Shown: positions 1 to 28,523 of the stretch, piece after piece
Layout: every line of letters starts with the position of its first letter
How positions within the stretch are numbered: position 1 is the first letter of the stretch
Assembly (NCBI GenBank): GCA_905178155.1
Contig: CAJINV010000040.1
Coordinates: forward strand, 4,970 to 33,492
DNA length: 28,523 bases
Direction: 5' to 3'
DNA from: Amoebophrya sp. A120
Lineage: Eukaryota; Protista; Dinoflagellata
Notes under the pieces: model-generated
Told to the model about the DNA's origin: nothing
The model's input: only the letters and a program-made list of their open reading frames with translations
Databases searched by the model: none
Position numbers and translations under genes: made by a program

Positions 1-317
1 GCAGCGTCCCTAAATCCTACGGCCGGCTGCCGTCCCACCGTAAACAATAGTCGCGCAGCGCTTCGCGCCTCACAAACCAAAATCGCGCGCGCGCGCGCCA
101 AAATACAAGACCTTTCGGGGCTTGTTGCGTGCACATACTTTTTGCGACATATGGTGCCCACAAGATATGCTCTGTAGCTCATCGGGATCCTTTTCTCTCG
201 TTGCCTGCTCTTTTTTTCGGGCTTTGGCACGTGCGCTACGTATGGTTCTGTTCTTTTTCGTATGCCCGGTACCTTCACGAACTAGTTCGTGAACTGGGGT
301 ACACTCTCGAACCGATT

Positions 318-2367
318 CACACGCAACAAGATCATATGAGATCACGTCAATCATAATAAAAAATTTTACAACTGAATTAGCTGTTTGACTACAAAAAACG
401 TTTGTAAACGCAGCAAATGCTGCATTTGCGGTTTTTCTAGTCCAATGATGAGTCATAATAATGGCAATTGTAATTTTTTTAGTGCATTTATGAATTACAT
501 GTTGTCAGCTCGATCATTTTTTATGTTCTGCGCCAGGCTGCGCGTAGGAACATGCGGAGTACAGGCTACCCGGATCGGCGCGTCGCAGTCCTGATGCTAC
601 GACGCGGAGCCTGTTTAGTCGGAAAACTTCGCAATTGCTTTTATAGGTGTGCCGGCTTGCGCGTAGTATCTCGTGGGGATTCGGTTTGTTGTGCCTTCTG
701 CGGCTTTGATACACGCGAATCTCTTTGGCGTGGCGCCGCTGCCTGATAAGAGCGATTGCAAGGATCAAGATCAGGTACAGTGCGGCATGCTGCAGCGCAC
801 AGCATAGCGCTTCAATATTTCGTCGCACGCAACAAGATCATACGAGATCGCGTCTTTCATAATAAAAAGTTTCACAATCAAATCCGTTGCGTAACTACAA
901 AAAAAACATTATAAAATCCAAATGCGAATCATGATAATAAAATTGCAATATTTTTACTGCATTTATGAAATACATGTTGTGCGCATGTTTACTGCAGCTC
1001 GATCATTTTTTGTGTGGAGAAGCTTTGCGTCTTTTTTAATCAAGTATTTATTTCAAGAATCGAAGAGCCGAGAAAGTTTTTTTATGTACTAGTCCTGACA
1101 AAACAACCTGCAGCGGCTTAACTTGTTGTGCATATGGAGCGATTGCGCGGACATGGCCGCAGTCAGGATGCAAAGACGTGGGCGCTCGTGCGTTGGAAAA
1201 CTGTTTGTTACACGCTGGAAACCTTGTCGGAAGTGACGAAGAAAATAAAAACGCTGTCCGAGCACAAAGAGACCGCACAAAAACAGAAATTGATGGCCCG
1301 AACAGAAGAACGTCTACTGTCAAGATCCATTTTCGCCATGTATTAATATTTTGGTATATCAGAAGTGCAATTTGGCTCGTGAATGACGCATTTGCAAACT
1401 TTATCGTCCTATTGGACTATCAAATCAACTCACAGTTGCCGGTCGTCACGAACGGAAGCCCGCGCATGTTGTGCAGCGAATGTCAATTGTCTTCACAATT
1501 GCTAAATTTTTCGCGCCAATATCCGCGCCATCGCCCCGCTGCTCGTAGCCTAATAACCTTAGATTTGCAAAGTAGCGCGACTGATGCTGCATATTCCAAA
1601 CCGATGCACTATATTAAAACTTGTACATCAAAAAAAACACAACGAAACCAAGGCAAAGCTGAAGCAACATACATGACTTTTCCATTTCGATCGCGCGTGC
1701 TTCGTCACAAAAAGGAAGGTAAGCATGCGTACGAGGGAGCACGAGTGCAGGTACTGCAGCGCACAACGTAGCGGCGCACGATTATGATGCACGCAACAAG
1801 ATCATAAGAACTTGTGTGTCCTCGGATCACTTCATTCCAACAAGTTTTACAACCAAAATGGATATTTTTGTCCGCGTGCATAACCATAAAATCAGCAAAT
1901 GTCGCATTTGCGGTTTTTACTGTGAAACAAAGAATACTGTATGCGATTGCATTTATGATTTACAGTTTTCCGTGTGTTTTTCGTGTGGTTTTGCCGTTCA
2001 GAACCAAACCACAGGAAAAACGCACACACTTAGAGACTAACTGCTATATGTCTTGATCGTTTTTTGTGTGGAGAAGTTTTTCCATCTTTGTCCATCACAG
2101 TGTTTTTTTTCAAGATTCGAAGACCCGAAAATGTTTTTCGTGTACTAGTCCTGACGAAACAACCTGCAGCGGCTTAACTTGTTTCCTTGTGCATATGGAG
2201 CGATTGCATGAACATGTTCGCAGTGAAAATGCAAAGACGTGCGCGCCTGTGTGTTAAGAAACTCTTTGTATACAAACTGGACACCTTGTCGGAAGTAACG
2301 AGAAAAATAAAAACGCTGCCCGAGCAAAAGAACAAAAACTAATGGCGCGAACAGAAGAACGTCTACC
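318..2367. repeat. Degenerate triplicated non-coding repeat (copies start at ~318, ~826 and ~1790)
   Basis: CACGCAACAAGATCATA begins all three copies, followed by TGCATTT(T)ATGA and GATC(A/G)TTTTTT blocks. Copies 2 and 3 stay alignable further (~1000-1317 vs ~2055-2366: TGTGTGGAGAAG, TGTACTAGTCCTGAC, AACCTGCAGCGGCTTAACTTGTT, AACAGAAGAACGTCTAC). No shared long ORF. Confidence 0.8.
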
Positions 2368-2689
2368 AACACTCATGATCAGTTTGGCTCTTTTTCATTA
2401 TTTTGACGTATCAAGGGCACAGTTTTGCAGGCGTGACAAATCTCTACTGTTGTATACAGAATTTCATCCTTGTGGCGGGAGACACGAAAAACCCGCCTTC
2501 TTCCTCATTTGTATTGCTCAGGCCCGTGAGCCAAAATGGTGTTTCTCGTGAGTGTTGACCAAACTCTACTCATGATGGAAGGATTTATTCGCTAGTTTGC
2601 ATGTGAGATTCGTAATGGCCTTTCGGAACACAAAAAAAAACAAGAAAATACGATTAGCCTACAGCTTGACTGGATGATTGCTAACGAGC

Positions 2690-2758
2690 AAAAACGATGA
2701 TGTCCTACAGAAAACGATGATCTTGACACAGAAACGAGCAAAAACGATGATCTTGACA
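2690..2758. repeat. Short imperfect tandem repeat
   Basis: AAAACGATGAT(CTTGACA) occurs three times. Confidence 0.6.
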
Positions 2759-3076
2759 ATAATAGCAGTGATCGAAATAGAGGTGAGAACACACTGTTCA
2801 CAACAAAAGCAACACAACAAACGGTCCGCGATGTCGAGATGACAGCCGTGAGCACTATAGTATCTTCATTGGGATTTCTCGTACTTGTGGCAATTCAAGC
2901 AAAAAAAGTTCGCGAGGAAAGTTTGCAAAGTTTCGCTTTTTTTCTTTGTAGACAAATGAAAGTTTACTTCGGAGGTATCTCAGATGCTACAACTAGATCC
3001 ATGGAATTATCATTAACACCAACGCCCTACTGATGGCTGTCAACACCTGCGGGTATAGTGTAAAAAATGGCATAGA

Positions 3077-3447
3077 AATGCATCGACATTTGGTCCGTTC
3101 TTGCAGCGATGGAAACAACAGAAGATCAATATCTTCATCACCATTGCAGCACGCGGAAGCCGTGAGTGTACTTCTAAAATTCTCAGTACGAGAAAAAACT
3201 CAATCCATTATAGTAATCGAGTCGCATGTATTACAGGCTGGAGGCCTTCGGGTCTCTGGTTCAGGCCGGTACTCAAGGCTCGTGGGAATCATTATTTCTG
3301 ACTGAGAGTCTGAAGAAGAGCGGCAAGGAAAAAGCACAAAATAAACATGCGGAATTTGCGCATGACGACTTGCGACATGCGAATGTCGCAGTCCTGCACC
3401 GTGTCCTTCTCGAGGTCAGAAATCGAGTGAGTTCGAGACCGAAATAG
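3077..3447 (+). CDS. Possible 3' exons of a hypothetical plus-strand gene
   Basis: A GTGAGT...TTACAG intron (3162-3236) would join IDIWSVLAAMETTEDQYLHHHCSTRKP to the 3226-3447 ORF (LEAFGSLVQAG...RPK*). No start codon and no homology recognised. Confidence 0.2.
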
Positions 3448-3604
3448 GAAAAAACAAGAGCAATTCAATACTGCGGCTGTTGGATCTATTTTCAACGAGC
3501 CAAATGTGTCTACGCTAGCTTTGGGTTCTACACTAGCTTTCAACGGGTTAAATCTGTCTTCTGAAACGTCGAAGAACCCATCGCGATAAGACGAAATAAA
3601 AAGA

Positions 3605-3666
3605 CGTCTTTACCCAAAGACAACAGAGAGAAAGGTCGTCTTTAGCCAAAGACAACACATAGAAAA
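3605..3666. repeat. Two-copy ~32-bp tandem repeat
   Basis: CGTCTTTACCCAAAGACAACAGAGAGAAA and CGTCTTTAGCCAAAGACAACACATAGAAA. Confidence 0.7.
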
Positions 3667-4153
3667 GAGCATGTCTCGTTTTGTACTGCCCAAGCAAATA
3701 TAGACCCGTACAAGCACGACAAGAGTCATGATCCTGCTATCCGTGGATGCGCTTTATGTCACTCATCGCGACGAAGCAGCCTGACGCAGATACTGGAAGG
3801 ATACCGGTGCAGGTCCCTGCGTCCGGATCACACTTCAGTGGTACCATACGTCGGACATCGGGCGAGAAACCCAATTGCGTGCTCCGACTAATTGGTTCGG
3901 GTACTGTCACTTTGTAAATGTAAAGTACATTTTCACTTTGGAACAGATACATAAAAGCTCAAAAAACAATTATACCGGAAAAATATAGGACATGAAGATC
4001 AGTTCAGTGTCAGATCGGTATGAAAAACCCAACAACCCTCTTTCTCTTGTACTTTTTAGAAAACAAAAGCTGGAAGGAGGAAAGTGCAACTGTAAAAAGG
4101 TGAAGAAAAAATGTTTCCAAGGAAATGGAAAATCTGAATCAGCATTGAACAAA

Positions 4154-7100
4154 TCACCACCAAGCATCATCCACTCTTTTCAGGTCGCTTCCTCTCCCGC
4201 GTCTTTGGCCCACAAAGCGTCCCAATTTTTCACGACGGTTTTGTATTCAGTACAAATATGTCTGGGTCTGGGAACTTGTGGAGCTGGATCGCAATGATTG
4301 AGCGTGCGTTCAAGTGCAGCCAAGCATGATAAATTTTTGACACGCCTTGTCATTCGCAGCGACATGAGAGCCTGCCTTTTTTGCATGAAGTAGAAAGAAG
4401 TCGTGCGTTACAGTTTTGACAGACCGCAACCGCATGCAGCGCAAGCAATACAGGTTCCACTTTTCCAGGCCCCTATTTGCAGTGCATATTTTGTATGCCG
4501 CTCTGATATTTTGAACCACGACCTCGCTGCTGCCCCGTAATTCCGAACAGCATCCTCTTGCAAACACTTTTTTCGACAATCAGACACCGCTGTAGTTCTG
4601 CATCAGAATGAGTATGATCTGAATAGATTATCTAGGAAGTTTATTTCCATTTGGGTACTTTACATCTTCCCAAAACCACGACTTTGATTATGCTGTAACC
4701 CATACTTACCTACAACAGCGGGATCGCGATAGTACCTACTAAATTCACTTGTTAGGTATGTAGTACTCCTCCTCCTGCTGCCTTCAGTTGCATGAACGGG
4801 TGGCGCTCAACAACATTTCTAGCATCTTTCCTTTTGTATGAAGGGTTGCAAAAAACCGACACGAGCGCTACTGTGCAGTAGCACTTTCAGGTCTAACGCC
4901 ACTCGCCCTCCGCTAATGGTGAGTCATGCAAGTTATGAAGCCGGCAAGAATCTATCACAGGCACCAAGAACTACTTTGGTCGTATGTAGATGTTGGCATT
5001 TGCAAGACGATAGCTTCCAATATGGATCGACGTCGACGATCCTTCGCCAGATCTTGATGTTCCACGATGGTGCCCAATTATGCCAGCAAAATCCAAAATT
5101 TTGAGTAAAGCCAAGTTTCTCCTCGCGACCGCACGCTAGATCGAGAGATGACACATTGGCGTGTGTATGCGAATACGACATGCGAGCGCCACAAATGAAA
5201 TGCTGCACGTGTTTCTACATCTCGAGCTTATCATGTACGACTAGTAGGCTAGCATGAAAGCCTCAAGGTTTTAGCATGACACTGCAACTGACGGCTCTAC
5301 TGCTAGGTCTGACTCAGCATGATACAATTTTGCTGAGATAACTGCTCGTGAGATCTTCTTGGAAGTGGAACAACGCTTTCGTGGTCCGCAGCAAGCGCAT
5401 GTTGAGAGAGCTGCAGATGGCGCTGGCGCCGCGTCCCCGCATCTTCGGCTGCTTGCCGCCCGCTCCACCCTCTTCCGCTGCTTTGTTCTCCTCGTCGCGG
5501 TTAGAAGCGTCTAGCTTCAAATCCATGGGAGGGCATGACCTCTTCTTGGGTTGGGACGTGGATTTACCGCGCTCTTCAATCTCCACCTTTTCTTCCCACC
5601 GACCCGGCACTGACCCCCGCGCTATGGTCCACTTTGAGCCGTCATATGGAATGCAAAAATGTCTGGATCTGGAAAGAACATGCCCACTTGTGAGGCGATC
5701 TGTTGTGCTCGCGGATTATGTTGAGGGGGCATTTCTCATGCACAGCAGAATTTGTCCTGCTGTGTGTACATTCCAAACCATTTTGGAGATGCACCAACAG
5801 CAAGACAATATATCGGTTTTCTTGCCGAGCCAGACATGCTATTTGCATTTGATACGTCACGCGCTAGTACCACGGAGTCTCCCTTGAAGAAAATTCCACA
5901 TTTCTTGTCGCCAATCAGGTCAAGCGCCGCGTTATATGAGATGTAAATATGTCTGGAGCTGGAGAGATTCTGAAGTTTGTCATGCAGCTTTTGCAGGCCC
6001 AGGCCTCACAAAGTCTTGAATGACGGGCCTGTAGGCATCACAGGTTATGCACAACCTTTAGAATTCTTCTCCTTCATGAGAATGAGAAATCTCTACTTAG
6101 CATGAAAAAAACAACTTATCCAAGACAGATTTTTGGGAGACTGGCGGGACGCAACACAAGCTCAACTTTACCAGACGCAGACATACTTGCAGTGGATACG
6201 TGAATTGCCTCGACAACGCCGGACTCCAGCAGTCGCTTCGCTGCACGGGTTATGCATTGCAAATGTGTCTGGGTCTGGAGACAAGCAAACTTGTGATGCG
6301 CATTGGAGTTCATACGAAAATCTGTCATGCTTGCATGCTTGAACAGGAGGAGCCTTGCGTTTCTTGTTGCCGAAAGAGGACATTTAGTGCCACGGACTAG
6401 GCATTGGCAGGCCTTGTGAAAACGTGTGTGATGCTAGCGCTTGCATGCCAGACCTCAAGGGTCAAGTAAAAACAGCATCGCAAACATTTGCACTCTTCCA
6501 GACCTCGACATACTTGCATTTGATACGAGTACCCTCGACCTTCTCCTCCAAAATCTTTTGGGGGCGCTTCGCTGCGCCGGCCATGATTTTTTCGATCTTG
6601 TCGGCGCCCAAAGACGCCGGCAAGAGAATCCCGTACTGCCAGCTGTTGTTCGGCGCTTCGCGGAACCGTCGCAGCTGCACTGATTTGCCCGGAGGCAGCT
6701 TCTCGAGGATTTTCTGGTAGATGTCCGCGAAGAAAGGCAGGAACGAGCCACAGAGCAAAGTCGCGGTCAGCTGCCTTCGGGTTCCGATCGTGTTGTTAAA
6801 ATTTTTCGAAGATGACCAATAGATCCTTTCTCTATTGTATGAAAAAGTACCGCTCTCGTAGTAACTGCGATCAATTTTTCCATGCGAAACCTGTGAAATC
6901 TGTGCCTTCCTACGTTATTGATCATGACAAATTCCAGTCGTCAACATTTTGCTCCTGAGAAATAGATCTATATTATCACTTACTATCAGTGCGGTACTTT
7001 TGCAATGCATATTCTTCCTGGTCCGCCTCCGACAACTCCTTCAGGTCAGATTTTCGGTCCTCGAACAAAGCCGGCTAATATCCTGTGCAAAAGCCTCGCA

Positions 7101-10100
7101 TTCGCAGTCGCACGAATTGCAGTCATGCATCACAAATCCAGCCCTATACCTCATCCAGCATGAGAAAGTGCGCTTGATTTCCTCTCGGGAAGGTTTCTAC
7201 AAATGCAATTGGTACCTGTAGTGCGAAACTTTTGCAATTCATACCGGCAGGAGCGCGCTGGAGGAAGATGACGACGCAGACGACCGCGGCAAGGTCATTT
7301 CCTCCTCCTCGACATCAACAGCGACAAAGTAGCTATGCGGCGCCACCTGGGGCACCCGAAGCAAACGCTCGAACCGGACCACTCGCCTCTTTCCAGCGAC
7401 CGGCGGTTGGGGGCGGTCACAGCGCTCCACAAGCTCGCCTCTACTTGTCTGCGCGAGCGCTGGCAATTTGAGGTCTTTGATGTCATGACTACCGGAACCA
7501 CCCTTGTGCTCGCTGTTGTGCCCTCCAAAATTGTCGTTGCCCTTCTGATGTCCCAGCACCTCCAGAAATCGGTCGAACAGCTTTTCTTGTTCCTCTTTGG
7601 GGTACAGCGGCAAGCAGTTCAAAAACTGCGTCACCCTAGTTCCGCACGCCTCATGCGCCTTCCTATTGTACTTCGGCTCGCACTGTTCTGCTAGATCGCG
7701 CCACTGAGGACGAGCGCCGAATTCCAGTACAAGCTGCTTGACCGCGTCGTCTGCTTTTCCATGCGAGAAGTGGCTCCCGTCGAGCAGCGCGTCCAGGGCG
7801 GCATTTCCATGCTCAGCTCGCCCCCGAGTGAAGGCGCCCAGCAGTTTGATGCGCCGCGCCAGGGCGCACACAAACCGAGCTTCCACCGCAGAAAAACTGG
7901 ACGTGATCAGCGTGTACGCAGGCAGGTGCGCCTGGCCCGACCTGTGCACTCGGCCGATTTGCTGCGTGAACTCCATGGAAGACCAGGGAAGCTCCAGAAT
8001 AATCATGTGCCGTGCCCGCGAGTCAGCTTTGTGGGCGTGCAGCGACACGCCCGTCGATCCAGCAGCGGTAATAATGGCCACCCGCTTTTGCCCCGCTTGA
8101 AACGCTTCGATCTCCTTTAGACTCGCATTCGCTGGCCGGCTGGCGCTTTCGTAGCGTGAGAATTTATCACCGGAAGCTTCGCCCTCGGTCTTCAAGAGGA
8201 GCCTCCGCTTCCGGCCCGAGATCTCCGCGACCTTTTCCGGTCCCCCAAGCGAGTTCAGGATGTGGTCAAGCGCGTTCTCGGGCAGCTTCAAGCCCTTCCA
8301 CCGAGCGATGAGTTCGTCGCGTTTTCTCCTGCTGGTTGCGGAAAGCAGTCGGCGTTGTTCTGGGCCGGCCTCGTTTGCGTCGAACGAGTCAAAGCAGTAG
8401 ATTGTCAGAAAGTTGACCGCGATGCTTTCACACAACGAAAAGGGAGCGCTGCAGGATTGGTCAACGTCGTCGGCATTGCCTCCGGGCACGTCATCGCCGG
8501 CGTCGTCGCCATCCGTGTCGTCTCGGTCCGTCATCGCGGCCTCTCCTGTCGACTGCAATGCGAGGACGACCTGCTTGCCCTCCGCCAGCAGCCTTCGTGC
8601 GAGTCCCAGCGCAGCGGGAAGCTTGTCGCAGGCCGCAAACTGCTTCCAGAACTTCTGCCGCGCCGCGGTGAATATGCCTCGGAAATTCGCGACACCGCCG
8701 CTTCGGCTAGGGTTTGCCGCCTCCGCGGCTTTCAGGTACTCTGGGCCGTGGTTTTCCAAAAGCCCGTGGAAGAATGTACTGGTGTCGTGAAAAAGCGCCA
8801 CGACTTTGTCATGCAACGTGGCGTCAAGCAGCCCGTTGCCCTCGCCGGCCGTGGCAACGTGGAGGTCGCCGCCGCACCCGATGTCGAACTGTACGCCTTC
8901 GAGGCTGAGACGCCGACTTACTGCGGCACCGGAAGTGCGCAACTGCCAGCCGAGTGCGGCCATCCCTCCCAAGGGACTCGCATCCCGCATGGCGAAGGTT
9001 CTGCGGAGGTGGTCAAAACCGACTTTCTCCCATGCGCCGAGACGGGCCATGCACGTATGCATTGCAAAACAAAGCATGATCGCACTAGTGCTAGTTACTC
9101 TTACTGGTAGCAGAAGAATTGAGTTTGCCAAGTTCATGCAACATTCAAATCAGCATGAGTGCGACGCTCATACTTTTGCGCAGAATAATAAGCAAGTTCC
9201 GACAACTCCGCCGCTGCTGTGGCACTGACGTAGAGGACTCTGGCTTCCTTGAGCAAGCTCATTTGCATCTCTACGACTGCAACGCCGCAGCTTTCACTAG
9301 CTTTTTTACAAATGTCGCCGTTAGGGAGGTACTTGACGCGAAGCTGGTTCTTCGCAGCGTGGCACTCGTCGAACGCCAGCACTCCGCTGCCGAAATACTT
9401 CTTTTGTCCCGCGTTCGTGGGGACTGCGTCTTCGCCCTTCTCCGCGGCAGGTGGCTCGTTGAACCATGTGGCGAGGAGCTTCCTGTTGTCGTCGTTCGCC
9501 AACCACCTGTACGAACAGAAGACAACGCCGTCGCCGGCATCTCCGCTGCTTTGCTGTGTGGCGAACGTCCTGGTGTCCAGCAGCTGCATTTCACGCGGGA
9601 CCTGCATGTCTGCGAAGTCTCGCTGCGCATCCTTCAGCAGCTCTTTCTTCTTGCTACACCAAATACTTCGTCGGTTGCCGCTGTTCCAGTGGTGTAGCAT
9701 AACGCCGGTAACCATTCTTCCCTTGCCGCATCCTGTCCCTTCCCCGAGAAGGAAACCCTTCGGGTAGGGGTAGCCGCCCTTGTCCAGCATCGGGTCGGCA
9801 GCCGTTGCAGGTTTAGGGTTCGAATGGCCAGCGTTTGTTGCCAGCAGCTGGGAATCTTTCGTCTGCTCGGAGATCGCGAACTTTTCGTCTGTTCGGAGCA
9901 CAGCGAGCGTAATGGTTTCCAACTGCGTCGAGGAGATGAGCTTCTGTTCGAGATAGGTCACCGGAATTCGAATTTCCAGATCCTTCGGTATCGCGACTTT
10001 GCCAGCTCTTGTCTCCGCAATCGCGGACGGGTGCGCGGCACAGCGGAGCGCTAAATTAAACCCGTACCGCGCAACCACGTCGCCTTCGGTGTCGCTTTTG

Positions 10101-11159
10101 CGGTACGCCTCTTCTGCCGCTTCGTAGTCTGCCTTCTGCGCTGGCGTCTCGAGCATGTGGTTCCGGCGGCCGGGGAAGATCCAGTTTTTTCCTGCGAGAT
10201 GCTCCTGCTCATCGTTAGCCTGAAGGTCATGCGACGAGGATTCCTGCTTTGCAGTGTTGACGTCGGGACCCAGCTTCGGCGACCTGTCGCCGATGTCCAC
10301 TCTCCTCTTTTTGGTTTTGCTTGAAATAGGAGGATTTGCTGAAGCTTGATCTACTTGGTCGTCGGTGTTCGTTTTTCGCGGGCTGATGTGCACGGGCGAA
10401 CTTGTCGATGATAATGAGCCTTGGTTCCCTCGTCTCGTGGTGTCATTCATCAGCACCTGTAGTGAATCTTAGAGTTAGGTTGCAGAAGAGCAGTTCCGTC
10501 ATCGTCATTGAAATGTAGAGCATCAAAAGCGTCTCGAACGAAAATTCAAATATTTGATACCACGAGGTAGTCAAAAAGCATATAATTTTTCAATAAAAGT
10601 GGACCAAGATAGGCGTGCTTCGAAAAAAGTGCGAATCTCGGAAGTTAGATACTTACGACACAACCCACTGATGTACCTGGTGTAGCCCTCGTTGGTTGTC
10701 TGTTTCTTGCAACGTTAGCCGACTCCGGGTCTCCGTATGGATGGCCGTCTGCCAGACTGCTTTTCGCTTTGCGCGCGGTACTGGAATCAACGGCGAGGCG
10801 TCTTCTTCATCACGAGCTGCTGAACTCTTAGCGGCTTCAGTTTCTGTGCCAGCTGCAGGCCAGTCCCAGTCTTCTCCACCCGAGGAAGACGAGCAGGCCG
10901 GTCCTATCACGCCCCTGGCGCGCTTCAGAAATTGCGGCGAGGTTGCCGCTGCCGCCTTTGCGGTGTTTAGTCTCCGCTTCTTGTTGCTCCGACGTCCAAG
11001 CGACCCAGCAGCGGAGAAGGTCGACGCCCGCCTTGTATCTGGTCGTAGAGAGCGAGCGGAGGGAGAGGTTTGTTGATTTCCCGACCCACTGCTTGCTTCT
11101 GCTGCGGTGGCGGTAGAGCGCTTGGATCGCTCCTTAGCATAAGCAAACTCGTGGTTCAT
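4154..11159 (-). CDS. SBNO: Strawberry notch (SBNO) family SF2 helicase-like protein, multi-exon, ~1550 aa in the full model
   Basis: Motifs: QLETI, GFLLGEGTGCGKGR (Walker A), FDECHAAKN, VLYVSAT, LAY|MARLGAW, SRRLSLEGVQF, LALQSTGEA, LPENALDHILNSLGGPEKVAEISGR, AGSTGVSLHA, LELPWS, QQIGRVHRSGQ, plus a C-terminal GTRRQLTATLLCGSFL...VQLRRF...YGILLP block. Exon model (boundaries may shift a few nt): 10677-11159 (tentative), 9188-10456, 7245-9050, 7012-7074, 6526-6827, 6199-6245, 5855-5929, 5341-5639, then tentative 5013-5073, 4767-4831, 4489-4589, 4154-4238. Total 4656 nt, open throughout. The core 6526-10456 is well supported; both ends are less certain. Confidence 0.88.
4244..4488. mobile_element. 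Introner-like inverted-repeat element, family A
   Basis: Ends read inward TATTCAGTACAAATATGTCTGG and TATGCACTGCAAATAGGGGCCTGG. Perfect 5-nt direct repeat TTTTG at 4239-4243 and 4489-4493. Confidence 0.75.
4837..5012. mobile_element. Degenerate introner-like element
   Basis: Ends TATGAAGGGTTGCAAAAAACCGACA and TATCGTCTTGCAAATGCCAACA, with irregular spacing. Removing element plus 5 nt joins DPYWK-R-KDARNVVERHPFMQLK in frame. Confidence 0.4.
5079..5340. mobile_element. Introner-like inverted-repeat element
   Basis: Ends TATGCCAGCAAAAT and TATCTCAGCAAAAT. Removing element plus 5 nt joins ORF 5314-5610 to the frame of ORF 4933-5208. Confidence 0.6.
5645..5854. mobile_element. Introner-like inverted-repeat element, family A
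   Basis: Ends TATGGAATGCAAAAATGTCTGG and TATCAAATGCAAATAGCATGTCTGG. Perfect direct repeat CGTCA at 5640-5644 and 5855-5859. Removal gives VVLARD-GSKWTIARGSVPGRW in frame. Confidence 0.85.
5935..6198. mobile_element. Introner-like inverted-repeat element, family A
   Basis: Ends TATGAGATGTAAATATGTCTGGAGCTGG and TATCCACTGCAAGTATGTCTGCGTCTGG. Direct repeats CGTTA/CGTGA. Removal gives VEAIH-AALDLIGDKK in frame. Confidence 0.8.
6251..6525. mobile_element. Introner-like inverted-repeat element, family A
   Basis: Ends TATGCATTGCAAATGTGTCTGGGTCTGG and TATCAAATGCAAGTATGTCGAGGTCTGG. Direct repeats CGGGT/CGAGT. Removal gives KVEGTR-AAKRLLESG in frame. Confidence 0.85.
6833..7011. mobile_element. Introner-like inverted-repeat element, family B
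   Basis: Ends TATTGTATGAAAAAGTACCGCTCT and TATGCATTGCAAAAGTACCGCACT. Direct repeats TTCTC/TTCTT. Removal gives ADQEE-RIYWSSS, in frame with ORF 6462-6758. Confidence 0.8.
7079..7243. mobile_element. Introner-like inverted-repeat element, family B; also readable as GT-AG intron 7075-7244
   Basis: Ends TATCCTGTGCAAAAGCCTCGCATT and TATGAATTGCAAAAGTTTCGCACT. Removing 170 nt gives SALLP-PALFEDRKSDLKE in frame. Confidence 0.75.
9056..9187. mobile_element. Introner-like inverted-repeat element, family B; non-canonical intron ~9051-9187
   Basis: Ends TATGCATTGCAAAACAAAGCATGATCGCACT and TATTCTGCGCAAAAGTATGAGCGTCGCACT. Removing element plus 5 nt (137 nt) restores the SBNO motif ELAY-MARLGAW between the 440-aa and 632-aa ORFs. 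Confidence 0.85.
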
Positions 11160-12384
11160 GTTGCGCGAGAACGAGGCCTGTGATTCGAGAAGAAATTTTT
11201 TCTTCTAATACGAGCAGCTCAATGGCAATTGTGCTCAGCTTGAAACTGTCCCTGACTGAACGCGAAGGAAATTACACTCCTTTTTTGTGATATCGATTTG
11301 TCTATTCTCCCTCCTTTTGATGGGCAAAGCGCGGAGTTGTGGAGCCCAAGTGGATGAGGCGAGGGGCGGCCAAATCTAACGAAAAACCACGTTCGCGAGG
11401 AAAGATACAAATGCGAAGGTAAAGATTCAAGCGCCTGGTCCACCTGGGGCAAAAAAGGGAGCCAATCGAAAGCCAGAGTTGACATTATCAGACTCGAAGC
11501 AGGGCACTCTCTCCCACCTCATCAGACATTGTCGCTCTAATTCTTTCTGCGTACGAGGCGTTCAACACGCAATTGCGCTTTGAAAAAAGAGCATCGCTCT
11601 GTTCCTTTCAAATTTGACACAAGGCGAAAAAACTGACGAAACGACATCGAGGGCAACGTTAGAAACCAGAGAGAAGCACGGCCAGGGTCTTTTGCCGGGC
11701 TGTTTTAGCGATCAGGAATTTGAACCTAAAAAAAAAACGATATCGCAAACTTTGTCTCCCTCGATTTCAACTAGCGCAGTGCCAGCGCTATTGTGCAAAT
11801 CGGTAGTGGTAACTCGGGTCGGGCTGTCGTGATATCCCTTGAAGCTCAATTCTTCTCTCACTTCGAACAGGAGATATACAGGTTCGGGCCCCCTCTGGCG
11901 GGACTGCTAATTCAAGTTGTCACGGAGACTCCTGTACTTCCAGCTGATAGTTCACGCAAAGTTTTTCGTTCGAGTTCTAGTTTCCACCTAGATAATGAGT
12001 GGGTTCTCTAAGATTGCCACAGATGCTGGCTGTGACAGTACAACAAGCAGGAAAAAAGCCCTTCCTGGGTATTCAAAGTCGCCACACTGGTCAGACTTTT
12101 GTCCGCTGTCTGTGAGAGAAGCTGTTACTCGCAGACGTAAACAAAATCAAAAGCAGTTTGCTTCACATAACATTTGCAGAAGTTCTGCGGAGAGGGTCAT
12201 CAGTGAAAGAGCTCTCAGTAAATCAAGCGCGTTCCTCATCAATTGGGAGTAGTCGCTATTTCACGCGAACAATAAACGAGTGAAGCACAGCGTACACGTA
12301 GTTTTCTGGAACCAGTTCGGCTATTTTGACTGATAACGCAAGAGCTCTTCTATGATCCACTAATCTTCCTCCCGCTCCCAACTC

Positions 12385-13500
12385 CTACATTTCGACGTCT
12401 TCCTCCGCCGCCTCGTCTTCCAAAAAGAACAGGTCCGCGCGGACGCAATCAACGTCCGGGTGCTTCTGGAGGTACCGACAGATTTTGCCTGCGAGGTCCG
12501 AGATTTCATTATGCAGGTTGATCCCTTTATTACGCAGCCCAGCCGCGTACCCGGGAATCACCGCTTCGCGGACGACCTGGACCATGGCCTTTCACTATCC
12601 TGAGCAAGAACGTCCCCACCCCAAAGTTGTCATGCAAATTGCGTTGGCAAGCTGTGAACAGGATAAGGACATGGATTTGTAATGCGGCTGCCACAGCGAC
12701 GGCTTCACTGCACTACCATCCAAAGCGGAATCTGTCACGTATGACTTCCAAAATTTGTGGATTTGCAGCGCAGACTGCTCATCTTGACGCTAGAGAGAAA
12801 ACGCTCTTGCAAATGATAGCCATGCGCCTTTTCTCACCTCGTCCTTGCCCGCGATTACTGTGCGGTCGACGTCGAGACGGACCGTCTTACAGGCATCCAT
12901 GCCGACTATGTCGGCCTTCTTGGTTGCGAACGTTTCCCACGTCGGGCCGGAGTCACCGGGTTCCTCCTGGTCGTTTTCCGCGGCGACGCCGCTTGCTGCT
13001 TCTGCGGGAGAAGCGGGTCGCACGTGGTGTTCACGAAAATCAATGACGAGATAGCTGATGCGCGGGTCACGTTTCAAGGCGTCCGTGGCGCGGGAGGCGA
13101 GGGCCTCCACCGCGGCCCACTCCTCCGGCTCCTTGAAAGCACCAAACTTCTCGCGGACCTGCTGCAGGACCTTGTAAAAGTCCACCGTGCGACGCCCCCG
13201 TTTGTCGGTTTTCTTCAGATCGCTGACGGGTCCTATAACGCAGCGCCTACGGGCAGCGGCCAGCCTTTTGCGCTTGCGAATCTCTTCCCTCCGCTCTTCT
13301 TTTTCGTCTAGATCCGCAAGGGTGTCGTAGATGTGATCGACAATATCTGCAGAGCACGAACTCGCCGGCGACGGCGGCGCGGAGGAACAGGATGGAGTTA
13401 CTCCACCGACACGGCGGAGCAGCCGGTCGGTACTGGTAGAGCGATCAAGGTCGCTAGAAAGATCCAGGTCAGAGTCGGTAGAAAATGAGTCACCCGCCAT
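12385..13500 (-). CDS. Hypothetical protein, 2 exons (12819-13500, 12385-12590), ~295 aa
   Basis: The 236-aa and 66-aa ORFs join in frame (VRKGAW-Q-AMVQVVREAV) when the element below is removed. Ser/Asp-rich N-terminus and a basic NLS-like RKRKR. No family recognised. Confidence 0.7.
12596..12818. mobile_element. Introner-like inverted-repeat element
   Basis: Ends TATCCTGAGCAAGAACGT and TATCATTTGCAAGAGCGT. Element plus 5 nt is 228 nt; its removal deletes the stop at 12790 and keeps frame. Confidence 0.75.
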
Positions 13501-13700
13501 GAGTGTGGACTGATGTAGTCTCTCCGGGGTGAATTTATTTAGACTATTTGAAAAAATTCAGCTTCTTGCGATTTCGCAATGGCTTTTGGAACGAAGTCAG
13601 TTTGCTGTTTTTGGTGCCGATGGATTGCGAAGAGCACGAGTTCGCGGTGTTTTTTGCTACCCGCAGAGAAATCGATGCGAATCGCTCGCGGATCAAGTAC

Positions 13701-13740
13701 GAGCCAAGTATGTGAACCGAGAGCCAAGCATGTGAACCGA
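13701..13740. repeat. 20-bp tandem duplication
   Basis: GAGCCAAGTATGTGAACCGA followed by GAGCCAAGCATGTGAACCGA (1 mismatch). Confidence 0.85.
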
Positions 13741-14060
13741 AAGCTTGGCTGCTGGTGATATTATTGCGCTCTGTCGCAAATGCATCTGCATACTCACTCA
13801 GGAAAGCGTTTGTTTTTTGCTGATATTTGAATCGAACCCGACGAGCAAGATGTTGAAGTTGAACACATCGCACGCGCGTTACGAGTTCACTATGCGAAGC
13901 GAACGCCATGTGCATTACTCTGGGTCTGTGTCTGGACTGTAATTGCTCTAGAAAAGCGTTCATGCGACTGTACTGCTCGTCGCCTGTCTGACGTGCGTCG
14001 TTGTAATATGAAAACTTTAAAAGTATGATCTTCTGATAGTATGATCTTCTGACAGTCTAT

Positions 14061-14708
14061 TCACCACGTCGCATCACAATCCGCTGCCCAGCGCGCTTTA
14101 TCCTCGTCGGTCATATCTGTGAAGTCTGTCGTTGGTGAACAAATGCCGGCATACGTGGGTGGCGCAGAACAGCCCGCTACAGTCTGCGACCACTCCTGAG
14201 GGCACGGAGCTGCAAATTCGGTAGATTTGCTACTGCACGGCCATGCAGCACCGCATCTCCACGCCCAGTCGACTTTGTTGGCTAGGTCCATGGTCGAAAA
14301 GTTGCGCTCGCCACAGAAGCCTGAGTAGCTAGATCCAGGAACGCACACTGCACCGGCTGAATCAAAACCAACAGGGCAACCGCTGAAATTCATTGGACAG
14401 CCTCCTGCAAAGAGTTGCTTTCTCAGCGCAATGTGTACCGCGATAAAGCTGTCTTTTGTTAGCGCACTCAGAGCCATTTCGCTGGAGACCTGCTCGGCGA
14501 GGGATGCCGTTCCGGCTGCTATTGCCGATGCTTCATTGGCAGAGGCGTCTCCGACAGATTGCTTGTACGCGGAAGAAGATGTTGTGGCGCTTAGGATCTG
14601 GCTGAGCGTTTGGCTAGCTCCGGCAGCACTGCCAGGAAAAATAGGGTCGGCAGTAACGATACGCGATGTTATTGTGCCCAGGACCACCATCGCCGCGCCG
14701 CGCCGCAT
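14061..14708 (-). CDS. Secreted CPW-WPC domain protein (2 domains), ~215 aa
   Basis: ATG at 14708 after a T-tract; signal-like MRRGAAMVVLGTITSRIVTA. Domains CPMNFSGCPVGF...C...YSGFC...KVDWAWRCGAAWPC and APCPQEW...C.APPTYAGIC...KARWAADCDATW. Confidence 0.9.
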   Translation of the reverse strand: MRRGAAMVVLGTITSRIVTADPIFPGSAAGASQTLSQILSATTSSSAYKQSVGDASANEASAIAAGTASLAEQVSSEMALSALTKDSFIAVHIALRKQLFAGGCPMNFSGCPVGFDSAGAVCVPGSSYSGFCGERNFSTMDLANKVDWAWRCGAAWPCSSKSTEFAAPCPQEWSQTVAGCSAPPTYAGICSPTTDFTDMTDEDKARWAADCDATW

Positions 14709-14738
14709 TTTGTTCCAATGTATGGATTGCACCAGTTG

Positions 14739-14752
14739 AAAAAAAAAAAAAA
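14739..14752 (-). promoter_or_regulatory. T-tract upstream of ATG (example of a motif present before almost every array gene)
   Basis: T-runs or T-rich tracts lie roughly 15-50 nt before the ATGs at 14708, 15908, 16735, 17484, 18416, 19347, 19933, 21374, 23343, 24653, 25306 and 27672. Candidate trans-splice polypyrimidine tract or dinoflagellate TTTT-type core promoter. Confidence 0.55.
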
Positions 14753-15098
14753 CTGTTAATTCCGAACCTAGTGCAGCAATTTCGGGTTTTAGTGCTGAAG
14801 CAATTTGGCGGACCCACAAATCACAACGATTTTTGGCAGCAAAATTTGGTGCGAGTGCTCGCTCCTCTCAAATTCTGTCGAGAGCTGATGTTCCGAAATA
14901 TGGTTGAAAGACTCTGTAGCAGCGCGGCTGAGAGTATGCAGCTGCGATGTCGCACGTGCAGTGACGCAGATTTATTGCACTCTATTCAATGGATCGCGCC
15001 GCCAACCGTGGTCATTTTCACCAAGCTTGTTCCACATTTAGCTGTTTCTTGCAATGTTGCCTTTGGAGAGGCATCTCAACTTGCTACATGAAGTACGC

Positions 15099-15908
15099 CT
15101 ACATCCAGTACGCTCCGCAACGATGCTCCCACAGTGCGAGCATCTTGGCGTTGAAGCCAGTGAAATTTTGCACGTCGGTACACGGTCCAGCATAAGATGG
15201 AGAGGGTTTGCACTTATGTATTCCCGCTGGAGCAAATCCGACGGGGCATGTAGCCGAGTAGGAACGGACGCCCGAAGCACATGGCCAGGAAAATCCACAC
15301 TGTTCCTCTGCACGCATTTTTGCTTCGAGGTTCATTGCTTGAAACGAATAGGGTCCTTTGCTGCAGCTTCCTCTGTAGGTGCTGGCCATGCAGGTTCCGT
15401 TTTGCGCCACTGAGAAGCCTATTGGACAGCTTCTGTAGTCCTTGGGACAGCTCCTTATCAAACCGCTCGGCGTAGCTAAGTGTGGCCTTGGTGTGTGCGA
15501 CATCCCGATCATCATTTCCCGAAACCCGGACACTTCGCTATTCTGTGGCTCTGGCCCGGAAGGAATAGCCGAGAGGGATGAAAATAGTCCGTCCGCAGAA
15601 GAGGCTCTCCGCAAAAAACTGGTTTCATGCCATGTCGAGCGCGGACTTGTGCCCTGGCTGTAGCTTTGTTTCACCAGGATGCTTCTGCCAGAATGTACGG
15701 TGCCAGCATCCGTATGCGCTTCCCGAAGTTCAGCAGGGAATGGCGGGAACGTCCGTGATGGAATCAATTTAGAGAACAATCCGCTTTGCTGCGTTGGCGC
15801 TGCTGTGATTGGCGTAGTTGCGAGGCGGATGGCTGGCAAACGCACGGCTGCAACGGCTGTGATCCCCGGGAGTACGAGGTGCGGCAAGGTAGCGAGTCTG
15901 TGAGCCAT
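15099..15908 (-). CDS. Secreted CPW-WPC domain protein (2 domains), 269 aa
   Basis: Hydrophobic N-terminus; TSFLRR. Domains CPKDYRSCPIGF...YRGSC...KMRAEEQCGFSWPC and RSYSATCPVGF...YAGPC...WEHRCGAYW. Confidence 0.9.
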   Translation of the reverse strand: MAHRLATLPHLVLPGITAVAAVRLPAIRLATTPITAAPTQQSGLFSKLIPSRTFPPFPAELREAHTDAGTVHSGRSILVKQSYSQGTSPRSTWHETSFLRRASSADGLFSSLSAIPSGPEPQNSEVSGFREMMIGMSHTPRPHLATPSGLIRSCPKDYRSCPIGFSVAQNGTCMASTYRGSCSKGPYSFQAMNLEAKMRAEEQCGFSWPCASGVRSYSATCPVGFAPAGIHKCKPSPSYAGPCTDVQNFTGFNAKMLALWEHRCGAYWM

Positions 15909-16267
15909 TGTGATGTGCGTCGACTTGGCAGAAGAGCACTTTAATTAAACTCAAAAAAAAAACTACAACGGGAGATTGTTCTAGGATTTTTTGAGTGATC
16001 CGCACAGCTTTTATGGCAAAGGCCGATGTCTTTTCCGGTACCTTTCAGGTGGCACGCAGCACTGTCATAGGATTTTCATTTCAATCACGGCAATTTGCGT
16101 TTTCACTGACCAAATGCTTTATGACAACGATTGCAGAACAGCTGAGTTGAGAAAACGTTAGCACCTGTAGGCGATTTCCGCGCATTGTGGTCAAACCAGA
16201 AGAGCCACGCGTTTTTTATCAAAAACAAAAATCGTTTGAGGGATCAAAAGCTAGGGCATCTTGAAGC

Positions 16268-16735
16268 TTACGCACACGGAAAGGTGGCTCCACACTTCCA
16301 AGCAAAGTCTGTTTTCTGTGCGTTGGTCATACCAGAAAACGACCGCGGGCCGCAGTACCCTGTATAGGATGCCGTCGGGTAGCAGGTTCCATCAGACAAA
16401 GTGAAGCCGATGGGGCATCCAGACATATCCATGGGACAGCCACCAGCGTAAAGCTGTTTCCGCACCGCCACGTGCGCAGCAACATACGCGTCCTTCTTCA
16501 GGCTTTCCAACGCTAGAGCTGACGAAACCTCTTCTGTCAGGGCGGCCGTTCCGGCCGCGATGGCAGCAGCTTCATTGACCGACGCGTTGCCGATGGACTG
16601 CTTGTATGCCGAACTGGAGCTGCCGGCCGACATAATGCTAGCTAGACTACTGGCTGCAGCTGCAGCAGAGCCCGGGAAAATTGGATCAGCCGACGCGATA
16701 GCGGCCACCGCCGAGAGAACAGCAAGACCCAACAT
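16268..16735 (-). CDS. Secreted CPW-WPC domain protein (1 domain), ~155 aa; paralogue of 14061-14708
   Basis: Signal MLGLAVLSAVAAIASA. ADPIFPGSAA...SSSAYKQS.G.AS.NEA.AIAAGTA is shared with the paralogue; ends KTDFAWKCGATFPCA. Confidence 0.9.
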   Translation of the reverse strand: MLGLAVLSAVAAIASADPIFPGSAAAAASSLASIMSAGSSSSAYKQSIGNASVNEAAAIAAGTAALTEEVSSALALESLKKDAYVAAHVAVRKQLYAGGCPMDMSGCPIGFTLSDGTCYPTASYTGYCGPRSFSGMTNAQKTDFAWKCGATFPCA

Positions 16736-17148
16736 ATTTTTTTGGCGCAATCAAAAAAAACAAAACCAACTAAGTGACTTGATATGAGTGAAGTATAATT
16801 GCGCAATAGGCCATACGTGTGTAAAATACCAAGTTTGATTGCAGACGGCATTGGCTTTGTGCTATGCGTTCTGATGTCTTACTTGCCATCCCTCCAAGAC
16901 ACACGAGCGCGACCCCTATGTCGTCGACAAGCGAAGGCATGCAGTGCAGCAGTGGACAAGTAGTCGACACCGAGATTTGCCACGAAATACTTCTGAACAG
17001 AACTGGAGGAAGGACTTTTTCATGTGCACTGACAAGAAGTGGCTTTTCATGCCTGCATACTGTGGCTCGCAATTCTTTATCAGCGTTCTTTGCAATACTC
17101 CAATCTCAAAGGGCGAGAACAAAGACTTTACGACCCGGCATTGGTTCC

Positions 17149-17484
17149 TCAGGCGTGCAGGTGCAGCTGCACGATTGGCGACTGCGTTTTGCGCTCTGGC
17201 AGGTAGCCCCCCGACGCTCCCATGATACGCGAGACCAAACCACGCAAGAGGGCTCCTTTGCGGGCTTGCAAGAAGGAGCTTGATTGACCGGTCGTGTAGT
17301 CTACTACGGATCCTCCTGCTGCCGCAGCGGAAGCGGCCCCATTAGAGGACGCGGCCGCCTGATATGCTAGTCCTGCGGACCTGTACGCCTTGGCGGCTGC
17401 GGAAATGTCAGAAAGATCGCTCTCACGCTGAGCCGAGACAAAAACTCCCATCAGGGCGCTCAGCACGACGGCAAGGCGAAACAT
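17149..17484 (-). CDS. Small secreted Ala-rich protein, ~111 aa
   Basis: Signal MFRLAVVLSALMGVFVSA; SSFLQA; ends in beta-strand-like SPIVQLHLHA. Confidence 0.8.
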   Translation of the reverse strand: MFRLAVVLSALMGVFVSAQRESDLSDISAAAKAYRSAGLAYQAAASSNGAASAAAAGGSVVDYTTGQSSSFLQARKGALLRGLVSRIMGASGGYLPERKTQSPIVQLHLHA

Positions 17485-17795
17485 TTTATTTTTGAAAAAG
17501 CTGGGAGAAAAAAATAACTGGAGCTGTAGTGGCTTGGGTGGAAACACATACTACTTTAGTGGCAGCCTGCGTATTTTTCTGGTAGTTCTTGAAAAAGTTG
17601 AAACCGCCACGACGTCACTCCGAGCAAAAGATAGCTGCTGGCACGTCTCTCACCACCACACATTCCGCTCAACAGCACGCAGTCGAGAACGAACAGACAG
17701 AGTCACCAGCCTGTAGACGCACTAGATAACGGGGCTTCGCATTACTTTCTATATGGCGAGAATCTTCGAATCAAAACAAGGTCCATTTTAATATT

Positions 17796-18416
17796 TTAAC
17801 CCAAGGCCGAGGCGATCATACCATTTAACGCCTTGACAAATTGGATCTGCATGTCCATGATCTTGCCTTGCATGGCCACCTCTGAGGCGTCGCGGGAGGA
17901 CTCAGTGGCCTGCAAAAGATCCACGGTGGATGCCCACGGAATGTCAGACGCCTTGACTTTGACGCCGATGGAGCCGGACCCTTTTTGGAGGAAGCTGGCA
18001 TGGAGCGCACTCTTCAACTCCCCGATCACGATTTTGGCCAAGGCGCCAAACTCTGCAGTGGCCTGTGCAATGGTCTTCGATTCCAAATCTGCGCGAACAT
18101 TTTCAAAAGCAGCAACACGGCCAGCAGACGCTCCTGATTCCGGGGCGTTCATCACGCGAATGAAAACTGGCGCGCCTTGGAGAAACGAAGAATGATGCAC
18201 AACAGCGTCAATCTCCGCTTTAGCAGATGCCAGCGCTGCAGTCATGGCTTTCTGGATTCCATTCATCCCGGATGCTTCCATAGCAGACTCTGCCTTTCCG
18301 TAGGACGCGAAGCCGCTCCCGGCATCCACCGGAGGCGCTAAGGCTACCTGGATAAGCGGCTCACTGTCAGCAGCAACGCTGCCAATCAAGCACGCTGTGA
18401 GAATTTTCCCATACAT
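17796..18416 (-). CDS. Secreted protein with three strand+helix modules; resembles apicomplexan blood-stage antigen 41-3-like proteins, 206 aa
   Basis: Signal MYGKILTACLIGSVAA; EPLIQVALAPP...SSFLQ...EFGALAKIVIGEL...ASFLQ...VDLLQATESSRDASE. The family resemblance is from memory and unverified. Confidence 0.85.
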   Translation of the reverse strand: MYGKILTACLIGSVAADSEPLIQVALAPPVDAGSGFASYGKAESAMEASGMNGIQKAMTAALASAKAEIDAVVHHSSFLQGAPVFIRVMNAPESGASAGRVAAFENVRADLESKTIAQATAEFGALAKIVIGELKSALHASFLQKGSGSIGVKVKASDIPWASTVDLLQATESSRDASEVAMQGKIMDMQIQFVKALNGMIASALG

Positions 18417-18690
18417 TTTCCTGAACTGTGAGAGCAGAAAAAAAATCTACTGAGAGGAAGATGTTTATGTCTGTAAAATGCATAAAATGCACGTGTGCAA
18501 GATTTTGTAAGCTACAGTTGATTGCTCTAGTTGCAGGTTTGTTTGAACGAGTCTTGGTCTCTCAGTAGTGAACAGAACACGAAGTGGTCGCGGGACTCAT
18601 TGCTGGCTGGATCAGAAATACTTTGGACTCAAGCAGATGCGACTCAACAACATTTAACAAACACTAGCACATTCTCAACAGGTCGATGTC

Positions 18691-19347
18691 CTAGTGCGAG
18701 AGCGCTGCGGCACCGATGGCATTCAAAGCCTTCACCAGCTGCATTTCCTTTGCAAGGATCGTGGTTCTGAGCCTTGTTTCACCCGAGTCGCGACGAGCCT
18801 CCATGTCACCCAACAAGGCCGACACAGTCTTGTACGATGGGTCTGCGCCGACGCGCACGTTGATTTCGCGGGAAAAGCGCAAAAAACTTTTGCGTCCGCG
18901 TAATTGCTTGTCAAACTCCGCGATCACAACTTTGGCAACCTCTGAAAATTCCTGCTTGGCTGACGAGACCAGAGCACCCATTGCCGCAGAGCGTTTGCCC
19001 TCTAACGCCTTGACCCCGGCAACACCCGCGGACTCATCTGAGGTGGCGCCTTCAATACGAACGGAAATGACCGGCTCCGCAATGTTCGCAAAAGACGCAC
19101 GGCCCATGGCTTTGGAAATGGTGTTCCCGAGCGTTGCCGAGGCTTGGGCCAGGGTCGACTTGTACGCGGCGTCGATTTCAGCCAGGGCTGCGTGTTCAGC
19201 TGCGAGGCGGCTTGACTCTGCGGCAGCAATAGCACTTGACACCGCTGGATAAGGGGCGGAAGGGGATGCTAAACTCAATTCCACCACCGGCTTGCCAGCG
19301 CGGACCAGCACGGCACAGGCACTGAGCGTCGATAGCAGCTTTGCCAT
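18691..19347 (-). CDS. Secreted paralogue of 17796-18416, ~218 aa
   Basis: Signal MAKLLSTLSACAVLVRA. KPVVELSLASP, EFSEVAKVVIAEF, KSFLR, LLGDMEARRDSGE and MQLVKALN are collinear with the neighbour. Confidence 0.85.
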   Translation of the reverse strand: MAKLLSTLSACAVLVRAGKPVVELSLASPSAPYPAVSSAIAAAESSRLAAEHAALAEIDAAYKSTLAQASATLGNTISKAMGRASFANIAEPVISVRIEGATSDESAGVAGVKALEGKRSAAMGALVSSAKQEFSEVAKVVIAEFDKQLRGRKSFLRFSREINVRVGADPSYKTVSALLGDMEARRDSGETRLRTTILAKEMQLVKALNAIGAAALSH

Positions 19348-19648
19348 ACTTGATTTTGGGAAAGACAAGTAGATACTGATACACAAAAAAACAGAATCCT
19401 GCGTGAGGCAGAAGGACAGACGGGTTGATGGTACGGGAAATCCACGTTGCCTTTTGCGAGAATCTCCGAAATCATGCGCCAATGCGCAGGGGGGAAGATC
19501 TCTCACCACGCTCAGACACGAAACACAAACACGAAACGCCGACGCGATCCAAATCTGGGCGGAGCCAAAGCTTTTTCAATTTTTGCTTTTCAATGGAGGA
19601 AATCAAATTCTGAAGAACTACAGTCCGAGTCAGGTCATTCTCAATCCC

Positions 19649-19933
19649 CTAGCCCAAAAGGTCACGCGCGGTTGCCTCATTCATTTTTTCCATGCTGATC
19701 ATGGACTGCAGTGCGCTGTTGGCATGAGCCCGGCGCCGAGCTAAGAGTGCCAAGGTTGCTGCCTCAGATCGGCGCATCTCAGCAGAGCGCCGCGCCGCGA
19801 TTGCATCTGGAATGGCGCTTTCCAACGCAACGTTGATCACTTCAACAGGTCCAGCAGAGCCGTGGGTAAGAATGTCCTTGTATCCGAAGGCGCACCCGAT
19901 CAGGGCAAAGAACAAGGCCGCAACGCGCATCAT
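19649..19933 (-). CDS. Small secreted protein, ~94 aa, single strand+helix module
   Basis: Signal MMRVAALFFALIGCAFG; PVEVINVALES followed by an Ala/Arg-rich helix. Confidence 0.8.
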   Translation of the reverse strand: MMRVAALFFALIGCAFGYKDILTHGSAGPVEVINVALESAIPDAIAARRSAEMRRSEAATLALLARRRAHANSALQSMISMEKMNEATARDLLG

Positions 19934-20240
19934 TTGTTGTAGCTTTCCCGTTTGCAAAAAAATCCTGAAGATTCACTTCAGTCACAATAACGAGAGCAAC
20001 ATGACTCCAATCAAAATATGCGTTTTGGGTAGGCGACGAGCGATCTCTCCCGCTTGTCACTTGCTTTTTGTCCAGTCCGTTAGCGAGGAAGAAGCGACTC
20101 AGAGCAGAACAGAGAGCAGAAAAGGCCTGCAAGGCTCAGTAAAAGCGAAGTTTTTGAAGGAAATATTCACTTGAATGCGAGACATCCACTGCTATTCTCT
20201 TGAAATGCCACCCGGGATGCTGTCACGGGATTGTGAGTTC

Positions 20241-21374
20241 TTATGCACTAGGCACCTTGGCGGAGCCAGATCCAAAGTACGGCGAGTTGACAATGGAGTC
20301 CGAGCCCGTGCTGTAAATGTCAAATCCAGATGCCGTATTTTCCAAAGCCGCGAGGGAGGCCGGCGCGACCGGGCACTCTGCGGGGACGGAAGTCGATTCT
20401 TCAAAGCTGCTGTACTGCGGCGGCAGGTTGTCACTCCGCAAATACAGAGCCATGGTGCACATTGGCGGGGCAGAGACGGTGCTGCAGGTGTCAGCAATGT
20501 CTGTGATCCAAAAACCTGGGCACGCGACCAAAGTGGCGATGCAGCTTGTGAAGCAGAGTGGCAGGCGACCGACCGGAGTTGGCTCGTTGCGGGCCATTGG
20601 AGTGGAGCACCGCGGAAAAATGGCGCCGCATTGCATAGACATGTAGGTCTTGAAGCACAGAGAATACGCCGCGCTACCCGTTTTGCCAACACGGTCCTTG
20701 TACAATGCCGGAAACGAAGCAATGGTGCCATCCAACTGGGCATCAGTCACGTCAGCAGTGACAAAGTCGGCAGCAGTGATTGGGTACAACACGGAGCCGA
20801 CACAGTTGTGGCCAGTAACCATTGGCATGCAGGGAAGCGGTTGGTTCATCCACACGGGGGGCGGCACCATTGGGGGAACTATCTGCAGCACGGTGGACAT
20901 TGCAGCCTGAATCAGGCCAGCACCGGTGGCAAGACCATTCATAGCGAGCATCTGAGGCATACCGCCTGCAGCTCCCGCGGCTCCAGATTTGCTTGCTAAC
21001 TCTGCGACCATCTTGCTGACGTCAAATCCGAAGAGACGCGACACTACCCCTCCCGGGAAAGCTGAAACTCCCTTGACAGCCACCGCAGCTGGGGCGATCC
21101 CATAGTCGCAGTGCGGGGTAGACGAGCCGGTTTTGTAGTCCTGCAAAAAGGAGACAGCGGTGTCCAACATGTTCAGGTGCGTTTGGTAAGAATTCACATC
21201 AAACTCCTTGGCCATTTTGTCATAGACCTGCAAAAACGCCTGCTCCATTTCTGGAGACTGCTCTTTGAACAAGGCGATATACGCATCAGACCCGTGCAAG
21301 TTTTTGTCTGCCATCTCTTGGCTGGTCATCAGTGCGGACGCACCGATAACGCAGAGAGACGCGACCCGCAACAT
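20241..21374 (-). CDS. Secreted Cys-rich protein with Frizzled-CRD-like domain, ~377 aa
   Basis: Signal MLRVASLCVIGASA; AFLQ and SFLQ. PPPVWMNQPLPCMPMVTGHNC...CFKTYMSMQCGAIFPRC...RLPLCFTSCIATLVAC has FZ-type cysteine spacing. Confidence 0.88.
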   Translation of the reverse strand: MLRVASLCVIGASALMTSQEMADKNLHGSDAYIALFKEQSPEMEQAFLQVYDKMAKEFDVNSYQTHLNMLDTAVSFLQDYKTGSSTPHCDYGIAPAAVAVKGVSAFPGGVVSRLFGFDVSKMVAELASKSGAAGAAGGMPQMLAMNGLATGAGLIQAAMSTVLQIVPPMVPPPVWMNQPLPCMPMVTGHNCVGSVLYPITAADFVTADVTDAQLDGTIASFPALYKDRVGKTGSAAYSLCFKTYMSMQCGAIFPRCSTPMARNEPTPVGRLPLCFTSCIATLVACPGFWITDIADTCSTVSAPPMCTMALYLRSDNLPPQYSSFEESTSVPAECPVAPASLAALENTASGFDIYSTGSDSIVNSPYFGSGSAKVPSA

Positions 21375-21684
21375 GATTTGATTCTTTGTAACAAAGAAAA
21401 AAGTAGCTAAATGCGCGTTAAATGAAGAGGTAGGTTCATGACCGCTAGGAAATGCAATTGTATACATATACACAAGCCGACGAAGAAATTTGCTTCGCTC
21501 ATTGTCTCTCCACACGAATCCGCGGTTGTGCAACGAAGAACATCATGAAATGTAGAAAAAAACAAATATCACGCAAGAAAGCGGGAAGACCTAGAACGCG
21601 AGAGAGCGGTGCTTGAGCTGTTTACTTAATTGAAAACAAACGCAAAGGCCTTGGACGCGTTTTTGGAAGTCCTGATTAAGTGAG

Positions 21685-22235
21685 TTACGCACACGGGAAC
21701 TCTGCGCCAACACTCTCCGCAACGGCTTGTTTTTCAATAGCCGCCAAACCAGAAAAGGAGACACTGCTTCCAGACGCGGAGACGCAGGCATCACCCGACG
21801 GGGCCCATCCCGAAGGACAACCAGCGTAGTTGCGGGCACAGGTCACCGCCGAAAAACTTACACCTTCTGCAACAGCAGCCGCCTGGAGTGCGTCGGATAG
21901 GGTAGCCTTGATCATCATGGCCGATTCACTGGGGTGGGCCGCCTTCAAAGAAGATTCTAGACCTGAAGTGAAGAAGTAAATTTTGACTGTAAGAGTTTTG
22001 CACGGTTAATAAAGTCATCATATGTAGTCTGAAAGTTATAAACACCTCTAAGCAGTTGGAATCTTGTACCTGCCAGCGCTGGAGCGCGCAAAAACGACGC
22101 ACGATCAGCGATAACGTTCACCACGAGAACGTCGCCTTTGTTCACATCAGTGAAGATTTCTTTAGGCAGGTCGAATGGGACAGTTGCCAAGCAGGATGCG
22201 ATCCCGCAGGCGAATGCCACGACGAACGACTTCAT
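21685..22235 (-). CDS. Secreted protein with degenerate C-terminal CPW-WPC domain; 2 exons (22070-22235, 21685-21962), 147 aa
   Basis: GT-AG intron 21963-22069 (G|GTACAA...TTCACTTCAG|GT) joins ASFLRAPALAG to LESSLKAAH in frame. Domain CARNYAGCPSGW...C...EKQAVAESVGAEFPCA. Confidence 0.85.
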
Positions 22236-22548
22236 TGTGTGGGCTAGTTGTATTTGAAAGAAACGCAGCTACAGCTTTGGTAATTGCAGATGCAATGGTG
22301 ATGATGCTCGAGTTGCGTCCTCACGGTTGTACAAGCACGCCAGTTTGCTGCCGCTTTTGTTTTTGTTCATCTACACTCACCAAACAATGTGAACACACGA
22401 CTCATTGGTTTTGCAGAAAAAGAGAGCGAGTGAGCTCCGGACGTAAGCGCATTCACAGGGAATTTGATTGTATTCAGTTCAGACATGTCTGAATTGCTGT
22501 GCCTTTCCCGAGAGTCCTGCGCCCGCGAGACAAGACTGAGGAAGCGGT

Positions 22549-23343
22549 TTAGTGGTAGAGCGAACCCGCCAGGGAGTCCGCCGCCATAGCTCCAGCCTTC
22601 AACTGTGCGATCTCCTCTTCAGCCCCATAAACACGACTTGGCGACGGCAGCACGATGTTTGTGTGGCCATAGGCGCCGGTTGCAGAGTCACTAGACTGGA
22701 ACGAGACCGGCATGTTGGTCAGGAACGTGATCAAAGAACCGGCCATGTCCCTGGTGGCATCTGGGGTACTTTCCTTCTGTGCGAGATTTTTGACTTTGAA
22801 CAGGAGGGGCTGCATGGCAACGCGAGCATTGGGCAGAGAAGCAAGATCCAACAATCCTGCGACACCATGCTGTGCAGAATAGCCACCAGCGTCAACGAGC
22901 GACCCGTAGTAGCTGACTGCATCTTTGAAAACAGATCCATCTGCACCCTCACGCTGGAGATCGGATAGCGGCGTGCGCAGAAAGGATTTGTGTGCCGCGC
23001 GTTCTAACATCTGCACTTCCTGTTGCTCGACGCCAGCCAGTGCAGTTGCAGCGGCAGCACGATCAGCTGCGAGCGACGCAGACGCGGTCTCACCTACGTG
23101 CAAGTTCAACACGGGACGCTGCAAGAAGCTGTACTTTTTAGCCGCAGCGCTCATCACTGCCTCCACGCCGGCGTTGCGCAGCACTGGTTGGGCCAGCGCA
23201 GGCGCAATTTTTTGCTGAAAATCCGCGGAATTCGAGCTGATTCCAGCAGAGAGCGCCTCACCCAATTGTTCACCGACCGCGAAAGACGGCATAGCCGCCT
23301 CAGCAACGGCAGCGAAAGTGCAGGCGACGAAAAGTTTTGACAT
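22549..23343 (-). CDS. Secreted protein with two SFL motifs and a helical (ARM-like?) C-terminal region, ~264 aa
   Basis: Signal MSKLFVACTFAAVAEA; YSFLQRPVLNLHVGE; KSFLRT; C-terminal AGSLITFLTNMPV...GAYGHTNIVLPSPSRVY. Confidence 0.85.
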   Translation of the reverse strand: MSKLFVACTFAAVAEAAMPSFAVGEQLGEALSAGISSNSADFQQKIAPALAQPVLRNAGVEAVMSAAAKKYSFLQRPVLNLHVGETASASLAADRAAAATALAGVEQQEVQMLERAAHKSFLRTPLSDLQREGADGSVFKDAVSYYGSLVDAGGYSAQHGVAGLLDLASLPNARVAMQPLLFKVKNLAQKESTPDATRDMAGSLITFLTNMPVSFQSSDSATGAYGHTNIVLPSPSRVYGAEEEIAQLKAGAMAADSLAGSLYH

Positions 23344-23647
23344 CTTCCTGGCGATGATTCCACGAAAAAAAACACGACGCCAAGGACTTGTGCTACGGCA
23401 AGTCAAGCAACATTTCTCTTTGATTTCTCTTTGATTACGCGGGCTGATTCTGTCTCTTTGATTACGAGTATTGCATTTTTTGGGTGGCCGCTCGTTGTCA
23501 CGACACATGAGCACGAATTTAGGAACACATATGAACGTGAGACGCTGGAAAATACATTGTGGAAAATGGGAATCAAAAAACTATCAGGATTTCATCAGTG
23601 TATTGTCGCGTCCGATTTTTTGACACGTCACCGGTTTGGCATCCTGC

Positions 23648-24653
23648 CTATGGCGGGCTGGCCACTAACGGGCTGCCAATAACCTTGCATTTGCTGGTGA
23701 CGGCCTGTTTTGTGTAAAGGGAAGGAAATCATGGGAAAGCCTCCTGATCCGGCGCGACGCAATTAATCACAAAAGAAAAGCTACACGGATCCCCCCGTAC
23801 TAGTCTATAGAAAAAATAGCTGAATAGTGTACCTTTGTGGCCTCCCAAACCGAATCATTGATGCCCCAGACCTTTCCCATCAACGAGTGGACCGGTCCGC
23901 AAAACGGAGCGAATCTGAGCAAGCACGTGCTGGCGGTGTAAACGTCGATGCAGGCACACAGAATTTTGGTCGCAACACCCAATACATGGATTGGGAGGTT
24001 GATGGCTTGGTAGATGGCCAGGGTCGCGACACGACCGAAGTTGCAGCGGTTGCCCAGTGCCTCCACCAGCTTGCAGGACTTGGCGTCAAGGTATGCCAAA
24101 CAAAAATACCATTTCTGTCCGATTCTCAAACCGCATGTAAGCTCTAACTAAGCTCTCCGTCACTCCGTGAATACACCTGAGTTTCAGTACTGAATGCAAG
24201 AATTACATTGTTGTCTGGGCATTTTGGTAGTTTTGTTTATGATAAAAAGCAGGGCGCGTCCATCATTGGAACAGCAGACGACAAGGTGCTGCGCTCTTTC
24301 AAAAAGGCGCTGTGGGTTGCCTGGAACTCAGCTAGCGCCGTGGTCGGGTCCTCATGCTCCACAGCGGCTTGGAATTCCTTCATTTTGTTGAAAGTGTCAG
24401 CGGTTTGTTCCTGAAGTGCAGACAGGACCGTTTTGCCATCCTTCTGTGCAGTCGACATCACGGAATCCCAGTACTTCACGCATTCCGCACCACAGTCCTT
24501 GCTCAACACCTCGCGGACCTCATTCAGCTTATCCAGCGGCACCTCAGTGTGCTGTGCAGGGAGGGACAGCAGACGGTTCCCCGCGGTGATCCGCTGCGAC
24601 ATGGACAGAGCGCTGGCGCCCGCCACAACCGTCAAGGATACAGCAACTTTCAT
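23648..24653 (-). CDS. Secreted Cys-rich protein, 3 exons (24245-24653, 23833-24086, 23648-23704), ~239 aa
   Basis: Signal MKVAVSLTVVAGASA. The introner-like intron ~24087-24244 and GT-AG intron 23705-23832 give DAPCF(Y/D)AKSCKLVEALGNRCNFGR...LCAC...CLLRFAPFC...WEATK-AVTSKCKVIGSP. Confidence 0.78.
24092..24244. mobile_element. Introner-like inverted-repeat element
   Basis: Ends TATGCCAAACAAAAATACCA and TATCATAAACAAAACTACCA. Removing element plus 5 nt joins ORF 24237-24653 to the frame of ORF 23800-24129. Confidence 0.82.
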
Positions 24654-24919
24654 CTTAGTGTCTCAGTTTGGAAAAAAAACGCACTATTTGGGAGACGAAT
24701 GCGTTGGAAAGACTCAATGATTGACTTGGAGGGTTTGGCCATTTGATTTTGACAAAAGACCGGAAGAGCAAAAGCCATTTTGGTGCGGTCGCGCCCAGAC
24801 GAACACATCATGACGACATAAGGCATGAAGGACCAGTTTGGGTCTCTGTGTAGGTTAGTTACTAACTTTTATCAGGAGACTGTTATTGTCACTTGTTTAC
24901 ATTGTTGGAGTGCCACTGT

Positions 24920-25306
24920 TTACACGCGCAAGCTAGCGAGACCCGCAGAAAAGGCTTGCATATCATAAGCAGCTTGGCTAGAGTCAGCGACGGAGGAAGC
25001 CGACGCAGTAAACTCAGGGCGTTTCTCCACGATGTTGACCTTCGCCGGAGAGTCGGTCCGCATTGGCTGCGTCAAAAACAAAGCCTCCTTGACCATGCCT
25101 GGAGATCCGGCCCACGCAGCAGCCCCAGTTTTAAGGAAGGAAGTTTTGCCCATGACTTGGGAGTGCATGAACGCCTGAATGCGAGCCTCCAATGCAGCAA
25201 TGTCTTTGGCGCTTGCTGTCAGGTGTCCCGGGCCAGCAACTTTGATGGACTCTGCAGTGCAGCAGGCAAAAAAAGCCGCAACCGCGATAAAGAGTGTACG
25301 CAGCAT
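24920..25306 (-). CDS. Small secreted protein, ~128 aa
   Basis: Signal MLRTLFIAVAAFFACCTA; TSFLKT; PAKVNIVEKRP followed by a helix. Confidence 0.82.
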   Translation of the reverse strand: MLRTLFIAVAAFFACCTAESIKVAGPGHLTASAKDIAALEARIQAFMHSQVMGKTSFLKTGAAAWAGSPGMVKEALFLTQPMRTDSPAKVNIVEKRPEFTASASSVADSSQAAYDMQAFSAGLASLRV

Positions 25307-25654
25307 TCTTCGCAAGAAGTTCTAGTTTCAGGTTCTCTATTCAAAAAAAGTGCTACAAGATTAAGAGGAGACCGTGCAATGTTAGTCAAGCAGACAGTGT
25401 TGTAGTAAAACGTTAGGCGACGGCAGCTTTGGCATCAGGTTTGAGTGCACAGCATTCACTCCGCTCTGGACGTATCCGAGTCCTAGCCTGTCTCTCAAGG
25501 CAGCGTCGAACGAACAGAATGATTGAGCAATGACGTTCGAGGCTACACAGCCCAGCGAAGAATCTGAGGAGTGGGGTTCTCTATTCCAACTTAGAAACGA
25601 GTGCACTAGAAGAGTCACGCTTAGCTGCGGTAATCAGGCGACACAGGTTGCTGC

Positions 25655-26212
25655 TTAGTACGCGACATCGCAGAAGATCTGCGCTTCTTGCTTCTCCGCG
25701 ACGCTCAGGTCAGACGGCAGGCCTCTGGTGCAGAAACCCGAGTAGCTTCCGGTAGGATTGCACGTTCCCGCGGTCTCCACCCATCCAGACGGGCAGGTAG
25801 CGGTCGGTCCAGTGAGTCCAGAGAGCTTAGTCGCGGCCGCCGCAACCTGTTGGGCAATTGTGGACAAATCACCGCTGGACAGTCCGGTCAGCTTCAGAAA
25901 GCTCGCAGCACCCGTGGAGTAAGGCAAAGTAAACTTGCCGACGGTCGTGGGCGACGACCCCATTGCGGCTTTCACCGCTGCTGTGAGCTGCTTCTCCTCC
26001 GGCGATGACGGAGCGGCAGCAGCAAACGCTTCAGCGCCCGCGAGTAAATCTCCGGTCACCCCTCCCAACTTCGCATCCGACGGCATGGTGGCAGCAGTCA
26101 ATCCAGCTGCACCTCCTCCAGACAGCGAGCCGATAAGCCCCGACGCTGCCGACGCGCTGTCCCTCACTTTGAGGGCGGAGGCGGCTCCAAAAAGGCAGAA
26201 AACAACGCGCAT
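25655..26212 (-). CDS. Secreted Ala/Gly/Ser-rich protein with C-terminal CPW-WPC-like domain, 185 aa
   Basis: Signal MRVVFCLFGAASA; ASFLKL; TCPSGW...C.PTGSYSGFC...EKQEAQIFCDVAY. Confidence 0.85.
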   Translation of the reverse strand: MRVVFCLFGAASALKVRDSASAASGLIGSLSGGGAAGLTAATMPSDAKLGGVTGDLLAGAEAFAAAAPSSPEEKQLTAAVKAAMGSSPTTVGKFTLPYSTGAASFLKLTGLSSGDLSTIAQQVAAAATKLSGLTGPTATCPSGWVETAGTCNPTGSYSGFCTRGLPSDLSVAEKQEAQIFCDVAY

Positions 26213-26553
26213 GTTGCTCGACTAAAAGGTAAACTAGATTTCTTGGTTCTAAATTTTGTTGGTCATGGACACAATGAGGAGAAAAATAATCCAGGTGGCC
26301 GTTTAGATTCCAATCTCTCCGCGAAACAGCATATGACGAGGACTATAAATTTGCTTACCACATTTGTTTCTCATCACTCAGCGATTGGGGTGATGACGAC
26401 TCATATAGAACACAGAAGAAGAAACTATTTTGATGGAGCGCATGAAGAACTCACGAAGCAGAGTTGAGATTTCAAAAGCGAAACATAGACGCGTTTTTCA
26501 TCAGTCAAATGTAGGAAGGTCCGCTCGAGCGGCTCCGGGCGCCAAGGAGAGAT

Positions 26554-27672
26554 TTAGCGCAGCTGTGACTGCAAGCTGGAAATGGCCTGCATCTCACCCT
26601 TGACAGCTGCGATATCTGCACCGGAGACGAAGGTCGGAGTCTCAATGTCCACGTTCAGCACCGGAGCGGAGCGCGGCACATCATCACCACTCAGGAAGGA
26701 GCTGTGGGACATTTCAGCTTCCAAGCTAGCGAGGCGCTTGGCCGCGTACGCAAATCCGTCAGCCGTCAGGCGTGCCATATCTACCTTCTTGCCCTTTGAA
26801 GCGGAGTCAACCATCACGTGCACAGTCGGCTCACGGGAAGGAGAGGCCTTCAAGAAGGACGCGCCCAAAGCAGCGGAGCGAATGGCTTGGAAGGATTTTT
26901 CAATGCTCTGCTCGAGCGACGTCTTGATGGATTGGTACTCACTTTCCAGGACCGAGGCCGGGGCACCTGCTTCAAAGTACACGTCAGTCTTGCCCTTTTG
27001 CAGAAAGGACGCGGCTTTCAACGCGGCCAACTCCTGGGTGAACCCTGCATGTGGCACGTCATAGTGGATGTCGATCACAGACGGGAGCGAGGCCTGCATG
27101 GTGGACTGAATGGCAACTGGCGGCACGAAAGGCTCCAGAAAGCTGGACTTGCCGCGCACGATCCGGCCGATCTTCGCGATCTCTGCAGAGAGCATAGCCT
27201 GCTTGAGGGATGCGTCCGCGGCAGCTTCGGCCGACGACTTTGCAGATTCAGTTTTGAAAATAGACGAGACGGCAGCGTCAACCGACGCCTTGTCTTCAGC
27301 AGGAGCGTGCAACACGAATTCATGATCCGCAGCTGGAGCGAGCGACGAATAACCCTGGAGAAACGAGTGATGCGCGCCAACGATGCTGTGAACCTTGGCA
27401 ATCTCTGCGTTCAGAAGACGTTGCTTGTCCGCTAGCCCCGCCGCTTCCAGACCCTTTTCATGGGCCTTCTCAACAGCCATCAGCGCATCAATGTCAGCGT
27501 TTGCCTCGGCAGATGGCATGGAGGGGGGCATCAGGTTCAAAGTGTAAGGAGTCGCGTCGGCGGCCTTACCCGCAATGCCCGATGCCACACCCGGCGGCAC
27601 CATTTCCAGCGGGTCAGGGAACATCCGCGCACCATGAGCGCACAGGGAAGTCGCTGCAAGCACACGAAACAT
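26554..27672 (-). CDS. Secreted polyprotein-like protein with five SFL motifs and internal repeats, ~372 aa
   Basis: Signal MFRVLAATSLCAHGA; SFLQ, SFLE, SFLQ, SFLK, SFLS. Modules 1 and 2 are homologous (KQRLLNAEIAKVHSIV vs KQAMLSAEIAKIGRIV). Confidence 0.88.
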   Translation of the reverse strand: MFRVLAATSLCAHGARMFPDPLEMVPPGVASGIAGKAADATPYTLNLMPPSMPSAEANADIDALMAVEKAHEKGLEAAGLADKQRLLNAEIAKVHSIVGAHHSFLQGYSSLAPAADHEFVLHAPAEDKASVDAAVSSIFKTESAKSSAEAAADASLKQAMLSAEIAKIGRIVRGKSSFLEPFVPPVAIQSTMQASLPSVIDIHYDVPHAGFTQELAALKAASFLQKGKTDVYFEAGAPASVLESEYQSIKTSLEQSIEKSFQAIRSAALGASFLKASPSREPTVHVMVDSASKGKKVDMARLTADGFAYAAKRLASLEAEMSHSSFLSGDDVPRSAPVLNVDIETPTFVSGADIAAVKGEMQAISSLQSQLR

Positions 27673-27957
27673 CTTGTTTCTGTGACTAACAAAACAAAGA
27701 AAAAGATTCACTACAAGGATCACACGCTTCAAATAAGCATTGCAGACCACATCTGGGAGCTCGCGAAGTTTGGTAGGCCTTTTGCATTTGCGCTCATTAT
27801 TTGGGGCAACGATTTGCGCTCATTTTGTAACGTTTGAACAAAACGACACTCAAAGGAGTGGATCTCAGACCTTTTGTCGCGGTCCGTCAGAAAACTCTGA
27901 TTCAATCATTTGCACTGATATTCACGCACAAGTCCGCGTTGCTCTTGGATCATCAGT

Positions 27958-28523
27958 TCAGCATCCTCCCGGACAGGACGCAGCCGCCGAGGCGTAGGTC
28001 GGGTGCGGCCGGGGGGCATGCTCCATACCCAACATCATTTCCCGGAAGGCAGCCAAGCCCGTGGTGTCCGGCTGCGGCGGGACCGGGAGACTTCCCATGG
28101 CGCCCAGAATCGCATCGCCTTTGCGCAGAAAACTGGAGGGAGTGAGCGCCGCCAGAAGGGCCTGCAGGTGTTTTTGAGTACAGAGTGAGTATGTTATTTT
28201 TCCCGAGCAGAAAAATGTGTGAACAAACGAGCGACGAGAAAATGCAGATTCACAAAGAAAGAGTATTATACTTTATCAGAACGCAACTCCTGAGCCGCCG
28301 CAGCGATACGATTGTCCAGCGCCAAGCCGCTTTCCATGGACGACATGGCCGAAGCCGCGTCAAAGGCCGGGAAGTGGTACCGGACGTTCACTTCTGGCAG
28401 GCTGTGGGCAATTTCACCAGTGAATTCTGCTTTTTCAGCCGGGAGGCCGTAATTTCCGGGGGCCGTCGGCGAGTTAAACGCCGTGAAGCCAGCGACGAGC
28501 GTCGCGCACGATGCAAAAACAGT
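27958..28523 (-). CDS. 5'-truncated secreted protein, 2 exons (28272-28523+, 27958-28161); absent from the ORF track
   Basis: Open frame TVFASCATLVAG...PEVNVRYHFP...RSDK, then GT-AG intron 28162-28271, then ALLAALTPSSFLRKG...FREMMLGMEHAPRPH...SCPGGC*. Homologous to FREMMIGMSHTPRPH in 15099-15908. Confidence 0.8.

Follow-up and report, generated by a model that had tools for sequence, protein, structure and literature searches.

More than 60% of the introns of Amoebophrya sp. A120 have been reported as non-canonical and described as signature-less with variable borders, which raises the question of how the ends of such introns could be defined. We addressed this question in the window, a stretch of 28,523 nucleotides of A120 DNA (contig CAJINV010000040.1) in which 11 elements with inverted-repeat ends interrupt three genes. 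At these sites the cut appears to fall 1 base before the left repeat and 4 bases after the right repeat. This placement, the 1+4 register, is likely to be a simple splicing code for introns without GT-AG, and the value added here is a precise splice rule for a published class of elements.

Inverted-repeat elements and their host genes

An earlier note on this DNA had described 11 elements reading TAT-N7-AA(A/G) inward from both ends, one of them with irregular spacing, and our motif search confirmed the description: the motif is exact at both ends of 10 of the 11 elements, and element 4551-5012 carries TAT-N8-AAA at one end and CAT-N8-AAA at the other. Taken singly the motif is modestly enriched (left, 22 vs 13.8 in shuffles; right, 26 vs 13.1). 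When pairs of motifs were required to show extra complementarity of at least 7/12 outside the motif, 11 of 27 pairs were retained, compared with a mean of 0.12 and a maximum of 2 in 300 shuffles; those 11 pairs consist of 6 true elements and 5 cross-pairs between neighbours, and 4 true elements lie below the threshold. Arms of the same element also match each other more closely than expected when arms are permuted (87/154, p=1.5e-4). A motif-relaxed scan of the window yielded no further convincing element and also missed several of the known ones. The same scan showed one weak intergenic motif pair at 11645-12025.

The sites were placed in a strawberry-notch (SBNO) helicase gene, gene 2 and gene 3, matching the three genes of the note. 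In the list below, skips refer to joints in two contig sets from one sample, X4 and X5, which we took to be RNA by guess; P0001 is an annotated protein of Amoebophrya sp. A120, not raw data; the duplication is the direct-repeat identity out of 5, site by site in coordinate order. Among the listed data sets containing the stretch, none is registered as RNA, and the raw RNA runs X8 and X9 gave 0 aligned reads, which carries no weight either way.

4180..11159, minus strand: SBNO helicase gene, Pfam AAA_34 and Helicase_C_4, 1506 codons when counted from the first Met
4240..4489, minus strand: introner intron, element 4244-4488 with a perfect 5-bp duplication, under 1+4 the ends are AT..AA, cut ambiguous; 250-nt skip in X4 and X5; gapless to P0001
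4547..5013, minus strand: introner intron, element 4551-5012 (irregular N8), duplication 0/5, ends CT..GT; joint 4546/5014, 467 nt, in X4 and X5
5075..5341, minus strand: introner intron, element 5079-5340, duplication 1/5, ends TT..TG; gapless to P0001
5641..5855, minus strand: introner intron, element 5645-5854, perfect duplication, ends GT..AC; 215-nt skip in X5; P0001
5931..6199, minus strand: introner intron, element 5935-6198, duplication 4/5, ends GT..AC; 269-nt skip in X4
6247..6526, minus strand: introner intron, element 6251-6525, duplication 4/5, ends GT..CC; 280-nt skip in X4 (2 contigs) and X5
6829..7012, minus strand: introner intron, element 6833-7011, duplication 4/5, ends AT..GA; 184-nt skip in X4 and X5
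7075..7244, minus strand: introner intron, element 7079-7243, duplication 1/5, GT..AG; joint 7074/7245, 170 nt
9052..9188, minus strand: introner intron, located within the AAA_34 domain, element 9056-9187, duplication 2/5, ends TT..TG
10457..10676, minus strand: canonical GT-AG intron of the SBNO gene, with a GTACA donor and a CTAAC located 22 nt upstream of the intron end; 220-nt skip in X5
12385..13500, minus strand: gene 2, predicted 295-aa protein, no family assigned
12592..12819, minus strand: predicted introner intron, element 12596-12818, duplication 2/5, ends CT..GA
23803..24653, minus strand: gene 3, encoding a Cys-rich, signal-peptide-like protein with 95 relatives at E<=0.001
24088..24245, minus strand: introner intron, element 24092-24244, duplication 3/5, ends TT..TT

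The SBNO protein is identical to P0001 at 1454 of 1506 positions (97%) with no gaps, and its true start may lie further upstream. No RNA-like joint was listed in the X4/X5 contigs for 5075..5341 or 9052..9188; across the latter the Pfam AAA_34 match breaks at model positions 234/233. In gene 2, for which a word-index search found no homologue, no RNA-like joint was seen at 12592..12819, and this intron rests on the frame and the inverted repeat. The interior of its element resembles a locus family at about 70%; an inner TAT-N7-AAA at 12740 was rejected as the partner of 12818 because it yields stops. The word-index search also found no homologue of gene 3, in which 24088..24245 likewise has no RNA joint. 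Gene 3 continues beyond a likely canonical intron near 23830, and the protein P0059 departs from the genomic frame at the GTACA site.

Length and register of the removed segment

According to the earlier note, deleting each element plus exactly 5 nt gives an open frame at all 11 sites. The open frame was reproduced at 11/11, but the frame fixes the length modulo 3 only and equally allows +2, +5, +8 and +11, and we therefore rejected it as sole proof of the +5. "Exactly 5" follows instead from the RNA-like joints and the gapless proteins. All seven element joints in the RNA-like contigs skip exactly the element plus 5 nt, at 7 of the 10 sites compared; 6 of the 7 joined elements are non-GT-AG, in contigs that are RNA by guess. 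Near-identical proteins align without gaps across 10 of the 11 sites when the element and 5 nt are removed. Removal of element+5 is thus supported at 10/11 sites. On related loci an open-frame control was barely discriminating (+5, 116/163, vs 104-112/163 for +3, +4, +6 and +7), and a held-out coding score was used in its place, by which +5 was best at 141 of 217 held-out related sites.

A single register fits all 11 sites: the intron starts 1 nt before the 5' TAT and ends 4 nt after the 3' ATA. At sites with RNA joints the number of nucleotides allowed before TAT is 1 at 4551, 1 or 2 at 7079, at most 2 at 6251, 0-3 at 5935 and 0-4 at 6833; by protein or frame it is 1 or 2 at 5079, 0 or 1 at 9056, at most 1 at 12596 and 1-3 at 24092, and the perfect duplications at 4244 and 5645 are uninformative about the register. 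The joint 4546/5014 is unambiguous and sets the register at exactly 1+4, the only one with which the P0001 residues at 4547..5013 are compatible. The protein P0060 matches gene 3 across 24088..24245 at 199/200, gapless only for 1-3 nt upstream, and the Cys spacing at this site is kept in distant homologues of gene 3. Taking 4 or 5 nt upstream at 7075..7244, or at least 2 nt upstream at 12592..12819, leads to a stop. The mirror register, 4+1, is ruled out at 8/11 sites; for two of these the exclusion comes from in-frame stops and so needs neither RNA nor annotation. Registers 0 and 5, in which the cut is flush with the element end, are excluded by several sites. If registers were independent, the chance of a shared value would be 0.05 for the 7 RNA sites and 0.008 for 9 sites. 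The geometric ruler suggested in the note is supported and can be sharpened to 1+4, the only value fitting all 11 sites. A codon-usage test on 33 imperfect duplications did not single out one register, 0 scoring best with 1 next by 1.0 log unit; an excess of phase 0 cannot separate 1+4 from 4+1 because the two differ by one codon.

Transposon-like origin and relation to published introners

As the note had observed, the flanking 5-mers are perfect or 4/5 direct repeats in five cases (5/11 sites, permutation p=1e-4), and mean flank identity is 0.56 at length 5 vs 0.23-0.30 at lengths 2-4 and 6-8. Among 221 related elements in another assembly, a perfect flanking 5-mer was found at 176, a 4-mer at 1 and a 6-mer at none; 33 more carry a 4/5 repeat (209/221 at 4/5 or better), and these 221 have no target-site consensus. 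They fall into several families with differing interiors, most related copies being 109-514 nt long. The interiors of 3 of the 11 window elements belong to locus families, and the X4/X5 contigs hold element-derived sequence with other flanks, showing repetition outside the window. These counts and families bear out the proposal that the elements are non-autonomous DNA transposons with a 5-bp target-site duplication; with terminal inverted repeats, a duplication of fixed length and no coding capacity, they are likely MITE-like TIR DNA transposons. The duplication is dispensable for excision, since elements 4551 (0/5) and 7079 (1/5) are both excised. One family of 152 members has an orientation ratio of 44:56 among 100 oriented members, and its two excised copies in the window lie in opposite orientations. 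No transposase was found in 19 ORFs at long or unpaired element ends (about 0.3 Mb of flanks covered), an 834-nt copy (L037:632-1465) has 5 ORFs without a Pfam match, and the end pattern had 0 matches in viral contigs.

The 11 elements are Amoebophrya A120-type introners and not a new system, because the element class and the motif are already in print. Their recognition as known introners in the earlier note was correct as to the class but understated, as TAT-N7-AAA inverted ends with 3-5 nt direct repeats are already given for A120 by Farhat 2021 (PMC7789003). We found the corresponding features here: a border repeat within 3-5 nt, non-canonical removal, repetition elsewhere and a 97% identical A120 protein. 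Like the introners of that report, the window elements have TAT, seven looser bases and then As, non-canonical ends and a MITE-like character without transposase; the report also gives a 5-bp repeat example (Fig. S19 legend) and a mean length of about 240 nt. Whereas it describes repeat length and splice position as variable, with "no clear splicing signature", we see a uniform 5-bp duplication and one register that fits all sites. The A120 families of Gozashti 2025 (PMC12130899) are likewise mostly "TIR DNA, unknown", although their automated duplication calls run from 2 to 11 and the splice mechanism is taken to be family-dependent; family 38, of about 810 bp, is given as "Ginger, 5-bp TSD, TA/TA termini" with Copia/Gypsy homology. 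A fixed 1+4 register was not found described in our searches of the openly accessible literature, and a common register is not stated in the 58 A120 rows of supplement file 8 of Gozashti 2025. Introners of Micromonas, Fritillaria and Polarella (PMC11282704) are also transposons with inverted repeats, and splicing divides their duplication, but they use or co-opt defined dinucleotides (GY..AG, AG-AC/AT and GC-AG), whereas here only T at +2 is fixed. If true, the fixed 1+4 register would explain how transposons colonise exons harmlessly; it would also allow exact re-annotation of the A120 genome and make the question of the splicing machinery directly testable.

Splice signals and candidate machinery

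The U2-type rule (GT or GC..AG) does not describe these introns: GT-AG ends occur at 1/11 in the window (7075-7244) and at 4 of 146 oriented loci, in line with the statement of the note that most lack them (10/11). The first dinucleotide of the 146 oriented copies is GT in 41, AT in 44, TT in 32 and CT in 29, with AG ends in 15; GT-AG is found in 4 sense vs 3 antisense readings, giving no spliceosomal preference at +1 or at the 3' end. No YTRAY branch-like motif is present in the last 70 nt of 9/11 introns; it is seen in 2/11. The 1+4 register places TAT at intron positions +2 to +4, resembling GTA(C/T) donors, and the canonical-looking donors of the window are GTACA (3) and GTATA (1). An in-register stem is predicted in 9/11 introns, with the terminal TAT/ATA pair in 4/11 only, the two introns without a predicted stable stem in register being 4244 and 9056; the hairpin guidance of splicing proposed in the note is an inference.

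We consider it somewhat more likely than not that transposon elements sharing the one 1+4 register are removed by a relaxed spliceosome that reads N-TAT as donor, with the end-to-end stem positioning the acceptor. A transposase, of which none was found, would insert the element without a fixed target and duplicate 5 bp. In the pre-mRNA the arms would pair from about arm position 8 inward, with the 8-nt 5' arm and the 11-nt 3' arm predicted to stay mostly unpaired. The cut would then remove one base from the end of the upstream duplicate together with four bases from the start of the downstream one, a step whose length is seen directly and whose register is seen at decayed sites. Because the cut takes 1+4 of the duplicates, a fresh insertion would restore the ancestral exon whatever the 5-mer, and because TAT is read inward at both ends, either orientation gives the same signals. 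Catalysis would fall, with somewhat better than even probability, to a U2/U5/U6 core without U1 that tolerates any base at +1 and non-AG ends. Whether all the tens of thousands of A120 introners obey one code, 5'-N/TAT...stem...ATA/NNNN-3', spliced without U1, scarless, in either orientation and at any exonic 5-mer, we regard as evenly balanced. In that wider reading U+2 and A+3 of the donor would come from the transposon end, and the acceptor would be measured at four bases beyond the opposite end, without AG or a branch motif.

It is less likely, at roughly one chance in four, that the same 1+4 geometry is cut by separate non-spliceosomal machinery that measures a set distance from each of the paired ends, a mechanism proposed for the nonconventional introns of euglenids. 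The absence of +1 G, AG and branch-like signals and the orientation independence agree with this, as do the required spacers of Euglena, where non-spliceosomal factors were suggested: knock-in showed that a spacer of 3 nt ahead of CAG and one of 5-6 nt behind CTG are needed (Nomura 2025, PMC12501133). U1, too, is not among the spliceosomal components reported for A120. The presence of the spliceosomal core, reported with 83/89 proteins and U2, U4, U5 and U6, argues the other way, as do TA at +2/+3, which matches the canonical donors of the window and recurs in strain A25 despite a different repeat, and the tunicate transposon introns with non-canonical ends that are credited to the spliceosome (PMC11282704). 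In Table S4 of Farhat 2021, T stands at +2 in each of the 9 top A120 motifs, and 9/9 top A25 motifs start with TT, the A25 repeats starting with TTA. By analogy, the window introns would work like the euglenid nonconventional type, sharing transposon-like paired ends, a short 5' and a longer 3' spacer and no terminal dinucleotide rule, and are not members of it: euglenid introns have CAG at +4..6 and CTG at -8..-6 with spacers of 3 and 5-6 nt, whereas ours have N-TAT and ATA-N4 with spacers of 1 and 4, in an unrelated lineage. The euglenid rule was tested experimentally; that of A120 is proposed from sequence analysis. If true, the 1+4 register and the Euglena spacer code would be convergent.

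It is improbable that only the +5 length is fixed and the register varies (1+4, 4+1 or anywhere in the duplication), the window showing one by chance. The Fig. 3 legend of Farhat 2021 does give splice sites as variable relative to the hairpin, and 4+1 is still allowed at 3/11 window sites, but its exclusion at the other eight, including the two with in-frame stops, speaks against variation. Published annotation places introns 4+1 as often as 1+4, and in a published A120 family of 9716 introns T is at +2 in 69% and A at -2 in 68%, a symmetry that we tentatively read as tie-breaking within perfect duplications; since placement there is arbitrary, Table S4 is consistent with the register and not diagnostic of it. 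If placements of both kinds, 1+4 and 4+1, occurred side by side, they would also produce the 9716-intron table, which counts against a single register.

Very improbably, the joined forms are DNA without elements, arising either by precise somatic excision or from empty alleles in another strain or paralogue: element+5 is also the difference that such an allele would show, the RNA status of X4/X5 was guessed, and some contigs carry P0001-type letters (of the 17 non-synonymous variants shown, 15 agree with P0001, so another copy or strain contributes part of the contigs), but the canonical GT-AG intron is likewise skipped, intergenic 11421-12074 is uncovered, the joint 6244/6525 occurs in two X4 contigs with variant letters in only part of the depth, the decayed duplications imply insertions predating the 97% identical copy, and retained elements would disrupt the conserved 1506-codon frame.

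Excision of the elements

The ends described in the earlier note, TAT-N7-AA(A/G) read inward from both sides, were found exactly in 10 of the 11 elements of the window, and the element it had called irregular (4551-5012) carries N8 spacing and a CAT at one end. Single motifs were less than twice as frequent as in shuffles, while 11 of 27 motif pairs scored at least 7/12 for extra complementarity outside the motif (mean 0.12 in 300 shuffles), six being true elements and five cross-pairs of related neighbours. An element's own arms complement each other better than permuted arms (p = 1.5e-4), and of the direct-repeat lengths 2-8 tested in the window flanks, none but 5 rose above background.

Elements by start, with identity of the flanking 5-mers and allowed register (bases taken before the 5' TAT, transcript sense; from joints in contigs of X4 and X5, two runs of one sample, or from matched proteins P0001 and P0060). 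All three genes are on the minus strand.
4244, SBNO gene (4180-11159): 5/5
4551, SBNO gene: 0/5; 1 only (unambiguous joint, both runs)
5079, SBNO gene: 1/5; 1-2 (P0001)
5645, SBNO gene: 5/5
5935, SBNO gene: 4/5; 0-3 (joints)
6251, SBNO gene: 4/5; at most 2 (joints)
6833, SBNO gene: 4/5; 0-4 (joints)
7079, SBNO gene: 1/5; 1-2 (joints)
9056, SBNO gene: 2/5; 0-1 (P0001)
12596, gene 2: 2/5; 2 or more creates a stop
24092, gene 3: 3/5; 1-3 (P0060)

A comparison of the kind proposed in the earlier note supported excision: X4/X5 contigs, RNA by our guess, were aligned to 3900-13700, which spans 10 of the 11 elements. At seven of these the contigs skip, in turn, 250, 467, 215, 269, 280, 184 and 170 nt; in every case the gap equals the element plus 5. 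The canonical intron 10457-10676 is skipped as well. Two raw RNA runs contributed no aligned reads. For 5079, 9056 and 12596 no joint was among those listed. Three more joints lie inside element arms (5674/6171, 6279/6487 and 6280/6490; shorter side 22-31 letters) and were taken for other copies of the repeat. With each of the nine SBNO elements removed at +5, the frame runs for 1506 residues and matches P0001, a protein labelled Amoebophrya sp. A120, without gaps at 1454 of them, and removing 24092-24244 in the same way gives gapless identity to P0060 at 199 of 200 residues, with the same cysteine spacing in distant homologues; 12596-12818 is a predicted intron, from frame and inverted repeat only. 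The claim of exactly 5 extra nucleotides thus stands on the RNA-like joints and the gapless proteins but not on the frame by itself, which permits +2, +5, +8 or +11, so that outside evidence was needed.

P0001 is 97% identical to the window gene from its residue 286 onward. Because its 285-residue N-terminus had no match in the window by tblastn, P0001 is a second copy or comes from another strain. X4/X5 contain both the window's letters and those of P0001; 40 of 65 variant rows include 17 non-synonymous changes, of which 15 agree with P0001, so some contigs derive from a second copy or strain.

Splice register and proposed mechanism

Decayed duplications fix the position of the cut, whereas perfect ones cannot, because a cut inside a perfect repeat is unplaceable. 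The sole register common to all sites is 1, and the intron therefore reads N-TAT...ATA-NNNN, one base before the 5' TAT and four after the 3' ATA (1+4). Independent random registers would share one value with a chance of 0.05 for the seven RNA sites and 0.008 for nine sites, and the mirror placement, 4+1, is ruled out at 8 of 11. Since elements whose repeats match at 0/5 or 1/5 are excised too, the duplication cannot be the signal. Codon usage, scored at 33 imperfect duplications, did not single out one register. Counting against a single register, T stands at +2 in 69% and A at -2 in 68% of a published A120 family of 9716 introns, the pattern expected if 1+4 and 4+1 placements were mixed; aligner tie-breaking within perfect duplications could produce the same pattern.

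Insertion creates a 5-bp duplication. Splicing then takes one base, the last, from the upstream duplicate and the first four bases from the downstream one, so that the exon is restored; the length in this scheme is demonstrated and the register supported. The stem would draw the intron ends together (an in-register stem is predicted by folding in 9 of the 11 window introns, terminal TAT/ATA pairing in only 4), and the spliceosome core would probably make the cut. The 1+4 register puts TAT at intron +2 to +4, like the window donors GTACA and GTATA (four donors: one shown by a joint, one backed by the matched protein P0059, two read from sequence). In the published data, each of the 18 top motifs listed for the two strains has T at +2 (Farhat 2021, PMC7789003, Table S4), repeats of the second strain, A25, start TTA (same source), and the spliceosome core is reported present in A120, with U1 undetected. 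The intron ends show no preference for G at +1 or for AG, and 9 of 11 lack a branch-like motif, which counts against the spliceosome; a separate machinery might act instead, by analogy with the euglenid type, for which an experimentally defined spacer code is described (PMC12501133). The autonomous transposase that the earlier note proposed to look for did not turn up among 19 ORFs at long or unpaired ends.

In 5640-6530, three adjoining elements share an end-family, and their related 5-mers end near CG (CGTCA, CGTTA/CGTGA, CGGGT/CGAGT). Since elements and 5-mers are related, neighbour cross-pairing scores equal own pairing, and exon skipping could occur there.

Related copies in a metagenome assembly

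A motif built from four window ends matched at least 187 stretches (80 with full flanks) in one assembly of a metagenome collection, and no viral contigs. Among the matches listed were 221 distinct elements of 109-514 nt, a set in which young copies from a single family, and elements with well-matched inverted repeats, are over-represented; the flanking 5-mer was perfect in 176 and 4/5 in 33, with one perfect 4-mer, zero perfect 6-mers and no target-site consensus. The best coding score fell at +5 in 141 of 217 held-out sites among these matches, and a plain open-frame control hardly discriminated +5 at the listed loci. Of 133 test windows, the strand caller assigned 87 with confidence and was correct for 84. 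The 146 oriented copies of 209 scored among the matches listed showed no preference at intron +1 and none for AG. The largest family listed (152 members) was oriented 44:56 to the coding strand in 100 orientable members; window copies 4244 and 6251 belong to it in opposite orientations, that of 4244 depending on one 55-bit match, and both are excised. Arm complementarity in the listed matches was poor at positions 4, 5 and 7 (0.48, 0.57, 0.30) and mostly 0.75-1.0 from position 8 onward, partly by selection.

Codon phase 0 was favoured at the listed junctions (79/35/32 with a self-trained model, 39/24/23 with a window-only model) and found at 7 of 11 window junctions; the excess may reflect target composition. 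One 834-nt element (L037:632-1465) has the same ends, a perfect 5-bp duplication, a size near published family 38 and no Pfam match.

Published introners and other features of the window

The observation is real and the class already known: the window elements are members of the published A120 introner class. Farhat 2021 had described the same motif, repeats and MITE analogy in A120, and Gozashti 2025 (PMC12130899) noted a 5-bp duplication with TA/TA termini in A120 family 38. According to Farhat 2021, the position of the splice sites varies with respect to the hairpin, whereas one register fits the window sites; the 58 A120 family rows of Gozashti 2025 hold mixed calls. We found no statement of a fixed register in the accessible literature, including those parts of PMC12005148, PMC13326754 and PMC12621601, figures and PMC12130899 files 13-14 aside, which could bear on it. 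A uniform 5-bp duplication, a 1+4 register and independence of orientation together offer a useful, testable refinement of the class.

About 15 co-oriented minus-strand genes at 14061-27672, mostly without introns, have signal-peptide-like N-termini, and five match CPW_WPC (four clearly at or above the Pfam cut-off, one at 23 bits); these 14 kb hold only one introner, against nine within 5 kb in the SBNO gene. Twelve ORFs in 15099-27672 hold 15 S-F-L-[QKERS] motifs in 2594 residues, also present in gene-3 homologues and reminiscent of apicomplexan secretory-protein maturation sites; SFLQ was absent from the papers that a literature search listed. Degenerate tandem duplications of ~0.5 and 1.06 kb, 79-91% alike, occupy 317-2366.

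Follow-up and report, generated by a model that had tools for sequence, protein, structure and literature searches.

A LAP3-TPM2 interactome of the Plasmodium crystalloid has been described (PMC7487766). Localised CPW-WPC proteins of Plasmodium sit in crystalloids. Antigen 41-3 and PBANKA_0620300 are pull-down partners in the LAP3 interactome that were not localised (PMC7487766). This interactome was filtered for signal peptides; it contains plasmepsin VI and also the surface and microneme proteins P25, P28 and CTRP. LAPs, the core crystalloid proteins, are reported to be absent from dinoflagellates (PMC11285972). Two further plasmepsins, PMX and PMIX, cleave after SFIQ, SFLE, NFLQ, SFLD and SFVQ (PMC7146544). 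For Amoebophrya, the available part of the genome report (PMC7789003) gives a genome-wide density of 232-273 genes/Mb, places 98% of genes in co-oriented blocks, and describes generally high synteny between strains (64% of homologues). The same part records DinoSL trans-splicing, with no correlation of function or expression within the blocks of A25 and A120 and no evidence of polycistrons.

We analysed a window of 28,523 nucleotides from Amoebophrya sp. A120. From position 28523, where the first gene is open at its 5' end, to position 14061, it contains 15 genes, all on the minus strand (Table 1), with intergenic gaps of 266-413 bp (median 310, n = 14, with g05 modelled with three exons) and a density of ~1,040 genes/Mb. 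An earlier note on this DNA had described an array of at least 15 co-oriented, closely spaced genes running past the window edge, and both points were borne out. Co-orientation was rejected as evidence of an operon, because nearly all Amoebophrya genes (98%) are arranged this way and it is not unusual here, the two other identified genes of the window also being on the minus strand. Intergenic k-mer enrichment for a shared upstream motif gave T-tracts only, and Rfam gave 0 matches. For the ORFs at 23508 and 21467, longer models beginning further upstream were rejected, since a downstream ATG yields a signal peptide (and, in g08, also matches the homologues).

Table 1. Genes and associated signals of the cluster (window coordinates).
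Feature	Position	Strand	Description
g01	exons 28523-28272, 28161-27958	-	5'-open; putative GT-AG intron; 1 SFL site; without CPW-WPC domain
g02	26554..27672	-	372 aa; predicted secreted polyprotein; five SFL sites
g03	25655..26212	-	185 aa; signal peptide; SFL site; one degenerate CPW-WPC domain (Pfam E 1.1e-5)
g04	24920..25306	-	128 aa; signal peptide; SFL site; orphan
g05	exons 24653-about 24248, about 24089-23833, 23704-23648	-	239 aa; Cys-rich helical secreted protein
g06	22549..23343	-	264 aa; signal peptide; two SFL sites; conserved C-terminal domain
g07	exons 22235-22070, 21962-21685	-	147 aa; putative GT-AG intron; SFL site; short CPW-WPC domain
g08	20241..21374	-	377 aa; signal peptide; SFL site; Cys-rich, weakly Frizzled-like domain
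g09	19649..19933	-	94 aa; signal peptide; single strand+helix-like peptide
g10	18691..19347	-	218 aa; antigen 41-3 family; three ~60-aa strand+helix modules, SF motifs between
g11	17796..18416	-	206 aa; 41-3 family paralogue; two SFLQ sites
g12	17149..17484	-	111 aa; signal peptide; SFLQ site; L025 k10 counterpart (E 7e-6)
g13	16268..16735	-	155 aa; one CPW-WPC domain; paralogue of g15 (58%)
g14	15099..15908	-	269 aa; atypical leader; SFL site; two CPW-WPC domains; L025 k11 counterpart
g15	14061..14708	-	215 aa; two CPW-WPC domains; L025 k1 counterpart; final cluster gene
YAG then T-tract	24-57 nt upstream of ATG, 12/14 genes	-	candidate individual trans-splice acceptors

Secretion was assessed with a crude hydrophobic-core test, not SignalP. 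Thirteen of the 14 complete genes passed, against a background rate of 1-3% in the same test (24/2156 internal windows; 33/1048 windows of the neighbouring helicase). By this test, the claim that every gene starts with a signal-peptide-like sequence holds except for g14, which narrowly failed; the start of g01 is absent. The gene beyond g15 (13500-12385) failed the test. In the cluster proteins, neither a strong transmembrane stretch nor a C-terminal ER-retention tetrapeptide was found.

Pfam CPW_WPC (PF09717) was above the cut-off in g03, g13, g14 and g15, and slightly below it in g07 (22.4 versus 23 bits), in agreement with the CPW-WPC proteins named earlier. By their domain and predicted signal peptide they belong to the CPW-WPC family, with g14 departing in its leader. 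The 41-3-like pair g10/g11 was upheld by profile search and hhalign: in a search of 1.84 billion proteins the g10 profile matches Plasmodium 41-3 at E 2.7e-17, and hhalign gave 97.8% over 199 columns. The internal modules resemble one another, and g10 and g11 are 31% identical. On full-length homology, three predicted strand+helix modules and intervening SF motifs, g10 is an antigen 41-3 protein; its AlphaFold model is of low confidence (pLDDT 59.5), with no Foldseek match at E<=0.001.

For g08, the Frizzled label given earlier survives only as a weak resemblance, with E 0.079 for the Pfam Fz profile, 0.051 for ROR2 and above 1 for the Foldseek rows. The AlphaFold model is of low confidence (pLDDT 53.8) and Foldseek found no match at E<=0.001; PDB sequence searches gave nothing better than E>=0.05. 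Its 113 homologues include sequences from Amoebophrya, Polykrikos, Cyclospora, Besnoitia and Plasmodium, and its relatives were absent from the viral and prokaryotic contig collections scanned. The P. chabaudi homologue P0143 (XP_733365.2) is 37% identical over 320 aa, and corresponds to P. berghei PBANKA_0620300 by signal-peptide text/N-terminus and a mass of 63.4 kDa, not by full sequence. From these comparisons, g08 is likely the orthologue of PBANKA_0620300.

The g05 family, which may resemble Plasmodium PSOP13, has members in Toxoplasma, Hammondia and Besnoitia. Its coccidian homologues match at E about 1e-23, with Plasmodium absent among the 96 matches; seven of the 96 carry CPW-WPC. The five SFL sites of g02 delimit pieces of 44-90 aa, the first of which is a distant 41-3-type strand+helix module (HMM 17.8 bits, shuffle maximum 8.1). 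Neither g02 nor g06 gave a usable match in the ESM Atlas, and g06 matched no known family by Pfam. A region common to g01 and g14 (blastp E 4e-13) is accompanied by the DNA repeat D11, spaced 12,523 bp apart. There are at least five non-homologous families, in keeping with the description "several unrelated families", yet fewer than was apparent, given the 41-3-type module of g02 and the common region of g01 and g14.

The motif SFL occurs at 17 sites in 11 of the 15 proteins, ~16-fold more often than in shuffled sequences (mean 1.09, maximum 7 in 5000); it is missing from g09, g13 and g15, and g05 has AFL only. The fourth position gives 7 SFLQ, 1 SFLE, 5 SFLR, 3 SFLK and 1 SFLS, and both SF sites of g10 align with SFLQ and SFLE of Plasmodium 41-3. 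As in plasmepsin IX/X substrates (PMC7146544), an S-F-hydrophobic-x tetrapeptide lies between modules of secretory proteins. The fourth residue of those substrates is Q, E or D, whereas K or R stands there in 8/17 cluster sites, and no gene for such a protease lies in the window.

The conservation of the cluster was examined in 70 metagenome loci, of which 23 with >=700 bp of flank were collapsed to 16 groups, not all phylogenetically independent. A second family of the cluster was present in 10/16 groups at E<=1e-4, and none in 6/16 at that cut-off. In loci L001 and L002, homologues of g03 adjoin homologues of g08, and L002 also contains a g02 homologue (46%). Locus L025 is a unit of 12 genes in 11.8 kb, all encoding secreted proteins, with gaps of 212-423 bp. 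At E<1e-4, in a small database, 10/12 L025 genes match the window and 11/15 window genes match back; matches are 26-48% identical, and the gene order differs. In addition to the counterparts in Table 1, g06 matches k8 (41%, E 1e-19), g07 has k2 as its best match (E 7e-15), and g04 weakly matches k5 (E about 1e-3). L025, L032+L031 and L040 have one common cyclic gene order. The ends of L025 overlap by 141 nt, and L040 and L042 carry one 11,759-bp unit in circularly permuted form, so the repeat unit assembles as a circle or a tandem repeat. In a tree of 57 chosen rows of g08 homologues, the repeat-unit loci group with Polykrikos, apart from Amoebophrya (support 100/99); by this one gene tree with one named core dinoflagellate, they probably belong to core dinoflagellates.

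Homologues of g05, g08 and g10 are present in an Amoebophrya transcriptome set. In other Amoebophrya, where a check of synteny had been proposed, homologues of g08 and g10 are 1-4 locus tags apart on four scaffolds of A25 and two tags apart in AT5. This adjacency alone proves little, because synteny in Amoebophrya is generally high. In relatives, members of the cluster are also fused into polyproteins. The g09 type is N-terminal to the g10 type in P0121, P0148, P0155, P0158 and P0187, and C-terminal on a g11-type protein in P0161; other 41-3 fusions are with g07 (P0151), g04 (P0171) and g02 (P0173, P0195, P0260).

Plasmodium homologues of three unrelated families of the cluster, CPW-WPC, antigen 41-3 and the likely PBANKA_0620300 orthologue, are in the LAP3 interactome. 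Signal peptides and the SF motifs of 41-3 are shared as well. The Plasmodium genes are dispersed, unlike those of the cluster: their IDs fall on different chromosomes, so clustering is not needed there. LAP/LCCL, NTH, PH-like and TPM genes were not among the 15 cluster genes. Literature searches returned no crystalloid in Amoebophrya and no description of this gene kit, and the A120/A25 gene IDs searched were absent from the supplements of PMC6176090, PMC9478091 and PMC7789003. In the available part of PMC11453091, dinoflagellate tandem arrays are likewise multi-copy, intron-poor and co-oriented, with polyproteins cut into units, but repeat one gene, whereas the unit here has 12 genes of several unrelated families. 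The Symbiodiniaceae MAA sunscreen cluster cited there is also a conserved functional cluster of unrelated genes; it is small and metabolic, in contrast to secreted, probably structural proteins found from Syndiniales to probable core dinoflagellates.

The earlier suggestion of a gene kit for one secretory structure gains strong support from the reordered clustering, the unit amplification, the fusions and the meeting of three families in one Plasmodium complex. The operon-like and co-regulated parts of that suggestion gain no such support, given the published lack of expression correlation within blocks and of polycistrons. The cluster is conserved and multi-copy and draws on several unrelated families; its products probably make up the cargo, matured by a protease, of a single secretory vesicle or organelle related to the Plasmodium crystalloid. 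Each gene would give its own mRNA, probably trans-spliced, and signal peptides would carry the encoded proteins into the ER. There, or later on the route, a plasmepsin-type aspartic maturase may cut after S-F-L-x, freeing strand+helix modules of 45-90 aa (41-3/g02/g09 type) and Cys-rich domains (CPW-WPC, g05, g08), which would co-assemble into a condensed matrix. Ciliate trichocyst and mucocyst granule lattices, by analogy only, are built from protease-processed precursors. With the genes clustered, the whole parts list could be copied as a single block to meet a demand for bulk production; in Amoebophrya, the most plausible time of such demand is spore formation. In animal histone-gene repeats, again only an analogy, a whole stoichiometric parts list is repeated as one unit. 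More tentatively, and with the balance leaning slightly against it, the crystalloid may descend from a secretory organelle of ancestral myzozoans, with a matrix that in dinoflagellates is encoded by one ancient cassette of ~12 genes, amplified whole like a histone repeat.

The best-surviving alternative, which we regard as unlikely, is that the kit forms the core of a trichocyst or other ejectile extrusome, a bulk crystalline matrix cut from precursors, with the crystalloid as a derived remnant. Amoebophrya forms trichocysts at the sporont stage (PMC9478091), and amplification and short, helical, mostly acidic precursor-released peptides suit a bulk matrix; many homologues come from transcript-sized contigs, four with a spliced-leader remnant. 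No Pfam match, however, points to ciliate TMPs. To our knowledge apicomplexans have no trichocysts, yet they retain families of the kit, which counts against this explanation. In Oxyrrhis, moreover, it was their similarity to Paramecium TMPs that revealed candidate trichocyst matrix proteins (Rhiel 2018, cited in PMC8285334).

It is improbable that the locus is an ordinary co-oriented block without shared function, in which one or two secreted families multiplied locally and slow rearrangement kept the genes in order. The prevalence of co-oriented blocks, the high synteny and the paralogous pairs (g13/g15, g10/g11, g01/g14, g02/41-3) would fit such a block, but CPW-WPC, the 41-3 module, g05, the g06 domain, g08 and g12 recur reordered in a distant high-GC lineage, and the cross-family fusions and the shared Plasmodium complex also oppose it. 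Slightly less probable still is that the products are exported to form a layer of a cyst wall or cell coat and do not fill an organelle inside the cell. In favour of this, all are soluble proteins predicted to be secreted, with Cys-rich domains of disulfide type, and the crystalloid too has been called a putative secretory organelle, but the crystalloid location of the Plasmodium CPW-WPC proteins speaks against it, as does the lack of Pfam matches to wall proteins or adhesion repeats. Very improbable is a spread of the kit by the 11.8-kb units, either as extrachromosomal circles or as a mobile cassette, with the window as an integrated copy: L025 and L040/L042 assemble as circles, many homologue contigs are near unit length and copies lie on several small scaffolds in A25 and A120, but tandem arrays, common in dinoflagellates, produce the same assembly pattern, 12 secreted-protein genes take up the unit and no gene for replication or mobility was identified in it, the viral and prokaryotic collections gave no match, and the g08 tree is compatible with vertical descent.

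If the reading of an ancestral organelle is correct, the cassette names a LAP-independent core of the crystalloid, which is essential for malaria transmission, and predicts plasmepsin-type maturation of 41-3 and its partners. It would also identify a homologous organelle, possibly an extrusome, in cultivable dinoflagellates. By guilt-by-association, the conserved cluster ranks interactome members for the core and predicts processing sites. The families of g02, g04, g06, g09 and g12 are proposed as new candidate members, and conserved 'dark' genes would gain a common function. The cluster contrasts with the reported lack of functional order in dinoflagellate co-oriented blocks, and, beside the known arrays that repeat a single gene, it presents a repeated unit of several families.

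The Cys-rich helical protein g05 was retained from the earlier description, but its single-exon model was rejected in favour of three exons, one of the two further exons lying behind a non-canonical intron. It matches Amoebophrya sp. A120 records P0389 (100/100 residues) and P0391 (199/200), and A120 has g05 copies on three small scaffolds. Intron 1 is 158 nt long and carries a 14-nt terminal inverted repeat (arms 24098-24111 and 24225-24238). The available part of PMC7789003 defines Amoebophrya introners by non-canonical ends and a terminal inverted repeat of 8-20 nt; judged by its ends and inverted repeat, g05 intron 1 is an introner of this kind.

The 15 predicted secreted-protein genes (g01 to g15 in transcription order, here called the kit) all lie on the minus strand, and the window edge cuts g01, leaving an open gene. 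All 14 intergenic gaps measure 266-413 bp, bearing out the earlier note's picture of closely spaced minus-strand genes running off the edge, and gene density is about 4 times the genome average. One GT-AG intron apiece was inferred for g01 and g07, and comparison with a homologue revealed three exons in g05. The spliced g05 product is identical to named Amoebophrya sp. A120 proteins at 100 of 100 and 199 of 200 residues, and a g08 tree of 57 chosen rows placed g08 with Amoebophrya (support 99/97). In a crude hydrophobic-core test, 13 of the 14 complete genes were positive for a signal peptide (controls: 24 of 2156 internal windows, 33 of 1048 neighbouring-helicase windows), in agreement with the signal-peptide-like starts described before. 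The downstream neighbour was negative in this test and forms the 3' border of the cluster.

Features of the window and of related metagenome loci
Feature	Sequence	Position	Strand	Description
Strawberry-notch-like helicase gene	window	~5300-11200	minus	multi-exon; Pfam AAA_34 E 1e-42, Helicase_C_4 E 2e-45
Gene bordering cluster downstream	window	12385-13500	minus	probably two exons; no Pfam match
Cluster g01-g15	window	14061-28523	minus	
g05 intron	window	~24090-24248 (158 nt)	minus	non-canonical; 14-nt terminal inverted repeats; Amoebophrya introner type
g14/g01 DNA similarity	window	15480-15524 and 28003-28047		spacing 12,523 bp, near the relatives' 11.8-kb unit
Unit gene k6	L025	5210-5677		conserved in L032 and L040
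g02-like gene	L002	340-798	opposite to g08 homologue	beside g08 homologue; kit linkage without co-orientation

Co-orientation was not accepted as a sign of an operon. In Amoebophrya genomes, 98% of genes lie within co-oriented blocks and inter-strain synteny is high; in the available text, the authors found that expression was not correlated inside blocks and saw nothing to suggest polycistrons (PMC7789003). A shared strand thus carries no weight, and the operon is only a proposal. In a count confined to this cluster, a YAG plus T-tract lies 24-57 nt upstream of 12 of 14 genes.

Judged by sequence comparison, the cluster comprises at least five unrelated families and is neither fifteen orphans nor, as the earlier note had already said, a single tandem array. 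The CPW-WPC proteins (g03, g07, g13, g14, g15) and the 41-3-like pair (g10, g11) were both confirmed; the upstream region of g14 is common to g01. A g10/g11 profile retrieved 353 proteins at E ≤ 0.001, including named Plasmodium 41-3 (E 2.7e-17). The 41-3 family carries three copies of a ~60-aa strand-plus-helix module, with a distant copy in g02 (17.8 bits versus a shuffle maximum of 8.1). The proposed FZ-like protein, Cys-rich g08, is conserved from dinoflagellates to Plasmodium, but its Frizzled likeness is weak. The Cys-rich helical protein g05, which may correspond to PSOP13, has homologues in coccidia. Of the "several orphans", g04, g06, g09 and g12 found no named relatives in our searches.

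When metagenomes were scanned with an alignment of g08, 70 loci emerged. Of these, 23 had flanking sequence of at least 700 bp and formed 16 groups; 10 of the groups contain a second kit family at E ≤ 1e-4, and the other six were mostly short or intron-rich, one having CPW-like matches at E 0.001-0.04 only. In the intron-rich locus L059, matches to CPW-WPC and g07, and weak ones to g06, lie close to g08. Three sets of loci (L025, L032+L031, L040/L042; GC 60-68%) hold 12 genes each in a single common cyclic order, with no introns seen. At E<1e-4, 10 of the 12 unit genes match window genes and 11 of the 15 window genes match in reverse, and the gene order differs from that of the window. L025 closes with 141 nt that repeat its own start, and L040 and L042 are circularly permuted versions of one 11,759-bp unit, so the kit here forms a head-to-tail repeat or a circle. 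The same g08 tree groups these loci with Polykrikos (support 100/99), apart from Amoebophrya; because this is a single gene tree with a single named anchor, they are only probably from core dinoflagellates. None of the 15 window genes is a convincing counterpart of unit gene k6; one may lie beyond the window edge. Given the g14/g01 DNA similarity, the window may contain one unit and part of a second, diverged unit. Four contigs with a g08 homologue (L004, L018, L024, L054) carry a spliced-leader remnant at the 5' end, 22-50 nt before the ATG of the g08 homologue, indicating mature trans-spliced mRNAs.

In strain A25, four scaffolds hold g08 and g10 homologues at a distance of 1-4 locus tags, and among the matches no g10 partner accompanies a fifth copy of g08. 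In AT5 the distance between the g08 and g10 homologues is two tags, and the g05 homologue is 86 tags from that of g08 by tag number. Three A120 scaffolds, each at most 72 kb, carry copies of g05, and a 13-Mb scaffold carries a g08 paralogue (64% identical). Fusions in relatives include g09+g10 (five proteins), g11+g09, 41-3+g07, g04+41-3, 41-3+g02 (three) and CPW-WPC+g05 (7 of 96 g05-family matches). Some join neighbours, and adjacency alone may explain them.

The cluster is tied by homology to the complex of the Plasmodium crystalloid, where four CPW-WPC proteins localise (PMC7487766). Its published LAP3 interactome contains members of three kit families: CPW-WPC proteins, 41-3 and PBANKA_0620300, the likely orthologue of g08. 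In P. chabaudi, the g08 homologue is a protein of 554 aa that agrees with PBANKA_0620300 in N-terminal text and mass. The link is weakened because the LAP3 interactome list had been restricted by a signal-peptide filter and contains proteins from outside the crystalloid, because the available text gives no localisation for 41-3 or PBANKA_0620300 (PMC7487766), and because dinoflagellates are reported to lack LAPs (PMC11285972, in the text available).

SFL sites number 17, spread over 11 of the 15 proteins, against a mean of 1.09 and a maximum of 7 in 5000 shuffles; the motif lies between modules and aligns with SFLQ and SFLE of Plasmodium 41-3. PMX/PMIX are described as cleaving after SFIQ, SFLE, NFLQ, SFLD and SFVQ (PMC7146544). 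Plasmepsin VI is on the LAP3 list (PMC7487766) and has been linked to a sporulation defect (PMC2658712). We infer that the SFL sites are cleavage sites; the fourth position is K or R in 8 of 17, so protease specificity may differ.

We hypothesize, with fairly good confidence, that each gene yields its own mRNA, probably trans-spliced at the YAG plus T-tract, that the products would enter the ER, undergo putative maturation at SFL sites and co-assemble into a vesicle matrix, and that duplication of the whole cassette would increase production without separating its components. Less probably, the kit could encode trichocyst components: Amoebophrya forms trichocysts at the sporont stage (PMC9478091), but candidate Oxyrrhis trichocyst proteins resemble Paramecium TMPs (cited in PMC8285334).

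The cluster is real, deeply conserved, amplified and multi-family, and would be a kind of eukaryotic functional gene cluster. No earlier description was found in searches of open-access literature listings, and subscription papers and bioRxiv supplements could bear on this; the available portions of PMC6176090, PMC12246861 and PMC10624901 held nothing further on it, and a review of dinoflagellate genomics (PMC11453091) deals with tandem arrays, polyproteins and the MAA cluster. Elsewhere in the window, at ~300-2370, lie degenerate direct repeats with spacings of ~1.05 kb and 0.5 kb and 79-91% identity.

Follow-up and report, generated by a model that had tools for sequence, protein, structure and literature searches.

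The analysed window, a stretch of 28,523 nucleotides from the marine parasitic dinoflagellate Amoebophrya, close to strain A120, contains a conserved gene cluster encoding predicted soluble secretory proteins, which would co-assemble as the content of one compartment and constitute a LAP-independent core shared with the crystalloid complex of Plasmodium, a reading to which we assign a probability of about 0.55. The cluster comprises at least 15 consecutive genes on the minus strand, from position 14061 to the end of the window: five encode CPW-WPC proteins, two are homologues of the blood stage antigen 41-3, one is a Frizzled-like (Fz-like) homologue of PBANKA_0620300 and seven belong to no named family (Table 1). 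A unit of 12 genes with nearly the same content exists in distant marine relatives, and the set is therefore likely to be the parts list of a single ancient secretory assembly. Eukaryotes rarely have conserved clusters of unrelated genes, and a literature search returned no published description of this one.

Table 1. Genes of the cluster, with positions in the window (F numbers, cassette families; L numbers, metagenome loci).
Gene	Product	Position	Strand	Evidence
g01	CPW-WPC, two domains, 215 aa, hydrophobic N-terminus	14061..14708	-	Pfam 84 bits; F1 E 8e-36
g02	CPW-WPC, two domains, 269 aa	15099..15908	-	Pfam 85.2 bits; F11 E 7e-28
g03	CPW-WPC, 155 aa with one domain, closely paralogous to g01	16268..16735	-	Pfam 43.8 bits
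g04	Small predicted secreted protein, 111 aa, conserved C-terminal motif	17149..17484	-	F10 E 1.4e-4 (weak); tblastn L026 7e-4
g05	41-3 homologue a (206 aa), SFL linkers between three helical modules	17796..18416	-	91% to A120 protein
g06	41-3 homologue b, 218 aa, three long helices in model	18691..19347	-	phmmer P0261; AlphaFold pLDDT 78
g07	Small predicted secreted protein, 94 aa	19649..19933	-	Hydrophobic N-terminus; weak cassette match E 2e-3
g08	Cys-rich PBANKA_0620300 homologue, 377 aa	20241..21374	-	Plasmodium, Besnoitia, Cyclospora homologues
g09	CPW-WPC, 147 aa, one 107-nt GT-AG intron (about 21963-22069)	21685..22235	-	Pfam 21.9 bits; F2 E 1e-16
g10	Predicted secreted protein, 264 aa, no Pfam family	22549..23343	-	tblastn 1e-16 to L026, L031; F8 E 5e-22
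g11	Cys-rich predicted secreted protein, 239 aa, two introns	23648..24653	-	Splice joints; F3 E 2e-21
g12	Predicted secreted protein, 128 aa, weakly like the C-terminal part of F5	24920..25306	-	E 5e-4; tblastn L062 3e-4
g13	CPW-WPC, one divergent domain, 185 aa	25655..26212	-	Pfam 26.7 bits
g14	Repeated helical modules, 372 aa, four SFL sites	26554..27672	-	F12 E 7e-14; F6 E 7e-6; L002 6e-36
g15	Spliced, 5' end cut by the window, akin to the N-terminal part of g02	27958..28523	-	Joint 28160/28271; L062 6e-6

The preliminary description had placed the cluster between 14061 and 26212, where it is indeed located, with its extent under-called, as g14 and g15 are further members. All 15 products have a hydrophobic N-terminus, judged by hydropathy (for the CPW-WPC proteins, 10-residue windows of 2.07-2.69 within the first 30 residues), and are predicted from their sequences to be secreted. 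The genes are unidirectional and separated by 266-413 nt, including three pairs of local paralogues (g01/g03, g05/g06 and g02/g15), and at least three unrelated folds occur among their proteins. Co-orientation was not counted as evidence for a functional cluster because it is genome-wide in Amoebophrya, where 98% of the genes lie in co-oriented blocks and 64% of the homologues between A25 and A120 are syntenic. A T-run within 55 nt upstream of 11 of the 14 genes was considered as a cluster-specific signal and rejected, as it also precedes the flanking ORF 12790-13500. No spliced-leader ends were seen in the assembled contigs matching the locus, PDB sequence searches with the cluster proteins returned nothing below E 0.1, and the text-readable supplementary files of the Amoebophrya expression papers contained neither gene tags nor CPW or 41-3 terms.

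Regarding the CPW-WPC genes, all five reported in the preliminary description were confirmed: the PF09717 cut-off of 23 bits is passed by four of them, the second exon of g09 falling just short (E 3.4e-4), and NCBIfam TIGR01492 matches all five, with two above its own cut-off. The domain is common to these five proteins and to four genes in each 12-gene unit (hereafter cassette), the family being expanded and clustered in dinoflagellates, with one to three domains per protein. The splicing of g09 is backed by spliced contigs in X4 and X7, a signal-type exon lying upstream of the domain exon. In addition, the N-terminal part of g02 is paralogous to g15 (E 2e-13), homologues of g13 adjoin the Fz-like gene in L001 and L002, and the DNA repeat D2 is found at g03 (73% over 90 nt). 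That LAP and CPW-WPC proteins are older than Apicomplexa has already been published for chromerids.

The 41-3-like pair was likewise borne out, since a profile built on the family matches Plasmodium 41-3 (E 1.7e-16), as well as Vitrella CEM32289 (E 1.9e-23); by phmmer, g06 matches P0261 with an E value of 1.6e-12 among eight chosen targets. Plasmodium 41-3 has the same three-module layout as the cluster homologues and the same linkers, with two SFL-Q/E sites, but is longer (375 aa compared to 206-218 aa), and here two paralogues are adjacent. Unlike Plasmodium 41-3, the homologues of some organisms are fused to other cluster modules, namely to CPW-WPC in P0163 and to g14 and g10 modules in P0178, P0182 and P0233. 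Foldseek gave no match at E 0.001 for the model of a 41-3 homologue, and ESM Atlas returned none for g06.

The SFL tripeptide is not confined to this pair, occurring 17 times in 11 of the 15 cluster proteins compared to 1.10 times in shuffles (maximum 5 in 2000), an enrichment of about 15-fold, with no occurrence in the five flanking ORFs; the enrichment is weaker among the cassette proteins (11 versus 2.5, with a shuffle maximum of 11). In the model, the two SFL linkers of the 41-3 family fall in low-confidence loops between helices, and their phenylalanine is kept in 88% and 93%, respectively, of 120 family members. Going by sequence, these linkers would match the plasmepsin IX/X motif in part, since the residue following SF[LIV] in the 41-3 family is variable (Q 35, G 18, A 18, R 15, K 15, S 15 and E 10) and mostly not the glutamate of the plasmepsin X consensus SFhE (PMC9804387).

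The Fz-like protein g08 shares 36-44% identity with its Plasmodium, Besnoitia and Cyclospora homologues (E 1e-56 to 1e-75), the values for Plasmodium proteins ranging from 1e-59 to 1e-66. Its P. yoelii match has 19 of 21 residues identical to the published signal peptide of P. berghei PBANKA_0620300, and the masses also agree with this identification (65.1 and 63.1 kDa against 63.4). The protein likely carries a Frizzled-type cysteine-rich domain: Pfam Fz matches the Fz-like proteins at E 0.079 (g08) and 0.012, both below the cut-off, the top Foldseek match of the g08 model (pLDDT 61) is the MuSK CRD with an E value of 1.7, and by VIA the best structural match is the Ror2/Nrk CRD (Z 5.6, rmsd 3.9, 102 aligned). 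PBANKA_0620300 is also a member of the TPM2 interactome, and knocking it out significantly reduces the transition from oocyst to sporozoite (PMC7487766).

Conserved Cys-rich secreted proteins had also been proposed in the cluster, a claim that stands for g08, with its apicomplexan homologues, and in part for g11, which is conserved at dinoflagellate-type loci. No apicomplexan homologue of g11 was found: the exon search gave three Amoebophrya matches among 64 candidates and the ESM Atlas domain search was empty. This protein matches A120 at 99% and A25 at 58%, in the cassettes its homologue is the immediate upstream neighbour of the Fz-like gene, and its gene is interrupted by a non-canonical intron with a terminal inverted repeat (24088-24245) and by a GT-AG intron (about 23704-23831). 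A likeness of g11 to PSOP13 is possible; the suggested link to PSOP proteins is not supported, no homologue of PSOP13, 17 or 20 having been verified among the window proteins. As for g04, its motif is fused to an Fz-like protein in P0076 and P0078.

The LAP3 interactome of P. berghei (PMC7487766) consists of 50 proteins, including CPW-WPC proteins, 41-3 (PBANKA_0606200) and PBANKA_0620300. Three families are therefore common to the cluster and the published LAP3 pull-down, all with signal peptides, which are putative in the cluster, and the earlier placement of 41-3 in a LAP-associated complex proved right. The correspondence to the crystalloid protein set holds for these families; for seven window proteins, searches run from the window proteins found no apicomplexan homologue. 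Nominating new components by gene neighbourhood is justified, since conservation of the neighbourhood extends well past this genome. Biogenesis of the crystalloid requires LAPs (PMC7487766), and LAP orthologues are reported to be absent from dinoflagellates. By Pfam, no LCCL/LAP, PH-domain or NTH gene was detected in the window or the 12-gene units: LCCL matched none of 28 window ORFs or 24 locus proteins, and no PH-like, TPM or NTH domain was detected in the window or the cassettes, a search in which divergent PH-like domains can be missed. The genes of the P. berghei complex are scattered over several chromosomes, whereas the Amoebophrya counterparts are clustered and encode shorter proteins. 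Where PMC7487766 deals with 41-3 and PBANKA_0620300, its passages name them as pull-down members only, with no localisation, and the pull-down list also holds non-crystalloid proteins, including micronemal and surface proteins. A crystalloid-like organelle is putative in Amoebophrya; a search of the Amoebophrya papers PMC9478091 and PMC6176090 gave no passage on an ordered cluster of small vesicles.

In the mechanism that we propose, all cluster products would enter the ER together, and the 41-3-type and g14-type modules, consisting of a short hydrophobic segment, a proline and a helix of about 45 residues, would pack as a helical scaffold, decorated by the disulphide-bonded CPW-WPC, Fz-like and g11 domains, the Fz-like domain possibly binding lipid. 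During condensation of the content, a plasmepsin IX/X-type aspartic protease would likely cleave the SFL linkers between modules. Clustering, along with repetition of the whole unit in one clade, would maintain the subunit ratio through a brief burst of synthesis, for which spore formation is the most plausible time. As a working analogy, the Paramecium TMP and Tetrahymena Grl proteins are described as secreted precursors that are cut and then condense into an ordered core; however, no sequence or fold match to them was found, and the cluster adds Cys-rich CPW-WPC and Fz-like domains.

This analogy also leads to the strongest of the alternatives, although an unlikely one, according to which the cluster is a functional unit whose products form an extruded or surface structure (trichocyst, other extrusome, adhesive or cyst coat), the homologues having been reused by Plasmodium in the crystalloid. 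In Amoebophrya, trichocysts are assembled during the sporont stage and electron-dense bodies are present (PMC9478091 and PMC6176090), the helical modules with putative cleavage linkers follow a logic similar to that of the trichocyst precursors of Paramecium, which are processed and crystallise (PMC2119969), and one CPW-WPC protein is reported on the ookinete surface (PMC7487766), in addition to the missing LAP, PH-like and NTH parts. However, no trichocyst matrix family was matched in Pfam, NCBIfam or PDB. The described trichocyst proteins of dinoflagellates are reportedly of the ciliate type, which also counts against an extrusome. Finally, the three named homologues meet in the crystalloid pull-down with LAP3 (PMC7487766).

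The shared-core reading is also supported by linkage in other genomes. In A25 and A120, the cluster genes lie two to five gene ranks apart, with at least four loci in A25 and two copies of g11 in A120, on small contigs; three of the A25 copies are near-identical duplicates and were therefore counted as one event. Of the 16 metagenome locus groups whose flanks extend for at least 1 kb, nine contain another window family, tblastn finding no partner in the other seven. In a clade outside Amoebophrya, nearly the same gene set forms a unit of 12 genes and 11.8 kb, which assembles as a circle and contains cluster genes only, and HMMs built from cassettes alone match all 15 window proteins, 11 of them with E values of 1e-6 or lower and four weakly. 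The position of this clade, grouped with a Polykrikos sequence (SH-aLRT 100), is seen on the Fz-like tree, which represents a single gene family that includes paralogues. Compared with Amoebophrya, the cassette clade has the genes in another order, but the membership is retained and the flanking genes are not carried along, as none of the five ORFs flanking the cluster matches any metagenome locus.

The circular assembly could represent either a tandem array or an episome. L026 has a 141-nt terminal repeat, with an intact 206-aa CPW-WPC gene running across the join, and L042 and L044 represent the same 11,759-bp unit in circularly permuted form. Together with the several A25 loci and the two g11 copies of A120, these features are in line with a circular cassette of about 12 kb, mobile or extrachromosomal, that would spread or amplify by itself and of which the window would hold an integrated, rearranged copy. 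We consider this improbable, as a head-to-tail array would give an identical assembly if collapsed, no gene for replication, an integrase or a transposase was seen in the unit, the window cluster has spliceosomal-type introns and ordinary flanks, and the DNA word depth, a poor measure of copy number, is alike over cluster and flank. No relative was found in viral contigs either, so a viral origin of the cluster is without support. Less probable still is a historical accident of local duplication among a few secreted-protein genes and slow rearrangement, with no shared complex, which would fit the local paralogues, the strong synteny kept in Amoebophrya genomes and the scattered Plasmodium counterparts (by gene identifiers) but not the unrelated folds, the constant membership despite changed order, the flanking genes left behind, the fusion of cluster families elsewhere and a cassette holding cluster genes only.

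Formation of malaria sporozoites requires the crystalloid, and annotations exist for fewer than half of the proteins pulled down with it (PMC7487766). The neighbourhood and the fusions provide evidence, independent of pull-downs, that CPW-WPC proteins, 41-3 and PBANKA_0620300 belong together without LAPs, while the cluster nominates seven more families to seek in apicomplexans and suggests a testable processing motif; the published view of LAP-linked processes lost in dinoflagellates would need revising. A more far-reaching version, which we hold tentatively and at clearly less than even odds, is that the LAP-independent half of the crystalloid comes from a myzozoan secretory assembly. Dinoflagellates would have kept the full parts list of this assembly in an operon-like cassette of about 12 genes, which some lineages amplify as a unit, with maturation by SFL cutting. 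If true, the cassette would name the missing structural subunits of the crystalloid and reveal an unrecognised homologous organelle in dinoflagellate spores.

Repetition of a whole multi-gene unit would also be an unusual genome organisation for dinoflagellates, whose described tandem arrays, to our knowledge, repeat a single gene. The cluster resembles the co-oriented blocks of Amoebophrya and the dinoflagellate tandem arrays (PMC7789003) in its unidirectional, closely spaced genes, but differs from those arrays in that the unit consists of about 12 different genes with what seems to be a common function.

Fifteen consecutive genes in one orientation, separated by 266-413 nt, make up the cluster, three of them being completed by four splice joints in RNA-like contigs from sequencing runs X4, X6 and X7, the RNA status of which is an automatic guess. 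Among the confirmed introns, one is of a non-canonical kind and carries a terminal inverted repeat, like the introner type described in PMC7789003. The DNA derives from an Amoebophrya, a member of the Syndiniales. The g05 protein, a 41-3 homologue, has 91% identity with a protein of Amoebophrya strain A120, and the exon of g11, a Cys-rich predicted secreted protein, 99% identity with A120. A hydrophobic 10-residue window scoring at least 1.98 is located near the N-terminus in 14 of the 15 proteins (1.50 in g14), with no later transmembrane segment in any of the 15, while five flanking ORFs score from -0.32 to 1.98, the highest of them lacking a genuine N-terminus. Upstream of the start codon, by 11-44 nt, a run of 6-14 T is seen for 11/14 cluster genes and for one flanking ORF, and this run may serve generally in trans-splicing or initiation.

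Positions of features in the window and in two metagenome loci
Sequence	Position	Strand	Feature
Window	1-2400; 4244-6527		degenerate 28-83-nt direct repeats, spacing about 300, 500 and 1060 nt
Window	7239-10468	-	Strawberry-notch-like helicase (AAA_34, Helicase_C_4)
Window	near 9060-9190		putative helicase intron
Window	12385-12591		ORF
Window	12595-12690		high-copy repeat
Window	12790-13500		ORF
Window	14061 to window end	-	15-gene cluster
Window	17796-18416	-	g05
L002	340-798	-	g14 homologue
L008	892-3263; 8036-9049		exact 1186-bp internal duplication; apparent two-gene cassette fusion

Regarding the families, the five CPW-WPC proteins named in the preliminary description are borne out by Pfam, four exceeding the cut-off. 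A 14-sequence profile built around g05 and g06 retrieved 323 representatives (E <= 0.001), and ten proteins were looked up, eight of them among the 150 representatives listed. The P. yoelii relative of the Fz-like g08 is assigned to PBANKA_0620300 because the signal peptides agree at 19/21 residues (Table S1, PMC7487766). PMC7487766 counts six members of the CPW-WPC family in the 50-protein LAP3 interactome of P. berghei, together with 41-3 and PBANKA_0620300, the last being also pulled down with TPM2. The pull-down agrees with the shared LAP-associated complex proposed earlier as regards CPW-WPC and 41-3; none of the window proteins was verified as homologous to a PSOP protein. Judged from identifiers, the Plasmodium genes are spread over several chromosomes. 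Concerning the LCCL, PH and transhydrogenase genes suggested as neighbours to look for, Pfam searches of 28 ORFs from the window and 24 proteins from the loci found no LCCL, PH, TPM or transhydrogenase domain; according to PMC11285972, dinoflagellates possess only LAP-like proteins and no LAP orthologues, one of the former bearing CPW-WPC domains. P0204, a Theileria orientalis protein (UKJ87894.2) whose annotation reads tRNA isopentenyltransferase, contains a 41-3 homologue at residues 90-363 and is likely two merged gene models.

The products belong to a crystalloid-related internal compartment with a probability of about 0.55. Their forming an extruded or surface structure is a distinctly weaker alternative. 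Crystalloid localisation, in the available text of PMC7487766, covers several CPW-WPC proteins but not 41-3 or PBANKA_0620300, and its authors caution that the LAP3 interactome includes non-crystalloid members. In the crystalloid-related reading, the products would enter the ER jointly and assemble on a 41-3-type helical scaffold with disulphide-rich partners, an aspartic protease would cut at SFL linkers, and clustering or amplification could keep large-scale synthesis balanced when spores form. The SFL motif is found 17 times across 11/15 cluster proteins, compared to 1.10 in shuffles (2000 shuffles, maximum 5), and is absent from the five flanking ORFs. The 41-3 model (120 sequences, pLDDT 78) has three long helices with low-confidence linkers between. 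The three modules are mutually homologous (HHalign probability 92-97%); at two linkers the motif Phe is conserved in 88% and 93% of family members, and the residue following SF[LIV] is variable. For plasmepsin X the consensus motif is SFhE (PMC9804387). The LAP3 interactome includes plasmepsin VI (PMC7487766), whose knockout stops sporozoite development (PMC2658712). Fusions occur among the collected proteins: 41-3 is joined to CPW-WPC in P0163 and to modules of the g14 and g10 types in P0178, P0182 and P0233, and an Fz-like protein carries the g04 motif (P0076, P0078), the junctions being often SFL-type linkers; these fusions support a predicted common destination of the cluster products. The g08 structure is poorly predicted (pLDDT 61), and three weak lines, none decisive, point to a Frizzled-type cysteine-rich domain.

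In metagenomes, the Fz-like alignment matched 76 loci, or 67 groups once near-identical loci were merged. Another window family (tblastn, E <= 1e-3) is present in 9/16 groups having at least 1 kb beside the match and in 7/12 at 2 kb; the other seven of the 16 have no partner by tblastn, most being intron-split and two having CPW-type HMM matches. The five flanking ORFs have no match in any locus. L026, L031 and L042/L044 (GC 68%, 61% and 60%) share an identical set of 12 intronless genes in identical cyclic order, with L008 as a variant; L001, L002, L024, L062 and L063 are partial cases of linkage. A terminal repeat of 141 nt is present in L026, where an intact CPW-WPC gene spans the join (unit 11,861 bp), and L042 and L044 are circularly permuted relative to each other, with a unit of 11,759 bp; that the cluster itself is a self-amplifying circle seems improbable. 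Gene order differs between cassette and window. HMMs built from the cassette alone matched 11/15 window proteins at E <= 1e-6, g04, g07, g12 and g15 weakly (1e-4 to 2e-3, 20-sequence search), and no flanking ORF.

Fz-like trees were built with FastTree (94 rows) and IQ-TREE quick (28 of those). The window clusters with A120, AT5.2 and A25 (SH-aLRT 98). The cassette loci fall into a single clade (100), nested in a separate one (100) with a Polykrikos sequence, and therefore the four cassette groups count as one lineage distant from Amoebophrya, in a tree of a single gene family where paralogy is possible. In A25, 41-3-like and Fz-like genes lie five ranks apart on each of three contigs; the fourth 41-3-like gene is at a distance of 40 ranks, and on a fourth contig g11-like and Fz-like genes are two ranks apart. 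In A120, 41-3-like and g11 genes are separated by two ranks on a 19-kb contig, the single Fz-like match being on a different scaffold. Since the three copies in A25 hardly differ from one another and A25/A120 synteny is generally high (PMC7789003), linkage within Amoebophrya is modest evidence. Accidental linkage is the least probable explanation.

No published description of the cluster or cassette was found, in a search covering few subscription journals, and the paper on the A25 and A120 genomes mentions neither CPW nor crystalloid in its main text; PMC10233709, PMC8217502, PMC6944241, PMC9478091, PMC6176090, PMC13223096 and PMC4501334 were also considered, in part. The families themselves are known or partly known; what appears to be new is their clustering, their combination without LAPs and the repetition of a 12-gene unit.

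Among the loci, L008 also has two cassette genes that appear fused and lack the CPW-WPC domain, its rearrangements being either a genuine variant or an assembly artefact. The g14 homologue of L002 is opposite in strand to the Fz-like gene, the sole inverted partner observed, and this locus has a 336-bp internal inverted repeat. Fz-like genes are intron-rich in L063, L064, L065/L066, L069/L070, L072, L074 and L076, with CPW-WPC-type exons close by in L063 and L074. Transcript-like Fz-like contigs (L013, L020, L030, L055) carry the dinoflagellate spliced-leader motif at the 5' end.

In the rest of the window, the helicase is spread across two frames, a split probably caused by an intron of non-canonical type with inverted-repeat ends, judged by eye; no spliced contig crosses it. 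The repeats between 1 and 6527, whose two tracts contain no long ORF, are possibly decayed repeats or mobile elements. The high-copy repeat between two ORFs, with many loose-ended DNA contigs and a word depth of 6632 in run X1, may be an introner.

Follow-up and report, generated by a model that had tools for sequence, protein, structure and literature searches.

Does the short S-F-L-x motif that recurs along a gene array of the dinoflagellate Amoebophrya sp. A120 mark places where secretory precursors are cut, and if so, for which organelle? The window analysed is a 28,523-nucleotide stretch of contig CAJINV010000040.1. A first-pass annotation had counted 17 copies in 11 of the 15 array proteins, five in 26554-27672 and two each in 17796-18416 and 22549-23343, and had proposed that they are read by the same code as the sites of apicomplexan plasmepsin IX/X (PMIX/X) and ASP3. 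All 17 copies are present, on the minus strand, and the per-gene counts hold; the proposed code holds in part.

Array genes and motif counts

The array comprises 15 genes on one strand (minus), with likely secreted products built from modules of 40-90 residues (Table 1). Its span had been given as 15099..28161; the actual start is at 14061, and the array continues past the right window end. The ORFs as first listed were also amended: three of them (21957, 24237 and that of 27958-28523) cover just the first exon of a spliced gene. PF09717 (CPW-WPC) scored above the Pfam cut-off in 4 of 18 ORFs scanned, and N-termini are hydrophobic; the Pfam scan found no LCCL, PH or NTH gene in the window. Gene 14061..14708 was without coverage in run X1.

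Table 1. Genes of the array, with positions of SFL copies and introns in window coordinates
Gene	Strand	Product	SFL copies	Basis or remark
14061..14708	-	CPW-WPC x2 protein; paralogue of 16268 (61%)	none	Pfam PF09717, 84 bits
15099..15908	-	CPW-WPC x2 protein	SFLR 15609-15620, preceding a module common to the 27958 gene	Pfam, sequence comparison
16268..16735	-	CPW-WPC protein	none	Pfam
17149..17484	-	two-module protein	SFLQ 17266-17277	fusion comparison
17796..18416	-	family A, three helical modules	SFLQ 18177-18188, SFLQ 17985-17996	sequence comparison
18691..19347	-	family A, three long helices	linker 1 SFAN; linker 2 SFLR 18877-18888	sequence comparison, structure model
19649..19933	-	single module	none	fused to family A via SFL in relatives, both orders
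20241..21374	-	Frizzled-CRD-like Cys-rich protein, PBANKA_0620300 homologue	SFLQ 21141-21152	113 homologues
21685..22235	-	spliced, intron 21961-22067; short module and degenerate CPW-WPC	SFLR 22086-22097, between the two	
22549..23343	-	three-module protein	SFLQ 23119-23130, SFLR 22975-22986	
23648..24653	-	spliced Cys-rich protein, 239 aa; introns 24088-24245 (non-canonical) and 23704-23831	AFLK only	
24920..25306	-	two-module protein	SFLK 25130-25141	
25655..26212	-	CPW-WPC protein	SFLK 25892-25903	Pfam
26554..27672	-	six-module polyprotein-like ORF	SFLQ 27355, SFLE 27133, SFLQ 26998, SFLK 26848, SFLS 26689	
27958..28523	-	spliced gene, open at window edge, intron about 28161-28270	SFLR 28123-28134	

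We found 16 SFL in 10 of the 14 intact array ORFs, against a shuffle mean of 1.0 and a maximum of 6 (20,000 shuffles). SFL is the top tripeptide of these ORFs (Bonferroni 4e-10, 8,000 tripeptides) and is absent from the four control ORFs outside the array. The fourth residue is Q in seven copies, R in five, K in three, E in one and S in one. The copies comprise 12 different 9-mers and draw on both Ser codon classes (10 TCN, 7 AGY); hence they are not a DNA repeat. The motif is not universal in the cluster, since 4 of the 15 clustered genes lack it.

The carrier proteins had been described as otherwise dissimilar. This is true only in part: 17796 and 18691 are paralogues whose three modules are mutual repeats, and modules of 26554 and 19649 are weakly similar to them. 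Among the 33 window modules compared, A1, A2 and A3 match mutually (E 3.5e-4 to 4e-7), and B1, B2 and C weakly. Many modules are old repeats, partly of one unit, and the SFL copies are not independent. Two supposed variants had to be dropped: the AFLQ of 20241 is a normal part of a helix (41-57), with A in 53 and F in 67 of the 89 relatives that cover it, and none of three orthologues keeps the AFLK of 24237.

SFL at module joints and in relatives

We compared joints in relatives that connect modules encoded here by separate genes. SFL occurs at 12 of 20 such joints and [SAG]F[LIVM] at 15 of 20, against null means of 0.03 and 0.5 for module interiors and 0.4 and 2.5 for shuffled joints. Fusions are of about 11 different types, one of them in both orders, and the motif accompanies fusion: neither 19649 nor the C-terminus of 18691 or 17796 has SFL, and fused relatives have it there. 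By eye, modules like those of 17149 stand at the end of the fused relatives P0177 and P0212. In P0003 and P0007 the 21685..22235 product follows 26554-type modules within one fused protein, the 27958 gene is joined to such modules via SFL in P0004, and the 24920..25306 module sits within a four-gene fusion (P0172). In all five module pairs listed, the place held by SFL in the fused form is taken by a signal peptide in the stand-alone gene. In Amoebophrya AT5.2, modules 3-6 of 26554 form a separate gene with a signal peptide, the end of which adjoins the same L-E-P found after S-F in 26554. Across 261 joint sites, picked by a loose pattern, S is found in 69% and L in 82%.

The array gene set is also clustered, in differing orders, in the distant contigs L024, L032, L041 and intron-rich L057, with proteins 42-48% identical. 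SFL is enriched in L041 (6 versus 0.66) and shows no enrichment in L024 (2 versus 0.57) or L032 (0 versus 0.56). It is retained in both orthologues of 25655..26212 and at one of six aligned sites in those of 22549, whose C-terminal module recurs in the L024, L032 and L041 clusters. Orthologues of 23648..24653 occur in L024, L031/L032 and L041; no longer homologue of 24237 exon 1 was found among 1,349 candidates, and the ESM Atlas gave no usable match for exon 2. Members of array families are also found in free-living Polykrikos and Vitrella.

In family A (17796, 18691), SFL is present in 103 of the best 150 of 292 matches, with 149 copies versus 12.5. At least one linker carries the loose motif in 117 of 123 three-module proteins, with losses scattered; even the loose motif is missing from 38 of the 131 first linkers and from 26 of the 145 second ones. 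Linker length varies from 4 to 152 residues. The structure model gives both linkers pLDDT under 50 and places the three helices together (pTM 0.63). Fold searches brought up nothing more specific than generic helical bundles (best Foldseek E 1.1; best VIA Z 10.3, a designed bundle), the ESM Atlas held no usable match for 18691, and a first metagenome scan with 18691 alone as query found no relative among 571 pattern matches. The Vitrella member P0187 carries SFIE twice, and its tree neighbours SFLE twice and SFLQ/SFIQ. The 18691 family is a probable relative of Plasmodium antigen 41-3, through a weak link: a 14-residue peptide (PMC5071865) shares seven identities by eye with the start of P0187 module 2 (chance about 0.005).

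On sequence grounds, 20241 is a homologue of PBANKA_0620300. The P. yoelii protein P0121 (65.1 kDa versus 63.4 kDa for PBANKA_0620300), which clusters with hit P0101 (E 1.4e-64), matches 19 of 21 residues of the listed PBANKA_0620300 signal peptide by eye. The likeness of 20241 to Frizzled CRDs is weak (Pfam E 0.079, below cut-off; best Foldseek rows Fz-type CRDs, E 0.17 or worse). The SFLQ of 20241 lies inside predicted helix 60-83 (pLDDT about 80). SFL occurs at this joint in 9 of 89 relatives, is absent in 80 of 89 and in all eight apicomplexan rows, and is confined to the Amoebophrya side, where all 7 rows of one clade (support 99 in a quick tree) have it.

Proposed cleavage and its alternatives

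SFL is almost certainly a functional linker motif, and it is likely to be cut in vivo. The proposal that the array encodes proproteins or polyproteins gains support from fusion and fission at the motif, signal-peptide exchange, placement in linkers of widely varying length and the low-confidence family A linkers. We think it fairly probable that the array products are proproteins destined for a single secretory organelle and processed at SF↓L. Precursors would enter the ER by their N-terminal hydrophobic signals, and a pepsin-family aspartic protease that reads P2-P1' and tolerates variation at P2' would cleave them between Phe and Leu. Cleavage at joints would yield 40-90-residue subunits of one likely shared organelle, and the pieces, many with predicted long helices, may co-assemble as the matrix of a storage or extrusive organelle related to the crystalloid. 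That the putative cutter is an aspartic protease is an even guess; its placement in the plasmepsin IX/X/ASP3 clade or in the plasmepsin VI clade is, for each taken singly, quite unlikely.

Chance, composition or a DNA repeat is a negligible prospect: the motif has only three residues and was chosen after the fact, but the tripeptide enrichment, the joint statistics, the differing 9-mers and retention in relatives refute this origin. An uncut short linear motif, serving as an organelle sorting signal or as a Phe-Leu anchor that docks a module on the next subunit of an assembly, is unlikely but has more to be said for it. The hydrophobic core is conserved and P2' free, the 20241 site is predicted to be helical, the structure model sets the three family A helices together, and crystalloid proteins have no known sorting signal (PMC7487766). 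However, a sorting signal would suffice in one copy and 26554 has SFL at each of its five joints, four clustered genes do without it, single modules lack it until fused, and signal-peptide exchange is better explained by a new N-terminus.

It is more improbable still that SFL is the conserved end, or helix cap, of an old strand-helix repeat that was duplicated with no common enzyme or receptor. The mutual matches among the window modules speak for this, but the motif also appears in unrelated contexts (Fz-like and CPW-WPC precursors), occurs within the 20241 family on the Amoebophrya side only and floats in linkers, far from the helix end. We also consider improbable, though less so than the helix cap, that the array encodes cargo of an apical invasion organelle and that a true PMIX/X/ASP3 orthologue processes it, as happens in the rhoptries and micronemes of apicomplexans. 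P2-P1' fit the PMIX/X consensus (PMC13637054), Amoebophrya has rhoptry-like dense bodies, and dinospore cathepsin D transcripts are raised (PMC6176090). Against it, the P2' rule is missed at 9 of 17 sites, free-living Polykrikos and Vitrella have family members, and the homologies point elsewhere.

Proposed destination and comparison with known systems

The P. berghei LAP3 (crystalloid) interactome contains CPW-WPC proteins, PBANKA_0620300, antigen 41-3, plasmepsin VI, DPAP2 and an M16 peptidase (PMC7487766). Because of the company that the array proteins keep in this set, their homologies point to a crystalloid-type organelle rather than to rhoptries or micronemes, and we lean towards a crystalloid-related destination for the predicted subunits. 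Dinoflagellates are reported to lack LAP orthologues (PMC11285972). As a tentative and somewhat doubtful extension, dinoflagellates and syndinians may keep an ancient cluster for the LAP-independent core of such an organelle, with subunits that are interchangeably separate genes or SF↓L-cut polyproteins. The motif would then come from an ancestor shared with apicomplexans, lie at the root of the plasmepsin IX/X code and predict plasmepsin VI substrates, antigen 41-3 first. We know of no dinoflagellate localisation for such proteins, and to our knowledge organelle-cargo gene clusters that swap split genes for polyproteins are unusual in eukaryotes. Among the top open-licence literature results, no paper dealt with the SFL motif or the array cluster in dinoflagellates. 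Published work leaves open what the malaria crystalloid does, how it arose and which substrates plasmepsin VI has (PMC7487766, PMC13637054); the conserved dinoflagellate cluster names candidate partner subunits through linkage and fusion, and the array gives exact predicted cut sites.

The PMIX site is given as SF↓h[Q/E/D] and the PMX site SF↓hE (PMC13637054), PMX cleaves NFLQ-like sites between their two hydrophobic residues (PMC10113190, PMC9352755), and in Toxoplasma the mapped cuts follow the fourth residue and reveal no clear ASP3 consensus (PMC5595437). The array shares with these sites (SF↓hQ/E/D, SF↓hE, S-phi-X-E) a Ser-Phe-hydrophobic core in secretory precursors, and S-F-hydrophobic stands at P2-P1' in 17 of 17 copies, by definition. 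The idea of one common code thus stands at P2-P1' and fails at P2', which is Q, E or D in 8 of 17 array sites and R, K or S in 9 (Q/E/D in 31-44% of family A sites). In contrast to the apicomplexan sites, P2' here is often R, K, G, A or S, and up to five sites lie in one protein, between modules. The putative substrates differ as well.

With the crystalloid LAP3 set the array has in common four Pfam-grade CPW-WPC genes, the PBANKA_0620300 homologue and the probable 41-3 family, but here the genes are clustered, whereas interactome locus tags span many chromosomes, and LCCL, PH and NTH are absent from the window. At the position of the Amoebophrya SFL, Plasmodium 0620300 proteins carry a basic stretch. 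In ciliates, the proproteins of dense-core granules (Paramecium trichocyst matrix proteins (TMP), Tetrahymena Grl, cut with the aspartyl cathepsin CTH3) resemble the model in how they work: their precursors are described as cleaved into small subunits that pack the organelle core (PMC4142616, PMC2119969). Their motif and domain content is unlike the array's, and no array protein matched the TMP/Grl family in Pfam. With Amoebophrya unidirectional gene blocks, as described in PMC7789003, the array shares its single strand for all 15 genes and a non-canonical intron; those blocks are reported there not to track function, whereas the array keeps a related gene set through rearrangement.

Gene array and S-F-L count

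The array of 15 short genes (see table) is notably evenly spaced, with 14 spacers of 266-413 bases. A hydropathy scan (not SignalP) found a hydrophobic N-terminal stretch in 13 of 13 complete-start genes (the reading of 14061 begins within its signal, and the window edge truncates the last gene), and no strong internal membrane segment in any of the 15. About 15-50 bases 5' of the ATG, most array genes have a T-rich tract that may be a trans-splice acceptor. Contigs of run X1, presumably RNA, span 23 of the 30 bins that make up 13500-28523; four stretches are skipped, three of which have GT-AG ends, and on this basis three array gene models were corrected. The closest named relatives of window proteins come from Amoebophrya A120 (64%), AT5.2 (60-65%) and A25 (52-53%), which makes a syndinian dinoflagellate (MALV-II) the likely source.

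Coordinates of features in the window and in metagenome loci
Feature	Position	Strand	Observation
Gene array	14061 to right window edge	minus	15 short genes
Strawberry-notch-like helicase	7239-10450	minus	two ORFs in different frames meeting at 9134-9137; intron or frameshift
ORFs between helicase and array	12790-13500; 10653-11159	minus	no signal peptide; no Pfam family at cut-off for 12790-13500
Intron, 158 bases	24088-24245	minus	skipped in X1, lacks GT-AG ends; agrees with non-canonical introns of Amoebophrya
Family A fused to 26554-type module	L024:10330-11571; L041:4043-4960; L032:5984-6925		distant clusters
ORF beside Fz-like gene	L017:2888-3250		FKBP-type prolyl isomerase look by eye

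A recount confirmed the first-pass annotation's 17 S-F-L copies in 11 of the 15 genes. The motif is enriched over shuffled sequence: the 14 intact ORFs contain 16 copies against a mean of 1.0 (maximum 6 in 20,000 shuffles), SFL is their most enriched tripeptide (Bonferroni 4e-10), and four control ORFs contain none. The copies are encoded by 12 distinct 9-mers. Inheritance accounts for part of the count, because the family A modules (genes 17796 and 18691) repeat a single unit, which B1, B2 and C (modules of 26554 and 19649) weakly resemble.

The motif at module joints

SFL marks joints between modules. Module HMMs from linker-free seeds, run on 320 proteins, revealed modules from at least two window gene families in 22 of them. 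At joints between modules that are separate genes in the window (excluding those to CPW-WPC, including a poorly resolved one in P0257), SFL is found in 12 of 20 and the loose motif [SAG]F[LIVM] in 15 of 20, versus 0.03 and 0.5 expected from module interiors and 0.4 and 2.5 from shuffled joints. These joints do not count as 20 separate events: P0003 is nearly a copy of P0007, and the five 19649-to-family-A fusions possibly have one origin. About 11 fusion types remain, with 19649, itself devoid of the motif, on either side of family A; P0172 is a string of modules from four window genes (three by HMM, one by eye). The four matches of 26554, a 372-residue protein, carry rearranged modules. P0001 (AT5.2) and P0002 consist of a signal peptide and modules 3-6, starting where 26554 has S-F-L-E, while modules 1-2 are joined via SFL to the 21957 gene in P0003 and to the preceding 27958 gene in P0004. 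In all five module pairs printed, a signal peptide in the stand-alone gene takes the place of SFL in the fused form.

The family A profile (18691 and 17796) matched 292 proteins; 147 of the best 150, which were read, were recovered by the module HMMs. In family A, SFL occurs in 59/131 first and 66/145 second linkers, the loose motif in 93/131 and 119/145, although linker length varies from 4 to 152 residues. At least one linker carries the loose motif in 117 of 123 complete proteins (27 incomplete rows left out), the six exceptions being scattered. The family extends to Vitrella, with SFIE in both linkers (P0187). P0287 combines a family A protein with an IPP transferase domain, probably through merged gene calls, which may account for the name 'tRNA dimethylallyltransferase' of P0291.

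The annotation had placed the motif typically in linkers at the end of a helix. A linker position agrees with the family A model, which shows three helices, each 43-46 residues long, and two linkers that are both under pLDDT 50 (fold searches returned no informative match), but not with that of the Fz-like Cys-rich protein 20241, where SFL lies inside predicted helix 60-83. In the 20241 family, 9 of the 89 sufficiently covered rows (out of 114; 25 left out) carry SFL at the joint: 7/7 in the Amoebophrya clade, 0/8 from apicomplexans. Its Plasmodium relatives (P0094-P0113) have a K/R-rich stretch there, perhaps another processing signal.

A modular gene set in distant contigs

A metagenome scan that used the 20241 alignment as query yielded 68 loci; the comparison with the array covered the roughly 23 that are at least 1.7 kb long. 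L024, L032 (copy: L031) and L041 (copies: L040, L042, L043) hold an array-like gene set on one strand in changed order: relatives of 20241, 24237, 22549, 21957 and (twice) family A, along with modules of 26554 and several CPW-WPC genes; some also have 24920-like and 17149-like genes. Array-type neighbours occur in the intron-rich contigs L057 and L063 too. In L002, a 26554-type gene and an Fz-like gene lie on opposite strands. The shared strand weighs little, because one-strand gene blocks are common in Amoebophrya and reportedly show no relation to function (PMC7789003); a gene set kept despite reordering, together with the gene fusions, means more. The larger result is a conserved modular gene cluster tied to crystalloid-associated families.

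Whole-ORF SFL enrichment was found in L041 (6 observed versus 0.66 expected) and not in L024 or L032. Site by site, looser forms are kept in the second family A linker (5/5), 21957 (3/3) and 25655 (2/2); they are scarcely kept in 22549 (1/6) or 24237 (0/3).

Putative processing and crystalloid likeness

That the array proteins are proproteins, as the annotation suggested, is a prediction from sequence that we moderately favour: the motif's position at joints and its exchange with signal peptides make it likely, while cleavage itself is only inferred. Most probably, each precursor would enter the ER; an aspartic protease in a later compartment would cut between F and L; and the pieces, mostly of 32-99 residues, would be packed into a single organelle along with the Fz-like and CPW-WPC proteins. 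Cleaving the protein, or splitting its gene and adding a signal peptide, would yield identical pieces, and this would explain the free exchange of fused and split forms.

PMX is described as cutting between the two hydrophobic residues (PMC10113190, PMC9352755), and the consensus is given as SF*h[Q/E/D] for PMIX and SF*hE for PMX (PMC13637054). Since only 8 of the 17 window sites have Q, E or D at P2', we do not file the array proteins as PMIX/X substrates, and the plasmepsin IX/X label of the annotation is unsupported as stated; by analogy, the array system may work like PMIX/X processing. In Toxoplasma, cleavage was mapped behind the fourth residue, and the sites showed no clear consensus (PMC5595437). 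Chromera is reported to have clade B enzymes (PMC8540915), Amoebophrya dinospores to have raised cathepsin D transcripts (PMC6176090), and ciliate granule proproteins to be processed with an aspartyl cathepsin (PMC4142616).

Four window genes pass the Pfam cut-off for CPW-WPC, and 20241 has 113 homologues, including Besnoitia, Cyclospora and Plasmodium. Family A may resemble Plasmodium antigen 41-3. The sole comparison, of a short 14-residue 41-3 peptide (PMC5071865) with Vitrella P0187, gave 7 identities; the antigen is called of undefined function in bioRxiv 10.64898/2026.03.22.713451. The P. yoelii member of the 20241 family matches the listed PBANKA_0620300 signal peptide at 19/21 residues. 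According to PMC7487766, PBANKA_0620300 is found in the interactomes of both LAP3 and TPM2, and sporozoite transition is lowered when it is knocked out; the LAP3 list further holds six CPW-WPC proteins, antigen 41-3, DPAP2, an M16 peptidase and plasmepsin VI. The substrates of plasmepsin VI are called unknown in PMC13637054. Dinoflagellates are reported to lack LAP orthologues (PMC11285972). The array resembles the Plasmodium LAP3 set in its CPW-WPC proteins and its PBANKA_0620300 homologue.

Follow-up and report, generated by a model that had tools for sequence, protein, structure and literature searches.

We analysed a 28,523-nucleotide stretch of Amoebophrya sp. A120 (the window), whose minus strand carries at 14061-28523 a cluster of about 15 genes with signal-peptide-like starts. 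In the following list positions are those of the window and SFL denotes the tripeptide Ser-Phe-Leu:

G1, 14061..14708, minus strand: signal-peptide-like start (judged by N-terminal hydrophobicity) and two CPW-WPC domains (Pfam PF09717, E 2.7e-23)
G2, 15099..15908, minus strand: SFLR site, then two CPW-WPC domains
G3, 16268..16735, minus strand: short G1 paralogue carrying a single CPW-WPC domain
G4, 17149..17484, minus strand: signal peptide, SFLQ at 17277, bare C-terminal strand motif PIVQLHL at 17158-17178, without a helix
G5, 17796..18416, minus strand: antigen 41-3 homologue; strand motifs at 18359, 18170 and 17972, SFLQ separators at 18188 and 17996
G6, 18691..19347, minus strand: second 41-3 homologue; strand motifs at 19290, 19074 and 18867, SFAN at 19095, SFLR at 18888
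G7, 19649..19933, minus strand: one strand-plus-helix unit, strand motif at 19843
G8, 20241..21374, minus strand: Cys-rich protein with pro-region and SFLQ at 21152, likely orthologue of PBANKA_0620300
G9, 21685..22235, minus strand: strand motif at 22130, SFLR at 22097, CPW-WPC-like domain; intron about 21961-22067
G10, 22549..23343, minus strand: SFLQ at 23130, strand plus helix at 23115, SFLR at 22986, conserved C-terminal domain
G11, 23648..24653, minus strand: helical pro-region, AFLK at 24308, Cys-rich domain; introns about 24088-24245 (non-canonical) and 23704-23831
G12, 24920..25306, minus strand: SFLK at 25141, strand motif at 25045, short helix
G13, 25655..26212, minus strand: Gly/Ala-rich pro-region, SFLK at 25903, CPW-WPC domain
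G14, 26554..27672, minus strand: six-unit polyprotein with five SFL sites at 27366, 27144, 27009, 26859 and 26700
G15, 27958..28523, minus strand: truncated at its 5' end by the window edge; strand motif at 28397, helix, intron about 28161-28270, SFLR at 28134, G2-like tail

The first-pass annotation described these products as secreted, which the signal-peptide-like starts bear out, localisation being a prediction. G1 forms the left end of the cluster, beyond the range which that annotation covered. The four introns in G9, G11 and G15 are skipped by contigs from sequencing runs presumed to be RNA. An extension of G4 past its stop by frameshift or intron was dropped, as a look-alike contig diverges directly beyond the stop (its loose end lies at 17148) and the relatives too terminate soon after the strand motif.

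By profile comparison, G5 and G6 (17796-19347; 28-30% mutual identity) are homologues of the Plasmodium blood-stage antigen 41-3, a genuine triple repeat of strand motif, 41-residue helix and SFL. A G5/G6 profile retrieves 323 representatives at E<=1e-3, including Plasmodium 41-3 (E 1.7e-16), Vitrella and Theileria, with the homology spanning the whole mature protein of both G5 and G6. The modules had been regarded as lying in unrelated-looking proteins and as belonging to no named domain; six of them are antigen 41-3, while it holds true that Pfam has no model for 41-3. For the 41-3 alignment, Pfam gave no model and the PDB no solved relative; a sequence search of the PDB had no match below E 0.09. 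G5 and G6 match Plasmodium 41-3 (PBANKA_0606200 family; joints SFLQ and SFLE) in each of the three repeats and in the two SFL joints, but are Ala-rich, have much shorter linkers (proteins of 206-218 aa compared to 375 aa), occur as two clustered paralogues and show fusions with neighbouring genes in relatives. Ala content is 11-22% across all cluster proteins and 2% in Plasmodium 41-3. AlphaFold2 with 146 sequences predicts three confident helices for 41-3 (pLDDT 75, pTM 0.62), the strand not being formed and pLDDT staying below 50 at the strand motifs; with 14 sequences only, pLDDT is 51. Foldseek of the model against the PDB gave no match at E<=0.001, VIA-align gave generic helical bundles only (best Z 8.0), and an initial search of metagenomes with the G5 alignment gave no locus. 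The ESM Atlas returned no usable match for G5 or the G11 exon, and a Pfam scan gave no family name for G11.

CPW-WPC domains are carried by five genes, i.e. G1, G2, G3 and G13 above the 23-bit cut-off of PF09717 and G9 just below it (21.9 bits). G8 has 113 homologues, including Plasmodium, Besnoitia and Cyclospora, and the N-terminus of its P. yoelii homologue agrees with the printed signal peptide of PBANKA_0620300 at 19 of 21 residues; judged by this similarity, G8 is likely its orthologue. G8 had at first been taken for 41-3, wrongly, the 41-3 homologues being G5 and G6. The LAP3 interactome table of P. berghei includes 41-3, PBANKA_0620300 and six CPW-WPC proteins (PMC7487766), i.e. at least three families of this crystalloid complex are encoded in the Amoebophrya cluster. 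The crystalloid link of 41-3 and PBANKA_0620300 is a pull-down partnership. Plasmepsin VI, which has no known substrates, is found in the same pull-down (PMC7487766, PMC13637054). In contrast to the Plasmodium gene identifiers, which are spread over several chromosomes, the Amoebophrya genes lie side by side and in relatives are joined at SFL. LCCL, PH-like, NTH and TPM genes were absent from the 20 window ORFs scanned with Pfam. Dinoflagellates yielded no LAP orthologues (PMC11285972), hence the organelle need not be a crystalloid.

All 17 strand motifs listed by the first-pass annotation lie in minus-strand ORFs (17158-28397). The proposed order of strand, helix and SFL holds in part: ten motifs lead into a Pro-poor segment ending in SFL or SFA and five reach the C-terminus, but two have no helix, i.e. 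PIVQLHL of G4 (followed by His-Ala and the stop) and VLVVNVI of G9 (SFLR within a few residues). The proposed peptide size of 40-70 aa fits 13 of the 17 pieces and fails for the remaining ones. The helices are Ala-rich as described, but this reflects whole-protein composition and is not helix-specific, and their supposed amphipathicity finds no support, with 2 of 15 testable segments beating 95% of their own shuffles. Also the idea of a single homologous strand-plus-helix module in all proteins finds no support, whole-module homology being seen only among the 41-3 repeats (mutual hhalign 61-94%, reversed controls <=2%) and between the first two modules of G14 (26554-27672; z 8.8). Against the 41-3 repeats the remaining modules score <=18%, with the families besides 41-3 and G14a comprising only 1-7 sequences. 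Module G14a gives 16% (reversed control 32%); its apparent match to 41-3 repeat 1 (hhalign 95%) was rejected, as two 41-3 rows had contaminated the alignment and cleaning lowered the value to 16%.

A strand matrix trained on 41-3 relatives alone and applied to the other cluster genes ranks the previously annotated strand first in seven of seven genes, supporting a shared strand motif. Eight of 11 non-41-3 strands score >=7 bits, and nine matches reach >=6 bits, whereas shuffled sequences give 2.4 on average (at most 7 in 100 shuffles); three strands of G14 (26554-27672) score <=0.4 or are unlisted, and an unrelated helicase strand scores 12.9. At the G4 C-terminus the motif persists without a helix, distant relatives included. 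By these comparisons, the element common to proteins beyond 41-3 is the short strand motif alone, the helices having no profile homology.

SFL is found 19 times on the minus strand and never on the plus strand of 17149-28523, confirming that these sites are real; SFL[QEKR] occurs 15 times versus zero in the same range and once in the six frames of 1-13400. SFL is conserved from Amoebophrya to Plasmodium. Its proposed role as a likely cleavage site and the common destination of the pieces both gain support, the former from fusion joints in relatives. Among 311 fetched proteins, 18 combine pieces of different window genes in many combinations, with [SAG]F-hydrophobic at 19 of 20 joints compared to 2.5 expected (max 8 in 1000 draws); removing four near-duplicates and one cross-match leaves 13 of 14 joints in 13 proteins. 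The G7 type is joined before or after 41-3 via SFL (P0144, P0160, P0175, P0192, P0231, P0233), the G4 type sits behind 41-3 (P0154), the G9 type behind 41-3 (P0158) and behind G14 modules (P0310), the G15 type ahead of G14 modules (P0311), and the G12 type is fused with G7 and G6 types (P0233). SFL and signal peptide are exchanged for one another: relatives encode the portion of G14 downstream of SFLE as a gene by itself, headed by a signal peptide (P0308 and P0309 start at this site), and P0310 has SFLK at the position of the G9 signal peptide.

Seven homologues examined as apicomplexan- or chromerid-like (three of them named) have SF[LI][QE] at 14 of 14 sites. Apicomplexan 41-3 thus retains the consensus of plasmepsin IX (SF↓hQ/E/D) and plasmepsin X (SF↓hE) (PMC13637054; PMC9804387), suggesting that SFL is likely an aspartyl-protease maturation site. 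The SF motif is retained in 103 of 146 and 118 of 145 41-3 linkers, which are up to 138 residues long, the strict consensus in only 33 of 146 and 31 of 145; an SF-like motif is present in only 16 of 55 G8 relatives. TgASP3 has no obvious consensus, and cleavage of ROP1 takes place after SFVE, not after SF (PMC5595437). The Amoebophrya motif resembles the plasmepsin IX/X and TgASP3 sites (SF↓hE/Q; rhoptry S-phi-X-E) in combining SF with a hydrophobic residue in secretory pro-protein linkers and differs in its fourth residue, which is Q/E at only 8 of 17 window sites and otherwise R, K or S, and in serving as a polyprotein joint with up to five copies per chain.

Most of the gene set recurs, reordered, on other marine contigs. 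At 15 of 18 related loci (>=2.4 kb) at least one further cluster family accompanies the G8 homologue in a different gene order; G4 motif homologues are present in loci L027 and L035, those of G12 in L027, L034 and L044. Related cassettes also contain the G11 type and the C-terminal domain of G10 (E 1e-11 to 1e-17), and two of their sequence types give circular assemblies of about 12 kb. Co-orientation and A25/A120 synteny add little because both are general in Amoebophrya, with 98% of genes co-oriented (PMC7789003).

The homologies to 41-3 and CPW-WPC, the triple repeat, the joining and splitting of neighbouring genes at SF-hydrophobic motifs and the presence of the same gene set in other genomes are observed. 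They are probably best explained by a model according to which the cluster encodes about 15 small, likely secreted proteins including three crystalloid-complex families, SFL is likely cut by a plasmepsin IX/X- or ASP3-type protease and the resulting pieces would come together in a single complex of a secretory organelle. The proteins would enter the ER through their signal peptides and be cut at SFL in a post-Golgi compartment, so that a separate gene and a polyprotein segment yield the same mature unit. The helices of about 41 residues may then pack together, the short strand motif may act as a docking element ordered only on a partner, and the product would be stored in a vesicular spore organelle comparable to the crystalloid.

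Trichocyst matrix proteins (TMPs) are proteolytically matured, 15-20 kDa in size and disulfide-linked. Those of ciliates and dinoflagellates resemble the cluster products in being secreted, helical and organised in multigene sets, whereas by this description the cluster pieces are set apart as 5-7 kDa and Cys-free. The first-pass annotation gave the trichocyst matrix as an analogy. In its model, about 20 homologous strand-plus-helix peptides would be freed and co-polymerise by beta-augmentation into a crystalline extrusome matrix. This can coexist with the crystalloid-like assembly but claims more, and we consider it unlikely. It would agree with a strand motif shared beyond composition and surviving without a helix, with multi-copy cassettes, which would fit an abundant structural product, and with infective Amoebophrya spores having trichocysts, rhoptry-like organelles and vesicles (bioRxiv 2025.04.10.648098; PMC9478091). 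However, profile homology was not found beyond the 41-3 repeats, the AlphaFold2 model of 41-3 is without the strand, and in the dinoflagellate Oxyrrhis, Paramecium queries identified distinct candidate TMPs (PMC8285334). Neither the Pfam nor the PDB scan of the 41-3 alignment named a TMP. The apicomplexan crystalloid complex is the closer analogy, since the known homologues are associated with it.

Less probable still is that SFL escapes cleavage and serves in flexible linkers for sorting or binding, with 41-3 and its neighbours acting as intact helical proteins. The fourth position relaxed to R, K, S, G or A outside apicomplexans and the fairly confident prediction for intact 41-3 would suit this, whereas the interchange of signal peptide and SFL at fusion points, the Cys-rich luminal domains joined behind SFL and the fit of apicomplexan sites to a demonstrated protease consensus argue against it. 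That the pattern is a chance selection by eye of helices rich in Ala, unspecific beta-like heptamers and a frequent tripeptide agrees with the compositional Ala-richness, the amphipathicity not exceeding shuffles and the helicase strand scoring level with the picked strands, but is very improbable given the strand bias and conservation of SFL, its presence at fusion joints and the homologous 41-3 repeats; it is largely refuted for SFL and 41-3, its remaining scope being the helices of G7, G10, G12, G14c-f and G15.

Malaria transmission requires the crystalloid, and most crystalloid proteins lack an assigned function. Returning to the assembly of SFL-released pieces in one secretory organelle, the crystalloid-like set of 41-3, CPW-WPC, PBANKA_0620300 and several unnamed families is likely a LAP-independent core predating apicomplexans. 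Tentatively, and with the odds rather against it, an operon-like cassette of about 12 genes, amplified in tandem arrays or as free 12-kb circles in some marine alveolates, might encode an ancestral myzozoan self-assembling secretory matrix, in which protease-released interchangeable units dock via the strand motif and boundaries are movable as signal peptide and SFL are equivalent, the malaria crystalloid being a descendant that added or kept LAPs. The model predicts 41-3 being cleaved into three helical units at plasmepsin-type sites, and the fusion map tells which pieces belong together. Conserved functional gene clusters with movable polyprotein joints and circle-assembling cassettes would be unusual in genomes of the dinoflagellate line.

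Amoebophrya is a dinoflagellate parasite, and in the window of its strain A120 about 15 genes (G1-G15), each encoding a hydrophobic N-terminus, lie on one strand. Five ORFs match Pfam CPW_WPC, four exceeding the curated cut-off. The following features were annotated:

7239-10468, left half of the window: strawberry-notch-like helicase, two ORFs (AAA_34, Helicase_C_4) that probably form a single intron-containing gene; unrelated to the cluster
14061 to the window end, minus strand: the gene cluster
14061 (G1) and 15099 (G2), minus strand: each stops on the Trp of its terminal CPW-WPC motif, the final Cys missing; in G2 a putative short intron might provide that residue
17007-17507: excess read depth and loose-ended contigs (read run X1), which suggest a second G4 copy elsewhere in the same genome
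24088-24245, minus strand: non-canonical G11 intron (coding-strand ends TT..TT) that contigs from three runs skip; as judged by eye, an imperfect inverted repeat lies close to its ends

The gene models of G9, G11 and G15 were fixed by four introns skipped in contigs of putative RNA runs, whose RNA nature is a guess (one study, two samples). The G11 intron agrees with the non-canonical introns described in Amoebophrya (PMC7789003, in the text available). G5, which like G6 is a homologue of the Plasmodium blood-stage antigen 41-3, shares 91% identity with a protein of Amoebophrya sp. A120 and 53-55% with three of A25.

Our data suggest SFL marks joints between protein units. Between 17149 and 28523 it occurs 19 times on the minus and never on the plus strand. 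Eighteen of 311 retrieved proteins are fusions of pieces from different window genes (G5+G7, G7+G6, G6+G9, G5+G4, G12+G7+G6, G14+G9, G15+G14, and G14+41-3 in both orders), only fusions with 41-3, G8 or G14 being visible because these were the queries. [SAG]F-hydrophobic is present at 19/20 fusion joints (2.5 by chance), and at 13/14 without four near-duplicates and one cross-match, the exception being NFLA. The half of the polyprotein G14 behind SFLE is a gene of its own in two relatives, in which the signal peptide, read by the AXA rule, stops right before the same L-E-P-F-V. G14c-like units, recognised by eye, also precede the G10 C-terminal domain at L027:6529-7791 and L035:2270-3403, likely another fusion below the search threshold. 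The two 41-3 linkers keep the motif in 103/146 and 118/145 cases despite very variable length, and seven apicomplexan- or chromerid-like homologues (three named) have SF[LI][QE] at 14/14 sites, the plasmepsin IX/X consensus in the accessible portions of PMC7146544, PMC9804387 and PMC13637054. Against a cleavage consensus count that R, K or S ends 9/17 window sites, that the strict motif occurs in less than a quarter of all 41-3 linkers and the loose one in 16/55 G8 relatives, and that ASP3 is described without clear consensus (PMC5595437, in part).

The proposal that a hidden module of strand, amphipathic Ala-rich helix and SFL is shared across the proteins holds in part: strand motif and SFL are common, while a single domain was not demonstrated. 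All 17 listed strands are present; ten run on to an SFL/SFA and five to the C-terminus, and two lack a helix. Amphipathicity beats 95% of shuffles in 2/15 segments and fails to in the other 13, and Ala-richness is general to these proteins. A nine-column strand matrix trained on 41-3 relatives only ranks the annotated strand top in 7/7 other genes, with nine hits of at least 6 bits versus 2.4 in shuffles (maximum 7 in 100); three G14 strands score low, and a strand of the helicase reaches 12.9. None of the G7, G10, G12, G14 and G15 units shows above-control profile homology to 41-3, these families being shallow (1-19 rows).

Profile searches with G5/G6 yielded 323 representatives at E<=1e-3, the best 150 of which were examined. 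A 146-row alignment of the family reveals a triple repeat of strand motif, Pro linker and helix with the core hydrophobic-E-x-x-R-x-x-x-E, the repeats matching each other with hhalign probabilities of 61-94% (reversed control <=2%). AlphaFold2 predicts three helices of 41-42 residues each (pLDDT 82-94 in core blocks), strand and SFL linkers remaining below 50. Searches for a Pfam family, a solved relative and a specific fold of 41-3 found none. P0199, the homologue from Theileria orientalis, is annotated as a stretch of a tRNA isopentenyltransferase gene, a model that was probably mis-fused.

A beta-augmented lattice resembling trichocyst matrices, as put forward earlier, appears unlikely: G4 relatives keep the strand even without a helix, but no model shows the motif as a beta-strand. 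Trichocyst matrix proteins are disulfide-linked and of 15-20 kDa. Oxyrrhis has separate candidates for such proteins (PMC8285334, in the part available).

The genes of the cluster are conserved together. Scanning with the alignment of the Cys-rich G8 gave 77 loci, and 15 of the 18 of at least 2.4 kb carry further cluster families. Six intron-poor sequence types (GC 0.59-0.68; proteins 42-48% identical to G8) carry parts of one set in a gene order differing from the window, their long loci combining two 41-3 genes and four CPW-WPC genes on a single strand with G4-, G8-, G10-, G11-, G12- and G14a-like genes on that same strand. In A25, homologues of 41-3 and of G8 lie on the same contigs (gene numbers 26555, 26560), a linkage qualified by the general synteny and co-orientation across Amoebophrya (PMC7789003, as far as available). 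A cassette of roughly 12 genes closes as a unit of 11.7-11.9 kb in two distinct sequence types: the termini of L027:1-12002 overlap exactly over 141 bases, and L044 differs from L046 by circular permutation of a single 11.7-kb unit. The closed units represent either a tandem array collapsed in assembly or a free (extrachromosomal) circle.

Neither the protease motif nor the protein families are new; a search of literature largely outside subscription journals did not find them combined, 'CPW' is absent from the Amoebophrya genome papers this search found, and among the matches listed only PMC7487766 mentions 41-3 together with the crystalloid. G8 has 113 homologues, Plasmodium among them, and is likely orthologous to PBANKA_0620300 because the N-terminus of its P. 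yoelii homologue shares 19/21 residues with the printed signal peptide. According to the available sections of PMC7487766, the P. berghei LAP3 crystalloid interactome includes 41-3, PBANKA_0620300 and six CPW-WPC proteins, its pull-down contains plasmepsin VI (Table 1), and the PBANKA_0620300 mutant shows a significant reduction at the oocyst-to-salivary-gland step. In the portion of PMC11285972 available, dinoflagellates yielded no LAP orthologues. Plasmepsin VI, female-inherited, required for sporogony and described with no known substrates (PMC13637054, in part), is a candidate protease for cutting 41-3. We consider it reasonably probable that the proteins enter the ER, that a post-Golgi aspartyl protease would cut them at SFL, and that the released helical units would assemble with the Cys-rich domains as one complex, which may be stored in a vesicular organelle.
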